Under the pieces are notes generated by a model. It did no database searches and was not told where the DNA came from. It saw only the letters and a list, made by a program, of their open reading frames with translations. A program made the translations under genes and the position numbers. This document shows positions 1-64,000 of a stretch of 64,000 bases of DNA, piece by piece. The number at the start of each line of letters is the position of its first letter. Positions within the stretch are counted from its first letter, which is position 1. Source of the stretch: a virus (lineage: Duplodnaviria > Heunggongvirae > Uroviricota > Caudoviricetes); IMG/VR virus record IMGVR_UViG_2778261574_000002, one strand, 5' to 3'.

Positions 1-567
1 ACAACTTATCAGACAGAAGCTGTGAACAGCGTCAACATGACCGCTGGCCGCATTATTCATCTGATTGATAAGGACATTCGCATCCAGAAAAGCTCGGGGA
101 TCAATGAGCACAGTGCGAAATACATAGAGAACCTGGAAGCAACAAAAGAGCTAATGAAGCAGTACCCGGAGGATGAAAAATTCCGTATGCGTGTACACGG
201 CTTTAGCGAAACAATGCTGCGCGTCCATTACATTTCCAGTAGCCCTAACTACAATGATGGTAAATCAGTTAGTTACCATGTGCCGCTGTGTGGTGTGTTT
301 ATCTGCGATGAAACTCTCCGTGATGGAATCATCATCAACGGTGAATTCGAGAAAGCAAAATTTAGCCTTTATGACTCTATAGAACCGATCATCTGCGACC
401 GCTGGCCGCAGGCAAAAATATATCGCCTGGCAGATATTGAAAATGTAAAAAAACAAATTGCCATCACTCGCGAAGAGAAAAAGGTCAAATCAGCCGCATC
501 AGTTACGCGCAGCCGTAAAACTAAGAAGGGGCAGCCAGTAAACGACAACCCCGAAAGCGCGCAATAG
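1..567 (+). CDS. 3' portion of an ORF that enters from upstream of the window; candidate C1-type immunity repressor
   Basis: Frame 1 is open from nt 1 (..TYQTEAVNSVNMTAGR..) to a stop at 565-567; convergent with pacB. Identity inferred only from position beside the terminase genes. Confidence 0.35.
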   Translation, partial: TTYQTEAVNSVNMTAGRIIHLIDKDIRIQKSSGINEHSAKYIENLEATKELMKQYPEDEKFRMRVHGFSETMLRVHYISSSPNYNDGKSVSYHVPLCGVFICDETLRDGIIINGEFEKAKFSLYDSIEPIICDRWPQAKIYRLADIENVKKQIAITREEKKVKSAASVTRSRKTKKGQPVNDNPESAQ

Positions 568-591
568 TTTCTATCCGGCATGGTCAATGAG

Positions 592-2076
592 TTATTCATT
601 AAGCCATGCCAGAGCTTCATCAACCTGCGCTTCGTCTTCGACGCTAAGCACTTCATCCTGGGGAACATAATCCGCCAGCATAGCGAAACAATATGTATCC
701 CAATGGTCTGGTGAGTGCAGGTTGAGTTTTTTCTTCATATCCTCCTTACTCATCACCTTCCATTGACCTGCGGAGTTAATCCCTACAGGGATTTTCGACG
801 CTTCCTCAATAGTTTCATTACCCTTATCCAGTCTCATACGACCAGATTTTACGGCCTCTGCGGCTTGAACGTTGGCATAAGCACGTTTATCAAAGTACAG
901 GCTCTTATCTTCACGGCTATGCATCTTTTTACCCCAGCGTATACGCTGTACGGTAATACCATAATACTCGTACATCAGATCCGCCGTTGCTTTACCCAAG
1001 CCATCGCCGTCTATCGCTATGGTGATATTTGGGAATCGCTCAGGATTGCATTCTGCGAAAATTTTGGCGGCAAGCTGCGTTTCTGTAACGTCTGTGTATT
1101 CCAGCATTCGATAGTTGATTACACGGCGTTTATTTCGCTGGCCGGACACCATCATGATATTGATAACGGACTTATCCCGTCCCGTACCACCAGCAACGTC
1201 CACACATGCAAGCCAGCCCCATCCTTTGGCAATCTTGACTTTCCGCCGCGTTGCACGTTCAACCTCATCACGTCCAAGAAGGAAGCCATCCTGTGATTTA
1301 GGGAATAGGCCGCGTACCTTAATCATGTACATAGGGTTATCACGCCCGCCGTACTCCGCCAGCTTCATTTTGATAAATGCTGGCGTTACCAGCGGTGATT
1401 CCTCACTGTTAAGCGTGATCGCCGTATAAACGCCATCAGGGTTACCAGGACGCTTGGCCAGTTTATGGTGTGTATCGTAGAAATAGCCGCTTGGGCGTGT
1501 AGGCTGTGACAGTAATAAGATGCGGTTATCCTGTCCGGTAAGAGCACCGGTGATGATACCGAAAGCTCTATCACTGACACCGGAGGCTTCATCGATAATA
1601 TACAGAAGATGATCTGCGTGTTCACCGGCGAGAGCTTCTTCACTTCCCAGACGAAAGCCCTTCGGTACTACAGTCCATACACCTTTACCAGTAACCTCAT
1701 AGAAAGCGGTTTCTGTCAGAACAAAATAATCAGCAAGCCATGGGAAACGGCTGGTGGCAGTAGCCCAGTTTATCTTGATGTACTTGAATATACCGGTCAT
1801 TACCTGCTGAATTTTGTTCGCAACGATAATGGCGCGGGCACCGGGATACATGATTATGAACAACATGATCATGATAGAAGTCATGTCTGATTTCCCGGTA
1901 CCGTGACCAGACGAAACAGATGTCTTGCTACCCTGTTCCTGCACAGACTCAATAATCAGATCCTGCTGCCAGGTAGGTGTTTTGCCGAACAAAACATCAG
2001 CGGCAGCAATCCAGTCATAACGATATAGCGCCACCAGCTCGCGCCAACGTGGATCCGTTACGCAACTTCTGGCCAT
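592..2076 (-). CDS. pacB: terminase large subunit (PacB-like)
   Basis: 494 aa; Walker A-like GHGTGKS and Walker B-like [11 protein letters not shown]; lies immediately downstream of pacA with a 1-nt overlap. Confidence 0.85.
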
Positions 2077-3269
2077 TAATCATCATCCCCGTATAGCTTG
2101 CGGGTAACTTCTTCGTCTTCCTCCTCGTCTTCGTCCAGGTCTTGTTCCAGCCATGGGTCGTTTGATACACCTTCAGTATCAACATCTCCATAACCGCCTG
2201 TATCAACGATATCGGCGATTTCTTCCCTACGCTGCTCAATCCACAATGCGGCATCGGCGCGGCGGTTGGCGGCCCGTTCTCGCGCAACTTTGTCCAGATC
2301 TTCAAGAGAAGGGCCACCGACGGCTGTTTGCCTTTCCTCATCATCGGTATTGGTCTTCGGAGCACGCAGATCGGCTTTGATTTGCTCCAGCATCAGGGGC
2401 GGCACTTTCCCGCCATGCGCCTCGATGAATTCAGCTGCTTCCAGCACTGACCAGTTATTTTCACGCTTTCGTTCGTATGCCAGCTTAACAATGCCAGCTT
2501 GCCCCATAGACAAAGCGTGCTTTTCCGCCTCCCGGCTTTCTTTTCGATAGTTATTCCGGATGCTGTAAATGGTGTTGATCAGGCTGCTTATCTGCGCGGA
2601 ACAGCTGTTTAGCATGCTCGCGATACGGTATTCAGGCGGAGTACCTTCATCATCGTCCTTTTGCTGATCGCGCATTTCCTGCACCAGGCGAATACACGTA
2701 TCCCTGGCGTTCTCCAGCATAAGGAGATGAGAAAGAGACTTTTCAAGAAGAGTGGTTTCCAGAACATCGGCCCCGGACCGACGCAACATAGCGCGCGCGG
2801 CCTTCCGCGCTTCAACGTTATCTATCAGGTAATCGCCAGCTTCGAATTCAAAGCGTTCACCATCATCATCCAGGGTGTCGCGTTCCAGGCGATCACGTAA
2901 GGTCCGGTGGGCGCGGGTGATCACGTCATGATCATCTGAACGATCATTTATGCGCTTATTTTGGCGCTTCGCATTCTCGACTGCGGCACTGACAACGGCA
3001 TTAACTCTCTGTTTTTCCGCTATTTCAGCCGCAATATGATCACCTGCATGTTGATCATTAGAGTGATCAATGATCATGCTTTTTAGTGGCTTCCTGACTG
3101 GCTTATTTGGCTTGCGGCTGTCCGCAGTCCTGGTGTCTTCTTTGAAGGCACGGAGATAACGACGTGCGGTATTAGGGTTAAGATTAAACTCGGCGGCATA
3201 CTGTGCGATGGTGTAACCACCATCTCGCGCCAGGCGAGCAAAATTCTTTTTGTGATCGTCCCAGGTCAC
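2076..3269 (-). CDS. pacA: terminase small / pac-recognition subunit (PacA-like)
   Basis: 397 aa; N-terminal HTH-like segment, acidic C-terminus; contains the GATC-hexamer pac site in its 5' third. Confidence 0.8.
2890..3076. other. pac packaging site: two clusters of GATC-containing hexamers
   Basis: Hexamers at 2891-2896, 2918-2923, 2929-2934, 2941-2946 and 3037-3042, 3052-3057, 3064-3069, 3071-3076, flanking a ~90-bp hexamer-free core. P1 pac is known to be Dam-sensitive hexamer clusters inside pacA. Confidence 0.65.
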
Positions 3270-3354
3270 TTATGCTTCCTTTCGTAAAAACTCTTTTTGA
3301 CGCGAGGGTAACGAAAGTCACATGTCAAAAGGCCCGGAACGGGCAAGCAATCAA

Positions 3355-3807
3355 TCAGATACGTGCGGATGTGGCATTACCGTAATGACGGTGCTGACGG
3401 GCCACCTTATTGAAAAGTTGACGCGCCATTACCCAAGGCTGGTGCTCCCGGCGTTCCTTTTCGTCCTGCGTCATATAGAGTTCGTTCTGGAGTTTTTCAT
3501 CAAACCGGCGCGGAGCGCGGCTACGGCGAAAGAATTCAGGATTCAGAGAGTGGATCTGAAATCTACGTGGGCGTGTACTGTCATCAATCAAAACAGACGA
3601 ATACTTAGACACAGCGATAGCCTTTAAGCGCAGATAAACATCGCGCTTATCGACATCCAGATGCGGGTATTCCTTTTCAAGAATTGCTGCGAGTTCTTTC
3701 GCTGATAGAAGAGATTTAGTGCGGATCATGTAATCCGCAATCTCGTACGATGTTATTCGTGAGTGTTTTATTTCCATGAAGTGGCGTCCCTGCCAGTTAA
3801 GTAACAT
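3355..3807 (-). CDS. lpa: late promoter activator (Lpa-like), 150 aa
   Basis: Sits just upstream of pacA on the same strand; AGGTGA ribosome-binding site before the ATG at 3807; operator-like site ~70 bp upstream. Assignment is by position and size. Confidence 0.5.
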   Translation of the reverse strand: MLLNWQGRHFMEIKHSRITSYEIADYMIRTKSLLSAKELAAILEKEYPHLDVDKRDVYLRLKAIAVSKYSSVLIDDSTRPRRFQIHSLNPEFFRRSRAPRRFDEKLQNELYMTQDEKERREHQPWVMARQLFNKVARQHRHYGNATSARI

Positions 3808-3877
3808 CCTGTCACCTACTGATTAGCCCATGTCAACTAATCAACGTGGAATATAATACCCTCGATTAAAGAAATAG

Positions 3878-3894
3878 CAATACATTAGAGCAAT
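3878..3894 (-). promoter_or_regulatory. C1 operator-like 17-mer (14/17 match)
   Basis: CAATACATTAGAGCAAT on the + strand against AAATTTATTAGAGCAAT; located upstream of the lpa start. Confidence 0.4.
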
Positions 3895-3895
3895 T

Positions 3896-4939
3896 TTATC
3901 TAACGCTCGACGAGTGACTTGTGATAGCGCCGACTCCAAGCGCGTAATCAAAGAACAATCGTTGATGCATCGCCAGCCTACCGTGCGTCTTCTCCCAATT
4001 ATCGCGGTCACGCTCAATATCACGCTGGCATGACTGGCACAGAGGAATTGCGTAAATGTCATGCGCGCATAATCGACTATGACGAACGATATAAGGCGTA
4101 ATGTGAGCGCCAGCTCCCGCCGCTCCACACCCACAGCATGGACGGGAAGCAACAAAGTCCATGTACTCAGGTAATTTTAGCGATTGCAGTTTTGGTATTT
4201 TGAAATGCGCCATGCCAGGGTCGGAGTCAACATCCACAGAGCATACTTTTGCACGCATCGGCGCGGCGCGTTCTTCCATCATCTGAACATATGCTGTAGC
4301 GCGATCGTCATACGGGCGAATATCTGCCTCTTTCAGAGGTCCGCTATCCTGCGTTGCGGCTTTCATCTTATTTATTGATATACGGCAAACTTCTTCCGGC
4401 ATCAGGTGCATCATGTTGCGCATGAAAGCCCACCAGCACAGTTCCTGAATACTTAAATCATGGCCATCTGAAAGCCCCATTTCCTGACGGGCGACATCCA
4501 GTATCCAGTTAACGCGATTATTATGCAGCGTTTCTTTCAGCTCATTAAAACCACGCATCCGGTAATGGTTATCGTGATGCCAGCACAACAACACCGCGCT
4601 ATTGTCTCGTTCAGCGTGGACAATATGGTTGTCACACCAACTACGATCTGCGGCCTGGCATTGACCCTCTTTCCTACGCAACCACGCCACCAGCGCGTCA
4701 ATTCCACCAATACGGCGAAACAGTTCATCGCTGTTAAAAAACGGCTGCAACGCCTCATTTGTTGCCATAGTTTGCTCGGAAACAACGAGGCCGTCGTCCA
4801 TGTGCTCGATTAACTCACGCGGCACCGGCTCCATAATAAATTTACGGCCAGCCTCCACCAGCTTTCTGACTTCCTGATCCACTTTGAATGTGGCGACGCC
4901 AAGCTCTTTTTGTACAAAGGGAGTAATTACGGCTTTCAC
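3896..4939 (-). CDS. hypothetical protein with Cys/His-rich C-terminal motif (pdcB position)
   Basis: 347 aa; GAAGGTG ribosome-binding site; C-terminal CCGCG..H..C..H..CQSCQ cluster suggests a zinc-binding or nuclease-like domain. Confidence 0.55.
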
Positions 4940-4966
4940 ATCACACCTTTCATCACTGATTGGGCT

Positions 4967-5146
4967 TTATCTGCTGCCCGGCATTCTCTGTTTAAGCACA
5001 ACCATTTCCTGACGGCATAACACAGCAATAGCGGTCCTGGCACCAATTTGCTTACCAACCAGGTATTGCTTTACCTCGCGGCGACTCACGCCATCAAGAA
5101 GCATCTTTAACGCTCTACGGGACAATTTGTTGTATTTACGTGCCAT
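4967..5146 (-). CDS. small basic HTH-like protein
   Basis: 59 aa from an internal ATG (MARKYNKLSRRALKML..) preceded by GGAG; starts 5 nt after the doc stop. Confidence 0.4.
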   Translation of the reverse strand: MARKYNKLSRRALKMLLDGVSRREVKQYLVGKQIGARTAIAVLCRQEMVVLKQRMPGSR

Positions 5147-5150
5147 TGAT

Positions 5151-5531
5151 CTACTCCGCAGAACCATACAATCTACGTAACGTGGCGGCGACAGTAGATA
5201 CAGATATCTCTCCGGTCGCAGCCCCTACGGTAAGGTCTACCAGTTCAGGGGAGTCAAATACCTGCACCCCGTTACGGCGTAGAAATAACAGCGCACTGTT
5301 TAGCGCGGTACGCTTATTGGCATCATTGAATATATGCCCTCTCGCTGTAGCCACCAGGTAGGTGGCGGAGACTTCGAAAAGGTCGGTGATCTCTTCGTAG
5401 GCAACTCTGGCCTGAACTCTCCCGATAATGGCCTCTGCCCTACCCGGATCAGACATTCCCGGCAGGCCGCCGTAGCGGCTTATATTCGCATCATGAAGCG
5501 CAACAAGTTCTTCCGGTGATATATGTCTCAT
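5151..5531 (-). CDS. doc: Doc toxin (Fic-family)
   Basis: 126 aa, [36 protein letters not shown].. recognised as P1 Doc; start overlaps the phd stop (ATGA). Confidence 0.95.
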
Positions 5532-5752
5532 TATCGGTTAACCAGTTCCTTGTTGGTGGAGTCCAGGGTGTCAAACAGGGATGCAAATTCAGCATCCAGC
5601 GCCGCTTTTTTGTAGGCTTCGAAAGTAGCCTTGCTGACAATTACTGCTGGCTCACGGCCTCTGCGGGTGATTTCAACCTCTTCCCCGGCTTCAACATTGT
5701 TGAGCACTTCAGAAAGGTTGCCACGCGCGGTACGGAAGTTAATGGATTGCAT
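5531..5752 (-). CDS. phd: Phd antitoxin
   Basis: 73 aa from [39 protein letters not shown]..; recognised as P1 Phd; the ORF-track start at 5758 adds two residues. Confidence 0.95.
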
Positions 5753-5760
5753 AAACACCT

Positions 5761-5783
5761 CGTGTACTCGTTATGTGTACACA
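5761..5783. promoter_or_regulatory. candidate Phd/Doc autoregulatory operator (GTGTAC palindromes)
   Basis: CGTGTACTCG..TGTGTACACA immediately upstream of phd. Confidence 0.45.
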
Positions 5784-5824
5784 ATTATAAACTTCACAGG
5801 CATAAAGCACCAGCACTTTGCAGC

Positions 5825-6214
5825 TTAAATAACCGGACAATCATCAAATTCCCCACTTCGGGCATCATTGATGACATGAGTGATCACACCAAAAACAGCA
5901 TTACTGCCCGTGTATCCATCGTCATCTACTGGTAACGCCTCTTTCTTCCCGGTGCTTAAGTCCTCCAGGTGCTGGCGCGGATACTTCCTGTATCTCTTTA
6001 TGCGATATTCACCCTCCATAGCGCACACAAGCAGAGAACCATCAACCGGAGTAAGCGAGGAATCAACCACCAGCAAAGCTCCCTGCAATATTCCCTCACG
6101 GTGATGGCTATCAGCTGCCCGCATGAAGTAGGTCGCTGAAGGATGTCTAATTATCTGCTGATCAAGAGAAATTCGGCTTTCAACATAATCCGCCGCAGGA
6201 GAAGGGAAGCCCAT
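5825..6214 (-). CDS. humD: UmuD-like S24 peptidase (HumD-like)
   Basis: 129 aa; LexA/UmuD-type C-terminal domain (..GDSM-like region, ..YRIKRY..); LexA box 20 bp upstream. Confidence 0.8.
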   Translation of the reverse strand: MGFPSPAADYVESRISLDQQIIRHPSATYFMRAADSHHREGILQGALLVVDSSLTPVDGSLLVCAMEGEYRIKRYRKYPRQHLEDLSTGKKEALPVDDDGYTGSNAVFGVITHVINDARSGEFDDCPVI

Positions 6215-6234
6215 AGCGTTTTACCTCAATGATA

Positions 6235-6250
6235 CTGTTTATTCATACAG
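6235..6250. promoter_or_regulatory. LexA (SOS) box
   Basis: CTGTTTATTCATACAG (CTG-N10-CAG), embedded in TACTG..CAGTA, upstream of humD. Confidence 0.7.
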
Positions 6251-6337
6251 TATACATTGAAAAGGCATAGTTTGTGAAAGCGGGGTTTGTAGGCGCGCCA
6301 CGCTGGGGGCTAATCACATTTCTCCCCCATCTTGCCG

Positions 6338-6589
6338 TTATTTTTTTGGTGCATCCTCGTTCTGATACACCGGATCGCTCCCTTTTGGCAACTGGAGGCT
6401 TAACTGCCGGTAGTGCCGTAGCCGTTCCATGAAATAGGCGCGCAGGTTTTCCGGTTGCTCACGGGCCACCTGCTCTGCAATCACAGGTATATTCAGCCGT
6501 TCTTTGTAAGCAACGCCGCTGGCGGCAAGGTCTACGTTCACCTTGTCTCGCTCTTCCTGGCTTTTAGCTGCTATATTTCGATCTGACAC
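6338..6589 (-). CDS. hot: homolog of DNA polymerase III theta subunit (Hot-like)
   Basis: 83 aa; [39 protein letters not shown] resembles HolE theta. Confidence 0.8.
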
Positions 6590-6621
6590 AAGAAACCTCC
6601 AGGAGTTAGTGGATCAGGCAC

Positions 6622-6972
6622 ATGCACAATAACGTTCTCAATGTTAGCCGTTCAATTCAGACAATCAGAGACTGCACCAGTGTGGTGGCATCAATCCCAT
6701 TGCGAAACAGCATAGACGAACTGCAAATTCGTGTATTGAATCCGAATCAGGCTAATAAGCAATTGCGCTTTATTTTGACGCTGAAAAGTGAAACAGAGGG
6801 GATAAAGCACAGCGTAAAAGTGTTTTCTGAGGCCATTCTGCTTAATGGGAAGCTCCGGCATCTGGTAAGGCCAGAACGTCAATATCCTGACGTCCTGGCG
6901 CGTGAAAAAGACCTTCTTTCTGAAGTTCAGGATAGGGTGATCGATTTCGTCAAATGCTATCCCCTGCATTGA
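6622..6972 (+). CDS. hypothetical protein (strand assignment ambiguous)
   Basis: 116-aa ORF fully overlapping a 92-aa minus-strand ORF (6691-6969); + ORF has the more protein-like composition but a weak ribosome-binding site. Confidence 0.25.
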   Translation: MHNNVLNVSRSIQTIRDCTSVVASIPLRNSIDELQIRVLNPNQANKQLRFILTLKSETEGIKHSVKVFSEAILLNGKLRHLVRPERQYPDVLAREKDLLSEVQDRVIDFVKCYPLH

Positions 6973-7241
6973 GGGCAGGTGTTCCCTTCCGCAAAGTAGG
7001 GAAAATTGCTATCAAGTTCATCACACCATCTGCGATGGTCGTAGCACCAAAACGCCTCCCACGGTGCACGGAAATACTTCATCCACCAGGACACTCGATC
7101 AGGTATATCTGCTGGTGGCAGTTCTTCTGGCAATAATTTGCCTGATAATTCCCTTTCCGCCCGCGACAGCATTTTTTTGAGGCTCGCGTTCTCTTTTTCA
7201 AGCTCATCTACGCGCACCTGTAATTCAGCTTTCGTTGGCAT
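6957..7241 (-). CDS. hypothetical coiled-coil protein
   Basis: Internal start MPTKAELQVRVDELEKENASLKK with AGGTGG ribosome-binding site; overlaps the stop of the upstream gene. Confidence 0.4.
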   Translation of the reverse strand: MPTKAELQVRVDELEKENASLKKMLSRAERELSGKLLPEELPPADIPDRVSWWMKYFRAPWEAFWCYDHRRWCDELDSNFPYFAEGNTCPQCRG

Positions 7242-7875
7242 GGTCCACCTCATGCTTTTCAGCCACCAGCGGCAATAAAGCCCTGGCCATCTTATGAACC
7301 AATAGTGCATCAATAATGCCAAGCGTATGCCCCGGCTTAATGTTTAATGCCGCCTCAAGGCGACACCTTTCCAGGCCACTTTTCTCGGCTTGTTTATGAT
7401 GATCTGGTGTAATAACGTCGCCCAAAACACGGCTTATTCTTTCTCGTAATTGCTGGGTGCCAGCACACTTGATCGCTGTATCGTGGAGACGGTTAACCAG
7501 TTCGCGATAAACATGCGGCTTAATTCGGATACGTTCACCGGTGACGCCCTTTCCTGGTGCTGGCACCGAACTATCCGGAATATCCGGATAGTTGCCAGCC
7601 TCGTAAGCTACCCGCAGCCAGTGCATGAATGTTTCAGTGGACACACAACCACAGTCCACATCGATTTTCCCGCGTTGCTGTTCCAGCCAATGCTCAAAAT
7701 TCAATCTACACGTATTACTTTCATGTTGCTCTTTTTGTCTCAAGGCCAGCATCTGCTGGGCTATTTCCAATACTTCATCTGCCGTATATCCAGCACCGTG
7801 ACCATACATTTCGATACGGGAAATAATCTCTGATATGCGCTCTTCAGTGATTCTGGTCATTTCTTTTTGCGCCAT
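7225..7875 (-). CDS. hypothetical protein, 216 aa
   Basis: Long ORF on the operon strand; no recognisable motif. Confidence 0.5.
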   Translation of the reverse strand: MAQKEMTRITEERISEIISRIEMYGHGAGYTADEVLEIAQQMLALRQKEQHESNTCRLNFEHWLEQQRGKIDVDCGCVSTETFMHWLRVAYEAGNYPDIPDSSVPAPGKGVTGERIRIKPHVYRELVNRLHDTAIKCAGTQQLRERISRVLGDVITPDHHKQAEKSGLERCRLEAALNIKPGHTLGIIDALLVHKMARALLPLVAEKHEVDHANES

Positions 7876-8231
7876 TTCTTTTCACATTCCTTAGTCCATT
7901 TTTCAATGTTCATTTTGGCAATATCAGTCATTCCATCACCTAAGAAATACTTTTTCCGGTACGTCTTGCACTTAAACCACACTACAACAGCCACCAACCA
8001 GAAAATAAAAGGCCATACAGCAATACCAACTCCAGCCGCGATAAAGCCCAATAGCCATAAATGAAGCTCTCCAACTTCTGTTTGCGGCAATATTCTTAAA
8101 GAATTAAACAGCAGACTGAAGGAATGGTCGTATGCATTGGCGGTATAAGACATGCAATCCATATAATTAAAGTCATAGCCTGCGGCTGCCGCCCATAATG
8201 GGCGGTCAAGAAAATGTTTTAGTGTCATCAT
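7857..8231 (-). CDS. hypothetical membrane protein
   Basis: 124 aa; hydrophobic stretch LWLLGFIAAGVGIAVWPFIFWLVAVVVWF; AT-rich coding sequence. Confidence 0.45.
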   Translation of the reverse strand: MMTLKHFLDRPLWAAAAGYDFNYMDCMSYTANAYDHSFSLLFNSLRILPQTEVGELHLWLLGFIAAGVGIAVWPFIFWLVAVVVWFKCKTYRKKYFLGDGMTDIAKMNIEKWTKECEKKWRKKK

Positions 8232-8237
8232 ATAAAT

Positions 8238-8627
8238 TTAAGGTTCAGACCAGTTATCTTCAATAGCAATGCTTAATCTTTGTAGCCATTCTGCTAATTT
8301 CAGCATTGCTTCTCTTTCGCTTAAACCACGAGGAAAATCATCAAGCGAAATTGTTGGCTTGAAGCCCCCGTAATTATCCATTTCAACAGTCAGATTTTGC
8401 TCCAGCACGGTATTCCTTACGCGGCTATTGTGCCGAAGCAAATATACTGAACGTGATTTATTGGTTTTATGGTCAAACTGATATTCGGTAAGTATCATCT
8501 GGCTTTTGCCATGACTATTACCTCTCCACATACCTACCTCACTTAATAAAACAACTCCATGCGTAGTTGATGATTTTTTCCTACGTAATATAAATCTGCA
8601 CTCCGGCAGTAAAACCAAAGCCAACAA
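8238..8627 (-). CDS. hypothetical protein
   Basis: 129-aa ORF, start uncertain; AT-rich. Confidence 0.4.
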   Translation of the reverse strand: MLALVLLPECRFILRRKKSSTTHGVVLLSEVGMWRGNSHGKSQMILTEYQFDHKTNKSRSVYLLRHNSRVRNTVLEQNLTVEMDNYGGFKPTISLDDFPRGLSEREAMLKLAEWLQRLSIAIEDNWSEP

Positions 8628-8709
8628 TTGCTGAAAAAATCAAAACATTTACTTTTGACATTATAAATTTTCTCTCGGTGTCGTAGGTGATAGCACCATA
8701 ATTGATAAT

Positions 8710-8961
8710 TTAGTGAGTTAGCAGTTCCATTTTTTGGATGATTTCCGCATGAGCATCATCGTTATCAACACTTAACTCGTTTAATGCCTCTCGCACCACA
8801 TCAACTTCTTCTGGTTGGAAGAAATCATCTCGGTAGTCACCAAATAGAACCGAAACAAGCCTGCCACCAGCAACATCAAGATTGGCGCTAACAGGTGGCT
8901 CTTTGCCATCCTCAAATTCGACTACAAAAGTTATTTTTCCCATCGTTACCACCAGCGACAA
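8710..8961 (-). CDS. small acidic hypothetical protein
   Basis: ~80 aa (MGKITFVVEFEDGKEPP..). Confidence 0.4.
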   Translation of the reverse strand: MSLVVTMGKITFVVEFEDGKEPPVSANLDVAGGRLVSVLFGDYRDDFFQPEEVDVVREALNELSVDNDDAHAEIIQKMELLTH

Positions 8962-9028
8962 ATTGAATACAAACCCAGTGCTGCCGCCATCACAATTCCT
9001 ACCGTTGCGAATGCTTCAGGCCAGCTCG

Positions 9029-9361
9029 TTATCTCACCTCCAGTCTCCATACCGCCTGACCAATCCGGCTGGCATGGGTATCTTTGGATACTGTTCCGTC
9101 TTTAGCCATCTCCATAAGAATTTTGCGCAAATCTGCCGAACGCCATTCTTCATCAGGAAATTCCTTCTCCATTGCCAACCGCAGATTCCAGGTTGCCATC
9201 CTGAATGGATATTCCCCGCCGAGAGCTTTATCTTGCAGGGCAGCCCGGGAACGCATCACCTGCAAAACCTTCTCTTTTACATTCATCATTTCGCCTCCTG
9301 CGGCGGTTCTGGTAGCGGCATCCAGTGTGACGGTTTCCACGACGCACCAGGAATTATCCAA
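9029..9361 (-). CDS. hypothetical protein
   Basis: 110-aa ORF; overlaps the 3' end of the upstream gene. Confidence 0.4.
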   Translation of the reverse strand: MDNSWCVVETVTLDAATRTAAGGEMMNVKEKVLQVMRSRAALQDKALGGEYPFRMATWNLRLAMEKEFPDEEWRSADLRKILMEMAKDGTVSKDTHASRIGQAVWRLEVR

Positions 9362-10401
9362 CCATCATTAGCGTCAGGATACCCCGGTATGTAAGTCGCC
9401 CATTTCATTCGCCAGTCACCTTTCCTATCAAACTCCCTGGCAACAAGAACGGCTGTTTTGCTATCCGGCATTCGCTCACTACAGCTTATCCAACCATCCG
9501 GAGTTACCGGAACTTGCGGAATGGCTGTCTGCTCTCGAACGTCATTAGGCGCTATAGGTTCTGCTGCCAACTGACTGGCATATTTGTTAATGGTAACGAT
9601 AAGCTCTTGCTCGGCCTCATCCAGACAATCACCGATACCTCGCCTGTCACCGTCAAAATCATCGAAATCGGCACGAATCTTGGCAACCTCCTGGATTGCG
9701 GACAACACTTCACCAGGAATAAGCCGAGAGTTGCCCGATAGTGCATTCTGCTCCAGTGATGCTTTTACAAACCACGCTGCCTGAACTATAACGCCATGAA
9801 TCCAGCGCAAATCAGCATCGCGATCTTTCTTTTTCATCTTTTCGCCACTTAAGGCCTTGCTTATGTGGCTGCGTACCAGGTCTTCATGTAATTCCTTCGC
9901 CTCCTCAATGGTGAAACCACCAGGCAGAAGAGCCGGAGTTACCGGAGAGCTGGTTGACGCTTCCGGGATTTCCCGAAAATTATTGGTTGACGAATTCTTG
10001 CTTTCCCGAAAGTTTCCGGACTGAAGCATGGCGGTGCGGCAGGCGTTCCATATTTCGGCAGCAATATCGCGCTCGCTATCGGTTAATTTGTACGTGGAAA
10101 CATAGCCAGAGAGCATTTCTACGTTTTCCGGAGTTGCTTCTTCCGGCACTACCGGCGCTGGCGGGGCGATGCGTCCAAGCAACTTATTTACCTCTTTCGC
10201 CATCGCGTCATATTTATCTAAATGGCGATTAGCTTCTAAGCAGACTCGGCGCATCTGATCTGAGTTAACTCGTTTAACTGGATCTGCTTCCAGCGATGCC
10301 AGCGCAATCCGTGCCAGTTCCATTTGTTCACCACGGGTAAGCCCGTTTTCAAGCGGATTTTTAATGAACAATTCAATACGTTCTTTGGTAATAGTGGTCA
10401 T
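9286..10401 (-). CDS. hypothetical protein with DUF551-like C-terminus
   Basis: 371 aa; C-terminal ..WKPSHWMPLPEPP; shares an internal module (APPxPVVPEE..WNACRxAMLQ) with the 11114-11509 product. Confidence 0.55.
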   Translation of the reverse strand: MTTITKERIELFIKNPLENGLTRGEQMELARIALASLEADPVKRVNSDQMRRVCLEANRHLDKYDAMAKEVNKLLGRIAPPAPVVPEEATPENVEMLSGYVSTYKLTDSERDIAAEIWNACRTAMLQSGNFRESKNSSTNNFREIPEASTSSPVTPALLPGGFTIEEAKELHEDLVRSHISKALSGEKMKKKDRDADLRWIHGVIVQAAWFVKASLEQNALSGNSRLIPGEVLSAIQEVAKIRADFDDFDGDRRGIGDCLDEAEQELIVTINKYASQLAAEPIAPNDVREQTAIPQVPVTPDGWISCSERMPDSKTAVLVAREFDRKGDWRMKWATYIPGYPDANDGWIIPGASWKPSHWMPLPEPPQEAK

Positions 10402-10411
10402 GTGTTACTCC

Positions 10412-10675
10412 TTAACCCGCAGTGCTTTCAACTGATGAGGGGAACAAAATCTTTTCATCAAACCCTGCATTCATATCATGAACAGCAACACACCAATCCA
10501 TCGACGAACGATTATCAAGAGCCTCCATGATTTCATCCATGCGGCGTAGGTCATACAGGTAAATGCTTTTATCGCCAATGGTGTAAAAGCCAATTTTTTT
10601 CGGTGATGGACAGCGATCAAGAACTTCCTGTAATTCGTTCAACCATGCCCGTTCTTTTTTTGTCAAAGTTGCCAT
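10412..10675 (-). CDS. hypothetical protein
   Basis: 87 aa from MATLTKKERAWLNELQ with AAGGAAAA ribosome-binding site; starts 1 nt after the upstream stop. Confidence 0.45.
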   Translation of the reverse strand: MATLTKKERAWLNELQEVLDRCPSPKKIGFYTIGDKSIYLYDLRRMDEIMEALDNRSSMDWCVAVHDMNAGFDEKILFPSSVESTAG

Positions 10676-10676
10676 A

Positions 10677-10895
10677 TCAGTTTTCCTTATACGGATTAAT
10701 TTTATTGTGCAGTGTGTTGAACGACGCCCATACCACGTCGTTATACAATTCAATAACTGGTTCAATTATTTTCCCGATTGCCCAGACAAAAATTAGCGGG
10801 GATATCGGTATCATCAACACGATAAACAGAATGAGAAACAAAAGTTCTGTCGCTCTACTTTTTCGCGGATATTCTTTTCTGAATAATGTAGGCAC
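10677..10895 (-). CDS. small membrane protein (GTG start)
   Basis: 72 aa; hydrophobic LLFLILFIVLMIPISPLIFVWAIG; preceded by AAAGGAGAGTGAT. Confidence 0.4.
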   Translation of the reverse strand: MPTLFRKEYPRKSRATELLFLILFIVLMIPISPLIFVWAIGKIIEPVIELYNDVVWASFNTLHNKINPYKEN

Positions 10896-10896
10896 A

Positions 10897-11112
10897 TCAC
10901 TCTCCTTTGTTGCTTCTCAAAATTTTATGCCCTGGCGCAAAAGCACGCGTTTTGTCGACGCTTATTCGCCACCCATCTTTACGTGCCTCTTTTGCACAGC
11001 CAGCCCATGACGTACCGATATACTCACCGAAGTCTGGCACTGGATATACACCTTCCGTACACTGGCGGCAGTCACAATAGAGATGCATGGTGTAACTTGC
11101 GGCAATAGCCAT
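10897..11112 (-). CDS. Cys-rich hypothetical protein
   Basis: 71 aa from MAIAASYTMHLYCDCRQCTEG; preceded by the recurring AAAGGAGAGTGAT junction. Confidence 0.45.
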   Translation of the reverse strand: MAIAASYTMHLYCDCRQCTEGVYPVPDFGEYIGTSWAGCAKEARKDGWRISVDKTRAFAPGHKILRSNKGE

Positions 11113-11113
11113 A

Positions 11114-11509
11114 TCACTCTCCTTTACCCTGAAGCATGGCGGCGCGGCAGGCATTCCAGCCTCTCACCTCTGCAATAGCGGCAACAGCATCGACCGCGTA
11201 CATTTTAAGAGGGTTAGGCATTGGTTTTTCTTCAGGTACTACTGGCACTGGAGGGGCGGCATAAACAGGAATAACGTCCGCTTGCTCTTTATTACTTTCA
11301 TCCGTTAAAGCCCAGAATAATTTCCCGGCCGGATGTTTGAAAATATAAGCAACTGGTTCTGCGCTATCAGCTTCGCGCCGCTTCTGTAGCTCTGCTGCCA
11401 TTGCTCTCACGACTTCAACTGGTGCCCTTGCAGCAAACTCTATGTTGGTGATCAGCTCATTAAGATATTGCTCGCTGGGATACTGTTTCTTATTGGTAAT
11501 AGTGATCAT
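11114..11509 (-). CDS. hypothetical protein
   Basis: 131 aa; ATG overlaps the upstream stop (ATGA); shares a module with the 9286-10401 product. Confidence 0.5.
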   Translation of the reverse strand: MITITNKKQYPSEQYLNELITNIEFAARAPVEVVRAMAAELQKRREADSAEPVAYIFKHPAGKLFWALTDESNKEQADVIPVYAAPPVPVVPEEKPMPNPLKMYAVDAVAAIAEVRGWNACRAAMLQGKGE

Positions 11510-12021
11510 GCCGCGTTTCCTTCTTTCTTATTAACAATTACACCGTCATATATTTCATTAAGGTGCCCTCTCAACTCCATGCGCCTTAATGCAGATAACA
11601 TGTAATCGCATTCAACCTGCTTATTCCCGGTAAATGGCTTATCGTCAGGATTACCCCAACAGCAATTACCCGTGGGCCATCCATGTACTTTCCGTACTCT
11701 TCCGTTAACAACGTGAAGTAATCCCCAGCCGGGAGGTAAATCCTCAATTGAAATAATTCCCGGCTCACTAATAAAGAATCGCCAGTCGCCCATGCCAAGT
11801 GAGGGATTTTTACGGAAACGCTTTTTTCTATCTGCCAACAAGTCAGCACGAGAACACTTCGCCTCTATCAGGCATGATGCTGAATTTCTGAATCCCATAG
11901 CATCTGGCTGTTCTCCGGTACTGGTTACAGCAACAAAGCGGTCATGAAAGCAAACCTTGAACCCGTTGCGCTTAAGGAACTTGTACGCAATCTGACAGAG
12001 TTCGTGGTGTGTTAACGCCAT
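11506..12021 (-). CDS. PD-(D/E)xK nuclease-like protein
   Basis: 171 aa from MALTHHELCQIAYKF; D..EAK motif (..DAMGF..CLIEAKCS..); preceded by AAAGGAGAGTGAT. Confidence 0.5.
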   Translation of the reverse strand: MALTHHELCQIAYKFLKRNGFKVCFHDRFVAVTSTGEQPDAMGFRNSASCLIEAKCSRADLLADRKKRFRKNPSLGMGDWRFFISEPGIISIEDLPPGWGLLHVVNGRVRKVHGWPTGNCCWGNPDDKPFTGNKQVECDYMLSALRRMELRGHLNEIYDGVIVNKKEGNAA

Positions 12022-12022
12022 A

Positions 12023-12583
12023 TCACTCTCCTTTGATGCGAATGCCAGCGGCGCGGGAATCATTCCATCGCTTTACTTCTTCACGAATTACGTCAATGCA
12101 TTCTTTCGAATCCATTAGGTAATCTTCATCAAAAAGACGTTCCTGTTCGTTTTCTATCGCAACAATGATTGCTTCAACTAACTTTTGTTCCTGAGAATCA
12201 CTTTCTAACTCTGCTATGCGCTTACTCCCATCCGAGATAACACCTTCGTAATATTCACGCTGTTCGTTGAGTTTTGATTTTGTCTCCTCAAGCTCAACGC
12301 GCAGCTTCCCTACCGTTAGCGCAATATCCTCGTTCTCCTGGTCGCGGCGTTTTATGTATTGCTGGTTTCTTTCCCGTTCATCCAGAAGCGCCAAGACGGT
12401 AGCCGGATTGGCTGCGGCGATGAATTCAGCATCACGAGATTCGTTTTCACTGAACACCATAGCTATTTGCTCATGGTTTATGCCGTCAGTGGAGTAAATC
12501 TCATCGTCGAATTCAACAGCCCACTTACCTTTCGTAGCCTTCTCTGCCGCCTCACGCAGTGCCTGATAGTCAATCTTGCTCAC
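12023..12583 (-). CDS. Ea22-like protein (paralog 1)
   Basis: GTG start after AAAGGAGG, overlapping the upstream TGA; N-terminal ..SKIDYQALREAAEKATKG and AEFIAAANPATVLALL motifs. Confidence 0.5.
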   Translation of the reverse strand: MSKIDYQALREAAEKATKGKWAVEFDDEIYSTDGINHEQIAMVFSENESRDAEFIAAANPATVLALLDERERNQQYIKRRDQENEDIALTVGKLRVELEETKSKLNEQREYYEGVISDGSKRIAELESDSQEQKLVEAIIVAIENEQERLFDEDYLMDSKECIDVIREEVKRWNDSRAAGIRIKGE

Positions 12584-13281
12584 TGGTTGCCTCCTTTGCG
12601 AATCTGTTCCGCCCATTCTTCAAGGGATTTCTCCGCATATTCACCGGACAGGCCATCAATCGGGTACGGTTCATTAGCCAACTCTTCTTTCGCTGACAGA
12701 ATCATGCGCGTAACGTCGAAAACTTCACGCAAAGACTTATTGATAAATCCGTGATTGAACGCAGCAGCAAGACGGCTGGCGGTATAGTTAATCCCCTCGT
12801 TGCGTGCTTCCGCACGAATTTCAGCCAGAAAAGCATCGGTAGCTGGAGTTTCGCTGTGGTGTAGGGCATCGTTGATAATCATTGCAGCAACTCCGGCCTG
12901 CCCTGCATCCGTGACCGACACATGATCAAGAGTTACAGCCATTGCGTGTTTCAGCCCAGCGTTCTCTGCCACCAGAGCCGCGAGCTTAGTCTCAAGCGGT
13001 GCTATTCGGCACATAGCATCAATATTTGTGTCCTCCAGGCGCTTAATTTCACCAAGTAGCTCCAGTGCAACCTTTGGGTTGAATGCGGCAATATAACGAG
13101 CGTTGTTCTCTGCGTTTTTCAGTCCATCAAAGCCGGTCCATTTGATAACGTCTTCACATCGTTTATCACCGGGCGTATGCACCGCATACGTACCAGTACC
13201 CGGCGAAATAAATGCGACCCATTCGCCCTGTGTTGCCTGTTTTGCTATCTCACGCAGTGCCCGGTAATTAATTTCGCTCAC
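12580..13281 (-). CDS. Ea22-like protein (paralog 2)
   Basis: GTG start after AAAGGAGG, overlapping the upstream TGA; ..SEINYRALREIAKQATQG and ARYIAAFNPKVALELL motifs. Confidence 0.5.
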   Translation of the reverse strand: MSEINYRALREIAKQATQGEWVAFISPGTGTYAVHTPGDKRCEDVIKWTGFDGLKNAENNARYIAAFNPKVALELLGEIKRLEDTNIDAMCRIAPLETKLAALVAENAGLKHAMAVTLDHVSVTDAGQAGVAAMIINDALHHSETPATDAFLAEIRAEARNEGINYTASRLAAAFNHGFINKSLREVFDVTRMILSAKEELANEPYPIDGLSGEYAEKSLEEWAEQIRKGGNQ

Positions 13282-13517
13282 TGGCTGCCTCCTTTGCGGA
13301 GTTGCGCTTCGATGCACGAAAAAAAAGACTCCCGAGTATGACTGTTAAGAGCTGGTGCGAACGCCGCGTTAAGAACGGCAGCATCACAGCCGTCATCAAT
13401 ATAGAGCGCAATTTTTTTCTCCAGGCGCGCTTTGGCTTGCTGCAACTGCATACCCCGGCACGCACGCGGGATATAATCAGCAATTTGAGCGATAGCTTTT
13501 TCGTTCTGTTTAAACAT
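13278..13517 (-). CDS. hypothetical protein
   Basis: 79 aa; C-terminus ..QLRKGGSQ encodes the next gene's ribosome-binding site. Confidence 0.45.
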   Translation of the reverse strand: MFKQNEKAIAQIADYIPRACRGMQLQQAKARLEKKIALYIDDGCDAAVLNAAFAPALNSHTRESFFSCIEAQLRKGGSQ

Positions 13518-13713
13518 GCTTCACCTCGATAGGCTTGATGGTGTCTAACAGCAGTCGACGGCGCGTATTTTCTGCAAAGTGGCGGCGTCCGGTATCTTTG
13601 TGGTAAAACTCATTTTTGCCGACGACCCACATCCGCTCTGTTTGGTGCAGTTTTTTTACCTGCGGCCCGTCTTTGGTGATCACGGTGCCGGTATGGGTTT
13701 TTACGATTGTCAT
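13510..13713 (-). CDS. hypothetical protein
   Basis: 67-aa ORF on the operon strand. Confidence 0.4.
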   Translation of the reverse strand: MTIVKTHTGTVITKDGPQVKKLHQTERMWVVGKNEFYHKDTGRRHFAENTRRRLLLDTIKPIEVKHV

Positions 13714-13796
13714 GCCACTACCTCTTCGAACAGATGAACGAGACAGGCCGATGTTCGTCCACCTGAAAAACTGACGATTTGATGCATACTCACGGT

Positions 13797-14525
13797 TTAT
13801 TCCTGAATGCGCTTAAACTCGATTACCCACACCCAGGGATTAGCGTTCCAGCTTTCTTCACCATAGATGGATTCCCACAGGCGCTGGAACGCAACCTTGG
13901 CCATTGCGAAATCCCCCTTGGGAGTAAGGAATGTTCCCGGGTGATCAGGAAGCAAACTTCCAGCAGGCGGAACGCCCTCAGCCCTTGCATCGCATTCGCT
14001 GATATCGTTCAACCGTTCAACGCGCACGTTGGTAATTTCCAACAGAATGCGTGATGCCCATCGCGGCATGTGAATTGATGGACGCCACCCACCATCAAAC
14101 TTTTCATTCACAGTGTGAGGTTTCCAGTCGGCATCATCGGGTATCGACCATAAGCCGTAATCACCAGGTTTTTGCTCGCAACTGGCCCGATAAATCCTTG
14201 CTGCGTTCTTCTCATCGCCACGACAAAGGTTGTCGTTCCAGTCCACACTGCAACCATCCTCATTGCCTAATATCGCCCATGTTTCACGAACCCAAATTCG
14301 ATCGCCGACGATACCAAATGGGCAATTGAAAACACTGCTTACACCATCAGCCCCGTACCACTGAAAACCTGCACCAATTTTTCTAACCATCACTGGTGCT
14401 TCTGGACCAACTTCCGCAGGCTGATTTTTCATTATCCGCCGCGTCTGCGTTTTCCTTCCTTCGAGGATGGCCCGGACCATCTCATCGTTAAAAATCATGC
14501 CGCGCTCTTTCACTTCGCCTTTCAT
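13797..14525 (-). CDS. ASCH-domain-like protein
   Basis: 242 aa; N-terminal MIFNDEMVRAILEGRKTQTRR resembles the ASCH fold signature. Confidence 0.5.
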   Translation of the reverse strand: MKGEVKERGMIFNDEMVRAILEGRKTQTRRIMKNQPAEVGPEAPVMVRKIGAGFQWYGADGVSSVFNCPFGIVGDRIWVRETWAILGNEDGCSVDWNDNLCRGDEKNAARIYRASCEQKPGDYGLWSIPDDADWKPHTVNEKFDGGWRPSIHMPRWASRILLEITNVRVERLNDISECDARAEGVPPAGSLLPDHPGTFLTPKGDFAMAKVAFQRLWESIYGEESWNANPWVWVIEFKRIQE

Positions 14526-14649
14526 GCATCCCCCTTACCCATGTGCGACGATGCCGCCAAAAGTGATAGAGAACAGCCAGAAATAGATCGCGGCCATAAT
14601 GATTTTGAATGCCGTGTTCATATTTTCAGCTCCTGTGATTGATTGGATA

Positions 14650-14680
14650 CATGCCGCGCCTTGCGGCATGTTTTTATTTT
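14650..14680 (+). terminator. hairpin plus T-tract (plus-strand orientation)
   Basis: CATGCCGC-GCCTT-GCGGCATG followed by TTTTTATTTT. Confidence 0.45.
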
Positions 14681-14703
14681 CACTTTCTCTGTTTTAAAAA
14701 TCA

Positions 14704-14720
14704 AGATTTATTAGAGCAAT
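14704..14720 (-). promoter_or_regulatory. C1 operator-like 17-mer (16/17)
   Basis: AGATTTATTAGAGCAAT on the + strand. Confidence 0.55.
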
Positions 14721-15226
14721 TATTGTTGGTGGAGAAGCGCGTTTTCATACTCCCTGACCATTAACGTAAGTACGCCGTGACTCCTGAAAACACGCGCCAC
14801 TTCAATCTTATCTTCCAGCGCGAACGCAATTTTACTTAGACCAATTTTCTTCAGGAGATCAATCTTTGCTGGACCGTCATTTCTGTCATCGGTGGCAGGA
14901 CGCATAGATAGCAAAGGCTCAGCCCCATTTGTTACGTGCTTACGCAACCAGGCTCGTGTTTTATCCCTGGCTATCTCACAGCGCCCGGTTACAAACCAGA
15001 GGGTGTAAATGCCGGACAACTGGCGCACCATATCAATAACTGGAGTGATGGGAGCATCAGTGTCACAGGCAAGGTTAAACTCGTTCCAGTGCTCTGTTAA
15101 TGCACCTTTGCCAGGTGGTGGAAGTAAATGCAGCCTGTCTTCCGTTGCCTCTGATATCGTCCCATCAATATCTACTATGACGATGTACGGACGTTCCTGG
15201 TGTGCGTGTTTATTGAAAATACTCAA
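14720..15226 (-). CDS. HAD-superfamily phosphatase-like protein
   Basis: 168 aa; DxDGT motif (IVIVDIDGTIS) near the N-terminus. Confidence 0.55.
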   Translation of the reverse strand: MSIFNKHAHQERPYIVIVDIDGTISEATEDRLHLLPPPGKGALTEHWNEFNLACDTDAPITPVIDMVRQLSGIYTLWFVTGRCEIARDKTRAWLRKHVTNGAEPLLSMRPATDDRNDGPAKIDLLKKIGLSKIAFALEDKIEVARVFRSHGVLTLMVREYENALLHQQ

Positions 15227-15298
15227 ATGCCCTCCTCATTGGACGAAAAAAATGCTGGTGGGCGCACTCCACCAGCATTAAATGTGACACTGTAACTA

Positions 15299-16561
15299 TC
15301 AGCGAACGTAAATAGTGCCGCCGTTCTCTTTTTCCCATGCATCGCTACGTGCATAGCAAACATCGAGAAGTCTTCTTGCCGCAGTTTCCTCTAAACCCAA
15401 TTCAACAACCAACTGCTCATGACGGCGGGTAACTACATCAAATAGGCTATGCAGCCCTTTATTGGCCAGTTCATCAATGAATTCCGGTTCGAACGGCAGC
15501 TCTACCTCTGCCAACATAACCTCTTGCGCCCACTCAACTCGACGGACCAGTTCCGGGCGGCGGCTTTCCATCTCTTTACAGATCAATTCATGGAAGAACT
15601 CTACCCAACCTTCCGGCTGGAACTCGCGGAAAATGGCCAACGGCTGGAAGTTTGGCATCAACCATTCGTTGATCCGGATATCAATGGCATAGCCCATGTC
15701 GCAGCAGAACTGATAAGCAAAGTCCAGCTTAGAAACGATATAAGGACGCTCGTTATTGAACTCTTTAGGCGATGAGATCCCATAAGCCAGGAGGCGCGGG
15801 AAGAAGGAGATTTGCCCTAACGTCGGATGAAGTTTGCTTGCAGGGAAACGGCGCTCAGTAATGCCATACATTTCCTTCTTGAGCGTCGCAAATTTGGCAT
15901 TCTCATTAACCAGCGCGGTAACCTCTGCTTTTTTATTAGCAAATGCCACGCGCGCTTCGCTTGCATCTTTAATAGTTTTTTTGAGCTGTTGGTTAAGGTC
16001 GGCGACCTGCTTACGCAGTTCCTGTCGCTCGCTTTTAGCTTTGTTATAGCGTTTCTCAAGGTTAAAAGGATCAAGTTTCATGATCTCTTTATATTGAGAT
16101 TTTAGCGTTGAAATCTGTGAGTTCCGCAGTTCAACCATCGCGGTCATTTCATTGAGTTTTGTTTCCAGCTCAATGCTTATACGTTCGGCATTATCAGCAC
16201 GCTGGTTGGCGTCATGCGTCGCATCGTCGATCGCGTCCTGTTGCTGGCGTTTCAAATGTTCAATTTGCAGCTGAAGCTCTTCAATTTCTTTACCCTTCAG
16301 ACCGAGATCCAACTGCATATTTTCAGCTGCATCTACCAGGGAGTTATGGCTATCAGCTTCTGCGTTATAAACATCAATAAGCTGTGCGTGAAGCATCTCC
16401 GCTGACTGAACCGCATTATCAAAAAAACGTGCTGTGAGGTCATCACAACTAACGCGGCGTTGCGCGGCCCGGATGTTCTGGATAATGGCCGGGATACCGG
16501 CATTCAGGACATCAGGGATAGATACATTTTCGATTGATTGGTTTTGTGCTGAAGTGCTCAT
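15299..16561 (-). CDS. hypothetical protein with N-terminal coiled coil
   Basis: 420 aa; heptad-rich, Q/E/K-rich N-terminal half. Confidence 0.5.
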   Translation of the reverse strand: MSTSAQNQSIENVSIPDVLNAGIPAIIQNIRAAQRRVSCDDLTARFFDNAVQSAEMLHAQLIDVYNAEADSHNSLVDAAENMQLDLGLKGKEIEELQLQIEHLKRQQQDAIDDATHDANQRADNAERISIELETKLNEMTAMVELRNSQISTLKSQYKEIMKLDPFNLEKRYNKAKSERQELRKQVADLNQQLKKTIKDASEARVAFANKKAEVTALVNENAKFATLKKEMYGITERRFPASKLHPTLGQISFFPRLLAYGISSPKEFNNERPYIVSKLDFAYQFCCDMGYAIDIRINEWLMPNFQPLAIFREFQPEGWVEFFHELICKEMESRRPELVRRVEWAQEVMLAEVELPFEPEFIDELANKGLHSLFDVVTRRHEQLVVELGLEETAARRLLDVCYARSDAWEKENGGTIYVR

Positions 16562-16562
16562 T

Positions 16563-16781
16563 TCAAAGTTCCGTATTAGCTTGTGCTTCGGTCATTTTTC
16601 CTAAGTATGAAGGAGGAAGGACTACGCAATTTGTATCCAGTCCCTCACCTATGGCAGCCTGTAAAATTCTGGCTAAGGTGAGTCTCTTGTTGCGATACTT
16701 GGTGATGACATGCCTGATACCGCCGGTCGGCGTAACAAAGGCGATCAGCCAGTAGTGATATTTCCGTCGGAATGGCCACAT
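16563..16781 (-). CDS. small hypothetical protein
   Basis: 72-aa ORF between the operator pair and the 420-aa gene. Confidence 0.3.
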   Translation of the reverse strand: MWPFRRKYHYWLIAFVTPTGGIRHVITKYRNKRLTLARILQAAIGEGLDTNCVVLPPSYLGKMTEAQANTEL

Positions 16782-16795
16782 AGTGCACCTTGTAG

Positions 16796-16861
16796 ATTGC
16801 TCTAATAAAAAACGTGATGAGTGTACATCACGTTTTAAAAATATGGAATTATTAGAGCAAT
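16796..16861. promoter_or_regulatory. inverted pair of C1 operator-like 17-mers flanking a palindrome
   Basis: ATTGCTCTAATAAAAAA (16796-16812) and GGAATTATTAGAGCAAT (16845-16861), with AACGTGATGAGTGTACATCACGTT between them. Confidence 0.5.
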
Positions 16862-16868
16862 ATTATTC

Positions 16869-17564
16869 TTATTCTCGCTCAAAAAACGAGCTAATAAGGG
16901 GAAGCCAATCCTCTGACACTTCGCGAGGTCGCGGTTTGCCGTGGAAAAAGATTATTCGGCAGTCCTTTGGTAATGCCCCATTCCCCCTGGAGTAACGCGC
17001 GCTCGCATATTTTGAACCAGGTTCCACAACATCGGCCTTGTAACTTACAAACCATCCTGGATACAGATCCTGAAATGCTGGTGTATCATCGCCCATAACC
17101 TTCCGTAAGAACCCCTGATCACCCCAGCACTCAGTAGTGACACAACGAGAAATCCAACCTTCCGGATCTTGCCAGAATGAACTCCAGATATGCGCTTTTA
17201 CACTATTTGGTATCCACAGGGCACCGCTACCACGATATTGTGGATGGTAAAAATCCCTAAGCATGGTGAAGCTGGTTGGTGGATTCTCAAGGATTGGGCG
17301 TATATCACCGGCAATAACTGTGTCCAAATCCAGATAGAACAGATCATCTGTTATATCCGGTCGGAACAACTCGATTTTCGCCCACCAGCCACGGCACTTT
17401 TGCCACTGGTTGATCAATGGGACAACTTTGACGCCAGGTACATGTAAACGCTTCAGGTCTGTCAGGCAAATAATTTCATAGCCTTTTGGCAGTTGATTAA
17501 CCAGCCACTGCACATCGGAAGCGTTATAGTCACCACCAGAGCGAAAAACTAAAGCAATCTTCAT
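16869..17564 (-). CDS. hypothetical enzyme with DxD-like motif
   Basis: 231 aa; [11 protein letters not shown] suggests a nucleotide-sugar transferase-type fold; stop overlaps the next start. Confidence 0.45.
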
Positions 17565-18253
17565 GCTGCACCATCACCTTTCACTTTCATCAATGTCAGG
17601 TTTCCGCAAAATACGGCACCAGTGTCGATATACTGCTGATTCCAGAATGTCTTCGGGCTTTTCACCGGAGTGTGACCAAAGATAAAACGATCTGCGCCCG
17701 AAATTTCGCCACCAATATCATCCATCGAATCACTGATACGCTCGCGCGCCCAGACAACGTTGAAAAGCGGCACCTCCTTACCGAATTGGTATTCATTATC
17801 CGGATAGTCGGCATGGGCTATAACGATAGTTTCTTGCCCGGTGTTCAACTCAATGATATAGGGCAGACGCTTTACCAGCTCCACCAGCGCCCAGGCTAAT
17901 ATTTCCTGATCAGTGTCCAGCATGAAGAACCATTGTCCGCCATTCATTAGCCAGTTATTCACGTTGCCATCTGGACTTAACGCATCAATCATCAGCCGCT
18001 CATGGTTCCCCATCACTGCCCTGAACCAGGGCATCTGCAATAGTTCCAGACATTCGACATTTTCAGTACCGCGATCGATAAGGTCGCCGACCGATATCAG
18101 TAAATCCTGCGCCGGGTCAAAATCCACACGATGGAGTTCGGACATCAGTCTGGTGTAGCAACCATGCAGATCACCAACAACCCAGACATTCCTGTATTTG
18201 GTACCGTCGATACGGTGATAAATTGTGGGTGCCATCATGTATTCTTCAGCCAT
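17561..18253 (-). CDS. ppp: Ser/Thr protein phosphatase (calcineurin-like metallophosphoesterase)
   Basis: 230 aa; GDLHG, GDLIDRG and GNHE motifs. Confidence 0.75.
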
Positions 18254-18861
18254 TCTTTAAGAGTCATCTGCGGAATACCTCCCATTTTCCCGCATGAAAC
18301 AACGTCAATCTGTTCACGCGCAGACTGGAATAACAAAGGCAGGTGACTTAGATTTTTTGGCGTGCCGCCGGAGTGAACGCGTGGTTCTTGTGTAGCGTCA
18401 ACGCCCACCAGGGCGACATGTTTGAATCCGATATGGAAAGCCAGGTTCAGAGCGCCATATGCACTATTGCCGCTGGCAATTTCATTCTCATCTTCGCAAA
18501 GTCCGAAATGTGCGGACCAGCGCCACGCCCACCACTCGGGAGAATTCGTATTTTTTGGCTCCATGCCACGTTCAGCCACACGACGGAAGCACAGAACGCC
18601 GTCTCTGACTTCACGTTCTTTAACATCGGGTAGTGCCATGCAATAACAAACACCACGGCGACGGCGGCCACGACCAACGCGCCGCATATTGTCTGGCGAT
18701 GGATCAAGTGTGAAAAAATAAGAAGCGCGGTTCAGCCAGTCGATGGCCCCATTGACCGCTATAATCGGCACTCCGCGCGGCGCAACAAAGTTTGCGGCGC
18801 TTGGGCCACTGCCGACGATAATAACGCGATCACTGCCTCTAAATTTATTCTTGGGAAACAT
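18235..18861 (-). CDS. Rossmann-like protein with GSGPS motif (paralog A)
   Basis: 208 aa; [20 protein letters not shown]. Confidence 0.5.
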
Positions 18862-40277: not shown

Positions 40278-41279
40278 ATGTCAAAGAAAAACAGACCAAC
40301 AATTGGGCGAACCCTTAATCCTTCAATATTAAGCGGATTTGATAGTTCTTCAGCCTCTGGCGATCGAGTCGAGCAGGTATTCAAGTTATCAACTGGTCGC
40401 CAGGCCACATTTATTGAAGAGGTAATACCTCCGAACCAGGTAGAAAGCGATACCTTTGTTGATCAGCATAACAACGGGCGTGACCAGGCATCTCTTACGC
40501 CAAAATCATTAAAAAGTATCCGAAGCACTATTAAGCATCAGCAATTTTACCCTGCAATAGGTGTCAGACGGGCTACAGGGAAAATTGAAATTTTGGATGG
40601 TTCCCGGCGTCGAGCTTCTGCCATCTTAGAGAACGTAGGGTTGCGGGTTTTAGTCACGGACCAGGAGATCAGCGTTCAGGAAGCGCAAAATTTAGCGAAA
40701 GACGTTCAGACAGCATTGCAGCACAGCATTCGAGAAATAGGTCTGCGTTTGATGCGAATGAAAAATGATGGGATGAGTCAGAAGGATATTGCAGCCAAAG
40801 AAGGGCTGTCTCAGGCGAAGGTCACGCGTGCTCTCCAGGCAGCGAGCGCTCCGGAAGAATTAGTCGCCCTTTTCCCTGTGCAGTCGGAATTAACCTTTTC
40901 GGACTACAAAACGCTTTGTGCTGTTGGCGACGAAATGGGGAACAAGAATTTAGAGTTTGATCAGCTTATTCAAAACATATCCCCGGAAATAAACGACATC
41001 TTATCCATTGAAGAAATGGCCGAAGATGAAGTTAAAAATAAAATCCTGCGCTTGATAACAAAGGAAGCCTCACTACTCACGGATAAAGGTTCTAAAGATA
41101 AGTCCGTAGTTACTGAATTATGGAAATTTGAGGACAAGGATCGCTTTGCAAGGAAGCGCGTGAAAGGCCGTGCATTTTCTTATGAGTTTAATCGACTCTC
41201 AAAAGAGATACAGGAAGAACTCGACAGGATGATTGGGCATATCCTTAGAAAGAGCCTCGATAAAAAGCCGAAGCCTTAA
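40278..41279 (+). CDS. parB: partition protein ParB
   Basis: 333 aa; ParB/Spo0J-type region (..ILDGSRRRASAI..) and HTH. Confidence 0.95.
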   Translation: MSKKNRPTIGRTLNPSILSGFDSSSASGDRVEQVFKLSTGRQATFIEEVIPPNQVESDTFVDQHNNGRDQASLTPKSLKSIRSTIKHQQFYPAIGVRRATGKIEILDGSRRRASAILENVGLRVLVTDQEISVQEAQNLAKDVQTALQHSIREIGLRLMRMKNDGMSQKDIAAKEGLSQAKVTRALQAASAPEELVALFPVQSELTFSDYKTLCAVGDEMGNKNLEFDQLIQNISPEINDILSIEEMAEDEVKNKILRLITKEASLLTDKGSKDKSVVTELWKFEDKDRFARKRVKGRAFSYEFNRLSKEIQEELDRMIGHILRKSLDKKPKP

Positions 41280-41283
41280 ACTT

Positions 41284-41370
41284 TCGCCATTCAAATTTCA
41301 CTATTAACTGACTGTTTTTAAAGTAAATTGCTCTAAAATTTCAAGGTGAAATCGCCACGGTTTCACCTTG
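41284..41370. other. parS partition site
   Basis: Hexamer TCGCCA (41284-41289, 41352-41357) and heptamers ATTTCAC/ATTTCAA/GTGAAAT around an AT-rich bend-like core. Confidence 0.75.
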
Positions 41371-41429
41371 GATTTTACCTTCCTCCCCTCCTCCCGAAAA
41401 AATAAAAAAATTGCTTGTCACGAGAAAGT

Positions 41430-41452
41430 CAACAAGTGACTTTCAATAAAAT
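41430..41452 (+). promoter_or_regulatory. late-promoter-like motif
   Basis: CAACAAGTGACTTTCAATAAAAT, preceded by inverted repeat GAAAGTCA..TGACTTTC; upstream of the capsid gene. Confidence 0.5.
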
Positions 41453-41482
41453 CTCTTCCGAAAAGGGATTCACACAAGTGCC

Positions 41483-43210
41483 TTGTGTTTAAGGAAGAGT
41501 AAATTGAGTAACTTACGCGAATACCAGAATCGTATTGCAGATATCGCAAAACGCTCTAAAGCAGTGCTTGGCTGGGCAAGCACTGCGCAGTTCGGTACTG
41601 ATAACCAATTCATTAAAGATGATGCCGCGCGTGCCGCATCTATCCTTGAAGCTGCACGTAAAGACCCGGTTTTTGCGGGTATCTCTGATAATGCCACCGC
41701 TCAAATCGCTACAGCGTGGGCAAGTGCACTGGCTGACTACGCCGCAGCACATAAATCTATGCCGCGTCCGGAAATTCTGGCCTCCTGCCACCAGACGCTG
41801 GAAAACTGCCTGATTGAGTCCACCCGCAATAGCATGGATGCCACTAATAAAGCGATGCTGGAATCCGTCGCAGCAGAGATGATGAGCGTTTCTGACGGTG
41901 TTATGCGTCTGCCTTTATTCCTCGCGATGATCCTGCCTGTTCAGTTGGGGGCAGCTACCGCTGATGCGTGTACCTTCATTCCGGTTACGCGTGACCAGTC
42001 CGACATCTATGAAGTCTTTAACGTGGCAGGTTCCTCTTTTGGTTCTTATGCTGCTGGTGATGTTCTGGACATGCAATCCGTCGGTGTGTACAGCCAGTTA
42101 CGCCGCCGCTATGTGCTGGTGGCAAGCTCCGATGGCACCAGCAAAACCGCAACCTTCAAGATGGAAGACTTCGAAGGCCAGAATGTACCAATCCGAAAAG
42201 GTCGCACTAATATCTACGTTAACCGTATTAAGTCTGTTGTTGATAACGGTTCCGGCAGCCTACTTCACTCGTTTACTAATGCTGCTGGTGAGCAAATCAC
42301 TGTTACCTGCTCTCTGAACTACAACATTGGTCAGATTGCCCTGTCGTTCTCCAAAGCGCCGGATAAAGGCACTGAGATCGCAATTGAGACGGAAATCAAT
42401 ATTGAAGCCGCTCCTGAGCTGATCCCGCTGATCAACCACGAAATGAAGAAATACACCCTGTTCCCAAGCCAGTTCGTTATCGCGGCTGAGCACACGGTAC
42501 AGGCGGCGTATGAAGCACAGCGTGAATTTGGTCTGGACCTGGGTTCCCTACAGTTCCGCACCCTGAAAGAATACCTGTCCCATGAACAGGATATGTTGCG
42601 TCTCCGCATCATGATCTGGCGTACTCTTGCGACCGACACCTTTGACATCGCTCTGCCGGTTAACCAGTCCTTTGATGTATGGGCAACCATCATTCGTGGC
42701 AAATTCCAGACTGTATATCGCGACATTATTGAGCGCGTTAAATCTTCTGGTGCGATGGGGATGTTTGCTGGTGCTGATGCAGCATCTTTCTTCAAACAGT
42801 TGCCGAAGGATTTCTTCCAGCCAGCCGAAGACTATATCCAGACTCCGTATGTTCACTACATCGGTACCCTGTTCGGTAACGTGAAAGTGTACGAAGTACC
42901 TGCTGGTATTTGTAAGAACTTAACGACAGAGAACATTCAGTTCAGCTCGATGGATGTGCTGTGCTACGTCCGTGATGAAAATCCGGGTAAAGCAGGCTTC
43001 GTGACTGGTGATGCTGTCCCGGCCATCCCGTTCCAGCATCCGACCACTCCGGCGCTGGTCAACCGTACCACGCTGTGGGGTTCGGCTATCAACGATATGC
43101 ACCCACGCAACGGCGCTGATTACTTCACTCGTGTAACGCTGACAATGGCCAAAAAAGGCGGGCTTAACTTCATAAGCGGCGACACGATTGATGCCGGTGA
43201 CTCTGAGTAA
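41483..43210 (+). CDS. major capsid protein candidate
   Basis: 575-aa ORF (true start may be a few codons in); first gene after the late-promoter motif; assignment by size and position. Confidence 0.5.
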   Translation: MCLRKSKLSNLREYQNRIADIAKRSKAVLGWASTAQFGTDNQFIKDDAARAASILEAARKDPVFAGISDNATAQIATAWASALADYAAAHKSMPRPEILASCHQTLENCLIESTRNSMDATNKAMLESVAAEMMSVSDGVMRLPLFLAMILPVQLGAATADACTFIPVTRDQSDIYEVFNVAGSSFGSYAAGDVLDMQSVGVYSQLRRRYVLVASSDGTSKTATFKMEDFEGQNVPIRKGRTNIYVNRIKSVVDNGSGSLLHSFTNAAGEQITVTCSLNYNIGQIALSFSKAPDKGTEIAIETEINIEAAPELIPLINHEMKKYTLFPSQFVIAAEHTVQAAYEAQREFGLDLGSLQFRTLKEYLSHEQDMLRLRIMIWRTLATDTFDIALPVNQSFDVWATIIRGKFQTVYRDIIERVKSSGAMGMFAGADAASFFKQLPKDFFQPAEDYIQTPYVHYIGTLFGNVKVYEVPAGICKNLTTENIQFSSMDVLCYVRDENPGKAGFVTGDAVPAIPFQHPTTPALVNRTTLWGSAINDMHPRNGADYFTRVTLTMAKKGGLNFISGDTIDAGDSE

Positions 43211-43270
43211 TCAGGGGAAGTTCTCCGTTTAACATAGCGCCCCCGTGCGGGGCGCATAACAGGGAAAGTT

Positions 43271-44860
43271 ATGTCTCAATATTCAATTCAACAGTCATTA
43301 GGTAATGCATCCGGCGTCGCGGTTAGCCCGATCAATGCCGATGCGACGTTATCTACCGGTGTTGCATTAAATAGCAGCTTGTGGGCTGGTATTGGCGTAT
43401 TTGCGCGTGGCAAGCCGTTTACTGTTCTTGCGGTTACTGAGTCCAATTACGAAGATGTTCTCGGCGAACCGCTGAAGCCGTCTTCCGGCTCACAGTTCGA
43501 ACCAATTCGCCATGTATACGAAGCTATTCAGCAAACGTCTGGTTATGTTGTCCGTGCTGTTCCGGATGATGCGAAGTTCCCGATTATTATGTTCGATGAA
43601 TCAGGCGAACCGGCTTACAGTGCGTTGCCATACGGTTCTGAAATTGAACTTGATAGTGGCGAAGCCTTTGCTATCTACGTTGATGATGGTGATCCGTGTA
43701 TTTCACCTACCCGTGAGTTAACCATCGAAACGGCAACAGCGGACAGCGCGGGTAATGAACGCTTCCTCCTGAAACTGACCCAGACGACTTCGCTCGGCGT
43801 GGTAACGACCCTGGAGACACACACTGTGTCTTTGGCGGAAGAAGCGAAAGATGACATGGGCCGCTTGTGTTATCTGCCTACGGCTCTGGAAGCCCGTTCT
43901 AAATATCTGCGCGCGGTTGTTAATGAAGAGCTGATTTCGACGGCGAAAGTAACAAATAAAAAATCGCTGGCGTTCACTGGCGGTACCAACGGCGATCAGT
44001 CGAACATTTCCACTGCTGCTTACCTGCGTGCGGTGAAAGTGCTGAACAATGCGCCGTACATGTACACCGCTGTTCTCGGCCTGGGTTGCTATGACAATGC
44101 GGCGATCACTGCGTTAGGTAATATCTGTTCTGATCGCCTGATTGATGGCTTCTTTGATGTCAAACCGACATTGACGTACACGGAAGCGATCTCTGCTGTT
44201 GAAGATACCGGTTTACTTGGTACCGATTATGTAAGCTGTGCTGTCTATCATTTCCCGTTCTCCTGCAAAGACAAATGGACCCAATCCCGCGTGGTCTTCG
44301 GTCTGTCTGGCGCGGCGTATGCGGCGAAAGCTCGTGGCGTCAAGAAAAACTCCGATGTCGGCGGTTGGCATTACTCACCGGCTGGTGAAGAACGTGCCGT
44401 CATCGCTCGTGCATCACTTCAGCCGCTGTATCCTGAAGACACCCCGGACGAAGAAGCTATGGTCAAGGGCCGACTCAATAAAGTATCTGTAGGTACTTCG
44501 GGCCAGATGATCATCGATGATGCTTTAACTTGCTGCACGCAGGACAACTATCTGCATTTCCAGCACGTCCCATCCCTGATGAACGCAATCAGCCGTTTCT
44601 TTGTCCAGTTAGCCCGACAGATGAAGCATAACCCGGACGGCATTACTGAGTCTGGCCTGACTAAAGGGATGACCAAACTTTTGGATCGCTTTGTCGCCTC
44701 CGGCGCTCTGGTGGCTCCTCGTGATCCTGATGCTGACGGTACAGAACCGTATGTGCTGAAAGTTACGCAGGCGGAATTCGATAAATGGGAAGTAGTCTGG
44801 GCCTGCTGCCCGACTGGCGTAGCCCGTCGTATCCAGGGCGTACCGCTGCTTATTAAGTAA
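43271..44860 (+). CDS. contractile tail sheath protein candidate
   Basis: 529 aa; size and position after the capsid gene; no motif confirmed by search. Confidence 0.5.
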   Translation: MSQYSIQQSLGNASGVAVSPINADATLSTGVALNSSLWAGIGVFARGKPFTVLAVTESNYEDVLGEPLKPSSGSQFEPIRHVYEAIQQTSGYVVRAVPDDAKFPIIMFDESGEPAYSALPYGSEIELDSGEAFAIYVDDGDPCISPTRELTIETATADSAGNERFLLKLTQTTSLGVVTTLETHTVSLAEEAKDDMGRLCYLPTALEARSKYLRAVVNEELISTAKVTNKKSLAFTGGTNGDQSNISTAAYLRAVKVLNNAPYMYTAVLGLGCYDNAAITALGNICSDRLIDGFFDVKPTLTYTEAISAVEDTGLLGTDYVSCAVYHFPFSCKDKWTQSRVVFGLSGAAYAAKARGVKKNSDVGGWHYSPAGEERAVIARASLQPLYPEDTPDEEAMVKGRLNKVSVGTSGQMIIDDALTCCTQDNYLHFQHVPSLMNAISRFFVQLARQMKHNPDGITESGLTKGMTKLLDRFVASGALVAPRDPDADGTEPYVLKVTQAEFDKWEVVWACCPTGVARRIQGVPLLIK

Positions 44861-44869
44861 GGAAATACA

Positions 44870-45685
44870 ATGAGCAAAAACTTTTTTCAATCCGGGGCAT
44901 TTTTGGGGAATGGACTGTCTCGTTTCGCTTTGAACTCTGATCCTGTGCAGTTGATGGAGTCTGCCCGAGCAAGCGCCGAACCGACAACAGATCCGGTTAT
45001 TAATAATAATCCGGAACCGGAGCCACAGACTAACGATAACGTTCCATCTGCCACGGCTCCTGAGCAAATCCTGGAAGGGAAAGACGGTAAAGAATGGACC
45101 GTCGAACAGGCGCACCAGATGATTCTGGAAGCTGCAAATCGAAGTGCTATGCAGAATGCGTTGAGTGATGCGGCCGACGCCGTTTTCGCCTGGGCTGATA
45201 GCGGTGATCTGACTTTCGACTCCCTTGATGGTTTCGTTCAGGCTATCGCTGGTATCTCTGATGACGACGACTCCGAAGTTACAGAAGAACAGGACGATGC
45301 CTATAACGAAGCATGGGCAAATGTTGCTGACTTCCTCGCGGCATGCGGTGTAGATGATGACCTGATCGAAGCACTGGCTGACGATGAAGACGACGACGCA
45401 GCTGCTGATGTTGGTGCCTCTATCGCTGGTTTAGATAGCGACGACCGTGACGAACTGGAAGCGGCGTTTGTTGTTGCTGGCACTTCTGATGAAATGCTGA
45501 CTGAAGCATTTAAGAAGGTTGTTCGTAACGGTGAGATCAAACTCATCCGTAAACGCCTGCGTAAAAAACGTCTGACTGCGGCTCAAAAATCGGCGCTGAA
45601 AAAAGCGCGTCGTAAAGCCCAGACCGGCGCGGCAAAACTGGCCCGCAAAAAGTCAATGAAACTGCGCCGTAAGCGCCTCGGCTAA
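44870..45685 (+). CDS. hypothetical virion protein with acidic core and basic C-terminal tail
   Basis: 271 aa; C-terminus RKRLRKKRLTAAQKSALKKARRK.. Confidence 0.5.
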   Translation: MSKNFFQSGAFLGNGLSRFALNSDPVQLMESARASAEPTTDPVINNNPEPEPQTNDNVPSATAPEQILEGKDGKEWTVEQAHQMILEAANRSAMQNALSDAADAVFAWADSGDLTFDSLDGFVQAIAGISDDDDSEVTEEQDDAYNEAWANVADFLAACGVDDDLIEALADDEDDDAAADVGASIAGLDSDDRDELEAAFVVAGTSDEMLTEAFKKVVRNGEIKLIRKRLRKKRLTAAQKSALKKARRKAQTGAAKLARKKSMKLRRKRLG

Positions 45686-45720
45686 AGGAGGAGGCCGGAG
45701 AACTCCGGCCTTTAACTTGA

Positions 45721-46302
45721 ATGGCACCTATACCTTATGGGGTTTACAGCCAGGCTGACGGTGTATCGCCATATCTGAAAGTTACTTTAACGAACTCTCA
45801 GTACCAGGTTACCGGATATATCAGCCAGGGAGCGGCAATGAACATGGCCCAGAATTGGGAAGCGCCGTTTACCGGTATGTCCATGGGATCTGTTGCTGGT
45901 GCCTTCAGTGGTTTTGCGCAGGTTGGTACTGAAACAACGTCGGTTGCCCGTTGGAACAGCTTAATGGTTTGGGAAGGGGGAACACCGCCGACTTTCACGC
46001 TGCCAGTAACTTTCATCGCTTTGTTTGACCCATTCACGGAGGTTTCAGGAGCTATCGCCGCATTGTCAGCGATGATTAGCCCGGAACTTAAAGATGCCAG
46101 TATTGGTGGTCGAATCCCGGAGCGTGTGACGCTAAACATTGGTCGCCGGATCAACATCATTGATGTCGCTATCCAGGACATAAGTTTCGATCTCGATGCG
46201 CCCAGGGACAGCAATGGGCATTTCCTGAAAAACACCGTCAACCTCCAGTTGACCGGTTCTTCGATATATAACAGCTCCGATATTGTTCGGGCGTTCCAGT
46301 AA
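45721..46302 (+). CDS. hypothetical structural protein
   Basis: 193-aa ORF in the late operon. Confidence 0.5.
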   Translation: MAPIPYGVYSQADGVSPYLKVTLTNSQYQVTGYISQGAAMNMAQNWEAPFTGMSMGSVAGAFSGFAQVGTETTSVARWNSLMVWEGGTPPTFTLPVTFIALFDPFTEVSGAIAALSAMISPELKDASIGGRIPERVTLNIGRRINIIDVAIQDISFDLDAPRDSNGHFLKNTVNLQLTGSSIYNSSDIVRAFQ

Positions 46303-46313
46303 AAGGATTTTAT

Positions 46314-46823
46314 ATGGGGCACAATAATACTAAGGGAAACCGTAAATTTATTAAGGGCCGCTATACTGCCAACGCGGCCAAAGGCGAACGACTGGTATCT
46401 TCTGAATTCCAGCTCACTTTTGCAGGCCATGAAGATATCAGCGTACTGGTTCGCACGTCGCAAATTCCTGAAATGACCCGCGAGGATGTGGAGGACTATG
46501 GTCCGAATGGTGTGAAGTTCAACCAGCACGGTCCAATTCGAAACTCTGGGGAAATCCAGGTCCAGTGCGTGGAGACTATCGAAGGCGATATTCTTCAGTT
46601 CATTAAAGATCGCATTGCGGCGAAGGACTATGTTGATATCACGATGGCTGCGACCCCTGAATCCAAATCTTCCGGGGTTAACGCTGTGACAAAAGCTGCT
46701 ACAACAATTGAAATGTTGGACTGCAAAATCTACAGTGATGCAATCGACTTTAGTACCGAAGATGTGACTGCTGCTGTGCGCCCGTCACTTCGTATCGTCT
46801 ACAACTGGATTGAGTGGGATTAA
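46314..46823 (+). CDS. hypothetical structural protein
   Basis: 169-aa ORF; followed by a strong terminator. Confidence 0.5.
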   Translation: MGHNNTKGNRKFIKGRYTANAAKGERLVSSEFQLTFAGHEDISVLVRTSQIPEMTREDVEDYGPNGVKFNQHGPIRNSGEIQVQCVETIEGDILQFIKDRIAAKDYVDITMAATPESKSSGVNAVTKAATTIEMLDCKIYSDAIDFSTEDVTAAVRPSLRIVYNWIEWD

Positions 46824-46842
46824 GAGTCATCCCTTGTATTTT

Positions 46843-46867
46843 AAAGCTCCTTCGGGAGCTTTTTTTA
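46843..46867 (+). terminator. rho-independent terminator
   Basis: AAAGCTCC-TTCG-GGAGCT followed by TTTTTTT. Confidence 0.7.
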
Positions 46868-46958
46868 TAACTATTTTATATAAACATGCATCGATAACAT
46901 TGTCTGGAGTTTTATGTTAGATTATTAATGTTCTAATAAACTACAATTATTGAGGTAG

Positions 46959-47591
46959 ATGTTTGTGCCTGTACTGTTAAAGGGGGACTCTAAAATGGCT
47001 GTGATTCCAATGTCGTACTCCCCGGGTACTGTTGCTCGTCGATTTTCGATCCTGGACGGAGTTACCATCCAGGGTGTGCTTTACCAGGTTATATGGGATT
47101 CCAAAACCCCATTTGCAGCTGTAATAGAGGCTGCGCCTTCTATTATCGATGGTGATATGCGCCATAAGGTTGTCGCTACTCTTGAACTTCAACGTCGCCC
47201 GCAGCTTGAAGGCGTACTGGTAAGGAAGTTCTGGGAGGATAGCGATGTTGCCCAGATTGAAGGTATCGTGGTTGATGGAACCGTCCGGGATGTCGGTTTA
47301 GCTACTTTTGTTTACGAAACCGTAGCCTCAAAAGCTGGTGTTGTTTTGCTCAGTGATAATGAGCAATACGAAGGTGGAAAAGCTCTTTGGCAACACATCG
47401 CCCGTCGCTCTTCCGAGCTAAAAGTGTTTATCCTTGACACCGATGCCGCTCAGTATTACCCGTTTGACGGCGAACGTGTTTGCTATGACGGGGTAAGTAT
47501 TCCTGAATCCGAGATATGGAGTGAACACCCAGATCGAAGTAAGCATGGGGTTGTTCTGGTCGCTGAATCCATAATTGGAAATGCGGCATAG
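46959..47591 (+). CDS. hypothetical protein
   Basis: 210-aa ORF, start uncertain. Confidence 0.45.
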   Translation: MFVPVLLKGDSKMAVIPMSYSPGTVARRFSILDGVTIQGVLYQVIWDSKTPFAAVIEAAPSIIDGDMRHKVVATLELQRRPQLEGVLVRKFWEDSDVAQIEGIVVDGTVRDVGLATFVYETVASKAGVVLLSDNEQYEGGKALWQHIARRSSELKVFILDTDAAQYYPFDGERVCYDGVSIPESEIWSEHPDRSKHGVVLVAESIIGNAA

Positions 47592-47773
47592 CAGTAAAAA
47601 ATTCCTTGCTCCTTAAAAGGGGAGAGGGTTAATCTACGTATGCTAAGCATAGAGATGGCCTCAGATTAATGTTAAGCGTCTTGCAGGACGCGTAATGTTA
47701 TCTGGGGCTTTCTTCTATCTGCTTTTCGGGTAATGCCTGAAGCAGATAGCCTCAAGCACCCGTAACGATTGTA

Positions 47774-48100
47774 TCAATGTCTGGCTTTTTTTCTATAGAA
47801 ATCACCAGGAAGGGTGAATATCCACATCAGAAGAAATGTTGCAGCAAACATGATCCCTAATGGCCAGACCGCGCCAAAGAAAATCCATACTAAGATCTCC
47901 TCTGTTCGTTCTTTGCGGTCGATATCGACAAGCATTCTTCGGCTGATCATGTATACACAGAAGCCAATACAAACATATCCTGCAAAAGCGATCGCTAACT
48001 GTAAAAAATCAGATTGCATCTCCGACCTCAAACTGAAAACGCCAGGTGACTCCAGATTAGAGCAATCTATCACCCTCTGAATCCTGCCGGTATACCCCAT
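47774..48100 (-). CDS. small membrane protein
   Basis: Two hydrophobic helices (..FAGYVCIGFCVYMI.. and ..FGAVWPLGIMFAATFLLMWIF..); start uncertain. Confidence 0.35.
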   Translation of the reverse strand: MGYTGRIQRVIDCSNLESPGVFSLRSEMQSDFLQLAIAFAGYVCIGFCVYMISRRMLVDIDRKERTEEILVWIFFGAVWPLGIMFAATFLLMWIFTLPGDFYRKKARH

Positions 48101-48915
48101 TGTTCGTTATCTTTATTTTTGGCTAATACCGCATTAAGAGCTTCGTTTACTGTCATGCAATGCGGCAGATTATCGAAGTTTGATATCCCGCCAATATCAG
48201 GAGAACGCTTGTCCTTCAGGTAAGCATATTTCCGCGCTGCCGCCTCTACTTTCTGCTTGAACTCATGTTTTTGAGCGCGTTTTTTGGATAACCGCAGATT
48301 GTCAGCCTTTGCTTTTGCCTCGGCGATCCATGAAGTCAGTTTTTTGAGGCTGGTCGTTCCGGCACCGCCGGAAACTGATCTTTTTGTTTTTTTAATTTCT
48401 GACTTCTTATTCTTTATTGCCACGTCATCCTGACAGGGGGAGGGGGTATCATTTTGACATGGGGGTGTGGATAAAAAATCAAATAAAGCCAATGTCTTAG
48501 CGAGAACAGCTTTAACCTTGGTTGCCGCTGAAGAGATCTTTAATTTGCTTTCAATCAGCGCATTTTTGGCTTGTTGTGCGAAGGCCAAAAAGGATGGCGT
48601 AAACCGGTACAGGTTAGCGCGACGTTCACGGTGATCGCCGATAACAATCTCTACAGACAGAATTCCTTTGTTTACAGCTTCACGGAATGCACGAACGACG
48701 GTTGATTGACTATAACCAGTTTCTGCCGCGATCAGGCGGTGAGGCTTGTGAATGAAGTATTCACTGGTTGTTGCCGCGAGATTTGCACATTGCGACAGGA
48801 TATGCCCGGCGCTACGGGATAGACCGGAGTGTGTTACAAAGCAGGCCAATTCATAGCCAGAAAAAGTAAAATCGCTCATCGTTATACAGCTCAGGAAAGT
48901 GACTTTAGCCAGCAT
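48070..48915 (-). CDS. repL: lytic replication initiator RepL-like
   Basis: 281 aa, immediately downstream of kilA; assignment by size, order and operator-controlled operon. Confidence 0.75.
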   Translation of the reverse strand: MLAKVTFLSCITMSDFTFSGYELACFVTHSGLSRSAGHILSQCANLAATTSEYFIHKPHRLIAAETGYSQSTVVRAFREAVNKGILSVEIVIGDHRERRANLYRFTPSFLAFAQQAKNALIESKLKISSAATKVKAVLAKTLALFDFLSTPPCQNDTPSPCQDDVAIKNKKSEIKKTKRSVSGGAGTTSLKKLTSWIAEAKAKADNLRLSKKRAQKHEFKQKVEAAARKYAYLKDKRSPDIGGISNFDNLPHCMTVNEALNAVLAKNKDNEQWGIPAGFRG

Positions 48916-48944
48916 TACAATGCTGGTGGTTCTTACTACGTCTG

Positions 48945-49745
48945 TTAGCGCATTGCCGCGACAGGTACCAGCACACCAGCGTCAAGCAATCGCTTCATCA
49001 GCCACTGCTGACCTTTGCCGGTTATACGAGTCGTGAAAGAAATCCTGCTTCCGTTGCTTGTATCGATCACGGTTTCTTTAAGGGTGAAATACCCACGGGA
49101 TATGTATTCTTGTTTGGGGACGTTCCTGCGTTCACCGGTTGCGATCAGAATTCCGTTATCACGCAACCAGGTGAAGAGATAGTTTTGGCCCAGGCCGAGC
49201 ACTTTGGCATAGTTGCCGATTAGAACCCCGCTGGCGGTAGCAACGCGTTCGGCGAATTCGACTTTAGGTGCATCCATAAGCATTTTTTGCTCCAGCCGTT
49301 GCTTTTGCTCTGCCAGGTCGGCAGCCAAACGGAGAGCTTCAGGGAGACTCTGCGGAATAGCAGGTTGTAATCTTCCAGCTCGATAGTCGATAAATGTCTG
49401 GTTTACCTTCAGCCGAAACGCGGGAGAAATCCAGCCTGCGTACTCCACTGCGAGCAATTCATGGGCAAAAGTGCCGCCGCCACGGCCTTCGAACGAAACT
49501 ATGCAATTCTGCATAGTTTCTTTTTCAAGCTCTTCGATGAGCTGTTTAGCTGACAGCGTTCTTAGCCATTGAGCTGGCGCTTTATGGGCACCGAGTCCGC
49601 TCGCTCTGTGTAGAGCATTAAGGTTGTAACGGCCAGCGCGGTCGGTCGTAATTTCAACACCACAAATAACGGGCAGAGTGGTTGAAGGATCGACATTTTG
49701 ATGAAGGTTTGATATATTCATATCCGCATTGAATGTTTGTTGCAT
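48945..49745 (-). CDS. kilA: KilA-like protein
   Basis: 266 aa; C-terminal domain shared with the antirepressor (..PEALRLAADLAEQK..GKGQQWL..). Confidence 0.75.
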   Translation of the reverse strand: MQQTFNADMNISNLHQNVDPSTTLPVICGVEITTDRAGRYNLNALHRASGLGAHKAPAQWLRTLSAKQLIEELEKETMQNCIVSFEGRGGGTFAHELLAVEYAGWISPAFRLKVNQTFIDYRAGRLQPAIPQSLPEALRLAADLAEQKQRLEQKMLMDAPKVEFAERVATASGVLIGNYAKVLGLGQNYLFTWLRDNGILIATGERRNVPKQEYISRGYFTLKETVIDTSNGSRISFTTRITGKGQQWLMKRLLDAGVLVPVAAMR

Positions 49746-49814
49746 TTTTTCTCCAAATTTGCATCAACCTTCAATCACCAGCTCGAAATGGTGATTCTTT
49801 GCACTTAGAAAACA

Positions 49815-49831
49815 AAATTTATTAGAGCAAA
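49815..49831 (-). promoter_or_regulatory. C1 operator-like 17-mer (16/17)
   Basis: AAATTTATTAGAGCAAA on +; upstream of kilA. Confidence 0.6.
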
Positions 49832-49909
49832 TTTTTCTGACCCGATCCAGATCGGGTTGGACGATCTGCTCAGAAACCTGCCAGTTTGCTGGCAGGTTTT
49901 TTTCTTTTG

Positions 49910-50947
49910 TTAACCTATTGCTACTGGTTTTAACAAACCAGCATCAAGTAGCTTGCGAGTTAACCACTGCTGGCCTTTACCCGTTAATTGGGGCGTCAGC
50001 CGTATCTGGTAGCCATTTTCATCATCCAGCACCACTTCTTTCACCGTGAAATACCCGGCGTTAATGTACTGCTGGCGCGGTACGTTTTTGCGCGCACCAA
50101 AAGCCATGAGAATGCCGTTCTGGCGCAACCATGAGAAAAGGGCGTTTTGCTTAAGTCCAACGACCTTTGCAAAGTTCCCGATCAGGATTCCATTAGCCGC
50201 TGATACCCGGTCGGCAAAATCGACTTTAGGGGCTGCGGCCACCAGCTGTTGTTCCAACTGCATTTTCTGTTCTGCCAACTCGGCAGCCAGGCGTAGAGCT
50301 TCTGGTAATGTTTGGGGGATCGATGGGGCAGGGGAGTTTGCCTGCTGCAATTCTTCCAGTTTGTCGATCAGCGAACGGCGGACAGCTTTTGATTCGCGCG
50401 CGGCGACTCGCATGGCTTGTTTGAAAGTCATGGTTATGACAAGCATTGATGTTTTGTTCATTTTTTCCACTACACTTTTTGTGTAGTGCTCACCATCAAG
50501 CTCATCGAGTATTTTTTCTATGAATTTGTTGTTCCGAACCTCTGGTTCCCCACATAACTTACGCGCTTCATTGACCATCTTTAACAGTGTCAGGCTGTCG
50601 ATTGTGTCTCCGGTGTTGGGGATGATATTCACGGCTGGTGCTGGCGTAGCTGACGTAACAGGTGCTGTTTTTTCAACATTCAAATTATTACCGGTCATTC
50701 TATGTGCCTCCTTTCTCATTTCTGCTGCCACTGTTGCGTAACGTAGACGTCCTTGTTCAATCAAATAATCCCTGATCTCGGCTATCAGTAGCTTGTTGAT
50801 CACAGCCTTATCTGTTCGGGTATAAAAACGTCTGGTTATCATGAAATAGTTGGCAATTGCGCCGGGGATCTCCCGTGTCGGCATACAGGCAGTGTGCAGG
50901 GCGATCGCTTCGGCTATGTCATTACGGGTGACGAGAGGTTTTTTCAT
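49910..50947 (-). CDS. ant: antirepressor Ant
   Basis: 345 aa; shares the KilA C-terminal domain; start overlaps the icd stop (ATGA). Confidence 0.75.
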   Translation of the reverse strand: MKKPLVTRNDIAEAIALHTACMPTREIPGAIANYFMITRRFYTRTDKAVINKLLIAEIRDYLIEQGRLRYATVAAEMRKEAHRMTGNNLNVEKTAPVTSATPAPAVNIIPNTGDTIDSLTLLKMVNEARKLCGEPEVRNNKFIEKILDELDGEHYTKSVVEKMNKTSMLVITMTFKQAMRVAARESKAVRRSLIDKLEELQQANSPAPSIPQTLPEALRLAAELAEQKMQLEQQLVAAAPKVDFADRVSAANGILIGNFAKVVGLKQNALFSWLRQNGILMAFGARKNVPRQQYINAGYFTVKEVVLDDENGYQIRLTPQLTGKGQQWLTRKLLDAGLLKPVAIG

Positions 50948-51165
50948 AAACCCCCCTGAACGTCGGCAGAGAAGGGGAGGCTCCAGTAACTAAGTGAATT
51001 GCGCGAGTTAGTTGAAAAACGGGCAGTAAAAATGCAGGGGCCGTCAGGCAATTGAGAGCGTGCTTCGTCTTCTGTTGCTGCGATAACGAAGTGATAGTGG
51101 TGTTTTTTACAGGAATAGAAACGCCAGATGAATTCTTGGCGTGCGCAAGGATTGGCATTAACCAT
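50944..51165 (-). CDS. icd: Icd-like small protein
   Basis: 73-aa ORF coupled to ant; size and position match the cell-division-interfering gene of the immunity operon. Confidence 0.55.
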   Translation of the reverse strand: MVNANPCARQEFIWRFYSCKKHHYHFVIAATEDEARSQLPDGPCIFTARFSTNSRNSLSYWSLPFSADVQGGL

Positions 51166-51189
51166 AGTTACGGCCTCACAATCAGGTTT

Positions 51190-51400
51190 AACAACCTGCT
51201 ACCCGCTGTCAAACAGGTGGCAGGACGTGACAGGGTTGACAGACTGGCGATTGTGAAACCAGCAGGCCGAAGCCTCCCCATCACGCCCCACCATAATTTG
51301 GGCGTAACGCGGTTTAACGGACACAAAAATACCGCAATATCGGAAATCTGCGGTTGTCCGCACAATCATTCAGGCTGTCAAACCTGGTCGCAGAATTTGC
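51190..51400 (-). ncRNA. candidate C4-type antisense RNA region
   Basis: Leader between operator and icd with GCTGTCAAAC at 51205-51214 and 51374-51383 and a near-complementary GTTGACAG at 51235-51242. Confidence 0.35.
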
Positions 51401-51479
51401 TACGACGGCGGAACTATAAGCCTGAACGATTAAAAGGTCAATATGATGCGAAAAGATAGCATTCGTGACTTAAAAATAC

Positions 51480-51496
51480 AAATTTATTAGAGCATT
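51480..51496 (-). promoter_or_regulatory. C1 operator-like 17-mer (16/17)
   Basis: AAATTTATTAGAGCATT on +; upstream of the antirepressor operon. Confidence 0.6.
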
Positions 51497-51592
51497 GTTT
51501 GTTTAATAAATGCACAATTGGATCTAATAACCTCTTTTTTTTAAAGGCGAAAATATGTACCCTAAATGAGTTATAAGGCAGGTGAGGTTATA

Positions 51593-52084
51593 ATGAGAAA
51601 ACTATTACTACCGTTATTATTTATGGCTGGGACTGTTAATGCAGCATCAAGCGTAAAGGAGATTTGTACCGATTATACGAAATACCTTGGGCACGTTTAC
51701 GGATTTGCTGTCAGTGAAGACGAATCCATGCGCAAGAAGTTACTGTCAGATATGAAGCGCCTTAAACTTTCTGAAGCGATGGTGCAGCAGGAACTGTATA
51801 AAGTCTCAACCAACGCAAATGCTAAATACCAATATTCTCGCCTATTAAACCCCGATGCAAATGAGATCAATCGAAGCACTTTCGATTATATGGTAAAGGC
51901 ATGCGAAACCGCTCCTGATTTTGCTATCCCTAGCTGGGGTGTGCTGGTGGCGAGCAATGCCGTTAATAAAGAAGATGTTGGAAGAAATGGCATTGACTCA
52001 ATCAGAAATGCCCCAGGAATGCGCCATCAAAACGTGCAGGGTACGCTTGAAGAACGAGCCAGGGGGCCGGGTGTAGCTCCATAA
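51593..52084 (+). CDS. exported protein with Sit-mimicking C-terminal tail
   Basis: 163 aa from MRKLLLPLLFMAGTVNA (signal peptide) after GGTGAGG; C-terminus ..GIDSIRNAPGMRHQNVQGTLEERARGPG. Confidence 0.55.
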   Translation: MRKLLLPLLFMAGTVNAASSVKEICTDYTKYLGHVYGFAVSEDESMRKKLLSDMKRLKLSEAMVQQELYKVSTNANAKYQYSRLLNPDANEINRSTFDYMVKACETAPDFAIPSWGVLVASNAVNKEDVGRNGIDSIRNAPGMRHQNVQGTLEERARGPGVAP

Positions 52085-52172
52085 TTTAATGAATAATATT
52101 AAATTCTCTGGGCATAGTGGATCTAACAATATGGACTATGCCTATAATATCTAAAACAAAAAGGATAAAAAT

Positions 52173-52679
52173 ATGAAATTATATAAGTCATTGTATAGCT
52201 TTTTATTAATGTCCTCTTTTCTGCCATTATCAGCAATGGCAGGTTCTACCGTTTGGACGGTAGGAGGTGAGCAAGGGTGGAGAGAAATCTCTGCAACCAA
52301 TGACGATGGTTATACAATTAACTTTTCTTGTGATGCTGGAGCAAGGGAAGGTTCAGAAGATCATATCGCTGGAAGAAATTTGTATGTAAGCGGAGGAAAA
52401 GAGAATGCCGATTTTTCTACACGCGACACAATATCACGTAAAGCAGATGTAATTACTTTAATTGTTGGCCCGGATAGTTTTAATATTGGCACGCAAAACA
52501 CTGCTCCTAATCGTAGGGAATGGTATTCATTTTGGAAGGCAGTGTCATCTACAAATGAAAAAAACATAGATGTATATATCGGTTCGAGTCGAATCACATC
52601 ATTCACTCTGGATGGTATTTCCAGTATTTATACAGAAGCTAAAAATGACGGGTGTTTAAAACAAGATGACGGTGAATAA
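52173..52679 (+). CDS. exported hypothetical protein
   Basis: 168 aa; signal peptide MKLYKSLYSFLLMSSFLPLSAMA; AT-rich. Confidence 0.55.
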   Translation: MKLYKSLYSFLLMSSFLPLSAMAGSTVWTVGGEQGWREISATNDDGYTINFSCDAGAREGSEDHIAGRNLYVSGGKENADFSTRDTISRKADVITLIVGPDSFNIGTQNTAPNRREWYSFWKAVSSTNEKNIDVYIGSSRITSFTLDGISSIYTEAKNDGCLKQDDGE

Positions 52680-53739
52680 AGTGAAGGATATTAAACACAT
52701 TTCGCTTAACTCTAATAATAAAGCTGAAGGCACTGCCTTTTATGATTATTTAAATGAAATTAAAGGAGTGAGGCATAAAAAGATAAGTGGTTTATTAAAT
52801 TCAGAATATATTTACAAGAGTTTAGTTAAACAGTTTGGAACAGTTAAAAAACAAGAATTAATTAATGATTGTTTTCGAAAAGAACTTGAGTCTTTACCAA
52901 AAGTTACGAGAATTGCACACCAGTTTCGTGAACAAATGGTATTTTTACAGAAACAGTATCAGGCGGCTTTTCCCAGTGATGCAAATGAGCATATTCAAAT
53001 AATTAAAAATCAAGCTGAAATGGCTATGCCGTTACGAAAACACTCAGAAGCCATTAATAAGATAGCTGGCTTAAATAATATGGAGGAGGTATTTAAAGAA
53101 TTACACTCTAATATAAATTACAAAATTAAGATAAGCAAAGATATTAAAGAAATAATAAAGCAGTATAATAAAACAAGAAGTGTATTATTAGAGCAAGTAG
53201 TAGAGCTTGGGCTTGTTACTATCGCGCAGGCTTATGCTAATGATTCTATAAAATCAGCGCATACCGAAAGTGAGCATCAAAACAAAGGATTTAATAAATC
53301 TAGTTCGACGTTTTTTGATTCATTTAAGGCGCTTCCTTCTCCTATTCAGATCTTCCTTCTGTGGATTTTTTATCAAGTGGTGCTTGGCGCTATAACTGAT
53401 TATGCAAAAGAAAAGACATTATCGCAAATTTACAAGATGGAATCATATCTTCTATCTCTAAATGAGGATAAGCCAATATCTAAGCAAAAGCTAACACAAG
53501 AAAATAAAGATATTCAGTGGGAGGATCTTAATAATTTTAGAGCTATAACAGGTGATAACGTAAGGTTGCATGTCGGCCCTTCTTTAAATAGTGAAGTGAT
53601 TGAATGCATTGGCAAAAACACAATTGTTGCTATTTTAGATAAGAAAGATCGTCAATGGCTTTACGTGCAGGTTAAATCAGGGGATGAGTTTATTACTGGT
53701 TGGATTACACGAACATACACAAAGCCTCTTAAGGCTTGA
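52666..53739 (+). CDS. membrane protein with C-terminal SH3b-like domain
   Basis: 357-aa ORF (start uncertain, ATG 52666 or GTG ~52681); hydrophobic IQIFLLWIFYQVVLGAI; C-terminal ..RLHVGPSLNSEVIECIGKNTIVAILDKKDRQWLYVQV... Confidence 0.45.
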   Translation: MTVNKVKDIKHISLNSNNKAEGTAFYDYLNEIKGVRHKKISGLLNSEYIYKSLVKQFGTVKKQELINDCFRKELESLPKVTRIAHQFREQMVFLQKQYQAAFPSDANEHIQIIKNQAEMAMPLRKHSEAINKIAGLNNMEEVFKELHSNINYKIKISKDIKEIIKQYNKTRSVLLEQVVELGLVTIAQAYANDSIKSAHTESEHQNKGFNKSSSTFFDSFKALPSPIQIFLLWIFYQVVLGAITDYAKEKTLSQIYKMESYLLSLNEDKPISKQKLTQENKDIQWEDLNNFRAITGDNVRLHVGPSLNSEVIECIGKNTIVAILDKKDRQWLYVQVKSGDEFITGWITRTYTKPLKA

Positions 53740-53839
53740 ATTTTATCTCCGCATCTTCGGATTGGGTGTTGATGACGATGTGCTACTTGAAGCACTTGAG
53801 TTGTTTTAACGTAGTATCTGAAATGTGTAGACTGACCGG

Positions 53840-53862
53840 TAACAAATGACAACTCGTAGAAT
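53840..53862 (+). promoter_or_regulatory. late-promoter-like motif
   Basis: TAACAAATGACAACTCGTAGAAT upstream of the tail operon. Confidence 0.5.
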
Positions 53863-53869
53863 CGGTTAA

Positions 53870-54460
<591 letters not shown>

Positions 54461-54470
54461 GGGGGCTGAT

Positions 54471-55082
54471 ATGGGGCTTAATGTTGCTTCAGTAAAGTCT
54501 TATGTATCTTCGGCATTAACGACGACATTATTTGGCTCCGGCGTTGGTGAGCGGGAAGTTGGTAAGCTGACGTCAATCATCATGAACAAAATGCTGTTCG
54601 CGCAAGGATGGCAGTTCTCTGTCGAAGTTGATGGACTGGAGGGGGCAGATTTCTTTGCCAAAGATATTACCTACCACGATTACAGCATCGAATATGAAAC
54701 GATTAAAATCGGCGGAGGGAATATCCTTCAGCCAACGGAGCGTTCGCCTGGGCAGATAACGATGATGGTCAGGGATACCGTTGATGGCCTCGTTTTGGAC
54801 TGGTTTAAGACGGCAAAAAGTCGGGTGATCAATCCGGACGGTACCGGGAATATACCGTCTAAATATTTGCTCAATGTGCGTATTTATCGGTTGCTGTCCT
54901 CCGGTTTAACCAAACTGGAAAATGAGATGACGGTATTCCCGGTCACTACCGGCGATGTCACCTATGCGCGAGATCAGGTTACTGAATTTAAGTCATTCCC
55001 AATGACCTTCGCATTGCACAGCACGTTTAACCAATCCTCAAGTTCTTTGGCTTCCCTTCTGGGCTTTAGCTTTTCTCTTTGA
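54471..55082 (+). CDS. hypothetical tail protein (tube candidate)
   Basis: 203 aa; position upstream of the tape-measure gene. Confidence 0.45.
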   Translation: MGLNVASVKSYVSSALTTTLFGSGVGEREVGKLTSIIMNKMLFAQGWQFSVEVDGLEGADFFAKDITYHDYSIEYETIKIGGGNILQPTERSPGQITMMVRDTVDGLVLDWFKTAKSRVINPDGTGNIPSKYLLNVRIYRLLSSGLTKLENEMTVFPVTTGDVTYARDQVTEFKSFPMTFALHSTFNQSSSSLASLLGFSFSL

Positions 55083-55096
55083 ATTAAGGAGCAAGG

Positions 55097-55978
55097 ATGC
55101 TTTTACCTCTTTTCCCGCTACCATCGCGGCCAACTGAATTGATCCAGTTCCGTCAGCCAAATATTGCTGATGCGATGCGTTTCAACTCGATAACACCGGA
55201 GGAACAAGAACAACAGACAACGGCGTATTTAAAAGCCTTGCTGGCTGAACCCGCGAAACATGATCCCCTGACATGGACGGCGCAGGACCGGATTACCGCG
55301 TTATGGTGGATATTTACCGGCTCCCGTGAAACACCGGTCGAGACATTCACCTACACCTGTAAACATTGCGGTAAAGAGCATTATTACGATTGCGATATGA
55401 ATGCTCTGGCTGAAGATATCCAGGTCCTGGAAGTGGAACCGTTCATTGACGATATTGAGGTGTCTGTAGAGGGAGTGCCTTATCAATGGCGTATCGTGCC
55501 GCTTGATGGTTGGGCAATGGAAATGCTGGAGATGCGCCGTGCAGCATTGCCACCTGAAGACGACGCGGAATTCAAAGAAGCGATCGTTGATTTGCGTTTT
55601 TGGGAATTCGCTTATCAGTGTGAGCTTTATAACGATGTTAGTGGTACTCGTGAAGATCAGGCTGAGCGTCGTTATGAAACGATTAAACGGATGGCCATTG
55701 ATACTGAATTTATGAAGCTGGCGGCACACATCCGACTGGCTCATGAAAAGCTCGAACATGGTTTACCGTGCTACATCGATAAAGGTGAAATGCGTCTTCG
55801 TCTCCCGCCGCACAAATGCCCAAACCAGGATAAAAAGGAGTCCACAGAGGGTGCGTTTACCCGTCTGTGGGTGCCCTTTCGGGCTACCGACTTCATTCCA
55901 CAGGTGGGGATTGAAAAGCTATCAGACCTTAGTATCCAACCTGGTTTTGTATGGGGGTATACCGATTCAGGACGCTGA
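55097..55978 (+). CDS. hypothetical tail-assembly protein
   Basis: 293-aa ORF immediately upstream of sit. Confidence 0.5.
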   Translation: MLLPLFPLPSRPTELIQFRQPNIADAMRFNSITPEEQEQQTTAYLKALLAEPAKHDPLTWTAQDRITALWWIFTGSRETPVETFTYTCKHCGKEHYYDCDMNALAEDIQVLEVEPFIDDIEVSVEGVPYQWRIVPLDGWAMEMLEMRRAALPPEDDAEFKEAIVDLRFWEFAYQCELYNDVSGTREDQAERRYETIKRMAIDTEFMKLAAHIRLAHEKLEHGLPCYIDKGEMRLRLPPHKCPNQDKKESTEGAFTRLWVPFRATDFIPQVGIEKLSDLSIQPGFVWGYTDSGR

Positions 55979-56059
55979 AAGGCTTACTGAATCCTATGCG
56001 TTTTTCCTGTTGGAGAAACTGGAAGAAAAACTTAAACCGAAACGGTAGGCGATAAGATC

Positions 56060-59000
56060 ATGGAAAGAAAAAACGCCAACATTGACGATGTTATAAGGAC
56101 AGTTGAAACCGCCAGCGCAAAAGAGCTGGAAGAGCTTGCAGGTATCCGGGAAGCTGTTGAAGATTTGAAAGGGGGACGCGTTGCAACTGTTGATCCTGTC
56201 TCTCACAGTGTGTCGGCATTAAATCGCACAATCGAAAATTCCAGGCCAGACTTTGTGGCCAATGCGCCATCAGTGGCCCCTATTGTTGAGGCAATGAAAC
56301 GGCTTAATTTAGGGGACGTTTCTCGTGTAGTTCAGGAGGATGTTGCTCTACAGGAACCGCAGGCCAAATCAACTACGCGAAAGGGTAAAAAACGACGCAA
56401 GAAGGCTATAACAGAAGATGTAAAGGCGCAACGGACCGAAGCAGCCGAACACGCTCGCGAAATGTTCGGTCAAAAAGGCGGTGCGCAAAAAAGCCAAAAC
56501 CAACGCGATGCGCGTGGTCGTTTTATTGGAAAGCCAGGGAGTAAGGCCGCAGCGGAAGATGCCCGTGCTGAACGTGCTGAAAAGGCCAGGCGCAAAGAGG
56601 ATGATGAGCGTCTAAATGCTGAATCAGGTTTATTAAAAAAACTGTCAAAAGTAGCTGAAGGCATAGGTAACCCTTCAGAGACTCGCGCCGTCGATGCGTT
56701 AGGTTATGCCGTTGCTGGTCCATTGTGGGCCGCAGGGAAGGAGCTTGGCGGGATATCAAAAGAAGTTGGTGGATCGCTTAATGGTGCCAGAAAGTCTATT
56801 GCCGATGTGATTCGTGGCAATGACGATAACAGCCGTAGAAAAGGTTTTTTTAGGCGTAAATCGCAAAATAGTGCCGATGTCGTTCAGGTTAACACCCAAA
56901 AACGGACGGTTCAGGAACTTCAGGAGCAGACCAGCGAAATTAAAGAGGGCAATGACAAGATTCTCAGCGCCCTTGATCAGATAGCCAAAAACACCGGGAA
57001 AAAGAAGGGCGGCTTGCTGTCCAAACTATTTAGCCTGTTAGGGAAGGGGGCCGGTGGCGTCGCGTCGTTGTTAATGGGGCGTGGCATGCTGAAAAAAGCT
57101 GGAGCACTCGCTTTTGGCGCTCTGGGGGCAAAGAAACTTGTAGGAATGCTACGCGGTGGTGGCAAGAAGACTCTCGCCCATGAAGGCGGAGATTTGGCTG
57201 CCCGGGCAGCAGGTAAACTTGGATTAAAGGCAGTTGGTAAAGGGGCGTTACGCGCAATTCCCCTAGTCGGCACAGTGGCTGGAGGTATTTATGATGCGGT
57301 AACCGGTTGGAATGATACAGAAGCGCAACGTCGAGCGTTTGGGCTTAAATCAGGACAAGATCCATCATTCCAGCAAAAAGCCGCTTATACGTTAGCCAAT
57401 GTTCTTGATTTGGGGGGACTGGTATCTGGTATTAGCAGTGCTATTGGTGATGTTCTCAAATCACTTGGATTTGAGGATATCGGCAATATGTTGCAATCAT
57501 TTTCGACGGAAAGTATTGCCCAGGCCATTGATAGCGGGGTTACCAACTTAGAAACATATATTTCTAACCTTGGCGACACCATTTCTACCAAGTTCGATGA
57601 TTACACAGCAAAGATTGGTGATGCTGTTTCAGCATGGTTTAGCGATACATCTAATAAGTTGCTTGAAAAGCTGGATGCCATAAAAGACTTCTTTACTGTC
57701 GATAACCTGAAACAGGTTTTCAGTGATGCAATTGATAGTGTAATTGATTTCATTAAGAACCCAGGGAAACACATTAAAGAGGCGGCTGGTAATATTTGGG
57801 ATGGGGTTAAAAATTTACCAGGTAAAGCATTAGATGCAGCGGTTGATGCCGTTAAAAATACCCCTGCGGCAATGATTGTATCAAAAATACCCAATCCGAT
57901 CGGCGAGGCTAATGCGAAAGAAATCACTCCAGAGTTAAAAGTTCCGGTTAATAGCCACCAGGGGACATCTGATTCTAAAACTGAATACGATGCCAAACAG
58001 ACTAATATTGCTGCCCGCGTGATAAATGCGGCCCTGGATATGGTGAAAGATAGCAATAAAACAGTTAAAGAAACTGCTAATCAGATTATCAATGCAAATA
58101 CCGTAGATACAGGAAATAAAGCAGCACAAACAATTGATGCTGCCTTGGGCCAGTCTGCTACAGGCAAGGAGGAAGCATTAAGTGCATATGAGATAGATAA
58201 ACGTCGATTTAACAATGGCAAGGATGTTTCTTTGCCAAAATTAAATGCTGCCGGATACCAATGGATTTCTGACAATGCCGATTATTTTGATGAGCTTGAA
58301 CGTAAGTATGGGCTTGAAAAAGGGATTCTGTCAGCAGTTGCATCCGCAGAGTCTAGTGCAGGCCAGAGAACTGGAAATCCAGTAGACAAAAACGGGAACA
58401 AACTTTCATCTGCCCTTGGGGCTTTTCAGATCACTAAAGGTACAAGGGAGGATCTTGGACTCAGCGATGCTGATGCCATGGATACACGAAAAGCAGCTGA
58501 TGGTGCCGCCAGATACCTAAGTATGCTGATGAACCGTTATAACGGTGATCAGGGTCGTGCAATAGCTGCCTATCATGCTGGTATGGGGCATGTTGATAAG
58601 GGGAGAGTAGTCGCAGGTACCGGCGAATATGTTACTCGTGTCAGAGGGTATCAGCAGATGCTCAATAATGGTGCCGTTTATGGCTCTAAGGTAGATCATA
58701 GCGCACCAGCAATTTACGAAAAGATACCTGATAACGCTGTTATCGATCAGTCTACTGGCCTGGCGTTTACCCCTGGTGATAGCCCGTTTGAGAAAGGCGG
58801 TCTGGTAGACAAAATTGGCAATGCTGTTGGCGTTAACGATCTGGTCAACAAATTCATGAATGGCCGGGGTATGCGTCGGGAAGTCGTTCAGGGAACGCTC
58901 GAAGAACGTGCACGAGGGAAGGGGACCGCAACAGCAGCTGGCAATGTGTATGTTGATACTCCTATGCCAGTTGAAGAGGCGCGTCCGGTGGCCAGCAACT

Positions 59001-59434
59001 CAAGTTACTTTGACCAACTCGGCGCACAAATGGGGATTGATGGACTATTCGATAAACTCCGCAACTCGCCGGGGATGCGGAAAAATAATGCGCCTGAACC
59101 AGCCTCCACGTACCAGGTGACGACTGCCGCCAACGATTTGCAGCAACCAACCGGTCGTATGCAGATAGACGGACAGGTTATTAGTGACCTTGGCGGCTCC
59201 GGTGCCAAGCCGACAATGCAGTTGGCTGATAATACCGTTTCACTTGATGGTGAAACGAAGCGGCTGTTTGCGCAGATGACCTCATTGCTTGCCAGGATTG
59301 AAGAGCACACTAAAGACTCGGCGAAAGGCCAGGGAACTGTCGTAAAGGTCAGCACGCCTCAACCGGGCGTTATGCGCACGGTGCCACTGTCAATTGATGA
59401 TCCGTTGATGAATGACTACGCGAGAGTTGATTGA
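56060..59434 (+). CDS. sit: tape-measure-like injection protein with lytic transglycosylase domain (Sit-like)
   Basis: 1124 aa; Ala/Gly/Lys-rich helical repeats; SLT-type segment ..AESSAGQ..GAFQIT..AYHAGMG. Confidence 0.85.
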   Translation: MERKNANIDDVIRTVETASAKELEELAGIREAVEDLKGGRVATVDPVSHSVSALNRTIENSRPDFVANAPSVAPIVEAMKRLNLGDVSRVVQEDVALQEPQAKSTTRKGKKRRKKAITEDVKAQRTEAAEHAREMFGQKGGAQKSQNQRDARGRFIGKPGSKAAAEDARAERAEKARRKEDDERLNAESGLLKKLSKVAEGIGNPSETRAVDALGYAVAGPLWAAGKELGGISKEVGGSLNGARKSIADVIRGNDDNSRRKGFFRRKSQNSADVVQVNTQKRTVQELQEQTSEIKEGNDKILSALDQIAKNTGKKKGGLLSKLFSLLGKGAGGVASLLMGRGMLKKAGALAFGALGAKKLVGMLRGGGKKTLAHEGGDLAARAAGKLGLKAVGKGALRAIPLVGTVAGGIYDAVTGWNDTEAQRRAFGLKSGQDPSFQQKAAYTLANVLDLGGLVSGISSAIGDVLKSLGFEDIGNMLQSFSTESIAQAIDSGVTNLETYISNLGDTISTKFDDYTAKIGDAVSAWFSDTSNKLLEKLDAIKDFFTVDNLKQVFSDAIDSVIDFIKNPGKHIKEAAGNIWDGVKNLPGKALDAAVDAVKNTPAAMIVSKIPNPIGEANAKEITPELKVPVNSHQGTSDSKTEYDAKQTNIAARVINAALDMVKDSNKTVKETANQIINANTVDTGNKAAQTIDAALGQSATGKEEALSAYEIDKRRFNNGKDVSLPKLNAAGYQWISDNADYFDELERKYGLEKGILSAVASAESSAGQRTGNPVDKNGNKLSSALGAFQITKGTREDLGLSDADAMDTRKAADGAARYLSMLMNRYNGDQGRAIAAYHAGMGHVDKGRVVAGTGEYVTRVRGYQQMLNNGAVYGSKVDHSAPAIYEKIPDNAVIDQSTGLAFTPGDSPFEKGGLVDKIGNAVGVNDLVNKFMNGRGMRREVVQGTLEERARGKGTATAAGNVYVDTPMPVEEARPVASNSSYFDQLGAQMGIDGLFDKLRNSPGMRKNNAPEPASTYQVTTAANDLQQPTGRMQIDGQVISDLGGSGAKPTMQLADNTVSLDGETKRLFAQMTSLLARIEEHTKDSAKGQGTVVKVSTPQPGVMRTVPLSIDDPLMNDYARVD

Positions 59435-59790
59435 TGGCCAACAATAACGAAATTGATCCTTTGCTGACGCTGGAGTTATCCGGCGTAAAAACGTATGAGT
59501 CCCAGGAGGAGGCCTGGGGCGCTCGTTTATATGAGTGGCTAAACACTTATCAGGGTGAGGTATACGGGGATCCGTCATGGGGCAATGTTTTACCGCAGTT
59601 TAAACACGAACCGACCAACTTGTCGCATGTTCAAATTGCGGTTGAGGCAATGCTGTTGCAAAAACTGACGGTAGATTTACCCGACATACCGATTTCTGGC
59701 TTGTCAGTAGCCGAGGGAGATGCTTTTGATAAGTTGAAAATATCCATTCGTATCAGGGATATAACTATCACACAGGACGTGGTGCTATGA
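59431..59790 (+). CDS. baseplate wedge protein (gp25/GPW-like)
   Basis: 119 aa; size and position; overlapping start/stop with neighbours. Confidence 0.5.
   Translation: MMANNNEIDPLLTLELSGVKTYESQEEAWGARLYEWLNTYQGEVYGDPSWGNVLPQFKHEPTNLSHVQIAVEAMLLQKLTVDLPDIPISGLSVAEGDAFDKLKISIRIRDITITQDVVL

Positions 59791-64000: not shown

Follow-up and report, generated by a model that had tools for sequence, protein, structure and literature searches.

Predicted C1 operators dispersed over a P1-like plasmid prophage of Escherichia

The 17-bp repeats scattered over the 64,000-nt stretch of viral DNA analysed here (IMG/VR record IMGVR_UViG_2778261574_000002; hereafter, the window) are almost certainly C1-regulon operators belonging to a plasmid prophage of the P1 type. 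This reading is based on the excess of sites, their identity with operators of phage P1, the geometry of operators and promoters, the presence of a cognate c1 gene and the conservation of the gene junctions in a diverged relative. Judged by its sequence, the window is an ordinary P1-like (Punavirus, IncY-type) plasmid prophage of Escherichia: it shares 93–98% DNA identity with P1 36.4–93.8 kb in reverse orientation, P1 position 93797 being the counterpart of its first base. The operator network as such is already known; it was described in 1987, and the operators were catalogued in the P1 genome annotation in 2004. According to passages of PMC8546580, which refer to Eliason & Sternberg 1987 and Lobocka et al. 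2004, P1 DNA carries 22 dispersed operators at which C1 binds to repress lytic genes, the P1 operator consensus is the same asymmetric 17-bp sequence, and RepL and Lpa are under C1 control. The same passages relate that C1 binding and repression of adjacent promoters have been established in P1 (Eliason & Sternberg 1987 and others), and that the consensus 17-mer on a plasmid was used as a C1 titrator.

The cognate repressor is encoded on the same element as the operators. The 3′ two thirds of c1 (positions 1–567, plus strand) specify the C-terminal 188 amino acids of C1, of which 186 are identical (99%) to residues 96–283 of P1 C1.100, and the NCBIfam model NF041318 (phage_rep_C1) matches the fragment over profile positions 96–283. 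The first 95 codons and the immC operators for autoregulation fall beyond the left edge of the window, which does not include the corepressor gene lxc either. This gene and the orthology with P1 operators support the claim of the earlier note that a single repressor would control many scattered operons.

A search with ATTGCTCTAATAAATTT, allowing up to three mismatches, returned 10 matches on both strands of the 64 kb against 0.43 expected, and none of 100 shuffled sequences reached 10. The earlier note had listed eight such 17-mers with 14 to 17 of 17 positions matching, mostly on the minus strand ahead of minus-strand operons. All eight are real and begin where it placed them, and seven (all but that at 16796) lie on the minus strand and precede genes of that strand. 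The list was nevertheless incomplete, as it missed Op72b (31137), Op82 (20470), Op83 (19563) and a remnant of Op55 (48050). The position-weight-matrix scan of the element that it had proposed yielded 11 sites of at least 18.1 bits where 0.04 were expected, a number attained in none of 200 simulations. When training was limited to the five immC operators, which are outside the window, ten known sites took the first 10 places in the ranking. For the 9-mer core TGCWCTAAT, 13 occurrences were counted where 1.18 were expected. Of the 11 intact sites, only Op72b lacks TGC(T/A)CTAAT, having TACACTAAT instead; the Op55 remnant also contains the core. Weaker matches (41327, 29186, 53285 and others) do appear at about the frequency anticipated by chance, i.e., ~2.7 sites of at least 12 bits, as they would if the whole set reflected an AT-rich word recurring by chance in an AT-moderate genome. 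That explanation has, however, been refuted by the shuffling controls, and the simulations, the core counts and the location of every site at a gene junction leave it with a negligible probability.

The P1 reference record used for the operator lift-over was AF234172, with its protein_bind features “phage repressor C1 ... C1-controlled operator”. Ten window sites are letter-identical to such “phage repressor C1” features; the eleventh, Op83, has a single-base difference. Around every site, the hexamers of the P1 promoters are kept, overlapping or abutting the operators, and several of these P1 promoters are designated “predicted” only. A generic sigma-70 scan around Op88, Op86, Op82/83, Op72 and Op68 gave no promoter at the expected places, its threshold being stricter than these weak promoters; among the operator-linked promoters, it recovered only Plpa and P1c4, the others being weak relative to the consensus and taken from the P1 annotation.

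The leftmost operator, Olpa (former Op94; ATTGCTCTAATGTATTG; 3878–3894, minus strand; 14/17), is identical to P1 89904–89920. It lies one nt after the pdcB stop codon and reaches with its 3′ end into the −35 hexamer of Plpa, a promoter that the independent generic scan located at 3880–3853 (minus strand; TTGCTA-16-TATTAT); the gene it would control is lpa (3355–3807, minus strand), encoding the late-promoter activator. OpmgT (former Op88; ATTGCTCTAATAAATCT; 14704–14720, minus strand; 16/17; identical to P1 84293–84309) shares its first base with the last base of the pap stop codon and lies ahead of pmgT and a co-oriented 6.2-kb insert found in this element, which spans 7606–13831. At the predicted PpmgR promoter lies a pair of inverted sites. 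OpmgRa (former Op86a; ATTGCTCTAATAATTCC; 16845–16861, minus strand; 14/17; identical to P1 82152–82168) overlaps its −35 hexamer and would control pmgR and pmgS; its inverted partner OpmgRb (former Op86b; ATTGCTCTAATAAAAAA; 16796–16812, plus strand; 14/17; identical to P1 82201–82217) is situated between the −10 hexamer and the pmgR start. Between pmgM and pmgN sits Oppp (former Op83; TATGCACTAATTAATTT; 19563–19579, plus strand; 13/17; 18.1 bits), which lifts over to P1 79435–79451 with the one-base difference, and the divergent control region of pmgL (minus strand) and gene 26 (plus strand) holds O26 (former Op82; ATTGCACTAATAATTTT; 20470–20486, plus strand; 15/17; identical to P1 78528–78544).

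The only perfect copy of the consensus in the 64 kb is part of the bivalent operator Obanab (former Op72a,b; 31137–31164), which is identical to P1 68667–68694. It is a palindromic arrangement of two inverted 17-mers that overlap by 6 bp: one at 31148–31164 (minus strand; 17/17) and one at 31137–31153 (plus strand; 15/17). The earlier note had a perfect copy overlapping the methyltransferase stop codon, and this is indeed the case: the TAA at 31157–31155 coincides with operator positions 8–10, dmt being an ORF at 31155–33419 (minus strand) for a 754-amino acid methyltransferase with Dam and Dcm domains. Obanab extends over this stop codon and over the ban promoters, the hexamers of P1ban and P2ban both falling within it, and would govern the ban operon, which comprises five tRNAs, ban (26629–27999, minus strand; a DnaB-family helicase by domain match) and dbn. 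Upstream, Odmt (former Op68; ATTGCTCTAATAAATAT; 34670–34686, minus strand; 16/17; identical to P1 65145–65161) abuts the −35 hexamer of Pdmt and would control uhr-hrdC-dmt.

Two further intact operators are located towards the right of the window. OrepL (former Op53; TTTGCTCTAATAAATTT; 49815–49831, minus strand; 16/17; identical to P1 49810–49826), in surroundings where 130 of 131 bp are identical to P1, covers the −10 hexamer of PkilA and would control the lytic replicon, kilA (48945–49745) and repL (48070–48915). Oc4 (former Op51; AATGCTCTAATAAATTT; 51480–51496, minus strand; 16/17; identical to P1 48140–48156) overlaps with its 3′ end the −35 hexamer of P2c4 and would control the immI operon (c4 RNA, icd, ant1/2); downstream of it, Rfam models identify the C4 antisense RNA (51213–51298, minus strand) and its a1b1 targets (51367–51419, minus strand), and the generic scan recovered the P1c4 promoter at 51441–51413 (minus strand). 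The Orlf remnant (former Op55; ATTGCTCTAAT followed by CTGGAG; 48050–48066, minus strand; 11/17), lies three nt past the repL stop codon; just the first 11 bases are left because the P1 homology breaks off inside the operator, rlfA/rlfB having been replaced; it is probably not functional. By a rough estimate, the chance probability of a breakpoint landing inside an operator is ~0.05.

Conservation was assessed in Cronobacter phage JK004 (MZ188976), which was found by tblastn with C1 as the query; a search of genome contigs with Lpa had returned three loci only, all near-identical and, therefore, of no use for divergence. The C1 of JK004 is 76% identical, its DNA is ~71% identical and its GC content is 54%. 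Over six orthologous sites, the operators are 82% identical (84/102) as against 61% for the flanks (303/498). Like the window, JK004 features a dispersed network, with more than 20 sites of the same consensus, including at the pdcB|lpa, pap|pmgT, pmgQ|pmgR (a pair), pmgM|pmgN and upfC|uhr junctions and ahead of ban. The orthologue of OpmgT after pap is identical at 16 of 17 positions, as is that of Op86b, followed by Op86a (15/17), Olpa (14/17) and Odmt, between upfC and uhr (14/17); the site at the Op83 junction is identical at only 9 of 17. Unlike the window, JK004 uses the core variants GTTCTAAT and ATTCTAAT, and it carries two tandem direct sites before ban where the window has the overlapping inverted pair. 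Homologues of kilA, repL and ant were not detected in JK004.

These comparisons bear on whether only the sites with 15 to 17 matching positions are working operators, those at 3878, 16796, 16845, 19563 and 48050 being vestigial look-alikes unoccupied in vivo. The Op55 remnant with its 11 bases would fit such a scenario, as would Op83, at 13/17 here and poorly preserved in its JK004 counterpart, and the promoters beside Op86 and Op83 have only the “predicted” status in the P1 record. Op94, Op86a and Op86b, however, are 14–16/17 identical in JK004 where the flanks are ~60% identical, and the 49-bp offset between Op86a and Op86b is kept. Moreover, Op94 is annotated in the P1 record as the operator of an established promoter, Plpa, and Lpa expression is C1-controlled according to a passage of PMC8546580. 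As a general account, vestigial sites are thus unlikely; the JK004 conservation and the P1 evidence indicate that it probably applies to no site but the Op55 remnant and perhaps Op83. The lower-scoring sites are orthologues of the named P1 operators Op94 and Op86a/b rather than doubtful extras.

Could the repeats represent one promoter module in several copies, to which RNA polymerase or some other factor binds and which recurs by common promoter ancestry? Several sites do run into a similar T-rich stretch (tgtttttaa-like), which is the −35 element and spacer of the adjacent promoter, and the TTG of the −35 hexamer is often supplied by the operator end. On the other hand, the 17-mer is variably placed before the −35, over it, over the −10 or downstream of the −10, in both orientations, which is a poor fit to a fixed promoter element; it is far better conserved in JK004 than the promoter hexamers and the flanks, and the P1 literature assigns the sites to C1. 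We consider a promoter module very improbable and retain the reading of the sites as C1 operators.

How such a regulon would operate here, from C1 binding and repression to the modulating roles of Lxc/Bof, Coi and Ant, we infer from the P1 literature. In the lysogen, the element's own C1 would bind each asymmetric 17-bp site and, with the operator lying over or directly beside a sigma-70 −35 or −10 hexamer, bound C1 would exclude RNA polymerase. Some nine scattered early or lytic transcription units would be silenced at once: lpa, whose product activates all late promoters; the pmgT, pmgR/S and pmgN-ppp-pmgQ morphogenesis units; pmgL/26; the ban helicase–tRNA operon, via the bivalent palindromic site; uhr-hrdC-dmt; the kilA-repL lytic replicon; and the immI operon c4-icd-ant, which encodes the antirepressor. 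Upon inactivation of C1 by Coi or Ant, all units would fire together, and Lpa would then turn on the late genes.

It is doubtful that extra C1 sites have been recruited in the non-P1 cargo, or that Op55 also served as a crossover point for the exchange of rlfA/rlfB for a hok/sok-bearing module. One candidate, AATGTTCTAATAAACTA (46927, plus strand), overlies a promoter-like TTGTCT-17-TATTAA, which closely precedes a PHROG-7522 gene. It was not accepted: the JK004 gene at the analogous position is unrelated, and conservation is uninformative there since the region is ~98% identical in all relatives. Another, CTTGCTCTAATAATACA (53181, minus strand), inside an SH3-domain gene that replaces sim, was likewise not accepted, since an O157 plasmid has a variant of this gene, 82% identical, that lacks the site. 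The match at 41327 is in parS, its 3′ half being a ParB box, and that at 29186 consists of the core only. In PHROGs and Pfam, the non-P1 ORFs correspond only to families of unknown function, plus Ead/Ea22, DUF551 and SH3_3, and PADLOC found no defence system among them.

As a discovery, the network carries little weight; it is of practical use for annotation. By these sites, the window can be recognised as a plasmid prophage of the P1 type whose immunity circuit is intact, and the accessory genes that belong to C1-controlled units can be told apart, i.e., those of the 6.2-kb insert that follows Op88 and the enlarged tRNA set that follows Op72. Cargo inside such units would stay silent in a lysogen until induction brings about its expression. 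Resistance genes in E. coli are commonly carried by P1-like plasmids, which lends some applied interest to cargo under prophage control.

The closest known system is the C1 regulon of P1 itself (operators Op51–Op99; AF234172), with the same 17-bp asymmetric consensus, gene junctions and promoter overlaps, and likewise with a bivalent ban operator over the dmt stop codon. The window differs in that module replacement has cut off Op55, the insert behind Op88 is different cargo, and behind Op72 there are five tRNAs instead of three and a different gene set; these differences leave the kind of system unchanged. P1-like plasmid prophages of Enterobacteriaceae (P7, RCS47, SJ46) have the same backbone and the same immC repressor, and ~700 PLSDB plasmids encode a C1 at least 95% identical; a further 17 plasmids have a diverged C1. 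The non-P1 segments of the window recur among P1-like plasmids (e.g., at 100% in E. fergusonii and E. coli plasmids of ~95 kb); the E. fergusonii plasmid NZ_CP057563 is 100% identical over 51500–53900 and not identical at the c1 end. No record in the collections searched, PLSDB included, is identical to the window throughout (the best is ~99% over the first 9 kb), and the window is one more mosaic variant of these prophages. By analogy only, the LexA/SOS boxes offer a parallel, with one repressor, scattered promoter-overlapping operators and coordinated derepression. LexA boxes are palindromes bound by a dimer, and LexA is inactivated by self-cleavage. C1 sites, in contrast, are asymmetric, and the repressor is counteracted by Coi and Ant, which are antirepressors (as stated in a passage of PMC8546580); the two systems are not homologous.

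In all, we found ten matches to the C1-operator consensus ATTGCTCTAATAAATTT, an asymmetric 17-mer (PMC8546580), with at most three mismatches on the two strands of the 64-kb window, against 0.43 expected from dinucleotide-preserving shuffles, none of 100 of which reached ten. Eight had been listed in the earlier note; all eight were recovered in place, with 14 to 17 of 17 positions agreeing and seven of them on the minus strand, which the note had called predominant. Its list lacked two sites within the same threshold, 31137 (+) and 20470 (+), both 15/17. The sole 17/17 match, 31148-31164 (-), is the perfect copy said to overlap a methyltransferase stop codon: the TAA (31157-31155) of the ORF 31155..33419 (-), encoding a 754-aa methyltransferase with Dam and Dcm domains, occupies positions 8-10 of the operator. 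The weight-matrix scan that the note had proposed was run with a matrix from 17 P1 operators (within P1 34000-94800) and first-order Markov simulations as the null; it yielded eleven window sites of at least 18.1 bits where 0.04 were expected, and 0/200 simulations reached eleven. A matrix from five immC operators alone, all outside the window, still had known operators in each of its first ten places when applied to the window. For the 9-mer core TGCWCTAAT there are 13 occurrences where 1.18 would be expected, and 11 of the 13 are operators. Chance matching as the origin of the sites is excluded by the shuffle and simulation controls.

Judged by its sequence, the window is a P1-type plasmid prophage in the orientation opposite to the P1 reference. 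It is 96-99% identical by megablast to Escherichia phage P1, RCS47, SJ46, P7 and related Punavirus records (70-83% query coverage), and direct alignment gave eleven collinear blocks of 93-98% identity (window 1-64000 = P1 93797 down to 36422), broken up by replaced or inserted segments. Comparison with plasmid and phage records found none matching identically along the whole length; the non-P1 segments also occur in ~95-kb non-mobilizable IncY plasmids of E. coli and E. fergusonii. Some 700 PLSDB plasmids encode a C1 at least 95% identical, which makes this a large, well-sampled population.

P1 DNA carries 22 scattered C1-bound operators (PMC8546580, citing Eliason & Sternberg 1987, Lobocka et al. 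2004, Heinrich et al. 1995). We extracted the AF234172 protein_bind features for "phage repressor C1" and lifted them over to the window, where all ten sites (10/10) have the same letters as a P1 operator: Olpa/Op94 (3878, -), OpmgT/Op88 (14704, -), OpmgRb/Op86b (16796, +), OpmgRa/Op86a (16845, -), O26/Op82 (20470, +), Obanb/Op72b (31137, +), Obana/Op72a (31148, -), Odmt/Op68 (34670, -), OrepL/Op53 (49815, -) and Oc4/Op51 (51480, -). The weaker operator Oppp/Op83 (19563-19579, +) reads TATGCACTAATTAATTT, 13/17 and one base off P1, while the weaker Orlf/Op55 (48050-48066, -) is a remnant keeping ATTGCTCTAAT alone, because P1 homology stops within the operator and rlfA/rlfB are replaced. With these two counterparts, P1's twelve operators of the corresponding interval are therefore all represented, 11 of the 12 as intact P1-type operators. 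Beyond the break after ATTGCTCTAAT, a 1.2-kb segment stands for rlfA, rlfB and pmgF (46865-48066), with a PHROG-7522 ORF (46959-47591, +) and a hok/sok-type module (47587-47761, -; Rfam sok); it is also present in phages 673R5, RCS47 and SJ46.

The element itself carries the repressor gene: window 1-567 (+) specifies C1 residues 96-283, a match to NCBIfam NF041318 and 186/188 identical to P1 C1.100. One of the two differences is G193 for C193; G193 is common to another plasmid's C1, which points to C193 as the probable c1.100 mutant allele. In P1, RepL and Lpa are under C1 control, Lxc makes C1 binding stronger, and Coi and Ant1/2 are C1 antagonists (PMC8546580). The earlier proposal of a single repressor over many scattered operons is judged correct from the identical P1 operators, the C1 gene and the P1 literature. 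The predicted network is the classical P1 C1 regulon in one more P1-like plasmid, and a C1 operator network of this kind is already known.

The P1 promoter hexamers lift over together with the operators (control regions 87-99% identical). At Olpa, Odmt, OpmgT and Oc4 the end of the 17-mer falls within the -35 hexamer; at OpmgRa and Obana the 17-mer spans the -35 and at OrepL the -10, and at OpmgRb it is inverted and lies downstream of the -10. That the sites are a shared promoter module does not fit, since position and orientation relative to the promoters vary and the 17-mer is conserved better than the hexamers. A generic sigma-70 scan, independent of P1, recovered Plpa (TTGCTA-16-TATTAT, 3880-3853) and P1c4; the remaining operator-linked promoters, weak consensus matches, were not recovered by it and are taken from the P1 annotation, partly marked "predicted" there. 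Behind the operators lie lpa (activator of the late promoters), pmgT with the genes that follow, pmgR and pmgS, the stretch from pmgN to pmgQ with ppp in it, pmgL and gene 26, the ban operon (Ban being DnaB-family), uhr-hrdC-dmt, kilA-repL and, behind Oc4, immI, where Rfam places the C4 antisense RNA and a1b1 target downstream.

The operators at 3878, 14704, 16845, 34670, 49815 and 51480 share a T-rich 3′ flank of ~12 bases, seen at sites lying ahead of the -35 hexamer (e.g., tgatttttaaaac, tgttttttatgtc, gtatttttaagtc), so the repeat unit exceeds 17 bp at those promoters. Op86a and Op86b (16796-16861) are inverted copies on either side of an inner hairpin, AAAACGTGATG-TACACT-CATCACGTTTT, with a T run after it. 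Folded as RNA, the 77-nt region forms a single nested hairpin (-26.9 kcal/mol, z = -10); the inner hairpin resembles a terminator, and its T run gives Op86b the odd AAAAAA 3′ end.

At 7606-13831, downstream of OpmgT/Op88 in the pmgT/pmgU region, lies a 6.2-kb insertion relative to P1. Its ORFs are all on the minus strand, among them two encoding Ead/Ea22-like proteins and one a DUF551 protein, and their transcription would be C1-controlled if there is no internal promoter. Between the ban operator and ban (28279-30478, -) there are five tRNA genes (Met-type CAT, Ser-TGA, Thr-TGT, Tyr-GTA, Arg-TCT), whereas P1 has three annotated (Asn, Thr, Ile2), and the P1 tciA-C/upl/plp region is partly replaced by a lipoprotein-like ORF (28382-29209, phrog_200). 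The P1 sim superimmunity locus is replaced at 51732-53841 by a low-GC segment (36% GC over 52001-54000) with three plus-strand ORFs of 172, 168 and 357 aa, all in PHROGs of unknown function and without a PADLOC match; the first has a sub-threshold PTP-like phytase match and the last a C-terminal SH3_3 domain. At least 12 of the 34 PLSDB plasmids (E. coli, E. fergusonii) covering at least 80% of this segment carry it at 97-100% identity.

Four further candidate operators were not accepted; ~2.7 sites of at least 12 bits are expected by chance in the window matrix scan. The one at 53181 (-; 17.2 bits), within the SH3-domain gene, is missing from an 82%-identical gene variant. That at 46927 (+; 13.4 bits) lies over promoter-like sequence ahead of the PHROG-7522 gene; across all relatives its surroundings are ~98% identical, which leaves conservation uninformative, and the gene at the analogous place in Cronobacter phage JK004 (MZ188976), a diverged P1-like phage, is unrelated. 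At 29186 the core alone is present. The match ATTGCTCTAAAATTTCA at 41327-41343 (12/17, 14.7 bits) is probably a coincidence: it lies inside the parS centromere region, its 3′ half is ParB box-A-like (ATTTCA), and P1 has no C1 operator annotated there.

JK004 encodes a C1 that is only 76% identical, its DNA being ~71% identical over the alignable part (GC 54%), yet it has more than 20 matrix-matching sites. Among them are sites at orthologous gene junctions, namely pdcB|lpa, pap|pmgT, pmgM|pmgN and upfC|uhr, a pair at pmgQ|pmgR with the same 49-bp offset, the Op86a/b arrangement and spacing being kept, and two ahead of ban, there tandem direct operators 28 bp apart rather than P1's overlapping inverted pair. 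Homologues of kilA, repL and ant were not found in JK004, yet that genome part has operator-like sites. JK004 also has core variants GTTCTAAT and ATTCTAAT at orthologous operators; these variants and the tandem ban pair were noted at JK004 29881-29925 and 53260-53276. Of the low-scoring sites, the Op55 remnant and perhaps Op83 could plausibly be vestigial, but not the others, since JK004 conserves Op94 and Op86a/b well. Between the window and JK004, identity at six orthologous sites is 82% for the operators (84/102) and 61% for their 40-bp flanks (303/498), with Op83 as the exception (9/17).

Follow-up and report, generated by a model that had tools for sequence, protein, structure and literature searches.

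Genomic Setting of the AT-Rich Island

Three short genes encoding a membrane protein (A) and two small soluble proteins (B and C), with two extra hydrophobic micro-ORFs in the intergenic gaps, form an AT-rich island in the window, the 64,000-nt stretch of DNA analyzed here (table 1). Judged from its sequence, the window is a P1-like phage-plasmid: the P1 gene order is kept (doc, phd, humD, hot, pap, pmgS), and the nearest DNA is that of Punavirus SJ46, vB_EcoM-813R1, and RCS47 and of hundreds of E. coli plasmids, 90–100 kb. A, B, and C lie on the minus strand in a long gene array bounded by pap and hot, all ORFs of which share that strand. The C1 repressor operator Op88 is situated directly downstream of pap and, in the P1 annotation, overlaps the sigma-70 promoters P1/P2pmgT; it is presumed to control the whole minus-strand array, including the island.

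Table 1. Coordinates in the window of the island genes, micro-ORFs, and associated features
Feature	Coordinates	Strand	Basis or description
Gene A, membrane protein, 124 aa	7857..8231	-	ORF; phrog_2638, E=3e-63, whole profile covered
Gene B, soluble, 97 aa	8238..8531	-	phrog_1258, E=3e-49, whole profile covered
Micro-ORF t (mini40)	8539..8661	-	ORF; alignment with six relatives; annotated J46_0090 in SJ46
Gene C, soluble, 77 aa	8710..8943	-	phrog_3876, E=6e-53, whole profile covered
Micro-ORF s (mini27)	8946..9029	-	In relatives, MSWPEAF then hydrophobic helix, 24–27 aa
Downstream gene, 216 aa	7225..7875	-	Start (ATG at 7875) overlaps A 3′ end by 19 nt
Block without counterpart in reference P1	7606..13831	-	6.2 kb; blastn of window versus P1
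C1 repressor operator	14704..14720	-	Identical to P1 OpmgT (Op88); window sequence ATTGCTCTAATAAATCT

By blastn, the 6.2-kb block without a P1 counterpart corresponds to one breakpoint in P1, at coordinate 85182 within pmgT. The island is the promoter-distal portion of this block, the remainder consisting of lambdoid ea/nin-type cassettes (genes with domain matches to DUF551 and DUF4014, and several hypothetical ORFs). In the partly homologous, mosaic array of pMB5646_3, RefSeq gives ead/Ea22-like and DUF1382 family genes, and positions 9030–10000 of the window share 98% identity with Stx2a prophages. The phd–doc pair of the element is found at 5151–5758, outside the island.

The 216-aa gene downstream of A keeps its 5′ end among relatives, but in some its body has been exchanged, indicating a recombination junction at the downstream edge of the island. 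Divergence of RHB20-C18 plasmid 3 from the window begins immediately past the A stop codon. The pmgT–humD interval of P1-like elements has been described as "highly variable region 8," variable regions having been tied to low GC (PMC9603915), and the P1 genes from pmgO to doc are, where tested, non-essential (PMC10695390). The published region resembles the island in its site (between pap/Op88 and hot), its variability, its link to low GC, and the dispensability of the tested P1 genes. That account is a gene presence/absence survey, however, in which the three families and the micro-ORFs are unnamed, and it is silent on the extra genes being lambdoid or N15-type early cassettes.

Base Composition and Gene Limits

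The original prediction described one membrane protein and two small soluble proteins of lower GC than their neighbors in an otherwise uniform operon. The protein types are as described, A having a 31-residue hydrophobic stretch and B and C none. The compositional contrast also persisted when computed: 7857–8961 has a GC content of 39.5% compared with 47.5% for the whole window, and lies below the 49–50% range of its flanks (0.490 for 5151–7856 and 0.499 for 8962–10401). Measured against all 1105-nt segments of the window (SD 0.032), the island has a z score of about -2.5, and the 2.9% of segments that are as GC-poor occur only in the island zone, at 51.2–54.4 kb, and at 57.2–58.5 kb. GC3 is likewise low, at 0.42, 0.36, and 0.33 for A, B, and C versus 0.45–0.55 in most neighbors, so the low GC is not due to amino-acid composition alone. 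The surrounding operon, in contrast, is not uniform, since a second low-GC gene pair (~40% GC) occupies 10412–10895 and the array is mosaic throughout.

Family alignments, PHROG profiles, Shine–Dalgarno sites, and RefSeq calls place the start of B at 8531 and that of C at 8943, making the TTG starts at 8627 and 8961 wrong. The low-GC block is real, but its proposed end at 8961 is therefore too far by 18 nt.

Protein Families Encoded in the Island

Protein A comprises an acidic N-terminal domain of 55 aa in which the motif TLKHFxDxPxWAAAAGYDFNxxDC is conserved, an uncharged hydrophobic stretch of 31 residues (56–86, from hydropathy and charge) with WPF at its center, and a strongly basic tail containing 14 K/R in 38 aa. 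The family is rare, yielding 16 clusters in a search of 5.8 billion proteins and 36 representatives in an exhaustive HMM search of 1.84 billion, all 36 belonging to phrog_2638 and none having a Pfam domain.

Protein B has a predicted fold of a four-strand beta meander followed by a long C-terminal helix, the latter end carrying the nearly invariant motif DFPxGLSERExMLKLAxWLxRL..IEDNW. Protein C is very acidic (18 D/E, 23%; net charge -12); its first 40 residues are conserved (MGKxTFVVEFEDGKEPPV...GGR...DYRDD) and its C-terminal half is variable. Both B and C present strongly conserved short surfaces next to variable remainders.

The profile searches proposed in the original prediction matched only PHROG families, phrog_2638, phrog_1258, and phrog_3876, all annotated "unknown function." No function could be assigned to the island proteins from Pfam, NCBIfam, PADLOC, PDB sequence, or fold searches. 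With a cutoff of E<=0.1, PADLOC-DB 2.0 matched none of A, B, and C and none of five neighboring proteins, and PDB profile searches with three family alignments (A1, A2, and A4) returned nothing below E=0.2. A literature search on the RefSeq accessions and on the PHROG ids retrieved no paper.

Ratios of nonsynonymous to synonymous variants in P1-like elements are 0.27 for A (27 haplotypes), 0.12 for B, and 0.11 for C, clearly pointing to purifying selection on all three genes. Intact full-length homologs of A, B, and C with 50–70% identity occur in other genera.

Two Micro-ORFs Disabled in the Window

In relatives, mini40 specifies a 40-aa peptide, MSKVNVLIFSAIVGFGFTAGVQIYI[T/A]WEKIINYAWSCFIK, with a single hydrophobic helix and a stop codon 7 nt ahead of the B start. 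In the window, codon 27 has changed from TGG to TAG (position 8582), leaving 26 codons (8581–8661). A stop codon was present in none of 59 IMG/VR copies (one of them partly aligned), and the TAG allele in none of 156 matching records from complete E. coli genomes. The variant ratio of mini40 is 0.89, and hence no constraint on the peptide sequence is demonstrated.

The second micro-ORF, mini27, is preceded by the Shine–Dalgarno sequence GGAGGTGA; its start codon shares bases with the stop of the upstream phrog_2814 gene (TAATG), and it terminates 2 nt ahead of the C start. The start codon in the window is ACG (position 9028), and the sole remaining in-frame ATG, at 9050, is poorly placed. Among the IMG/VR copies, 50 of 56 have a Met start and six have lost it; in the SJ46-type allele, 9 nt are missing in frame and the hydrophobic segment is divergent. 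No full-length 61-nt match identical to the window was seen among the matches listed from complete E. coli genomes.

Each micro-ORF carries its own disabling mutation, private to the window. Compared with pMB5646_3, the window has three differences in 4.1 kb, two of which disable mini40 (nonsense) and mini27 (start loss). Such a double knock-out has P ~ 4e-5 under random substitution, a value computed post hoc.

Distribution and Mosaicism

Based on pacA, 561 (~10%) of the 5426 complete genomes of E. coli contain a P1-like element. Some part of the island is present in 323 complete genomes and 80% or more in 203, the complete island being carried by 203 of the 561 pacA-positive genomes (~36%). 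It is missing from P1, P7, JL22, and 673R5, and is not universally conserved in the phage family. Neither of the two conditions set to refute the original prediction, GC in the range of the flanking genes and universal conservation, therefore applies. Partial blocks also exist (A+B, A alone, or B alone), and the island junctions coincide with gene boundaries, giving mosaic edges. In plasmid pCUVET17-1010.2, A is deleted or frameshifted and the plasmid is otherwise intact; the L725 plasmid has a truncated C. Only short, chance-level repeats were found at or in the island, and insertion by an IS or MITE was rejected.

The order s-C-t-B-A was found in 56 of 80 A-centered loci of P1-like elements, a dominance for which functional linkage, instead of recent shared ancestry, could be responsible. 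In the loci examined beyond P1-like elements, the three genes were met only apart, in lambdoid and N15-like early operons. Homologs of A occupy nin regions or N15-like operons, in the latter between a small wHTH-like ORF and Dam. At four divergent loci (L007, L009, L018, and L019), A is in delayed-early operons, located either in nin regions or past the Q antiterminator, and neither between late genes nor beside immunity genes. B is 67% identical over its full 97 aa to gp43 of Klebsiella phage phiKO2 (phrog_1258), which is encoded in an N15-like linear plasmid prophage, immediately after a Dam methylase gene, whereas B resides in a P1-like backbone; the GC3 of the two genes also differs (0.59 for gp43 versus 0.36 for B). 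Salmonella phage F1055 has a B homolog in its early-left operon, and Mulock has one in its nin region. In lambdoid or P22-like prophages, C homologs occupy the far end of the early-left operon, immediately upstream of xis–int; of 14 divergent IMG/VR loci, 9 have an integrase downstream.

A three-gene system was considered and rejected, the other two families not having been found at the examined loci with homologs less than 70% identical (BLAST for L007, L009, and the phiKO2 locus; gene and Pfam tables for the other loci). That A, B, and C did not travel together at the divergent loci examined outside P1-like elements argues against a multigene system.

Transcription and RNA Signals

The island genes are co-oriented and tightly packed, with a 19-nt overlap between A and the next gene, some gaps of just 2–7 nt, and AT-rich gaps of 48 and ~85 nt. 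The overlap makes a terminator at the A 3′ end impossible. A simple and crude consensus scan identified no sigma-70-like promoter on the minus strand of 7857–9050, and a similar scan no terminator-like hairpin in or just past the island on this strand, promoter- and terminator-like sites being no commoner in the scanned region than in shuffled sequence and promoter-like ones fewer. A perfect TATAAT is present at 8661–8666, without a -35 element, and a weak or non-canonical promoter may still lie in the AT-rich gaps. Sequence scans of the island detected no P1 late-promoter box, C1 operator, or LexA box.

Between Op88 and the island, the coding strand has two weak promoter-like sites (11370–11342 and 9686–9658) and one weak terminator-like hairpin (9738–9724), none of these commoner than in shuffled sequence. 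The island is downstream of Op88, on the same strand, and separated from it by only that one weak hairpin, a placement consistent with membership of the C1-controlled Op88/pmgT operon. Because the operator is identical to OpmgT/Op88, the array behind it is predicted to be repressed in the lysogen. An Rfam scan of 6000–11000 returned nothing but a chance miRNA match and no antitoxin RNA, and folding of the 8525–8715 RNA gave no stable structure (z=-0.24).

Origin and Probable Role

The island is probably not one system but a stack of early-gene cassettes, comprising A, B, C, and the two micro-ORFs, each non-essential and mobile independently of the others. The cassettes would have entered the P1-like backbone via recombination with lambdoid or N15-like phages. 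The P1 annotation and the signals absent from the simple consensus scans suggest that they would be transcribed by read-through of ~6 kb from the C1-repressed pmgT promoter, in which case the products would be made early after infection or induction and not in a stable lysogen. These products would work singly in early lytic development, A being membrane-anchored with its basic tail in the cytoplasm and B and C being small soluble binders of host or defense proteins. The acidity of C would suit a role as a nucleic-acid mimic or protein inhibitor, the DNA-mimic idea being drawn from charge alone. By analogy with the positionally analogous lambdoid exo-xis genes, the likely effect would be a tuning of host takeover, of the lysis–lysogeny choice, or of counter-defense; those genes, which are expressed early and can be dispensed with, modulate both lysogenization and induction (PMC3824215, PMC7093339, PMC8614690).

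The lambdoid exo-xis ("ea") and nin genes are, like the island cassettes, small, non-essential, delayed-early, and mosaic. C homologs are found at the ea position beside xis and A and B homologs in nin or early-right operons, and the array in the window itself has the DUF551 and DUF4014 genes and the Stx2a-prophage-like segment. In contrast to the lambdoid genes, which are expressed from N- or Q-antiterminated PL/PR, the island is set in a P1-like backbone under C1/Op88, and none of the A, B, and C families is among the ea genes studied (ea8.5, ea22, orf60a, orf61, orf63, and orf73).

Morons, in the definition after Juhala/Hendrix 2000, are additional genes that form autonomous units in the genomes of temperate phages. 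The original prediction read the island as an acquired moron, and its atypical composition, accessory distribution, and mosaic edges bear out the acquired, accessory part of that view. Its distinct composition, its presence or absence between conserved flanks, and its dispensability are features shared with morons. The island differs in having no recognizable promoter or terminator of its own, in its tight packing and A overlap, and in being embedded in a presumably repressor-controlled early operon behind the C1 operator, all of which leave an autonomous, prophage-expressed unit unsupported. We conclude that these are acquired accessory cassettes; a classical moron, or a toxin or defense module, is not supported.

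It is nonetheless possible, if unlikely, that the island acts in lysogenic conversion as a classical moron, with a weak promoter of its own driving expression in the plasmid prophage and A, possibly aided by the micro-peptides, blocking the entry of superinfecting DNA or triggering abortive infection. Morons typically have low GC and a patchy distribution, and the two AT-rich gaps might conceal a promoter. Small size, membrane location, and a basic cytoplasmic tail, as in A, are the general build of several exclusion proteins, for example HK97 gp15 and T4 Imm. The known superinfection-exclusion proteins P1 Sim, T4 Imm/Sp, and HK97 gp15 are, like A, small phage-encoded inner-membrane proteins, but no sequence relationship to A and no PADLOC match were detected, and the context of A is delayed-early, not prophage-expressed. 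Lysogenic conversion is further opposed by the lack of a coding-strand promoter- or terminator-like site in the island, by the overlap of A with the downstream gene, which precludes a terminator, by the position of the array behind the C1 operator, by the delayed-early location of A homologs at the four divergent loci, and by the deletion of A in at least one otherwise intact plasmid. The exclusion, abortive-infection, or toxin-immunity functions that had been proposed for the island found no positive evidence, with no PADLOC, Pfam, or NCBIfam match, although single island genes may still have one of them.

An equally doubtful reading is that B, C, or both inhibit host immunity early, for instance with acidic C as a restriction-blocking DNA mimic, and that A is unrelated cargo. 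Small size, position in an early operon, the acidity of C, and the conserved short surfaces of B and C beside variable remainders would all fit this role, as would the Dam-type or other DNA methylase genes in or beside operons containing A, B, and C homologs. The proteins have no sequence or fold likeness to any solved anti-restriction or anti-CRISPR protein, however, and the AF2 model of C has no match among known mimics. Charge alone is weak evidence and methylases are common in such regions regardless. Early inhibition of host immunity also overlaps with the cassette explanation rather than excluding it.

A more speculative combination, which we regard as quite improbable, is that A and the 27-aa and 40-aa micro-proteins form an early small membrane set, either harmful to the cell or acting as an exclusion or membrane-remodeling device, with B and/or C as new-fold partners or counter-defense factors and the two private knock-outs recording selection against micro-ORF expression. 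If true, mini27 and mini40 would be an uncharacterized class of phage-plasmid micro-toxins.

Toxin-immunity or toxin–antitoxin function, in which one or more of A, mini40, and mini27 would be membrane toxins neutralized by a neighboring soluble protein or an antisense RNA, appears very unlikely. In its favor, the three hydrophobic ORFs alternate with the two soluble ones, and the mini40 and mini27 knock-outs, given their post hoc P value, would fit counter-selection of toxic peptides. Against this, no toxin or antitoxin family was matched in Pfam, NCBIfam, or PADLOC, and the mini40 polymorphism looks neutral. The features of a type II system are lacking in that there are no toxin or antitoxin domains (Pfam, NCBIfam) and no own promoter, and those of a type I system in that there is no antitoxin RNA family (Rfam, 6000–11000) and no structured RNA by mini40. 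The element already has phd–doc nearby, and at the loci examined outside P1-like elements the genes were not found together.

The view that the island is decaying junk, non-functional ORF remnants that are becoming AT-rich by drift at a recombination hot spot, is hardly credible: function is unassigned and lesions are known (in A of pCUVET17-1010.2, in C of the L725 plasmid, and in the micro-ORFs of the window), but the variant ratios of 0.11–0.27 for A, B, and C, though not that of mini40, and the intact homologs in other genera contradict it.

Significance

As a stack of early-gene cassettes, the island adds three conserved, cheaply testable ORFan families, one membrane and two soluble. The finding is descriptive and offers no new mechanism, so its value lies in a candidate list for anti-defense, host-takeover, and exclusion screens. 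Clinical and animal E. coli commonly carry P1-like phage-plasmids, which move resistance genes and take in cargo at their variable regions. A hot spot filled from lambdoid, Stx-type, and N15-like early cassettes would represent gene flow between integrated prophages and phage-plasmids.

Base composition and coding content

DNA matches identify the sequence around the island (7857-8961, minus strand) as P1-like phage-plasmid (Punavirus), the stretch matching Salmonella phage SJ46 at 95-97.5%, Escherichia phage vB_EcoM-813R1 at 99.2%, and also RCS47. Plasmid relatives number in the hundreds among E. coli and Salmonella and are non-mobilizable elements of 90-100 kb, the best being pMB5646_3 (99.9%). 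The minus-strand gene order is that of P1, namely pmgS, pap, an array of small genes, hot, humD, phd, doc, pdcB, lpa and pacA, with the island lying in the array.

The island has a GC content of 39.5%, well under both immediate flanks (49.0% and 49.9%) and the window mean of 47.5% (standard deviation 3.2 points for 1,105-nt windows). Only 2.9% of such windows are equally low, all of them in the island zone, at 51.2-54.4 kb or at 57.2-58.5 kb. Third-position GC is also low in the membrane protein gene A (0.42) and the soluble protein genes B (0.36) and C (0.33) compared with 0.45-0.55 in most neighbors, so amino-acid usage does not by itself account for the dip. A second low-GC gene pair lies upstream of the island (table), showing the array to be a patchwork of cassettes differing in composition, so the operon outside the island lacks the uniformity that had been proposed.

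Features of the island, the surrounding array and the most AT-rich zone of the window
Feature	Position	Strand	Description
A	7857-8231	-	124 aa; single uncharged hydrophobic stretch of 31 residues
B	8238-8531	-	97 aa; without hydrophobic segment; start corrected
mini40	8539-8661	-	in relatives a 40-aa peptide with one hydrophobic helix; annotated in SJ46
C	8710-8943	-	77 aa; without hydrophobic segment; start corrected
mini27	8946-9029	-	in relatives 27 aa, MSWPEAF then hydrophobic helix; strong Shine-Dalgarno GGAGGTGA
Second low-GC pair	10412-10895	-	~40% GC; phrog_1714 gene (87 aa) and DUF4014 gene (72 aa); smaller dip than island
First array ORF	14535-14621	-	28-aa hydrophobic peptide MNTAFKIIMAAIYFWLFSITFGGIVAHG; GGAG ribosome-binding site
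C1 operator OpmgT	14704-14720	-	17 nt identical to that of P1, same position
Most AT-rich zone	51200-54400	+	39% GC overall; one 1,105-nt window at the 31.9% minimum, near 52.5 kb

The most AT-rich zone follows closely on a C1 operator (51480-51496) and precedes pmgC-like and tail-tube genes. Three proteins are encoded there, one of 172 aa (phrog_3933) with a weak PTP likeness that falls short of the Pfam cut-off, one of 168 aa (phrog_3429) and one of 357 aa (phrog_7086) with a C-terminal SH3_3 domain, and none of them had a match in PADLOC. From the P1 map, this zone may be the position of sim.

The predicted content of one membrane and two small soluble proteins matches the genes found, with corrected starts for the latter two. 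The ratios of nonsynonymous to synonymous variants per site among P1-like copies are 0.27 (A), 0.12 (B) and 0.11 (C), indicating that all three are real genes under purifying selection. Protein A begins with a conserved acidic domain of ~55 residues bearing the motif TLKHFxDxPxWAAAAGYDFNxxDC, followed by a D/ExEVRELP motif, the hydrophobic stretch with a central WPF, and a highly basic tail (14 K/R in 38 residues), which the positive-inside rule places in the cytoplasm in the predicted topology. The stretch may cross the membrane once, leaving the N-terminal domain periplasmic, or may form a hairpin. None of the three proteins had a match in Pfam, NCBIfam or PADLOC, and PDB profile searches were also negative.

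Distribution and mosaic structure

The P1 packaging gene pacA is present in 561 of 5,426 complete E. coli genomes, as compared with 323 having some part of the island and 203 having 80% or more of its length. Of the phage records that contain pacA, only SJ46 and 813R1 have the whole island, RCS47 and three "P1" assemblies have A and B without the remainder, and P1, P7, JL22 and 673R5 have no part of it. A and B together, B alone and A alone are all found as separate sub-blocks. This distribution and the GC difference from both flanks uphold the original prediction of an acquired, accessory and compositionally atypical island, and neither of the two outcomes named beforehand as refuting it (GC within the range of the flanking genes, universal conservation in the phage family) was obtained. 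A survey of 77 P1-like elements designated pmgT-humD "highly variable region 8" and tied variable regions to low GC (PMC9603915), and in a CRISPRi survey of P1 all tested genes from pmgO to doc were non-essential (PMC10695390).

The island is the promoter-distal part of 6.2 kb of DNA (7606-13831) that is extra relative to P1. Both flanks of this block meet at P1 coordinate 85182 inside pmgT, so that P1 pmgT corresponds to the two block ends joined, and the sequence suggests that P1 may be a deletion derivative rather than the present element an insertion derivative. P1 pmgT resembles a fusion of the 5' part of a 242-aa ORF (13797-14525, labelled ASCH-domain by RefSeq in pMB5646_3) and the 3' part of a 216-aa gene (7225-7875), between which the array sits.

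No flanking repeats pointing to a transposable element were found around the island. An alignment of seven copies places the junctions at gene boundaries, the upstream neighbor switching at ~9045 and the body of the downstream gene right after the A stop. One of these copies, the E. coli L725 plasmid (locus L015), has a truncated C and, inserted exactly between B and A, an extra and very hydrophobic 54-codon ORF (1942-2106), and in another plasmid A has lost 128 nt. In two lambdoid prophages (L010, 5348-5530; L012, 4700-4819), unrelated small hydrophobic ORFs were also observed near C homologues, and such early regions seem to be filled repeatedly by small membrane peptides. The array also holds DUF551 and DUF4014 genes, and RefSeq labels Ea22-like and DUF1382 genes in the partly homologous array of pMB5646_3. 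Positions 9030-10000 (minus strand) comprise a phrog_2814 "eaa" gene and the 3' part of the DUF551 gene. Their 98% identity to more than 100 Stx2a-converting prophages is direct evidence that lambdoid Stx phages and the P1-like plasmid have recently exchanged DNA.

Homologues in other temperate phages

The A family (phrog_2638) is rare, forming 16 clusters when grouped at 90% identity and having 36 representatives in a set of 1.84 billion proteins. Its homologues (51-60% identity) are found in N15/phiKO2-like early-right operons comprising repressor, Q-like antiterminator, RdgC, exonuclease, a small wHTH-like ORF, A, Dam and DinI, and in lambdoid nin regions, either after O/P or between Dam and NinG. 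B (phrog_1258) occurs widely in prophages of Klebsiella, Citrobacter, Salmonella, Raoultella and Erwinia; it corresponds to phiKO2 gp43, directly after the Dam methylase gp42, and is also represented in Klebsiella phage Mulock (nin region) and Salmonella phage F1055 (early-left operon). C (phrog_3876) occurs in prophages of Enterobacter, Citrobacter and relatives, where it closes the early-left operon and xis-int follow immediately; of 14 divergent IMG/VR loci, 9 have an integrase 0.3-1.6 kb downstream. The native niches of all three are delayed-early accessory regions of temperate enterobacterial phages.

An A or B homologue adjoins and overlaps a Dam-type methylase gene in two N15-like loci (L007, 5001-5995; L009, 5001-6001) and phiKO2 (locus L003, 3989-4962). 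In three lambdoid loci, L018 and L019 (A) and L010 (C), the operon also includes a methylase gene at a distance of a few genes. These neighbors may be the usual content of nin-type regions.

No two of the families occurred together in the examined loci with divergent homologues (by BLAST in three loci, otherwise from gene tables), which indicates that the island is a stack of independent cassettes rather than a conserved multi-gene system.

Transcription

In the P1 annotation, σ70 promoters P1/P2pmgT lie directly after pap, overlap the C1 operator OpmgT (former Op88) and precede pmgT, pmgU, pmgV, upfM, upfN and upfO, then hot. From the operator to hot, all sizeable ORFs of the window are minus-strand and closely packed; the B stop lies 6 nt from the A start, and the A end overlaps the next gene start by 19 nt. 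On the coding strand of the island, scans for σ70-like promoters, intrinsic terminators, P1 late-promoter boxes, C1 operators and LexA boxes were all negative. Composition and patchy presence agree with the proposal of a moron, but the island has neither its own promoter nor its own terminator by these scans and the term is not supported in the strict sense. On the simplest reading, the island genes would be read through from the C1-repressed pmgT promoter, expressed early after infection or induction and silent in the lysogen.

The first array ORF follows directly on the Op88 operator and a hairpin that is conserved. Its DNA is conserved but unannotated in reference P1, and SJ46 has a small "membrane protein" gene annotated at the corresponding position.

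Two micro-ORFs altered in the window

Two hydrophobic micro-ORFs, mini27 and mini40, occupy gaps between the island genes. The start of mini27 and the upstream gene's stop overlap (TAATG), and only 2 nt separate the mini27 end from the C start; in relatives, mini40 ends at a distance of 7 nt from the B start. In the window, mini27 has ACG in place of ATG (position 9028) and mini40 carries a nonsense change at codon 27 (TGG to TAG, position 8582). These two lesions and a synonymous change at 7435 are the only differences from pMB5646_3 over 5.5-9.6 kb (~4.1 kb), and the chance that at least two of three random substitutions would disable both micro-ORFs, calculated post hoc, is ~4e-5. None of the 156 matching records from complete E. 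coli genomes has the TAG allele, no ACG allele was seen among the full-length E. coli matches listed (none being identical to the window), and neither allele is present among 56-59 IMG/VR copies. The mini27 start codon is also missing in six IMG/VR copies, and mini40 polymorphism looks neutral (ratio 0.89). Sequencing error may be the source, and we regard the two lesions as a lead, not a result.

Possible roles

Most plausibly the cassettes came from lambdoid and N15-like phages, and their products would be made early, from PpmgT, each acting by itself in early lytic development. The likeness to exo-xis and nin genes is one of position; those genes are dispensable and, where studied, modulate lysogenization, induction and host physiology (PMC3824215, PMC7093339, PMC8614690). 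The small soluble proteins, above all C, are as reasonable candidates for counter-defence as for such modulation, and A is likewise a reasonable candidate for a membrane-level role, for example in membrane targeting or in exclusion while the lytic cycle runs. The analysis gave no positive evidence for the exclusion, abortive-infection or toxin-immunity functions first suggested for the island, which would be conjectural. We consider the structural, evolutionary and regulatory account of the island to be somewhat favored, and any specific biochemical role for A, B or C to be far less probable. The hot spot is already published, the families are listed in catalogues but have not been characterised, and early accessory regions of temperate phages typically have this architecture; the main use of the island is as a source of three conserved ORFan candidates for functional screens.

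What the first reader, a model, noticed from the sequence alone, without database searches (positions are those of the whole stretch)
10412..13517. Recurring gene-junction cassettes and shared protein modules
Several adjacent minus-strand genes begin with the same junction, AAAGGAGAGTGAT-ATG-GC (starts at 11112 and 12021, GTG variant at 10895) or CAAAGGAGGCARCCA-GTG-AGC with GTG overlapping the upstream TGA (starts at 12583 and 13281). Two neighbours are Ea22-like paralogs, and the 9286-10401 and 11114-11509 products share an internal module. This points to repeated module exchange by recombination at conserved junctions.
Basis: seen in the sequence. Interest (0 to 1): 0.5.

Follow-up and report, generated by a model that had tools for sequence, protein, structure and literature searches.

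The report
Shared gene-junction adaptors in phage genes
A run of small phage genes is stitched together by a few short, reused junction sequences that end one gene, carry the ribosome-binding site and start the next; the same junctions join many different gene pairs in other E. coli phages, a known kind of phage mosaicism.

Summary
AAAGGAGAGTGAT-ATG/GTG sits at starts 12021, 11112 and 10895. CAAAGGAGGCARCCA-GTG-AGC sits at starts 12583 and 13281. Neither occurs elsewhere in the 64 kb, and none is expected by chance.

I found two further reused sequences: a leader, CATGAYCACTATTACCAA, at starts 11509 and 10401, and an intragenic linker, TCCGGTAACTCCGG, present twice.

Each junction places a strong Shine-Dalgarno sequence in the last codons of the upstream gene, with its stop 1 nt before the next start or overlapping it.

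The window is a P1-like phage-plasmid. The array is a lambda-type 'ea' gene island in the known variable region at pmgT, which reference P1 has deleted.

In public viral contigs the first junction links about 28 upstream to about 35 downstream gene types. Unrelated proteins share tails such as AAGIRIKGE*. One downstream gene has at least 12 different upstream neighbours, and 79 of 80 copies keep the junction.

Similarity breakpoints between relatives cluster at the junctions. The window itself switches between two sequenced plasmid lineages inside a junction.

Lambda and HK620 carry the same junctions. This is therefore an instance of the published 'conserved boundary sequence' model, not a new mechanism.

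It probably explains the Ea22 'K/RGE motif of unknown significance'.

The parts
12017..12055 (-). Type-1 junction, full form. CGCGCCGCTGGCATTCGCATCAAAGGAGAGTGAT|ATGGC encodes the tail RAAGIRIKGE* of the Ea22-like-2 protein, the Shine-Dalgarno AAGGAG, the stop TGA, a 1-nt spacer and the ATG of the 171-aa gene (start 12021).
   Evidence: The same 39-nt patch is found in 1664 of 5426 complete E. coli genomes, at the end of lambda ea22 and at HK620 hkaG/hkaF.
11108..11125 (-). Type-1 junction core, AAAGGAGAGTGAT|ATGGC. The 131-aa protein ends AMLQGKGE* and the 71-aa gene starts at 11112.
   Evidence: PHROG 926 aligns from residue 1 of the 71-aa product.
10893..10908 (-). Type-1 junction with a GTG start, AAAGGAGAGTGAT|GTG. 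The 71-aa protein ends SNKGE* and the DUF4014 gene starts at 10895.
   Evidence: Pfam DUF4014 positions 2-72 of 72 match residues 2-72.
10671..10688 (-). Diverged type-1 junction, AAGGAAAACTGAT|ATGGC. DUF4014 ends YKEN* and the 87-aa gene starts at 10675.
   Evidence: (family D3, 78%). In other phages the same 87-aa gene is preceded by the canonical type-1 junction behind five other upstream genes.
12520..12606 (-). Type-2 junction plus the Ea22 N-terminal leader. ...GAACAGATTCGCAAAGGAGGCAACCA|GTGAGCAAGATTGACTATCAGGCACTGCGTGAG... The upstream protein ends EQIRKGGNQ*, and the GTG start (12583) overlaps the stop TGA. The switch between the two plasmid lineages lies at 12606-12580.
   Evidence: (family D1).
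13218..13301 (-). Second type-2 junction plus Ea22 leader. The 79-aa protein ends AQLRKGGSQ*, and the GTG start at 13281 overlaps the stop TGA.
   Evidence: (family D1, 75% over 81 nt). An exact type-2 junction lies at HK620 hkaH/hkaG.
11493..11510 (-). Type-3 junction or leader, C|ATGATCACTATTACCAA (MITITN...). The ATG at 11509 overlaps the stop of the 171-aa gene (ATGA).
10385..10402 (-). Type-3 junction or leader, C|ATGACCACTATTACCAA (MTTITK...). This is the start of the 371-aa DUF551 gene at 10401.
   Evidence: The same leader starts HK620 hkaE.
12023..12583 (-). Ea22-like gene 2 (186 aa). Its central coiled-coil segment (about 12400-12285) is shared with lambda Ea22, and its tail is AAGIRIKGE*.
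   Evidence: Pfam PF13935, 136 bits. It gives partial matches to 17 PHROG families. Breakpoints cluster at 12400-12384 and 12291-12285.
12580..13281 (-). Ea22-like gene 1 (233 aa), a distant paralog of gene 2 (31% identity).
11506..12021 (-). 171-aa gene, probably of the PD-(D/E)xK nuclease fold. It is flanked upstream by a type-1 junction and downstream by a type-3 junction.
   Evidence: D40 and E53-x-K55 are invariant in 27 homologs. The AlphaFold model has mean pLDDT 82.8. Foldseek gives only weak hits (E at least 7e-3), nearly all to nucleases of that fold.
11129..11257 (-). Shared module PPVPVVPEE...WNACRAAMLQ at the C-terminus of the 131-aa protein.
   Evidence: (families D2, D5); breakpoints at 11266-11255.
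10021..10167 (-). The same module, here internal to the 371-aa protein (residues 79-127). In other phages it ends a separate gene (...WNACRAAMLHGKGE*) that is followed by a type-1 junction.
   Evidence: (upstream cluster U7); breakpoints at 10051-10033.
9498..9511 (-). Intragenic linker TCCGGTAACTCCGG (VPVTP) directly before the DUF551 domain. A second copy lies at 9933-9946.
   Evidence: Breakpoints fall at 9511/9509 and 9935 in the neutral set. The same linker occurs in HK620 hkaE.
14704..14748 (-). Probable operon control region. ATTGCTCTAATAAATCT is a C1-operator-like site, with an overlapping promoter-like site, at the position of P1 OpmgT/PpmgT.
   Evidence: No terminator-like site with a convincing T-tail lies on the minus strand between there and about 7300.

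Best explanation
The minus-strand array from about 14525 to 7225 is a tightly packed operon of small lambda-type early-left ('ea', or exo-xis-type) accessory genes. It sits in the pmgT variable region of a P1-like phage-plasmid.

Its gene boundaries are built from a small set of reusable adaptor sequences. Each adaptor is a translational-coupling cassette. The last three to ten codons of the upstream gene (tails such as ...RAAGIRIKGE* or ...QLRKGGNQ*) carry a strong Shine-Dalgarno sequence, AAGGAG(G), 6 nt from the next start. The upstream stop TGA lies 1 nt before that start or overlaps it.

Because the ribosome-binding site of gene N+1 lies inside gene N, a swap of either gene keeps both genes expressed only if the join preserves the adaptor. 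The adaptors are therefore kept nearly identical across many different gene pairs. That in turn makes them patches of shared sequence, 16 to about 46 nt long, between otherwise unrelated DNA.

Recombination between co-resident prophages, phages and phage-plasmids resolves in these patches and reshuffles whole genes. The likely agents are phage single-strand-annealing recombinases of the Red-beta, RecT or Erf type, or RecA for the longer patches. Similar short patches inside genes do the same for protein domains: the Ea22 leader and coiled coil, PVVPEE, WNACRAAMLQ and the SPVTP linker.

Shown: the anatomy, the reuse of the adaptors with many partners, and the coincidence of similarity breakpoints with them. 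Inferred: translational coupling itself, the recombination enzymes, and selection as the force that maintains the adaptors.
For: - Anatomy. The Shine-Dalgarno, stop and start geometry can be read directly. The motifs are far above chance and confined to the island.
- Start sites. Family models and RefSeq annotation begin at the junction starts. Alternative upstream starts are not conserved.
- Reuse. Type 1 joins 28 upstream to 35 downstream flank clusters, and type 2 joins 9 to 14. Unrelated proteins share identical tails.
- Gene-anchored sampling. The 171-aa gene has at least 12 upstream partners, and 79 of 80 loci keep the junction. Most also keep the longer patch GC[T/A]GGCATTCGCATCAAAGGAGAGTGAT, which extends beyond what a ribosome-binding site needs.
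- Other solutions exist. Other junctions in the same operon use different Shine-Dalgarno, stop and start arrangements, so this exact sequence is not required for coupling.
- Breakpoints. They are enriched at junctions (9 of 26 against 11.5% expected, p = 0.0017). HSP ends across about 340 loci pile up at 12057-12034, 12023-12011, 11126-11125, 10906-10903 and 10679.
- A direct case. The window is 99.0% identical to one P1-like plasmid down to 12580 and 99.2% identical to another from 12606, with different genes beyond the junction in each.
- Spread. The 39-nt type-1 patch occurs in 1664 of 5426 complete E. coli genomes, at up to 6 places per genome. The same junctions occur in lambda and HK620.
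- Published figures. Minimal efficient pairing is 23-27 bp for Red-beta and 31-34 bp for RecA (PMC3945230). The boundary-sequence model is summarised in PMC3233612, PMC3029335 and PMC2327257.
Against: - For pairs of contexts that differ on both sides, the exact shared run is usually only the core. The median is 17 nt; 14% reach 23 nt and 5% reach 31 nt. For most pairs this is below the published pairing minima.
- The left edge of the shared tail differs among upstream genes (IRIKGE, GIRIKGE, AAGIRIKGE, RAAGIRIKGE). This pattern could also come from illegitimate in-frame joins into a pre-existing tail.
- No upstream gene body was found carrying both type-1 and type-2 tails. I therefore could not show a tail being swapped on one body.
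- In lambda the type-1 tail of ea22 is not followed by a gene start. The tail can therefore persist without the coupling function.
- Roughly two thirds of breakpoints in the region are intragenic.
- The motif-based contig sets are ascertained on the motif, and closely related prophages are counted more than once.
- No experiment here shows coupling or recombination.
Confidence: 0.75

Rival explanations
1. Illegitimate recombination plus selection. Joins form at random, and only those at gene ends survive. The junctions look alike because selection for a strong ribosome-binding site and tight coupling repeatedly converges on the same sequence.
For: The exact run shared by unrelated contexts is usually only 16-18 nt. 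The left boundary of the shared tail varies among upstream genes. This is the prevailing general model for phage mosaicism (PMC3233612; PMC3029335).
Against: Identity covers the stop codon choice, the spacer base and the first codons, and often about 20 further nt (GCTGGCATTCGCATC) that have no role in ribosome binding. Five other junctions in the same operon achieve coupling with quite different sequences. The motif is absent from the other 58 kb of the window. The switch between the two plasmid lineages falls in a patch that both carry.
Confidence: 0.13
2. Local tandem duplication. The repeated junctions and the two Ea22-like genes arose by duplication within this element, and nothing was exchanged with other elements.
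For: Two Ea22-like genes are adjacent and share junction plus leader (75% over 81 nt, family D1).
Against: The paralogs are only 31% identical. Each has a 91-99% identical segment or copy in other elements with other neighbours. The type-1 copies flank unrelated genes. The same junctions join dozens of other gene pairs elsewhere.
Confidence: 0.04
3. The motifs are ordinary coding sequence of longer genes that start at the upstream ATG or GTG codons, so they are not start cassettes.
For: Longer ORFs exist in the window: 12063, 11154, 12616 and 13317.
Against: Across 80 loci, upstream in-frame start codons for the 171-aa gene occur at many different positions or not at all. The extensions would lie in the tail of whichever unrelated gene is upstream. 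Pfam and PHROG models begin at residue 1-2. RefSeq calls the junction starts.
Confidence: 0.03
4. A dedicated cassette system or RNA element. The junction would be a recognition site for a site-specific recombinase or nuclease (integron-like, or homing by the nearby 171-aa nuclease-like protein), or a structured RNA signal.
For: The 171-aa neighbour has a probable PD-(D/E)xK nuclease fold and is almost always bracketed by junctions of types 1 and 3.
Against: The five junction RNAs show no significant or shared secondary structure (z from -1.4 to +0.9). There is no Rfam match. No recombinase gene lies within the array. The junctions occur between many gene pairs that lack the 171-aa gene.
Confidence: 0.05

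Closest known systems
Short conserved 'boundary sequences' (linkers) between modules of lambdoid phages: Susskind and Botstein 1978; Clark et al. 2001, phage HK620
   Same: Short sequences are conserved at gene boundaries between otherwise unrelated genes and are proposed to target homologous recombination. This is how the model is summarised in PMC3233612, PMC3029335 and PMC2327257. HK620 itself carries an exact type-2 junction (hkaH/hkaG), a type-1 junction (hkaG/hkaF) and the type-3 leader (hkaE).
   Different: Here the host element is a P1-like phage-plasmid, not a lambdoid phage. The adaptors are also shown to reach into the coding ends as shared peptide tails and leaders. I could not read Clark et al. 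(not held), so I do not know whether these exact sequences were described there.
Lambda exo-xis region and Ea22, including the terminal 'K/RGE motif of unknown significance' (Dydecka et al. 2020, PMC7093339)
   Same: The protein family is the same (PF13935). The central coiled-coil segment is shared. Lambda Ea22 ends with the identical GCTGGCATTCGCATCAAAGGAGAGTGA. The paper notes that all Ea22 proteins end in K/RGE and calls its significance unknown.
   Different: The present analysis reads KGE* as the translation of AAA GGA GAG TGA, which is the Shine-Dalgarno and stop of the junction. Unrelated non-Ea22 proteins share it. In lambda no gene start follows it, so there it looks like a relic.
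Variable region 8 (pmgT to humD) of P1-like phage-plasmids (PMC9603915)
   Same: The location is the same. The window is collinear with P1 on both sides, and the island lies at pmgT. That paper lists this as one of eight variable regions and describes pmgT replaced by a gene cluster in plasmid JL22.
   Different: That paper does not analyse the junction sequences. Here, reference P1 is shown to be the deleted form.
Integron gene cassettes (attC sites plus IntI integrase)
   Same: Single promoterless genes are arrayed in one orientation behind a common promoter and reshuffled as units at short conserved boundary elements.
   Different: There is no attC-like folded inverted repeat and no integrase in the array. 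The boundary elements are coding and ribosome-binding sequences, and exchange is most likely by general recombination.
Relaxed homologous recombination by Rad52-like phage recombinases (Martinsohn et al. 2008, PMC2327257; De Paepe et al. 2014, PMC3945230)
   Same: This work gives the enzymology that would act on patches of this size. Red-beta works on short and diverged homology, with a minimal pairing segment of 23-27 bp.
   Different: Those studies used homologies of hundreds of bp. Only a minority of the adaptor pairs here reach 23 bp.

Membership tests
Conserved boundary sequences of lambdoid phage mosaics | A short sequence is conserved between otherwise unrelated flanking genes | tested here: met
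   Type 1 joins 28 upstream to 35 downstream flank clusters and type 2 joins 9 to 14. In the gene-anchored set, 79 of 80 loci keep the junction behind at least 12 different upstream genes.
Conserved boundary sequences of lambdoid phage mosaics | The sequence lies at gene or module boundaries | tested here: met
   All copies span a stop and a start. The starts are supported by family models and annotation.
Conserved boundary sequences of lambdoid phage mosaics | Similarity breakpoints between related genomes coincide with the sequence | tested here: met
   9 of 26 unique breakpoints lie within 25 nt, against 11.5% expected (p = 0.0017). The window switches between two plasmid lineages at 12606-12580.
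Conserved boundary sequences of lambdoid phage mosaics | Exchange at the sequence depends on homologous recombination functions | not testable with these tools
   This needs genetic crosses. Only 14% of unrelated-context pairs share at least 23 nt of exact identity.
Translationally coupled gene junction (termination-reinitiation) | A Shine-Dalgarno sequence lies 5-9 nt upstream of the start, inside the upstream gene | tested here: met
   AAGGAG or AAGGAGG lies 6 nt from the ATG or GTG at all five sites.
Translationally coupled gene junction (termination-reinitiation) | The upstream stop overlaps the downstream start or lies within a few nt of it | tested here: met
   TGA-T-ATG (+1) for type 1 and GTGA (-4) for type 2.
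Translationally coupled gene junction (termination-reinitiation) | Downstream translation depends on upstream translation | not testable with these tools
   This needs reporter fusions or ribosome profiling.
Ead/Ea22-like proteins (Pfam PF13935) | The score is above the Pfam gathering threshold | tested here: met
   136.4 and 93.0 bits against a cutoff of 27.
Integron gene cassettes | An attC-type imperfect inverted repeat forms a folded site | tested here: not met
   No significant or shared fold at five junctions.
Integron gene cassettes | An adjacent IntI-type integrase gene | tested here: not met
   None among the array's proteins. The only integrase in the closest plasmid lies more than 10 kb away, next to the c1 repressor gene.
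prfB-type programmed +1 frameshift site | A slippery CUU-UGA-type codon pair with a Shine-Dalgarno sequence 3 nt upstream | tested here: not met
   The sequence is AAGGAG-AG-UGA. The last sense codon, GAG, cannot re-pair in the +1 frame, and the Shine-Dalgarno sequence abuts it (read).
P1-like phage-plasmid (Punavirus-type backbone) | Collinear, high-identity backbone with P1 on both sides of the island | tested here: met
   Window 26330-13831 matches P1 72683-85182 at 98.1%. Similarity resumes at window 7606, which is P1 85182, and then runs through hot, humD, phd/doc, lpa, pacAB and c1.

The most novel reading that the evidence does not exclude
The adaptors form a self-maintaining 'plug-and-play' cassette standard shared by two otherwise non-homologous kinds of temperate element: lambdoid prophages and P1-like phage-plasmids.

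Selection for translational coupling keeps 16-46-nt patches identical. These patches then act as natural recombineering arms that move single accessory genes across element types. The shared peptide tails and leaders (GIRIKGE, RKGGNQ, MTTIT, MSKIDYQALRE) would then be recombination scars rather than functional protein motifs.

A bolder add-on is that the nuclease-like 171-aa gene, which is bracketed by adaptors, stimulates exchange by cutting nearby.
Probability: 0.35. Interest if true: 0.55.

Novelty: new member of a known kind. Interest (0 to 1): 0.35.

Why it matters
How phage genomes become mosaics is still debated. [quoted passage not shown] The other is random illegitimate joins filtered by selection (PMC3233612, PMC3029335).

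This island is a dense, well-populated example in favour of the first view. A handful of adaptors are reused in over a thousand E. coli genomes, with many partner genes. That makes the question directly testable by crosses with recoded junctions.

It also offers a simple reading of the Ea22 C-terminal 'K/RGE motif of unknown significance'. On this reading the motif is the neighbour gene's ribosome-binding site, not a protein functional motif. This matters for structure-function work on Ea22 in Shiga-toxin phages.

It shows accessory genes passing between lambdoid phages and P1-like phage-plasmids. The latter are vehicles of resistance genes.

For annotation, the adaptors are reliable markers of true start codons, including GTG starts, in these gene-dense regions.

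Tried and rejected
- RNA structure at the junctions. Five 71-nt contexts folded no better than shuffles and had no common fold. There was no Rfam hit in 6500-15400.
- Tail swapping on a single gene body. I clustered 339 distinct type-1 and type-2 contexts by upstream body and found no body with both tail types. The Stx-phage Ea22-like gene that I hoped would show a swap has a different body.
- Programmed frameshift across the type-1 junction. Rejected from the sequence: GAG cannot re-pair in the +1 frame, and the Shine-Dalgarno spacing is wrong.
- Local tandem duplication as the whole explanation. Rejected.
- Functional annotation of the array. NCBIfam gave nothing. All PHROG hits have unknown function, except phrog_1832 for DUF4014. 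A PDB sequence search for the 171-aa protein found nothing meaningful. The fold search gave only weak hits, almost all to nuclease folds.
- Clark et al. 2001 could not be read. The link to their boundary sequences therefore rests on secondary citations and on my own reading of the HK620 sequence.
- Some singleton hits of the 16-mer in non-enterobacterial viral contigs (clusters U14-U27) are probably chance matches and carry no weight.

Full report
**Observation.**
- AAAGGAGAGTGATRTG occurs three times, all on the minus strand, with starts at 12021, 11112 and 10895 (the last a GTG).
- CAAAGGAGGCARCCAGTGAGC occurs twice, with starts at 12583 and 13281.
- Neither appears elsewhere in the 64 kb, and neither appears in dinucleotide-preserving shuffles.

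Read in frame, type 1 is AAA GGA GAG TGA T ATG. The upstream protein ends KGE*, one spacer base follows, then the start. Type 2 is AAA GGA GGC ARC CAG TGA, with the GTG start overlapping the stop. In both, a strong Shine-Dalgarno sequence (AAGGAG or AAGGAGG) lies 6 nt before the start and inside the upstream gene.

The protein claims also hold.
- Both neighbours match Pfam Ead_Ea22 and are 31% identical over their first 100 residues or so.
- The 371-aa and 131-aa products share PPxPVVPEE...WNACRxAMLQ (45% over 51 aa).

I add four points.
- The junction at 10675 is a diverged type 1.
- The copies at 12021 and 11112 share a patchy similarity of about 56 nt, not just 18 nt.
- A third reused start sequence, CATGAYCACTATTACCAA ('MTTIT...'), is at 11509 and 10401.
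- A 14-nt intragenic linker, TCCGGTAACTCCGG, occurs twice in the 371-aa gene.

**Context.**
The window is a P1-like phage-plasmid. The closest public records are E. coli plasmids of about 95 kb that carry c1, pacAB, lpa, phd/doc, humD, hot and a dnaB-type (ban-like) helicase gene.

Against reference P1 the window is collinear at 98% from 26330 to 13831, which is P1 72683-85182. Similarity resumes at 7606, at the same P1 coordinate, 85182. So 6.2 kb (13830-7607) is absent from P1. P1 pmgT is an out-of-frame fusion of the ASCH-domain gene (14525-13797) with the gene at 7875-7225.

This pmgT-humD stretch is a published variable region of P1-like phage-plasmids (PMC9603915).

A C1-operator-like site and a promoter-like site lie at 14748-14704, where P1 has OpmgT and PpmgT. 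I found no convincing internal terminator on the minus strand. The array is therefore probably one repressor-controlled operon.

Its genes are lambda-type 'ea' genes: Ea22-like (two copies), DUF551, DUF4014 and several small genes of unknown function. No phage record or E. coli genome covers as much as 80% of 9000-14600, although thousands share pieces at 90-99%. The region is extremely mosaic.

**Are the junctions reused elsewhere?**

Around type 1, the 250-nt flanks fall into 28 upstream and 35 downstream clusters, in 68 combinations. Translating the flanks shows unrelated proteins ending in the same tails...(R)AAGIRIKGE*...AAAGKGE*...AMLQGKGE*...HLRTKGE*.

Around type 2, nine upstream bodies all end (A/E)Q(L/I)RKGG(N/S)Q*. 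Fourteen downstream clusters mostly begin MS(K/E)I(D/N)YQALRE and then diverge into unrelated bodies.

Those sets are selected on the motif, so I also sampled by gene.
- Among 80 loci found through the 171-aa protein, the gene is preceded by at least 12 unrelated upstream genes.
- 79 of these keep AAAGGAGAGTGA[T/G]ATGGCG, usually with the longer patch GC[T/A]GGCATTCGCATC.
- The 87-aa gene usually follows DUF4014, with the diverged junction. It also follows five other genes through the canonical junction.
- Downstream, the 171-aa gene is always followed by the type-3 leader, attached to different genes.
- The 39-nt type-1 patch is present in 1664 of 5426 complete E. coli genomes, at up to six places per genome.

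**Do exchanges happen at the junctions?**
HSP ends of the window against about 340 loci pile up at the junctions, for example 12057-12034, 12023-12011, 11126-11125, 10906-10903 and 10679. They also pile up at a few intragenic patches: the Ea22 coiled coil, PVVPEE, WNACR and the DUF551 linker.

In eight loci chosen only for overall similarity, 9 of 26 distinct breakpoints within 10412-13517 lie within 25 nt of a junction start. The expected share is 11.5% (p = 0.0017).

The clearest case comes from two plasmids.
- The window is 99.0% identical to pCFSAN004176P_03 from 15300 down to 12580. That plasmid then continues with a DUF4752 gene.
- The window is 99.2% identical to pMB5646_3 from 12606 onward. 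That plasmid has a different gene before the junction, ending AAQLRKGGKQ*.
- The switch therefore falls within the type-2 patch that all three carry.

**Are these real starts?**
Several lines agree.
- The in-frame upstream extension of the 171-aa gene has start codons at many different positions, or none, depending on the neighbour.
- Pfam DUF4014 and Ead_Ea22, and PHROG families 926 and 1714, align from residue 1-2.
- RefSeq annotations use these starts.

**Mechanism.**
Shown: the adaptor anatomy, its reuse with many partners, and breakpoint clustering.

Inferred: the ribosome-binding site of each gene lies in the tail of its upstream neighbour, so only joins that preserve the adaptor keep both genes expressed. 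This keeps adaptors identical, and the identical patches serve as crossover sites.

The published minimal pairing lengths are 23-27 bp for Red-beta and 31-34 bp for RecA (PMC3945230). The full GIRIKGE patch (33-46 nt) meets them. Among contexts that differ on both sides, however, the median exact run is 17 nt, only 14% reach 23 nt and only 5% reach 31 nt. Many exchanges would therefore need short-homology or microhomology events.

The variable left edge of the shared tail suggests that new genes first join a pre-existing tail by an in-frame illegitimate event and are shuffled afterwards. Convergence on a good ribosome-binding site does not explain three things:
- the conserved stop codon, spacer and about 20 extra nucleotides;
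- the fact that five other junctions in the same operon use different solutions;
- the absence of the motif from the P1 backbone.

RNA structure, Rfam families, an integron-like system and frameshifting were examined and rejected (sequence reading).

**Comparison with what is known.**
The idea that short conserved boundary sequences target homologous recombination between lambdoid modules goes back to Susskind and Botstein 1978 and Clark et al. 2001. It is set against Hendrix's model of illegitimate recombination plus selection (PMC3233612, PMC3029335, PMC2327257).

HK620, the phage of the Clark paper, carries an exact type-2 junction at hkaH/hkaG, a type-1 junction at hkaG/hkaF, the type-3 leader at hkaE and the same DUF551 linker. 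Lambda Ea22 ends with the identical GCTGGCATTCGCATCAAAGGAGAGTGA, and its start is a diverged type 2. I could not read Clark et al., so whether these exact sequences were described there is unknown.

Dydecka et al. 2020 noted that all Ea22 proteins end in a K/RGE motif of unknown significance (PMC7093339). The simplest reading of the present data is that this motif is the translation of the junction's Shine-Dalgarno and stop, because unrelated proteins carry it too.

**Verdict.**
It is an instance of a known kind of phage genome architecture, here in a P1-like phage-plasmid, so novelty is limited.

Its value is as an unusually clean and abundant test case for the boundary-sequence model. It also gives an explanation for a small open point about Ea22.

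Noticed in passing
window 13830-7607, compared with P1 NC_005856 position 85182 (locus L371): Reference P1 lacks this 6.2-kb island. P1 pmgT looks like an out-of-frame deletion fusion of the ASCH-domain gene (14525-13797) with the 216-aa gene at 7875-7225. P1 pmgU corresponds to the C-terminal part of that 216-aa gene. The join in P1 (CCTGGGT|TACGAGG) has little or no microhomology.
   Followed up: partly
window about 13793-13713, minus strand: A 27-codon remnant (VSMHQIVSFSGGRTSACLVHLFEEVVA*) survives from the phosphoadenosine-phosphosulfate reductase gene. That gene is intact between the ASCH gene and the 67-aa gene in relatives (L373, L375). About 790 nt are deleted here, with a 7-nt overlap of the flanking matches (13730-13724).
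   Followed up: partly
window 11506-12021, minus strand; proteins P0094, P0095, P0107: The 171-aa protein has invariant D40 and E53-x-K55 and a confident model. Its only fold matches are weak ones, almost all to PD-(D/E)xK nucleases. In Salmonella the same domain is fused behind an Ea22 N-terminal region. So a gene that is separate here is elsewhere the C-terminal domain of an Ea22-like protein.
   Followed up: partly
locus L370 (lambda NC_001416) 2897-3340, minus strand, between orf61 and ea22: An unannotated reading frame ends ...ISKQRGSK* with its TGA overlapping the GTG start of ea22. This is a diverged copy of the type-2 junction. Separately, the type-1 tail at the end of lambda ea22 is followed by non-coding DNA rather than a gene start.
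   Followed up: no
window 9000-14600 compared with Stx phages (loci L372, L373): Segments of this P1-like plasmid island are 92-95% identical over 300-480 nt to lambdoid Stx-converting phages. By the criteria of De Paepe et al. 2014, that counts as recent exchange between the lambda-like and P1 groups. That study did not detect such exchange, possibly because reference P1 has the island deleted.
   Followed up: partly
window 9734-9934 and 9951-10014, minus strand: About 200 nt of the 371-aa DUF551 gene are absent from the closest plasmids (L001, L376, L377), where the gene is annotated as pseudogene fragments. Just upstream is a 33-nt imperfect tandem repeat that encodes a repeated NFRE motif.
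   Followed up: no
window 7225-7875, minus strand: The 216-aa protein begins MAQKEMTRITEERISEII. It therefore contains an internal MTRITEERI that resembles the 'MTTITKERI' type-3 leader. This may be another relic of the same adaptor.
   Followed up: no

Follow-up and report, generated by a model that had tools for sequence, protein, structure and literature searches.

The window analyzed here, a stretch of 64,000 nucleotides, comes from an E. coli P1-like phage-plasmid and shares 96-98% DNA identity with P1-like phages. Between positions 13831 and 15700 it aligns with P1 itself (GenBank AF234172) at 97-98% identity; P1 homology stops near 13831, and lambdoid-like cargo genes lie beyond. On this evidence, the interval from 13797 to 15226 is the pap / OpmgT (former Op88) / pmgT region of P1, and the homologous locus of the curated P1 record has pap, OpmgT/Op88, P1pmgT/P2pmgT, and pmgT as its features. 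The genes neighboring the interval in the window are all on the minus strand. The features of the region, in coordinate order, are as follows.

13797-14525, minus strand: PmgT-like protein of 242 amino acids (open reading frame list)
14530-14536, minus strand: Shine-Dalgarno (SD) sequence AAGGGGG of the PmgT-like gene (direct reading of the sequence)
14535-14621, minus strand: micro-ORF of 28 codons plus stop, product MNTAFKIIMAAIYFWLFSITFGGIVAHG (open reading frame list)
14630-14646, minus strand: box CCAATCAATCAC (14646-14635), then SD sequence AGGAG (14634-14630), kept in four lineages
14649-14671, no strand assigned: hairpin ACATGCCGC-N5-GCGGCATGT (terminator scan and conservation)
14672-14681, plus strand: T-tract TTTTATTTTC (terminator scan)
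14676-14704, minus strand: predicted sigma-70 promoter P1pmgT (P1 record and promoter scan)
14704-14720, minus strand: C1 operator ATTGCTCTAATAAATCT, OpmgT of P1, former Op88 (P1 and P7 records and consensus)
14720-15226, minus strand: pap, HAD phosphatase of 168 amino acids with a TTG start (PF25109, PHROG 415)
15251-15279, minus strand: intrinsic terminator between pmgS and pap (terminator scan)

The last of these, the minus-strand terminator, has a counterpart in the relative JK004. A Pap-based search of species-representative genomes gave two close relatives only, and Pap searches of PLSDB and IMG/VR gave the P1 group only. Three extra lineages (JK004, L172, and L173/L174) were obtained from one phage record and a protein search with peptide alignment; with the P1 group, they form the four lineages compared below.

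The 17-mer at 14704-14720, originally flagged as operator-like, is by its sequence and position a C1 operator. It agrees with the C1-operator consensus ATTGCTCTAATAAATTT at 16 of 17 positions, and matches to this consensus occur 10 times in the window, where 0.43 would be expected by chance. It aligns with the site that the P1 record names a C1-controlled operator (OpmgT, former Op88), the homologous position is annotated in P7 as well, and the operator is conserved in JK004 and L172-L174. The operator overlaps the stop codon of pap and adjoins the -35 element of the predicted promoter, which consists of TTGATT (14704-14699, beginning at the last base of the operator), a 17-nt spacer, and the -10 element GAAAAT (14681-14676). 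Both hexamers are weak (8/12 matches), and P1pmgT is a prediction in the P1 record that our scan also found; the geometry of these predicted promoters is kept in all four lineages. Transcription would start at about position 14669, at the foot of the hairpin, while with the second promoter predicted in the P1 record, P2pmgT, the leader would be longer by about 12 unpaired nt. A C1 repressor-controlled switch between pap and pmgT of a P1-like plasmid is already known. What is modestly new is the 28-codon ORF, unannotated in the P1 reference, and the hairpin that precedes it, both of which are conserved across distant relatives.

The two long genes flanking the switch were provisionally assigned to an ASCH-like and an HAD phosphatase family, and both assignments hold. 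The profile match places Pap, as a stand-alone protein, among the HAD phosphatases of the PNKP-phosphatase family: it matches PF25109 (HAD_PNKP) with 44.1 bits against a cut-off of 27.6 bits (E, 3e-11) and PHROG 415 (6e-56), and its motif I, DIDGT (D19-I-D21-G-T23), is invariant in the window, P1, and JK004. About 1000 phage homologues are found, the phosphatase part of T4-type Pnkp among them, and Pap shares 33-40% identity with about 980 phage homologues. The phosphatase profile covers the 168 residues of Pap nearly end to end, and neither a kinase family match nor an N-terminal P-loop kinase domain was found, so that the label "polynucleotide kinase" given to it in many records is unjustified. 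The P1 record lists Pap as a putative acid phosphatase, and pap is nonessential in P1 (PMC10695390).

The PmgT-like gene is the second cistron of the C1-controlled operon. Its product matched no ASCH profile in Pfam or NCBIfam, and searches of the PDB with phmmer and with a profile gave nothing significant; the assignment was therefore settled by fold, the predicted structure being of the ASCH type, with pLDDT below 50 over one third of the model (residues 81-155). This low-confidence part coincides with a conserved insertion of about 75 amino acids. NCBI labels some homologues "ASCH domain-containing." The E. coli protein YqfB is an ASCH-domain N4-acetylcytidine amidohydrolase (PDB 9kyf; PMC6972931), and the PmgT-like protein carries a YqfB-like motif, K25-x-x-T28-x-R30, in register with K21/T24/R26 of YqfB (pairwise E, 0.005; probability, 7.6%) and invariant or nearly so across the PmgT-like family. 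A candidate equivalent of YqfB Glu74 is E183, assigned by eye only. By analogy, the PmgT-like protein may have a YqfB-type amidohydrolase activity, and PmgT is better described as ASCH/YqfB-like than as "morphogenetic." Given an ASCH-type fold on one side and an HAD/PNKP-type phosphatase on the other, the suggested role in RNA or nucleotide processing stays plausible in the form of nucleic acid or nucleotide chemistry. The two enzymes are not a conserved pair, however: pap, upstream of the operator, is kept, whereas many relatives have other cargo in place of the downstream ASCH gene. The region from pmgT to humD is a recognized hypervariable region (PMC9603915). A link to RNA damage and repair of the T4 Stp/PrrC type, combining a small peptide, type IC hsd genes, and a PNKP phosphatase, was considered and found no sequence evidence.

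Between operator and cargo lies the hairpin at 14649-14671, with 10 pairs, of which 6 are G-C, continuing on the plus strand into TTTTATTTTC. The hairpin and its plus-strand T-tract are thus present as first described, and on that strand they have the form of an intrinsic terminator, a G+C-rich stem followed by a U-tract. Two terminator-like sites were found in the 2-kb region where 2.2 would be expected; since this count is not above chance, the terminator scan alone proves nothing, and the evidence is conservation. The hairpin occupies the same position in four lineages with differing sequence and compensatory changes, and in all four the stem starts 4 to 7 nt past the conserved -10 element. 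From this spacing, it is most likely that on the gene strand the hairpin forms the 5'-terminal stem-loop of the operon mRNA. L173 and three of the five variants in the P1 group would have a G.U pair on the gene strand, and one variant would have it on the opposite strand; these counts are small and come from loci partly duplicated between two scans. The T-tract is restricted to the P1 group, where it is identical in 133 of 159 loci; it is absent from JK004 and L172-L174, in which hairpin, SD box, and small ORF are all retained. Behind the hairpin, CAATCAC-GGAGC is invariant across four lineages while the flanking sequence diverges. The CCAATCAATCAC box occurs once in the window, and a search for it or its complement elsewhere in the window, as expected of a c4-like trans-RNA target, gave nothing beyond chance.

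The 28-codon hydrophobic micro-ORF also exists as initially reported, running on the minus strand from ATG (14621-14619) to TAA (14537-14535), with AGGAG as its ribosome-binding site 8 nt upstream of the ATG. Judging from its conservation, it is probably a genuine gene for a small membrane protein and the cistron with which the C1-repressed operon begins; its product is a predicted single-pass membrane peptide. The ORF is intact in 82 of 87 P1-group loci, and homologues of 53 amino acids occur at the same position in JK004, L172, and L173/L174, sharing with the short peptide M1, K6, A11, W15, and Y/F at position 13. SD box, position, and N-terminal transmembrane motif of the small ORF are thus common to four lineages, although Pap is as little as about 70% identical among them. 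In each of the three cross-lineage comparisons, which are based on only three sequences of 53 codons, dN/dS is lower in the frame of the small ORF (0.22-0.39) than in any of the other five. The stop codon is overlapped by the SD sequence of the PmgT-like gene, with 9 nt from stop to the next ATG, an arrangement that makes translational coupling possible; in JK004-type relatives the stop of the small ORF overlaps the following start as ATGA. Phage SJ46 has a 44-codon version annotated as "membrane protein." We rejected this longer form because its start, at 14669, is an ATG inside a hairpin arm, without an SD sequence and without a counterpart in distant lineages, unlike the ATG at 14621 with its AGGAG.

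The principal alternative is that the micro-ORF is not a gene and that 14531-14648 is conserved as a recombination arm or junction for cargo, or as an untranslated leader, with the reading frame incidental. Within the P1 group, variation does not look like that of a coding sequence, as variable sites are spread 4/5/5 over the three codon positions, with no third-position excess, and the changes comprise 6 synonymous and 9 nonsynonymous ones. At least four different modules are joined on downstream, with their junctions at or within the 3' end of the ORF, two loci break at codon 20, and the many chimeric C termini imply that the short P1-type peptide may be under weak protein constraint. Moreover, neither PGAP nor the curated P1 record annotates the ORF, and searches of Pfam and PHROGs with the peptides, at E values up to 10, returned noise only. 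Against this, the same start context and N-terminal transmembrane motif persist where the DNA of the lineages has strongly diverged, the frame is the one with the lowest dN/dS throughout, the SD sequence and the preceding box are the most conserved noncoding bases of the spacer, and nearly all P1-group loci keep the ORF intact. We consider a noncoding origin unlikely, although it deserves to be kept seriously in mind.

A second alternative starts from the opposite-strand terminator. In a module resembling type I toxin-antitoxin systems, a plus-strand small RNA, started inside or just below the micro-ORF and ended by the terminator at 14649-14681, would pair with the micro-ORF mRNA and thereby control a toxic hydrophobic peptide. 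The micro-ORF is indeed small and hydrophobic with a strong SD sequence, and a canonical intrinsic terminator for the other strand lies right past its 5' end. The plus-strand fold of 14531-14690 has a z-score of -3.2, mostly from the terminator hairpin, and the low synonymous-site variation of the micro-ORF (5/28 versus 69/168 in pap; p = 0.02) could mean a second, nucleotide-level constraint. However, the best plus-strand promoter within 350 nt upstream matches only 7/12 consensus positions, a score reached by 457 of 500 shuffles. Because varied modules directly follow the ORF stop, only the 87 nt of the ORF itself could accommodate such a promoter, and none was seen there. The three distant lineages keep ORF and hairpin and have no T-tract. 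A search of Rfam on both strands of 13400-15400 gave no match, the best being GcvB over the terminator with 20 bits against a 42-bit threshold, and the peptide matched no toxin family in Pfam, PHROG, or PADLOC, the last of these also returning no defense model for Pap, the PmgT-like protein, or either peptide type. Taken together, these observations make such a module very improbable. Attenuation by a leader peptide, in which translation of the micro-ORF would control hairpin formation and hence read-through into the ASCH gene, deserves next to no credence. The promoter and the first long gene are indeed separated by a short ORF and a stable hairpin (local segment, -17 kcal/mol), but the hairpin precedes the micro-ORF instead of lying inside or behind it, and on the gene strand it leads into UAUCCAAUC and not into a U-tract. 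The ORF has no run of regulatory codons, and the hairpin has no conspicuous alternative pairing with the ORF region; the z-score of the gene-strand fold of 14515-14690 is only -1.6.

The antisense or attenuation control at which the preliminary description hinted is consequently unsupported, no plus-strand promoter having been found and the gene strand having no U-tract, with the T-tract moreover missing from distant lineages. Only for relatives can the antisense idea be upheld, and there in a restricted form. Of about 84 P1-group loci, 23 (27%) carry a convergent type I hsdR gene that lies 82 nt from the micro-ORF stop and faces the T-tract, so that its transcript would cross the micro-ORF in antisense before reaching the terminator. 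In these 23 loci, the micro-ORF is the sole ORF behind the operator. In the window, no plus-strand gene or promoter upstream runs into the terminator at 14649-14681.

We return to the reading of the interval as a C1-repressed promoter-operator that heads an accessory, hypervariable operon of a P1-like phage-plasmid, which as a whole is the best explanation and one that we hold with moderate confidence. In this scheme, pap ends inside the 17-bp C1 operator, which the sigma-70 promoter adjoins. In a lysogen, C1 bound at the operator would block the promoter; upon derepression, the small peptide would be produced together with the cargo encoded after it. The minus-strand transcript would carry, in order, the stem-loop at its start, the box and SD sequence, the 28-codon membrane peptide, and, after 9 nt, the ASCH-fold protein. 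The stem-loop most likely protects the 5' terminus of the mRNA against 5'-end-dependent decay. In the P1 group, the A run upstream of the stem-loop may turn it into an intrinsic terminator for the opposite strand; convergent transcripts leaving the variable region would then be stopped before they reach pap and the structural operons. In roughly a quarter of relatives, type I hsdR is aimed at this terminator; with no gene aimed at it in the window, the second role would be idle here.

P1, a classical model among phages, is also widespread as a plasmid-prophage with resistance and defense cargo, and the interval can be viewed as the place where its most variable cargo region has its fixed left border and its control switch. 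Our results do not overturn the current understanding of P1. Their practical value is modest, namely, an omitted small membrane-peptide gene, a conserved predicted 5' stem-loop, and a relabeling of PmgT, corrections that may aid annotation, the engineering of P1 vectors, and knowledge of the first products made once C1 repression lifts. Conceivably, the peptide is a functional C1-repressed membrane effector and, in addition, hsd-carrying relatives couple hsdR and the operon through sense-antisense transcription, a combined proposal that we regard as speculative and improbable. If it were true, the effector, which might be a toxin, serve in exclusion, or modulate some membrane protein of the host, would be the first accessory-operon product upon derepression, missing from the P1 reference annotation, and an hsdR 3' untranslated region running antisense over the micro-ORF to the shared hairpin-terminator would couple expression of restriction enzyme and peptide by interference.

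Several known systems offer points of comparison. Type I toxin-antitoxin modules, such as Ibs/Sib and Hok/Sok, combine a small hydrophobic toxin with a cis-antisense RNA. The locus resembles them in its 28-residue hydrophobic ORF with an opposite-strand terminator beside the 5' end; it differs in that the search for an antisense promoter was negative, conservation of the ORF is not accompanied by that of the T-tract, no family matches, and the micro-ORF heads an operon that is controlled by a repressor. Stem-loops at the 5' terminus, of the type found in the ompA 5' untranslated region, stabilize E. coli mRNAs. The hairpin described here is likewise stable, it is predicted to begin only a few nucleotides from where transcription starts, and its distance from the -10 element is kept in four lineages; in the P1 group, the opposite strand adds a terminator-like T-tract to it. 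The PmgT-like protein is considerably longer than YqfB (242 versus 103 amino acids), with insertions at about 35-65 and 81-155 that YqfB lacks; the two have no significant global sequence match, and the equivalent of YqfB His70 appears to be Asp. Pap lacks the kinase domain of bifunctional T4 Pnkp, and it shares the HAD DxDGT signature and the PF25109 match with the T4 Pnkp phosphatase domain and with the stand-alone "PNK/phosphatase" proteins of T1-like and KP36-like phages. The closest counterpart is the OpmgT region of P1. The PmgT-like ORF of the window is shorter than that in the P1 record (242 versus 309 amino acids), where neither micro-ORF nor hairpin is annotated, while position, promoter hexamers, and flanking genes are shared and the operator, overlapping the pap stop codon, is nearly identical.

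By its sequence, the window is an IncY-type P1-like phage-plasmid of E. coli: in megablast searches, 13300-15700 is 96-98% identical to P1-like phages, and ~95-kb IncY plasmids match 5000-24000 over 87-93% of the query length. The homologous stretch of the curated P1 record AF234172 carries pmgS, pap, OpmgT (formerly Op88), P1pmgT, P2pmgT, and pmgT. In that record OpmgT is a monovalent C1 operator that overlaps the pap stop codon, and P1pmgT and P2pmgT are two predicted sigma-70 promoters; the P7 record has the same operator in the homologous position. A genome-wide CRISPRi screen (PMC10695390) found both pap and pmgT dispensable for the lytic growth of P1, and the pmgT-to-humD block is one of eight hypervariable regions in P1-like phage-plasmids (PMC9603915). 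The features of the locus are as follows.

13797-14525, minus strand: PmgT-like (ASCH-like) gene
14535-14621, minus strand: micro-ORF of 28 codons encoding MNTAFKIIMAAIYFWLFSITFGGIVAHG, with AGGAG 8 nt ahead of the ATG
14649-14671: hairpin, followed by TTTTATTTTC on the plus strand and by TATCCAATC on the minus strand
14672-14681, plus strand: T-tract
14704-14720: C1 operator 17-mer (OpmgT), agreeing with 16 of 17 consensus positions
14720-15226, minus strand: pap, an ORF of 168 aa with DIDGT at residues 19-23

The five elements named in the preliminary description (the ASCH-like protein, the micro-ORF with its ribosome-binding site, the plus-strand-oriented hairpin and T-tract, the operator-like 17-mer, and the DxDGT phosphatase) are all confirmed here at the positions given there. 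The window has 10 C1-operator matches, this one included, where chance would give 0.43; such a set is expected for an immunity network of the P1 type. Others lie at 31137-31164 (an overlapping divergent pair), 16796-16861 (a pair ahead of pmgR), 34670-34686, 49815-49831, and 51480-51496.

We consider it probable, on comparative sequence grounds, that the micro-ORF is a genuine gene for a small single-pass membrane protein, placed first in the operon that the C1-controlled promoter drives. Of 87 P1-group loci, 82 retain an intact copy. Cronobacter phage JK004, whose Pap is ~70% identical, has a 53-codon ORF straight after pap and the operator, and a peptide-alignment query of a large protein database found two more 53-aa forms on P1-like Logan contigs sharing this gene order. 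The N-terminal 21 residues can be aligned in all peptide forms (MNTAFKIIMAAIYFWLFSITF, MHLIFKLAITAFYAWMLTVVI, MQVLIKLAVTAFFVWLFSVAV), the DNA of the homologues diverges strongly between lineages, and in the three 53-codon forms the dN/dS of the annotated frame (0.22, 0.25, and 0.39) is each time the lowest of the six frames. A box and Shine-Dalgarno (SD) sequence upstream of the small-ORF ATG (CAATCAC-GGAGC) are invariant between lineages. In JK004-type elements the small-ORF stop overlaps the following start (ATGA), and in the window the SD of the PmgT-like gene overlaps the micro-ORF stop. The peptide has no family match in Pfam, PHROGs, or PADLOC, and the micro-ORF is absent from both the P1 reference and PGAP annotations. 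A 44-codon version is annotated in SJ46 as 'membrane protein'; we rejected its start, which lies inside the hairpin arm, lacks an SD, and is not conserved.

That the micro-ORF is non-coding is a serious rival, although we regard it as rather unlikely. It would account for the numerous chimeric C-terminal tails and for a flat codon-position pattern in the P1 group that is atypical for a gene: variable sites number 4/5/5 by codon position, with 6 synonymous and 9 non-synonymous changes, versus 23/11/69 for pap in the same loci. Third positions are less variable in the micro-ORF than in pap (5/28 versus 69/168; p = 0.02), which may reflect recombination homogenisation at a module border or an extra constraint at the nucleotide level.

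A stem-loop stands at the equivalent place, with differing sequences, in all four lineages (the P1 group, JK004, and the Logan contigs L172 and L173/L174).

P1 group: 5' arm ACATGCCGC, 3' arm GCGGCATGT
JK004: 5' arm GGCCGC, 3' arm GCGGCC
L172: 5' arm GGCAGTCAC, 3' arm GTGACTGCC
L173: 5' arm GGCGGTCGC, 3' arm GTGACCGCC

The L172 and L173 stems differ by a compensatory change from A-T to G-C. A G.U pair of the L173 hairpin is possible only on the gene strand (minus), where the local fold is -24.0 kcal/mol versus -17.2 kcal/mol on the opposite strand; of five P1-group stem variants, three retain G.U pairing on the gene strand and a fourth retains it on the opposite strand, while the fifth breaks the pair on both. 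All four lineages have a -35 element TTG(A/T)TT from operator position 16, a 17-nt spacer, a -10 element NANAAT, and the stem 4-7 nt after the latter, so the predicted transcription start falls at the base of the stem. A stem-loop at the very 5' end is known to shield E. coli mRNAs from 5'-end-dependent RNase E attack, and we infer that the hairpin would protect the operon mRNA in this way.

Given TTTTATTTTC after the hairpin on the plus strand and TATCCAATC on the minus strand, the element has the shape of a terminator for the plus strand only; a terminator scan of the 2-kb region found 2 sites versus 2.2 expected by chance and is by itself no evidence. The T-tract TTTTATTTTCAC occurs in 133 of 159 P1-group loci (a partly duplicated sampling); JK004 and L172-L174 lack it and have GGTGAGTATTATT and AAATGATTCTG as the corresponding tails. 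Convergent hsdR cassettes are likewise confined to the P1 group. The simplest reading is that in this group the hairpin doubles as a plus-strand terminator that would keep convergent transcripts of the cargo from running into pap and the structural genes, a role that would be idle in the window because all neighbouring genes lie on the minus strand.

The antisense or attenuation control hinted at in the preliminary description is not supported for the window element: no plus-strand promoter was found, and the gene strand lacks a U-tract. Against an antisense RNA gene or type I toxin-antitoxin module, the best plus-strand promoter candidate within 350 nt matches 7/12 positions, and 457 of 500 shuffled sequences do at least as well; the T-tract is lineage specific, Rfam gave no significant match, and cargo junctions straight after the micro-ORF leave no conserved room for an antisense promoter. 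Attenuation fails on geometry, the hairpin lying upstream of the micro-ORF on a gene strand without a U-tract.

We sorted ~84 P1-group loci, collected through Pap, by the sequence after the micro-ORF stop.

Gene beginning at the pmgT ATG: 57 loci
Convergent ORF (739 aa or longer) on the opposite strand, its end 82 nt from the micro-ORF stop: 23 loci
Break inside micro-ORF codon 20: 2 loci
Other junction: 1 locus

The convergent ORF is annotated as HsdR in an IncY plasmid. Given these varied cargo classes, the conserved unit consists of pap, operator, hairpin, SD, and micro-ORF; judged from these junctions, the ASCH gene is exchangeable cargo, and the Pap and PmgT-like enzymes are not conserved as a pair. 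Recombination junctions occur at or inside the micro-ORF 3' end (loci L060 and L080; proteins P0122-P0145), with many chimeric C-terminal tails and constant residues 1-18. In JK004-type elements, the small ORF is followed by a 104-aa protein (L089, the JK004 locus, 3745-4059; L173 3159-3473) with weak MarR/TrmB-like (winged-helix) matches, not ASCH. In the window, P1 homology stops near 13831 (the PmgT-like ORF has 242 aa versus 309 aa in the P1 record), and 13300-13730 has 94% DNA identity with Stx2a-converting and other lambdoid phages, with ninC/PAPS-reductase-like genes adjoining; together these place a lambdoid early-region cassette inside the P1 variable region. An 84-bp relic (window 14531-14614) is found between hsdR and an IS1 copy in about 280 IncF plasmids that are conjugative or mobilizable; it is 98.8% identical, comprises most of the micro-ORF, lies 76 nt after the type I hsdR, and is cut off by IS1 (loci L005 and L006, 3001-3084). 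The relic agrees with notes in the P1 record on R124/3 and EcoDXXI and suggests that the hsd cassette of these plasmids formerly resided in a P1-like element.

Sequence searches of Pfam, NCBIfam, and PDB gave no match for the PmgT-like protein. It belongs to PHROG 874, which has no assigned function, and some homologues carry the NCBI label 'ASCH domain-containing'. An AlphaFold2 model from an alignment of 34 sequences (mean pLDDT, 64.7) is confident for a core of residues ~10-80 and 156-240 and unreliable for 81-155; listed beside it are PH0355, EF3133, PF0470, an E. faecalis ASC-1 homologue, and Zymomonas ASCH. YqfB activity requires Lys21, Thr24, Arg26, and Glu74 (PMC6972931). In a statistically weak hhalign alignment of 22 columns, K25, T28, and R30 of the P1-type protein are in register with the first three, and they are invariant or nearly so across the family. 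Fold and motif therefore support the earlier designation 'ASCH-like'; the enzymatic function is putative. The ~75-aa insertion interrupting the core (residues 81-155, 14061-14285; pLDDT 31-46) is among the best-conserved parts of the family (LGNEDGC, AARIYRASCEQ, WRPSIHMPRWASR), with invariant C92, C116, and H152, and may be a metal site or binding module.

Pap scores 44.1 bits against the PNKP phosphatase domain PF25109 (cut-off, 27.6 bits) and 6e-56 against PHROG 415. An intrinsic terminator (15251-15279, minus strand) follows the pmgS stop at 15299 and lies 25 nt ahead of the TTG start of pap at 15226, which places pap between a terminator and a C1 operator; JK004 has an equivalent terminator (L089 2929-2952) in the same layout. 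Most of the ~1000 phage homologues come from T1-like and KP36-like phages and are stand-alone proteins with ~40% identity. In T4-type Pnkp, the phosphatase half shares ~33% identity with Pap. Pap itself lacks a kinase domain, so that the frequent label '3'-phosphatase, 5'-polynucleotide kinase' is overstated.

The pap-Op88-pmgT locus of P1 is already known in outline. To it, our comparisons add what is likely a conserved small membrane-peptide gene lacking in the P1 reference; a hairpin of conserved position that is predicted to make up the mRNA 5' end and, in one lineage, to serve also as a convergent-strand terminator; and an ASCH/YqfB-like identity for PmgT, supported by modeled fold and motif.

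Follow-up and report, generated by a model that had tools for sequence, protein, structure and literature searches.

Inverted C1 operators, a predicted promoter and a candidate terminator hairpin in the pmgQ-pmgR gap of a P1-family phage-plasmid

The pmgQ-pmgR gap and its C1 operators

In the gap of 87 bp that separates pmgQ from pmgR, two operator-like 17-mers face each other across an inverted repeat. The arrangement raises the question of which sites these are, what they control, and whether the repeat between them carries a signal of its own or merely holds the operators apart. The DNA analysed here (a stretch of 64,000 nucleotides, referred to throughout as the window) is from a P1-family phage-plasmid; positions 15000-19000 are 99.9% identical to RCS47 and 98.6% identical to phage P1. 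The open reading frames and the annotation of the P1 record AF234172 place the genes of the neighbourhood, pmgQ, pmgR, pmgS and pap, all on the - strand of the window. The c1 repressor gene is cut by the left edge of the window, where positions 1-567 (+) encode the C-terminal 188 residues and the stop codon; this fragment was placed by way of the c1 gene of RCS47 (105037-105888), and it amounts to the 3' two-thirds of c1.

On sequence comparison the two facing 17-mers are the catalogued C1 operators Op86a and Op86b, and as such are already known. They agree base for base with the operator features of AF234172, and the P7 record (AF503408) annotates the same sites. The first-pass annotation of this DNA had described two operator-like 17-mers facing each other about 30 bp apart, which holds for both sites, with 32 bp between the 17-mers and about 49 bp from centre to centre; its reading of them as operators is borne out by their coincidence with the annotated C1 operators of P1. 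The whole unit, from 16796 to 16861, reads ATTGCTCTAATAA-AAAACGTGATG-AGTGTA-CATCACGTTTT-AAAAATATGGAA-TTATTAGAGCAAT. An asymmetric C1 operator consensus, ATTGCTCTAATAAATTT, and 22 operators dispersed on P1 have been described (PMC8546580). Each of the two 17-mers matches this consensus at 14 of 17 positions, perfectly so at positions 1-13, and the first 13 nt of the two operators form exactly complementary arms that stand 40 nt apart. The 3' end of Op86b, AAAAAA, departs from the consensus and is the complement of the T-tract of the putative terminator considered below. The coordinates of these and the other features of the locus are collected in Table 1.

Table 1. Position, strand and basis of the features in and around the pmgQ-pmgR gap of the window.
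Feature	Sequence	Position	Strand	Basis and remarks
pmgQ		16869..17564	-	ORF and AF234172 annotation; last gene of the upstream operon
C1 operator Op86a (OpmgRa)	ATTGCTCTAATAATTCC	16845..16861	-	AF234172 protein_bind; P7 Op(sht[a]); motif enrichment
Predicted -35 of PpmgR	TTGCTC	16855..16860	-	AF234172 prediction; 3/6 consensus; inside Op86a
Predicted -10 of PpmgR	TAAAAC	16832..16837	-	AF234172 prediction; 4/6 consensus; overlaps the 5' arm of the hairpin
Stem-loop, candidate intrinsic terminator of pmgN-pmgQ	AAAACGTGATG-TACACT-CATCACGTTTT	16809..16836	-	arms 16826-16836 and 16809-16819; loop 16820-16825
T-tract	TTTTTTATT	16804..16812	-	read from sequence; directly 3' of the stem, wholly within Op86b
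C1 operator Op86b (OpmgRb)	ATTGCTCTAATAAAAAA	16796..16812	+	AF234172 annotation; P7 Op(sht[b]); inverted relative to Op86a
Shine-Dalgarno of pmgR	AAGGTG	16786..16791	-	read from sequence
pmgR		16563..16781	-	ORF and AF234172 annotation; 72 aa; essential; first gene under control of the operator pair
pmgS		15299..16561	-	ORF and AF234172 annotation; second gene of the controlled unit

The protein_bind text of AF234172 for Op86a reads 'monovalent C1-controlled operator OpmgRa; former Op86a; controls expression of pmgR and pmgS', and the same record also calls OpmgRb (former Op86b) monovalent. No mention of Op86 was found in the open-access literature. We infer that C1 would occupy both sites in this element.

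Matches to the consensus are strongly enriched in the window, with 10 found at three or fewer mismatches against 0.43 expected, a number that none of 100 shuffles reached. Operators at other places in the window are mostly single, as the first-pass annotation had implied when it set this pair apart from single operators elsewhere; the exception is an overlapping inverted pair at 31137-31164, which is Obanab (Op72ab). The operator Oppp (Op83), at 19563-19579 (+), reads TATGCACTAATTAATTT and has four mismatches to the consensus, and was therefore missed at the threshold of three; motif scans at this threshold under-count real operators.

The 3' end of pmgQ shows some peculiarities of its own. 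The operator-hairpin-operator unit is without difference between the window and the P1 record, whereas pmgQ of the window, compared with P1 and most relatives, is two codons shorter (stop codon at 16869-16871, -). The early stop is due to a single C-to-A change, TCA to TAA (GAGAATAAG in the window and GAGAATCAG elsewhere), and puts the stop 7 nt upstream of Op86a instead of 1 nt. A conserved hairpin-like repeat, GCTC-(A/G)TTTTTT-GAGC, is found in the 3' end of pmgQ at about 16877-16891 (-), some 15 nt upstream of Op86a. As for the gene downstream of the gap, only the E. coli plasmid NZ_CP100503.1 (9242-9457) encodes a PmgR with 100% identity to that of the window; the PmgR of every other plasmid differs from it by at least one residue.

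Several further features were noted elsewhere in the window. The sok antitoxin RNA model of Rfam matches 47587-47761 (-) over its full length with 91 bits, which suggests an addiction module of the hok/sok type; no such module is known from reference P1, and this one may be accessory cargo. The C4 antisense RNA and the a1/b1 target elements of the immI region lie at 51213-51298, 51367-51419 and 51480-51496 (-), with a near-consensus C1 operator, AATGCTCTAATAAATTT, just upstream. Four tRNA genes were found by Rfam at 28282-28354 and 30233-30478 (-), three of them tightly clustered.

The inverted repeat between the operators

The spacer between the two operators had been described as a perfect palindrome. 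It is instead an interrupted inverted repeat, with arms of 9-11 bp and a non-palindromic centre of 6 nt. The 24-mer AACGTGATGAGTGTACATCACGTT at 16811-16834 has 9-bp arms, which become 11 bp when the flanking A/T is included; the 11-nt inner arms are 100% complementary, and the central AGTGTA is not self-complementary. The hairpin folds with -13.4 kcal/mol on either strand (z of about -6, with none of 200 shuffles as good) and has four G-C pairs in its stem and a loop of 6 nt, while the core stem alone, at -8.5 kcal/mol, is moderately stable. On the - strand the tail that follows the stem is UUUUUUAUU, with a tract of six T. The stop codon of pmgQ is 32 nt before the hairpin, which therefore stands at the end of a transcription unit, and the next gene downstream of it has its own promoter-operator.

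Neither the P1 record AF234172 nor the P7 record holds a hairpin feature at this position, the consensus terminator scan did not report one, and a search of Rfam gave no match at the locus. The miss by the terminator scan is probably due to the stem reaching into the A/T tracts, which leaves too few T in the tail.

Copies of the operator-hairpin-operator unit were taken from P1-family loci of IMG/VR, of GenBank phages and of plasmids, and reduced to 19 distinct variants; the IMG/VR loci are mostly redundant copies of P1, so all counts rest on distinct sequences only. A contig scan of genomes gave two loci only, which are near-identical. The commonest variant across the P1-family loci equals the window over the whole 66 nt. 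The length of the unit from Op86a to Op86b is 66 nt in 18 of the 19 variants and 67 nt in the remaining one; the 13-nt cores of Op86a and Op86b are likewise both invariant in 18 of 19, and the T-tract columns 50-55 are invariant in all 19, one natural variant having 7 T. The four nucleotides between Op86b and the Shine-Dalgarno sequence (16792-16795, -) are hypervariable, taking the forms CTAC, TTAC, CTAT, ATAC, CCAT, CCAA, TCAT, CTGC and CAAA in near-identical P1-family genomes, with the operator and the Shine-Dalgarno sequence fixed on either side.

Changes within the spacer follow a pattern of their own. The inner helix is paired in 97.1% of cells over the 19 variants, against 38-72% in slid controls. 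In the Cronobacter phage JK004 and three IMG/VR lineages, both partners of two base pairs are substituted: columns 31/48 go from G-C to A-U, and columns 34/45 from A-U to G-C. The observed covariation score was reached by none of 500 shuffles; the sequences with these double changes are related and may reflect few independent events, perhaps one or two. The one-sided changes in the stem differ in their consequences for the two strands, giving 13 G·U wobble and 6 broken cells when read as - strand RNA, and 3 wobble and 16 broken cells when read as + strand RNA; variants that are wobble-paired on the - strand are A·C mismatches on the + strand. Every stem variant that recurs in several contigs remains paired on the - strand; the four pair-breaking variants each come from a single contig. 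The covariation and the strand bias of the wobble pairs therefore fit an RNA hairpin of the coding strand, and show the inner spacer to be under what appears to be structural selection of its own.

Taken together, the features expected of an intrinsic terminator are found here: a stable stem-loop followed by a U-rich tract, covariation in the stem, and a position at the end of an operon. The hairpin and its T-tract are most likely a one-directional intrinsic terminator of the pmgN-pmgQ operon, which would be nested between the -10 of PpmgR and Op86b. A sense-strand terminator role for this hairpin is plausible and is backed by the covariation.

PpmgR and the proposed arrangement of the gap

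PpmgR is a predicted sigma-70 promoter, the hexamers of which were placed in the window by adding 13517 to the locus coordinate of AF234172. It is weak, matching the consensus at 7 of 12 positions overall, and it is absent from the output of the consensus promoter scan. Its -10 is not conserved, reading TGAAGC in JK004 and TAAAGC in the lineage L091. The predicted PpmgR is the weakest link of the explanation put forward here.

Published expression data support the presence of a promoter somewhere in the pmgQ-pmgR gap. In RNA-seq of P1vir at 10 min, the log fold changes are 7.39 for pmgO, 6.99 for pmgP, 6.95 for ppp and 7.05 for pmgQ on the upstream side, and 9.02 for pmgR, 9.99 for pmgS, 8.45 for pap and 9.72 for pmgT on the downstream side (PMC8201110 Table S1). 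The rise of 2-3 log2 falls exactly at the pmgQ|pmgR boundary in the wild type, and the same step is seen in a dksA host (PMC8201110 Table S1); these values are log fold changes, are not length-normalised and are uninformative on termination. The step at 10 min therefore suggests that an early promoter fires within the gap.

Two other candidates were considered and set aside. A drop at pmgR in the 30-min RNA-seq data was rejected as evidence of termination, the values not being length-normalised and pmgR being only 219 nt long. A P1 late (Lpa-dependent) promoter was also rejected: LPpmgL has TAGTCATTT followed by AATATT, and TAGTCA/TGACTA is absent from 16780-16870 in this single comparison. 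A CRP- or FNR-like spacing (GTGA-N10-TCAC) was not seen in the inverted repeat by eye.

We consider it likely that the gap packs three signals together, namely the C1 operator pair, the weak promoter PpmgR and a sense-strand terminator. Op86a and Op86b would be asymmetric C1 binding sites arranged head to head, and PpmgR, whose -35 lies in Op86a and whose -10 sits just upstream of the hairpin and overlaps it, would drive pmgR-pmgS(-pap) once C1 is inactivated. On the coding (-) strand, the hairpin and TTTTTTATT would end the transcripts of pmgN-pmgQ. Transcripts from PpmgR are predicted to start at about 16824, in or near the loop of the hairpin; they would then carry only the 3' arm, and would therefore escape termination in their own leader. 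In the lysogen, C1 on Op86a would block the -35, and a second C1 on Op86b (about +13 to +29) could act as a downstream backup block. The exact start site, actual termination at the hairpin and the escape of PpmgR transcripts are steps that we infer.

Distant relatives, alternative readings and known systems

More distant relatives of the P1 family carry a pmgR homologue behind operators of a different kind. The Citrobacter plasmid NZ_CP056338 (L087) encodes a PmgR homologue that is 35% identical, and its pmgR region has no P1-type operator. Directly upstream of the homologue stand ACCATACTAATT ... AATTAGTATGGT, 20 nt apart. The motif AC[CA]ATACTAATT has five copies in the 98.8 kb of this plasmid against about 0.1 expected, and the coordinates of the remaining three sites put them close to gene starts or in intergenic DNA. 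Beside the terminase gene the plasmid encodes a C1 homologue (25947-26807; 24% identity, E 1e-6). In the Pantoea plasmid NZ_CP034366, inverted arms of 20 nt lie 16 nt apart directly upstream of the pmgR homologue, their core GATACTAAAA has 10 copies against 0.05 expected, mostly intergenic, and a C1 homologue (81283-82155; E 1.5e-10) is again encoded next to the terminase gene.

The inner hairpin is absent between the operators of both plasmids. The inverted arms there are no longer than the operator consensus, which includes a -35-like TTACA; there is therefore no evidence of hairpin selection in the Citrobacter and Pantoea lineages. From these comparisons of sequence, the inverted pair at pmgR is conserved through three apparent operator specificities, and only the P1/JK004 lineage has the inner hairpin.

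The C1-like repressors of the two plasmids are about 24% identical to P1 C1 and are accompanied by motifs of their own, TTACAGACAATACTAATT-like and TTACAAAAGATACTAAAAT-like, which suggests that these repressor and operator sets are new immunity types. Phage D6, which has ppp without an adjacent pmgR or pmgS, is uninformative. More remote PmgS homologues occur in unrelated phages of Vibrio, Aeromonas and Pseudomonas.

The persistence of the pair invites the reading that its geometry allows two C1 molecules to interact, by cooperative binding or by a micro-loop across the promoter, and that the hairpin is an incidental spacer; the first-pass annotation had likewise raised repressor looping. We regard this as possible but rather unlikely. 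In its favour, three lineages that differ in operator motif all have an inverted pair upstream of pmgR, and neither the Citrobacter nor the Pantoea plasmid has a second close inverted pair among its operator-like sites; the divalent P1 operator Op72ab is likewise head to head, and the P1-family unit is nearly fixed in length, as described above. C1-mediated looping at the c1 operators is said to have been described by Heinzel et al. in 1994. Against this, the CTAA cores are 53 bp apart in the window, 31 bp in the Citrobacter plasmid and 35 bp in the Pantoea plasmid, with no common geometry evident, although equivalent positions are uncertain between the motifs. The distance of about 49 bp between the operator centres is very short for a loop, AF234172 labels both sites monovalent, and the covariation and strand-specific wobble of the inner stem point to a spacer under structural selection of its own. 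An interaction between C1 molecules is compatible with the arrangement of operators, promoter and terminator preferred here and does not exclude it.

A more elaborate version, which we hold to be unlikely, is that the inverted pair at pmgR is a selectively maintained 'split divalent operator', at which two C1 monomers would clamp the -10/+1 region, and which would have outlasted three or more changes of operator specificity. The P1 lineage would also have captured the upstream terminator, so that C1 on Op86b, which holds the U-tract, could control initiation at PpmgR as well as read-through from LPpmgL into pmgR.

A terminator acting in both directions, which would also halt antisense (+ strand) transcription, had been suggested in the first-pass annotation in combination with an operator. 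The operator part of that suggestion stands, and a terminator is likely on the - strand, but the wobble asymmetry, the tails and the strands of the genes all speak against bidirectionality, which we judge to be very unlikely. In the window and in the lineage L092 the two strands give hairpins of equal stability (-13.4 and -14.0 kcal/mol, respectively), and there are A and T tracts on either side of the hairpin. However, the + strand tail, TTTTAAAAAT, offers only four U before continuing with A's, and no + strand gene converges on the locus. Natural variants break the + strand pairing far more often than the - strand pairing (16 against 6 cells), and in JK004 and L091 the + strand hairpin reaches only -5.8 kcal/mol, compared with -15.4 and -14.1 kcal/mol, respectively, on the - strand.

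There is a similarly slim chance that the hairpin is a 5' stabiliser or a translational element of the pmgR mRNA, with a start site upstream of it. The predicted -10 is weak and not conserved, which leaves the start site uncertain, and the hairpin is 17 nt upstream of the Shine-Dalgarno sequence of pmgR. The invariant T6 directly after the stem is, however, typical of terminators and would be unneeded for a 5' stabiliser; neither the scan nor visual inspection turned up a better promoter ahead of the hairpin, and a start upstream would terminate PpmgR transcripts in their own leader. It is highly improbable that the inner repeat works as DNA and not as RNA structure, being bound by a dimeric protein such as Lpa, the late activator, or a host factor, as might be suggested by an inverted repeat placed in a promoter region: its half-site differs by lineage (CGTGATG and CATGGTG) with pairing retained and G·T wobbles allowed, which is the signature of a folded strand and not of base-specific protein contacts, it has no resemblance to the -22 box TAGTCATTT of LPpmgL, and it is missing from the Citrobacter and Pantoea relatives.

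The control region is thus compact, ordinary and largely known. Its operators were catalogued decades ago and are part of the reference annotation, so that little is at stake in them. The unannotated hairpin behaves like a sense-strand terminator that would insulate the non-essential pmgN-pmgQ operon from the essential pmgR unit, and it may help, together with the paired-operator layout, in the annotation or engineering of P1-type phage-plasmids. As the paired-operator layout at pmgR appears to survive in heteroimmune relatives, it could give a quick read-off of operator specificity in new P1-like elements.

The closest counterparts of the locus are Op86a/Op86b with PpmgR in P1 (AF234172) and Op(sht[a])/Op(sht[b]) in P7 (AF503408), which share the sequence, position, orientation and spacing seen in the window. 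Within the window, Obanab (Op72ab) at the ban promoter also consists of two asymmetric C1 17-mers arranged head to head on opposite strands, with the -35 in its 'a' site, and its promoter is, like PpmgR, of the sigma-70 type. The 17-mers of Op72ab overlap by 6 bp and the -10 is in the 'b' site, whereas those of the Op86 pair are separated by 32 bp and have a hairpin and a T-tract between them. In the P1 record, the Op72ab region adjoins a dicF-like region.

With the Rho-independent terminators of enterobacteria and their phages, the hairpin shares the stem-loop, the U-rich tract, the position at the end of an operon and the compensatory and wobble changes. Unlike ordinary terminators of this class, the proposed one would be nested in the next promoter-operator, with its 5' arm overlapping the -10 and its T-tract inside a repressor site. 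The use of several repressor sites at one promoter, as at PpmgR, is shared with lambda CI at OR/OL, LacI and GalR. Those repressors bind symmetric sites as dimers or tetramers and form loops of 90 bp to several kb, whereas the C1 sites are asymmetric and, in the pmgQ-pmgR gap, about 49 bp apart.

Follow-up and report, generated by a model that had tools for sequence, protein, structure and literature searches.

Late promoters of the P1 type, very probably dependent on Lpa, upstream of structural operons in a P1-like phage genome

The window and its repeated promoter motif

The window is a stretch of 64,000 nucleotides of the virus record IMGVR_UViG_2778261574_000002 and, as judged from alignment, is a P1-like (Punavirus) genome with about 97-99% identity to phage P1 where the two can be aligned. 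It is oriented as the reverse complement of the P1 reference AF234172.1 and ends inside c1 at one side and inside the tail-fibre gene S at the other. A megablast of the whole window against P1 gives collinear blocks at 85-98% identity, broken by replaced or inserted segments; between 40000 and 44000 the identity is 99.3% to P1 (AF234172.1, reverse orientation) and 99.5% to phage RCS47. By these alignments the window is not P1 itself, but a relative of mosaic make-up. A segment of 6.2 kb at 7606-13831 has no P1 counterpart, is inserted at about P1 position 85182 and holds ORFs on the minus strand, with two Ead/Ea22-like proteins and a DUF551 protein among their products; other non-P1 segments lie at 28363-29891, 36481-37355, 46865-48056 and 58118-58727. 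At 51732-53840, upstream of the late promoter LPsit, the P1 sim/superimmunity region is swapped for unrelated DNA, whose products include a 357-aa protein (52666-53739) with an SH3_3 domain at its C-terminus.

Three operons of structural genes are preceded by copies of a common motif, and an activator gene lies near one end of the window:

20507-20529, plus strand: LP26, motif stretch cAACAAATGACtagcggTAGAAT; box AAATGACTA at 20511-20519, spacer GCGG, −10 hexamer TAGAAT at 20524-20529; annotated in P1 as 'late promoter LP26'; late promoter of the baseplate/tail operon 26-25-7-24-6-5, whose gene 26 starts at 20559 (plus strand).
41430-41452, plus strand: LP23, motif stretch cAACAAGTGACtttcaaTAAAAT; box AAGTGACTT at 41434-41442, a perfect 9-bp palindrome, spacer TCAA, −10 hexamer TAAAAT at 41447-41452; late promoter of the capsid, sheath and baseplate operon 23 (major capsid)-22 (sheath)-21-pmgG-bplB, whose gene 23 starts at 41504 (plus strand).
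53840-53862, plus strand: LPsit, motif stretch tAACAAATGACaactcgTAGAAT; box AAATGACAA at 53844-53852 (AAATGACTA in P1), spacer CTCG, −10 hexamer TAGAAT at 53857-53862; annotated in P1 as 'late promoter LPsit'; late promoter of the tail operon pmgC-tub-pmgB-sit-pmgA-bplA-16, whose pmgC starts at 53894 (plus strand).
3355-3807, minus strand: lpa (gene 10); Pfam PF25716 BPP1_LPA ('Late promoter-activating protein'), E=3e-57; PHROG 1704 'Lpa-like transcriptional activator'.

A previous, sequence-only reading of this DNA had proposed that AACAARTGAC, followed 7 nt later by TARAAT, occurs at the three places named, each just upstream of the first gene of a plus-strand structural operon. All three copies are indeed there as exact plus-strand matches (20508-20529, 41431-41452 and 53841-53862; the 23-nt spans given earlier begin one base 5′ of AAC), and the first gene follows at a distance of 30-52 nt at every site. 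The gap had to be corrected, as the pattern with 7 nt has no match and the true gap is 6 nt, with TARAAT starting at the seventh base after GAC. The motif is commoner than chance would give: AACAARTGAC-N6-TARAAT is matched three times in the window and not once in 100 dinucleotide-preserving shuffles, and with up to two mismatches it is matched five times against 0.19 expected. A looser consensus, ACAWRTKAC-N6-TANNNT, yields six sites on both strands against 0.06 expected, adding 62084-62104 (plus strand), 3305-3325 (minus strand) and 22214-22234 (plus strand) to the three earlier ones. The search of both strands that had been suggested thus upheld the listed sites and found the list incomplete, since it brought out the further late promoters LPs and LPpac. 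The flanks of the three original copies are unrelated to each other.

Identity and conservation of the late promoters

In AF234172.1 the late promoters LP26, LP23 and LPsit are annotated at exactly the bases of the three sites, in agreement with the earlier proposal of activator-dependent late promoters of the P1 family, and the '-22 region' features of that record coincide with their boxes. LP26 and LP23 are identical to their P1 counterparts over 23 nt and occupy the same genomic positions, while LPsit differs from that of P1 at one box position and in the 5′ flank; for LP23 the record gives only the label 'predicted late promoter'. At the three sites the architecture consists of a 9-bp '-22 box' (consensus AAGT[G/T]ACTT, with its centre near −22, usually after an AC), a 4-nt spacer and a −10 hexamer that carries T1, A2 and T6, with no −35 element. 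The decamer AACAARTGAC of the first reading overlaps the annotated box; the functional element as annotated is the 9-bp box AA[A/G]TGAC[T/A][T/A] together with the −10 hexamer. Alignment of the 11 late promoters extracted from AF234172.1 (LPmat, LPpro, LPlyz, LPdar, LPs, LPsit, LP23, LP26, LPpmgL, LPhot and LPpac) gives (a/g)AC-AAGT(G/T)ACTT-N4-TAnnAT, from which the decamer can be recognized as an AC-containing 5′ flank joined to the first seven bases of the box. The AAC of the first reading extends the box on its 5′ side, and within it only AC is conserved.

The 11 late promoters of P1 have been described as sharing a conserved 9-bp inverted repeat, the Lpa-binding site (PMC10695390). In the window the boxes match the palindrome at 9/9 positions in LP23, 7/9 in LP26 and 6/9 in LPsit (7/9 in P1), so that the description as an inverted repeat fits LP26 and LPsit only loosely. 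A promoter named 'PL23' has been described as Lpa-dependent and used on a plasmid as a reporter of the lytic pathway (PMC8546580).

A position weight matrix (PWM) scan of the window gives six sites at or above 20 bits, the next best reaching 16.2 bits. The six are LP26, LP23 (27.5 bits), LPsit, LPs (27.0 bits, the second in the window), LPpac and an unannotated site at 22212-22234. When the matrix was trained without LP23, LP26 and LPsit, all three were still among the top six in the 128 kb scanned. In a leave-one-out analysis, 9/10 promoters of standard spacing scored at least 18.4 bits and LPpmgL scored −2.7 bits. Further annotated members of the family in the window are:

62082-62104, plus strand: LPs (Ps); box AAGTTACTT at 62086-62094, −10 hexamer TACAAT at 62099-62104; upstream of R, first gene of the tail-fibre operon R-S-U, and according to AF234172.1 the same as the Ps identified earlier.
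3305-3327, minus strand: LPpac; box ATGTGACTT at 3315-3323, −10 hexamer TACCCT at 3305-3310 (minus strand); annotated, with the same sequence in P1; late promoter of the packaging genes pacA-pacB.
20501-20519, minus strand: LPpmgL; a divergent late promoter by the P1 annotation, sharing the box of LP26 but reading it on the other strand.

The −10 hexamer of LPpmgL reads ATTATT in the window and AATATT in P1, a difference of one base, and close relatives vary more in this stretch than anywhere else in the region; by its sequence LPpmgL is a doubtful member of the family and looks weak. The LPhot box (AAGTTACTT in P1) is absent from the DNA upstream of the hot homologue of the window (6584-6720, minus strand); this homologue (6338-6589, minus strand) has only about 85% identity to P1 hot, and its upstream DNA is different.

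Conservation was followed in Cronobacter phage JK004, an independent genome left out of the building of the matrix, and in IMG/VR contigs. In these relatives the box and the −10 hexamer are conserved while spacers and flanks have diverged. The JK004 orthologues of the promoter-adjacent genes are 59-86% identical to the P1 proteins, and the phage encodes an Lpa with 63-67% identity to that of the window. Scanned with the matrix, JK004 has 10 matches that reach 14 bits, where 0.45 would be expected; with the threshold at 11 bits, matches are found ahead of the orthologues of mat, 26, R, 23, prt, pacA, lyz, pmgC and lydA, and 9/11 P1 late promoters are thereby covered. LPs and LPpac are conserved there, upstream of the R orthologue and of pacA, respectively.

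At LP23 the block GTCAACAAGTGACTTTCAATAA[A/T]AT is intact in JK004 and in an IMG/VR contig (L090) whose gp23 has about 80% identity, and upstream of it the DNA from parS to the promoter is unalignable with either. At LP26, CAACAAATGACTA is invariant in 29 close variants, in which the 4-bp spacer varies (GCGG, GCGA, GCAG, TCGG) and the −10 hexamer changes at position 3 only (TAGAAT, TATAAT, TAAAAT); the JK004 counterpart, CAACAAGTGACTC-N4-TACAAT, lies within an otherwise unalignable intergenic region. At LPsit, the DNA ahead of the promoter in 26 variants belongs to at least five unrelated cassettes, corresponding to the variable sim region, and conservation starts exactly at ACAAATGAC; homology between the window and P1 likewise resumes at 53841, at the promoter. 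Among these variants the base before AC is A, C or G and the last two positions of the box are TA, AA or AT, so that the constrained part of LPsit is AC+AAATGAC and not the full palindrome. No promoter motif was found upstream of distant pmgC homologues (contigs L500 and L501, 58% identity), in which pmgC directly follows another gene.

Taken together, the three motifs are very probably (about 0.95) the Lpa-activated late promoters of a P1-like phage known as LP26, LP23 and LPsit, and nothing found contradicts this reading. Three other explanations were weighed. According to the first, which we consider very unlikely, the sites are ordinary constitutive σ70 promoters and the common upstream decamer is incidental. 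Each site does have a good −10 hexamer (TAGAAT or TAAAAT), and the P1 record predicts overlapping σ70 promoters near gene 23; yet a permissive consensus scan finds no σ70 −35/−10 pair at LP26, LP23 or LPsit, as would be expected where an activator site replaces the −35 element. Moreover, the conserved box sits at the place of what would be a σ70 spacer and is maintained by selection in diverged phages whose true spacer positions are free to vary. The literature, too, assigns these promoters to Lpa (PMC10695390, PMC8546580 and PMC1891329).

That some regulator other than Lpa binds the box, for instance a repressor or a protein of recombination or partition, with promoter activity being secondary, appears extremely unlikely. 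The neighbourhood of the sites lends this idea some appeal, as parS is about 60 bp away from LP23 and the C1 operator O26 about 25 bp away from LP26, and LPsit overlaps an 11-bp inverted repeat. Nonetheless, the C1 operators and ParB boxes of the annotation are distinct from the box and have another consensus, the box is always 4 bp from the −10 hexamer and always directed into late genes, and the same genomes encode a dedicated activator family. Finally, chance recurrence or a functionless remnant of duplicated DNA, conceivable for a motif of three copies only whose −10-like hexamers arise easily in A+T-rich intergenic DNA, is effectively refuted by the empty shuffles, the unrelated flanks, the retention of the motif at orthologous positions amid unalignable intergenic DNA of JK004, and its place at the exact 5′ edge of conservation in the pmgC region beside at least five unrelated cassettes.

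The assignment of the three motifs to Lpa-dependent late promoters is a correct rediscovery of promoters already annotated in P1, and hence already known. Nothing new is learned on P1 itself, since the promoters with their box, their activator and their need for SspA belong to the textbook knowledge of P1. For annotation, its value is that the starts of the late operons are fixed in a P1-like element and that the Lpa late-gene switch is confirmed as intact. Some by-products may interest P1 specialists, namely a probable late promoter upstream of ppfA, the doubt on LPpmgL, the asymmetric AC conserved 5′ of the box and a hairpin at LPsit/pmgC.

Additional candidate sites and the LPsit/pmgC hairpin

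Two sites outside the P1 annotation resemble late promoters:

35847-35869, plus strand: candidate late promoter upstream of ppfA, TAAC-AAAGGACTT-CATT-GATAAT; box at 35851-35859, −10 hexamer at 35864-35869.
22212-22234, plus strand: late-promoter-like site inside gene 7 (22167-22895; codons 16-24), CAAC-AAGTGACTG-GTGA-TAACCT.

The ppfA candidate scores 16.2 bits, and the same position in JK004, with the sequence TGAC-AAATGACCT-GGCG-GAAAAT, scores 15.9 bits. Seven diverged lineages, JK004 among them, have in common the pattern A[A/T]N[G/T]GAC[T/C]T-N4-GA[T/A/G]AAT, but differ in the spacer and in the stretch from the −10 hexamer to the Shine-Dalgarno sequence; one diverged lineage has the perfect palindrome AAGTGACTT at this place. 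Upstream of ppfA, AF234172.1 has predicted σ70 promoters only and no annotated late promoter. This pattern of conservation suggests that the site at 35847-35869 is probably an additional, twelfth late promoter of the P1 regulon.

The site inside gene 7 scores 20.0 bits and has the same sequence in P1. In diverged lineages ACA[A/T][A/G]TGAC and TAnnnT are kept despite residue changes (Q/H, V/M, N/T/I), although coding constraint confounds the comparison; late transcription of genes 24-6-5 might start internally at this site, or the site might be an artefact of that constraint. Perfect AAGT[G/T]ACTT palindromes also occur on the plus strand at 45779 (inside pmgG), 48897 (antisense to the repL start) and 59002 (inside sit), all of which P1 has as well. 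They were rejected as promoters, having no −10 hexamer at the standard 4-bp distance, and could be chance occurrences or promoter-less candidate Lpa sites.

Downstream of the LPsit box, at 53853-53887 (plus strand), lies the perfect 11-bp inverted repeat CTCGTAGAATC-N13-GATTCTACGAG, whose left arm holds the −10 hexamer of LPsit and whose right arm overlaps the pmgC Shine-Dalgarno sequence GAGG. Across the 26 variants the arms are invariant and the loop is variable, and the JK004 lineage shows a paired compensatory change in the arms, TAGAAT having become TAAAAT and GATTCTA having become GATTTTA. The predicted fold of a read-through RNA over the hairpin has −24.2 kcal/mol (z = −5.7), whereas in an RNA begun about 7 nt past the LPsit −10 hexamer the stem cannot form and the predicted fold has −3.2 kcal/mol. 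Should the hairpin act at the RNA level, a free ribosome-binding site would be found only in mRNA that begins at LPsit and so lacks the left arm, and that of mRNA reading through from upstream would be masked. As a hypothesis built on these folding predictions, we propose that the ribosome-binding site of pmgC may be unmasked in a promoter-dependent way.

We advance only tentatively, at somewhat less than even odds, that the late regulon of P1 goes beyond the 11 annotated promoters, with the ppfA site and possibly that of gene 7, and, separately, that the conserved 11-bp hairpin of LPsit/pmgC, with its compensatory change in the JK004 lineage, masks the ribosome-binding site of read-through mRNA. 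Another short hairpin, ACACAAG-TGC-CTTGTGT, is present in the gene 23 leader at 41472-41488 (plus strand), between LP23 and the start codon; a GAAAAG...GTGCC motif around it is partly kept in JK004.

The activator Lpa and comparison with other systems

The ORF at 3355-3807, taken as the activator gene by the sequence-only reading, was rightly identified: it is lpa, and its product is identical to P1 Lpa at 149/150 positions. Searches for distant homologues, run with an alignment of Lpa proteins, brought up nothing but P1-like loci that are nearly identical. AF234172.1 annotates lpa with the C1-controlled promoter Plpa/Olpa, and control of lpa by C1 has been described (PMC8546580). PMC1891329, citing Hansen et al. 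(2003), presents Lpa as a sequence-specific DNA-binding activator thought to work via the host protein SspA, which is associated with RNA polymerase; SspA itself, according to the same source, does not bind late-promoter DNA.

Following this literature, a course of events can be proposed for the window. Inactivation of the C1 repressor would de-repress lpa and Lpa would be made. Lpa would then bind the −22 box, replacing a −35 contact, and, together with host SspA, would enable σ70 RNA polymerase to initiate transcription about 7 nt past the −10 hexamer. LP26, LP23 and LPsit would in this way turn on the genes for the baseplate and tail (26 onward), the head and sheath (23, 22 onward) and the tail tube and tape measure (pmgC to 16), respectively. 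The evidence within the window consists of the identity with annotated promoters, the absence of a −35 element, the presence of lpa, the non-random occurrence of the motif and purifying selection on the box and the −10 hexamer; that Lpa binds these particular promoters, that they need SspA and where transcription starts we infer from the literature.

The closest comparison is with P1, whose late promoters have the same elements and the same activator gene, lpa, as the window. The differences lie in the cassette upstream of LPsit, which is another one in P1, the −10 hexamer of LPpmgL, which is one base off, and the LPhot box, which is missing from the window.

The late promoters of Mu (protein C) and of P2/P4 (Ogr/Delta) are, as in P1, activator-dependent, with a recognisable −10 element, a poor or absent −35 element and an upstream dyad-symmetric activator site, and through them, too, morphogenesis and lysis operons are driven by the host σ70 polymerase. 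The activators Mu C and P2/P4 Ogr/Delta are unrelated to Lpa. The Mu C site overlaps the −35 region and that of P2 Ogr is a dyad near −55; unlike the sites of Mu and P2/P4, the P1 box is unusually close to the −10 element, at 4 bp. We know of no SspA co-activator in the Mu and P2/P4 late promoters.

A partner of the SspA family is found in the activation of virulence by MglA-SspA-PigR in Francisella, for which PMC1891329 describes a DNA-bound activator thought to work via an SspA-family protein associated with RNA polymerase, and cites Lpa-SspA of P1 as the precedent. The Francisella system differs from that of P1 in that it serves a bacterial virulence regulon, uses a different DNA-binding protein and a different DNA site, and has a heterodimeric SspA partner.

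Follow-up and report, generated by a model that had tools for sequence, protein, structure and literature searches.

A c4 antisense RNA of the P1/P7 immI type, its a/b allele and an IsrK-like leader segment in a phage-plasmid sequence

The stretch of viral DNA analyzed here (64,000 nucleotides, referred to as the window) almost certainly carries, on its minus strand, the immI immunity operon of a P1/P7-like phage-plasmid with a c4 antisense RNA switch as in P1. The c4/immI feature is a textbook system and already known; Citron and Schuster reportedly described the c4 antisense RNA and the immI operon of P1 and P7 in 1990. Added here are the exact coordinates, the b elements, the assignment of the allele to the JL22 type, an allele matrix with covariation at three sites and an IsrK-like a1-b1 segment. 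In comparison with immI of P1 and P7 (RF01695, RF03163), the whole architecture and nearly all of the sequence are alike, from Op51 through icd overlapping ant1/ant2, and the difference lies in the a/b combination, which in the window is a P1-type a with a P7-type b.

Organization of the operon and the c4 RNA

A megablast search with positions 50900-51560 gave identities of 96.7% to P1, 97.6% to P7 and 98.7% to JL22, all of them Punavirus, and the GenBank records of P1 and P7 can be aligned to these positions base by base. The order on the minus strand is C1 operator Op51, promoters P51a/P51b, a1-b1, c4 RNA, a2-b2, icd and ant1/ant2. The P1 RefSeq record is colinear with it, listing Oc4 (formerly Op51), P2c4 (P51a), P1c4 (P51b), a1, b1, c4, a2, b2, icd, ant1 and ant2. 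There, c4 is a 77-nt misc_RNA, a1 and b1 are labelled 'putative' target sites for C4 RNA, and the a2 and b2 target sites bear the remark 'in icd ant mRNA; repression of icd ant translation'. The c4 label of the P7 record reads 'antisense RNA acting on targets icd and ant transcribed from the same promoter'. The features are as follows:

51480..51496, minus: C1 repressor operator Op51 (Oc4), AATGCTCTAATAAATTT; found by pattern search with one mismatch to the consensus, colinear with P1 Oc4 and P7 Op(c4)
51453..51482, minus: promoter P51a (P2c4), its -35 overlapping the operator; coordinates transferred from the P1 annotation via the alignment
51413..51441, minus: promoter P51b (P1c4), sigma-70, TTGACC, 17-nt spacer, TATAGT; consensus scan 10/12, same position as P1c4
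51367..51419, minus: c4-a1b1 motif, hairpin GUCGUAGC..GCGAC, then a CAGG-UUUGACAG-CCUG hairpin with a1 in the loop; Rfam RF03163 and fold
51375..51381, minus: a1 target site UUGACAG (P1 type); repeat search, P1 annotation ('putative'), covariation with a' in 27/27 distinct leaders
51361..51367, minus: b1 target site GAUUGUG (P7 type); perfect 7-nt complement of b', double-sided changes at six positions
51321..51354, minus: terminator-like hairpin ACCGCAG-loop-UUGCGGU followed by AUUUUUGUGU, putative IsrK-like 3' end; isrK alignment and centroid fold
51216..51292, minus: c4 antisense RNA, 77 nt, GGUGGGG...CCUGCCACC; Rfam RF01695, colinear P1/P7 misc_RNA, fold
51249..51256, minus: b' recognition sequence UCACAAUC (P7 type), loop of the second c4 hairpin; alignment, complementarity, fold
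51236..51242, minus: a' recognition sequence CUGUCAA (P1 type), single-stranded c4 junction; alignment, complementarity, fold
51206..51212, minus: a2 target site UUGACAG, icd/ant mRNA leader; repeat search, P1 misc_binding 'target site a2', covariation
51176..51183, minus: b2 target site GAUUGUGA; complementarity, P1 misc_binding 'target site b2', covariation
51174..51177, minus: icd Shine-Dalgarno sequence GAGG, overlapped by b2; 8 nt upstream of the icd ATG (51165)
50944..51165, minus: icd, 73 aa, cell-division inhibitor; ORF list, colinear with P1/P7 icd
49910..50947, minus: ant1, 345 aa; ORF list, Pfam ANT/KilAC domain (5.4e-31), P1/P7 annotation
48945..49745, minus: KilA-N/ANT ORF; ORF list, domain search

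Transcription from P51b probably starts near 51406, and P51a drew no call in the promoter consensus scan. The icd stop codon overlaps the ant1 start (ATGA), and ant2 starts in the ant1 frame at 50698 (Met84), as in P1, ant1 and ant2 together being the antirepressor. The Icd relatives found in IMG/VR show 96-100% identity. Beyond the operator there is neither a full P1 sim operon nor P7 upf50.x, and two ORFs there showed no similarity to P7 Upf50.5 or Upf50.0.

The initial annotation had drawn attention to two copies of GCTGTCAAAC with a near-complementary GTTGACAG between them, located between the operator and icd. Exactly two copies are present in the 64-kb window (51205-51214 and 51374-51383), and GTTGACAG lies between them at 51235-51242, its core TTGACAG (51236-51242) being a perfect 7-nt inverted match to CTGTCAA in both. 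The repeats are indeed situated between the C1 operator and the icd start codon. Because the P1 coordinates were transferred through the alignment, the two copies of GCTGTCAAAC can be identified as a2 and a1, and GTTGACAG as a'. While the a set was found as described, a second, interleaved set b1/b'/b2 (GAUUGUG/CACAAUC) had been omitted, including the b pair at the icd ribosome-binding site: CACAATC at 51361-51367 and TCACAATC at 51176-51183 are both perfect complements of GATTGTG at 51249-51255. The interval 51190-51400 that had been singled out does not include b2 and the promoters. Shuffling of the window led to an expectation of 0.16 copies of GCTGTCAAAC, with at least two copies in 1 of 100 shuffles. 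By itself the repeat count is only modestly improbable; conservation and covariation in relatives place the arrangement far beyond chance.

The Rfam C4 family (RF01695) matches at 51213-51298 (minus) with 68.4 bits against a gathering threshold of 45 (E = 1.3e-12, model positions 1-87 of 87), and c4-a1b1 (RF03163) matches over its full model (1-53) at 51367-51419 (minus) with 56.0 bits against a threshold of 46.7. No c4-type Rfam match was found elsewhere in the whole window. The minimum free energy (MFE) of the 77-nt c4 is -42 kcal/mol (z = -4.6), the centroid is identical to the MFE structure, and none of 200 shuffles folds as well. A closing stem of 17 bp encloses two hairpins and leaves an unpaired ACC at the 3' end, in agreement with the Rfam consensus structure line. 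The first hairpin is capped by UUCG, the loop of the second (UUUCACAAU) carries b', and the unpaired junction UCUGUCA carries a', so that both recognition sequences would be exposed in the predicted fold. Both hairpins of the c4-a1b1 motif were likewise recovered by folding, with a1 in the second loop. Complementarity of a' to a1 and a2 is perfect over 7 nt and that of b' to b1 and b2 over 7-8 nt. Of the 77 positions of c4, 2 are different in P1 c4 and 3 in P7 c4. As is characteristic of the C4 family, a' and b' have their complements, a2 and b2, farther downstream in one and the same strand, b2 lies at the icd ribosome-binding site, and the RNA is flanked by a C1-controlled operator/promoter upstream and icd-ant1/ant2 downstream. 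Read from the sequence, a b'-b2 duplex with two G-U pairs can span the whole icd Shine-Dalgarno sequence, and the duplex has a predicted energy of -17.6 kcal/mol.

The earlier proposal that an antisense RNA pairs with its own transcript and blocks icd/ant expression corresponds to the documented P1/P7 c4 system and is supported here by the Rfam matches, the colinear annotation and the compensatory variants. In P1, c4 is a stable 77-nt RNA derived from the operon transcript with its 5' end cut by RNase P, untranslated icd RNA also terminates prematurely (Rho-dependent polarity), and icd and ant are translationally coupled. The most likely mechanism in the window is the published P1 one, in which c4 would be excised from the operon transcript and pair in trans with a2 and b2. 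By analogy, a single precursor RNA transcribed from P51b and the C1-controlled P51a would contain a1-b1, the terminator-like hairpin, c4, a2-b2, icd and ant1/ant2, and c4 (51292..51216), with its tRNA-acceptor-like closing stem and unpaired ACC tail, would be cut from it. Acting on transcripts of the same operon, a' would pair with a2 and b' with b2, and icd translation would be blocked because b2 runs into the Shine-Dalgarno sequence GAGG. With icd untranslated, the ant1 start overlapping icd and transcription ending prematurely, the antirepressor would not be made; C1 would therefore stay active and lysogeny would be kept. The sequences of a and b would set the immI immunity specificity. According to published reviews, Ant synthesis is repressed by c4 through pairing in the region of the ribosome-binding site, and the heteroimmunity of P1 and P7 has its basis in c4 (PMC12197685, PMC8546580, PMC8201110). 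For the window, the mechanism is based on sequence identity to the annotated P1 and P7, family matches, fold, complementarities and covariation in the population; RNase P processing, trans repression, translational coupling and polarity come from work on P1.

The CI RNA of P4 acts by premature transcription termination of replication genes and not by occlusion of the ribosome-binding site of an antirepressor operon. It (seqA/seqB/seqC) resembles c4 in layout alone, being a short RNA processed from the leader of its own operon that has targets on both sides and sets immunity specificity (PMC4825925). In P22 immI, the small RNA sar blocks ant translation by pairing at the ribosome-binding site (PMC12197685). 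However, sar is a true cis-antisense RNA made from the opposite strand across its target, whereas c4 is co-transcribed on the same strand and makes two short discontinuous pairings. The elements in the window are not of the sar type (opposite strand, full target overlap), c4 and its targets being on one strand with complementary segments of 7-8 nt.

Compensatory variation among relatives

Related loci were sampled from IMG/VR by means of the Icd protein (80 loci, a sample unbiased as to c4) and by means of a c4 DNA pattern leaving a' and b' free (at least 120 loci), and eight named phages beyond P1 and P7 served for further comparison. Species-representative genomes scanned with Icd yielded 4 loci only, too few for distant relatives. 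In the Icd-based sample, 56 columns of the leader are variable, among them every one of the 24 core element positions, as compared with 32 of about 253 other columns. Among the 27 distinct leaders, standard pairs were present in 99.8% of the cells for a1:a' and b1:b' and in 97.9% for a':a2 and b':b2. In either case 8 pairs had changed on both sides and none on one side only. The covariation scores were 0.478 for a1:a' and b1:b' (0.187 when shuffled) and 0.448 for a':a2 and b':b2 (0.176 when shuffled), values reached by none of 500 shuffles; shuffle-based controls can be inflated by relatedness, but the slid controls, of which the best paired 44% and 51% of the cells, respectively, as well as the assortment of the types argue against such inflation here. 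Double-sided compensatory changes occurred at every variable pairing position among the natural variants. All detectable sites were mutually consistent, with the three copies of each element changing together, in 119 of 120 independent IMG/VR loci among the matches listed.

This covariation is natural compensatory evidence for the predicted RNA pairing, including that of the 'putative' a1 and b1 sites. At the level of sequence comparison it is nature's counterpart of disrupting and then restoring complementarity, and it is as strict for a1/b1 as for a2/b2. Since covariation with a' and b' is no less strict for a1 and b1 than for the proven targets a2 and b2, the comparison shows that the predicted pairing of a1/b1 with c4 is under selection, while the manner of its action is left unspecified by the covariation.

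The upstream leader and other readings of the repeats

Positions 51406..51326 (minus) align over the full Rfam model of the Hfq-binding RNA isrK (RF01394, 1-77) with 43.0 bits (E = 2.4e-7), which is below the gathering threshold of 50, and the alignment begins at the predicted start of P51b. The segment consists of two 5' hairpins, the second with a1 in its loop, a single-stranded b1, a hairpin at 51354..51331 and then AUUUUUGUGU. The hairpin and the following AUUUUU are kept in all leaders, and the centroid fold supports the hairpin. The a1-b1 segment is likely an IsrK homologue, as suggested by this alignment, and we do not file it as a member of the family.

In Gifsy-1, a Rho-independent terminator sets the end of the short IsrK RNA, and transcripts that read through it form the orf45-antirepressor mRNA; farther downstream follows STnc1160, a processed species of about 80 nt with complementarity to IsrK (PMC4825925). 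IsrK activates translation in trans, and the authors liken the system to CI/seqA of P4 (PMC4825925). The Gifsy-1 IsrK/STnc1160/orf45-anrP region (RF01394) and the window are alike in having a promoter-proximal structured RNA with a hairpin and U-run, then a complementary RNA of about 80 nt and next a small ORF translationally coupled to an antirepressor gene. In contrast, the regulator studied in Gifsy-1 is the upstream RNA, which activates, whereas in P1-type phages it is the downstream c4, which represses.

It is conceivable, though on balance we rather doubt it, that c4 has a further, or even its main, target in the part of the leader that precedes it, and that a1-b1, the hairpin and the U-run (51406..51321) form an IsrK-like unit serving either as a decoy sRNA that titrates c4 or as a c4-dependent attenuator. 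As a decoy, the short terminated RNA would be an anti-antisense RNA, much as IsrK activates orf45-anrP in Gifsy-1. As an attenuator, binding of c4 to nascent a1/b1 would promote termination at the hairpin, like P4 CI with seqA, and c4 and the operon would be autoregulated. Such a unit is consistent with the full-length isrK alignment from the predicted P51b start, the conserved hairpin and AUUUUU with the agreeing centroid fold, the covariation of a1/b1 and the Gifsy-1 precedent of a terminated IsrK, a read-through antirepressor mRNA and a complementary RNA of about 80 nt downstream (PMC4825925). However, the isrK score remains under the gathering threshold, the MFE fold of the upstream leader prefers another small hairpin with a z of -2.2 only, and the hairpin stem displays no compensatory changes among the relatives. 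A terminator scan of 51100-51600 made no call at all, its loop limit of 8 nt excluding the 10-nt loop of the hairpin. Furthermore, transcription of c4 and icd/ant must pass the hairpin, so termination could only be partial. To our knowledge, a short a1b1 RNA has not been reported for P1. An action on the upstream leader extends the classical c4 model and does not replace it.

It is very improbable that the repeats are DNA sites for a sequence-specific protein, with two direct copies and one inverted copy covarying through co-evolution with that protein. An inverted copy is the same site on DNA, and in formal terms recognition by a protein could also account for a1, a' and a2 changing in concert. 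Nevertheless, the two independently assorting sets a and b would need two proteins switching specificity, and no co-varying protein gene is found nearby. Moreover, a' and b' fall exactly within the unpaired segments of an RNA that has a strong structure and fits a curated covariance model, b2 overlaps the icd Shine-Dalgarno sequence, and the only operator type known there, that of C1, is separate (51480-51496). The P1/P7 annotation and the literature assign the sites to C4 RNA binding (PMC12197685).

Even less credible is a small protein encoded in the interval (the historical 'c4 CDS') with merely incidental repeats. Overlapping ORFs do exist at 51199..51369 (minus, 56 aa) and 51168..51365 (minus, 65 aa), and a CDS is annotated there as JL22 gp42 and phi456 Orf29, in both a 56-aa 'hypothetical protein', and in the old record X15639. 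However, 11 of 27 natural leader variants carry ATA or AAA in place of the start codon, in P1-type variants the reading frame is displaced by a 1-nt indel, and an in-frame stop interrupts one variant (L004, seen 7 times). The variable positions change in concert with b2, a site not included in the ORF, and c4 is annotated as an RNA in both P1 and P7. The protein-coding reading of the c4 interval was rejected on account of the lost start codon, the shifted frame and the in-frame stop. That the repeats are functionless products of chance is just as implausible, and the comparative data have already refuted it. Repeats of this length in two copies are common, and one of 100 shuffles of the window also had two copies of the 10-mer, but more than 200 related loci have these six elements in identical places and show strictly concerted changes in them, and the family-level covariance-model matches likewise argue against chance.

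Allele type, specificity and significance

The c4 antisense RNA of the window combines elements known from two phages. In P1, a is UUGACAG and b is GUUAGUG, and in P7, a is UUAGCAG and b is GAUUGUG. The window has the P1 a-type (GACAG) at all three a sites and the P7 b-type (GAUUGU) at all three b sites, a type that is neither that of P1 nor that of P7 and is the same as in phage JL22. The initial annotation was silent on this point. At least 15 PLSDB plasmids of E. coli, E. albertii and Salmonella carry the 276-nt leader with 100% identity, and 59 PLSDB records, out of 575 with a match, are at least 99% identical to it. The census of at least 120 loci revealed two a-types (GA, AG) and at least seven b-types (GAUUGU, GUUAGU, ACUUAC, GUACAU, ACGAAU, ACUUGU, GUUCAA), and at least 12 of the 14 possible a/b combinations were seen (about 200 related loci; census of at least 120 loci). 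The type of the window was present in 11 of 120 loci among the matches listed.

Judged from its recognition sequences, the c4 of the window should be fully complementary to its own targets, and with the targets of P1 or P7 only one of the two sites should fit. The predicted duplex energies were -26.5 kcal/mol with its own targets, -19.9 with P1 targets and -21.4 with P7 targets, a gap of only 5-7 kcal/mol between cognate and half-matched targets, and about -10.5 kcal/mol with targets matched in neither element. We infer from these predictions that, at immI, the element would show at least partial heteroimmunity towards both P1 and P7.

Since the order of the six interleaved sites is a1 b1 ... 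b' a' a2 b2, the swapping of one module needs several short conversion patches or repeated selection. A SNP at 51232, between a' and a2, follows the a-type without exception, which would fit a single conversion patch spanning a' through a2. Two to four c4-icd-ant modules on one element were found in at least nine contigs, always of different types; none of about 14 within-contig module pairs was identical, for which the chance is about 13% as estimated from the type frequencies of the census.

Taken together, c4 may represent a two-part combinatorial address (a x b), each part of which is matched at three interleaved sites, with the a1/b1 leader segment and its IsrK-like hairpin as a functional c4 partner, either a decoy sRNA or a c4-dependent attenuator. 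We put this forward tentatively, as a possibility that we do not favor at present. No published account of c4 allele diversity or of an allele matrix and no description of the IsrK-like character of the a1-b1 segment were found in the literature searched, whose scope did not extend to key subscription papers; the allele diversity may already be published. The allele matrix and the IsrK-like a1-b1 segment are thus of possible, modest novelty.

For the window, the annotation is settled as the c4 immunity RNA with four target sites and not a protein gene, while automated annotations of the close relatives JL22 (gp42) and phi456 (Orf29) still place a hypothetical protein over c4. The natural compensatory changes provide evidence that the a1/b1 sites are functional. 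If the combinatorial proposal is true, the 5' segment of the leader would be a c4 partner absent from the present P1 model, many heteroimmune immI specificities could coexist, and two to four orthogonal c4-icd-ant modules could reside on one element. The allele survey offers a simple sequence-based typing scheme, and the a/b type predicts superinfection and induction among P1-like phage-plasmids at the immI level, which matters for elements carrying resistance genes in Escherichia and Salmonella.

Variation at the c4 pairing elements

The recognition sequences of the antisense RNA c4 (a' and b') and their target sites upstream (a1, b1) and downstream (a2, b2) fall into allele classes, the a-types and b-types. 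Two positions beside the a elements were found to vary with the a-type:

51232 (minus strand), within the c4 stem: a U/C position in perfect linkage with the a-type
51385 (minus strand), adjoining a1: A or G, following the a-type in most cases

With these two positions included, the complementarity between a' and a1 spans some 12-16 nt, of which 1-2 are mismatched. Their association with the a-type may mean that the a1 duplex extends further, or merely that they are linked within a conversion patch.

A single inconsistent locus was present among the 120 listed IMG/VR c4 loci, namely L008/L131 on IMGVR_UViG_2565956613_000015 (4.9 kb), where the ACGAAU type of b1 and b' is combined with a b2 of the P1 type GUUAGU. 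Since the b2 type is unlike that of b', c4 is predicted not to cover the icd ribosome-binding site, and the locus may represent a recombinant that is insensitive to c4 and virulent-like, or else an assembly chimera. A rare natural case in which b1 pairing alone is disrupted is provided by phage vB_EcoM-673R5 (L085), where GG is inserted in b1 (ACGGGAAUG) and both b' and b2 correspond to ACGAAUG.

Additional c4 modules and annotation of the c4 interval

At least nine IMG/VR contigs carry 2-4 c4 loci each, with icd and an ant gene recognisable downstream of most of them. Examples are:

IMGVR_UViG_2703718869_000013: loci L105, L140, L188 and L210
IMGVR_UViG_651053023_000001: loci L102, L164 and L193

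The Icd/Ant paralogue of the additional modules on such contigs is diverged, and the b-type is GUACAU in most. The a-type or the b-type differs between co-resident modules in every case, in a sample small enough for this to arise by chance. Chimeric assembly may lie behind some of these contigs.

The published annotations of JL22 (gp42; L083 400-570) and phi456 (Orf29; L087 400-570) both place a 56-aa 'hypothetical protein' CDS across c4 and leave out the RNA. The counterpart of these two CDSs in the window is:

51199-51369 (minus strand): 56-aa ORF over c4

Neither the start codon nor the reading frame of this ORF is conserved among natural variants.

C1 operators, cargo and other RNA genes in the window

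A search with the C1 operator consensus ATTGCTCTAATAAATTT, allowing up to 3 mismatches, returned 10 matches (window 3878-51496) against 0.43 expected, including:

31148-31164: perfect match, overlapping a second copy of the site
49815-49831: Op53, upstream of kilA

Across the immI operator Op51 from immI, the sim slot (51566-53739, plus strand) holds a third cargo variant with three ORFs:

cargo ORF 1: 172 aa
cargo ORF 2: 168 aa
cargo ORF 3: 357 aa, with an SH3_3 domain

Cargo ORF 1 resembles P1 simA at its 5' end (first ~173 nt, 95% identity). The cargo showed no similarity to Upf50.5 or Upf50.0 of P7. P1-like plasmids from E. fergusonii and E. coli, e.g., NZ_CP057563.1 and CP057875.1, carry the cargo with 100% identity.

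Four tRNA genes are clustered on the minus strand (28282-30478):

28282-28354: tRNA gene 1
30233-30305: tRNA gene 2
30313-30396: tRNA gene 3
30405-30478: tRNA gene 4

Rfam further identified a sok antitoxin RNA:

47587-47761 (minus strand): RF01794 match, 91.4 bits (gathering score 59)

This match implies a putative hok/sok-type toxin-antitoxin module downstream of kilA.
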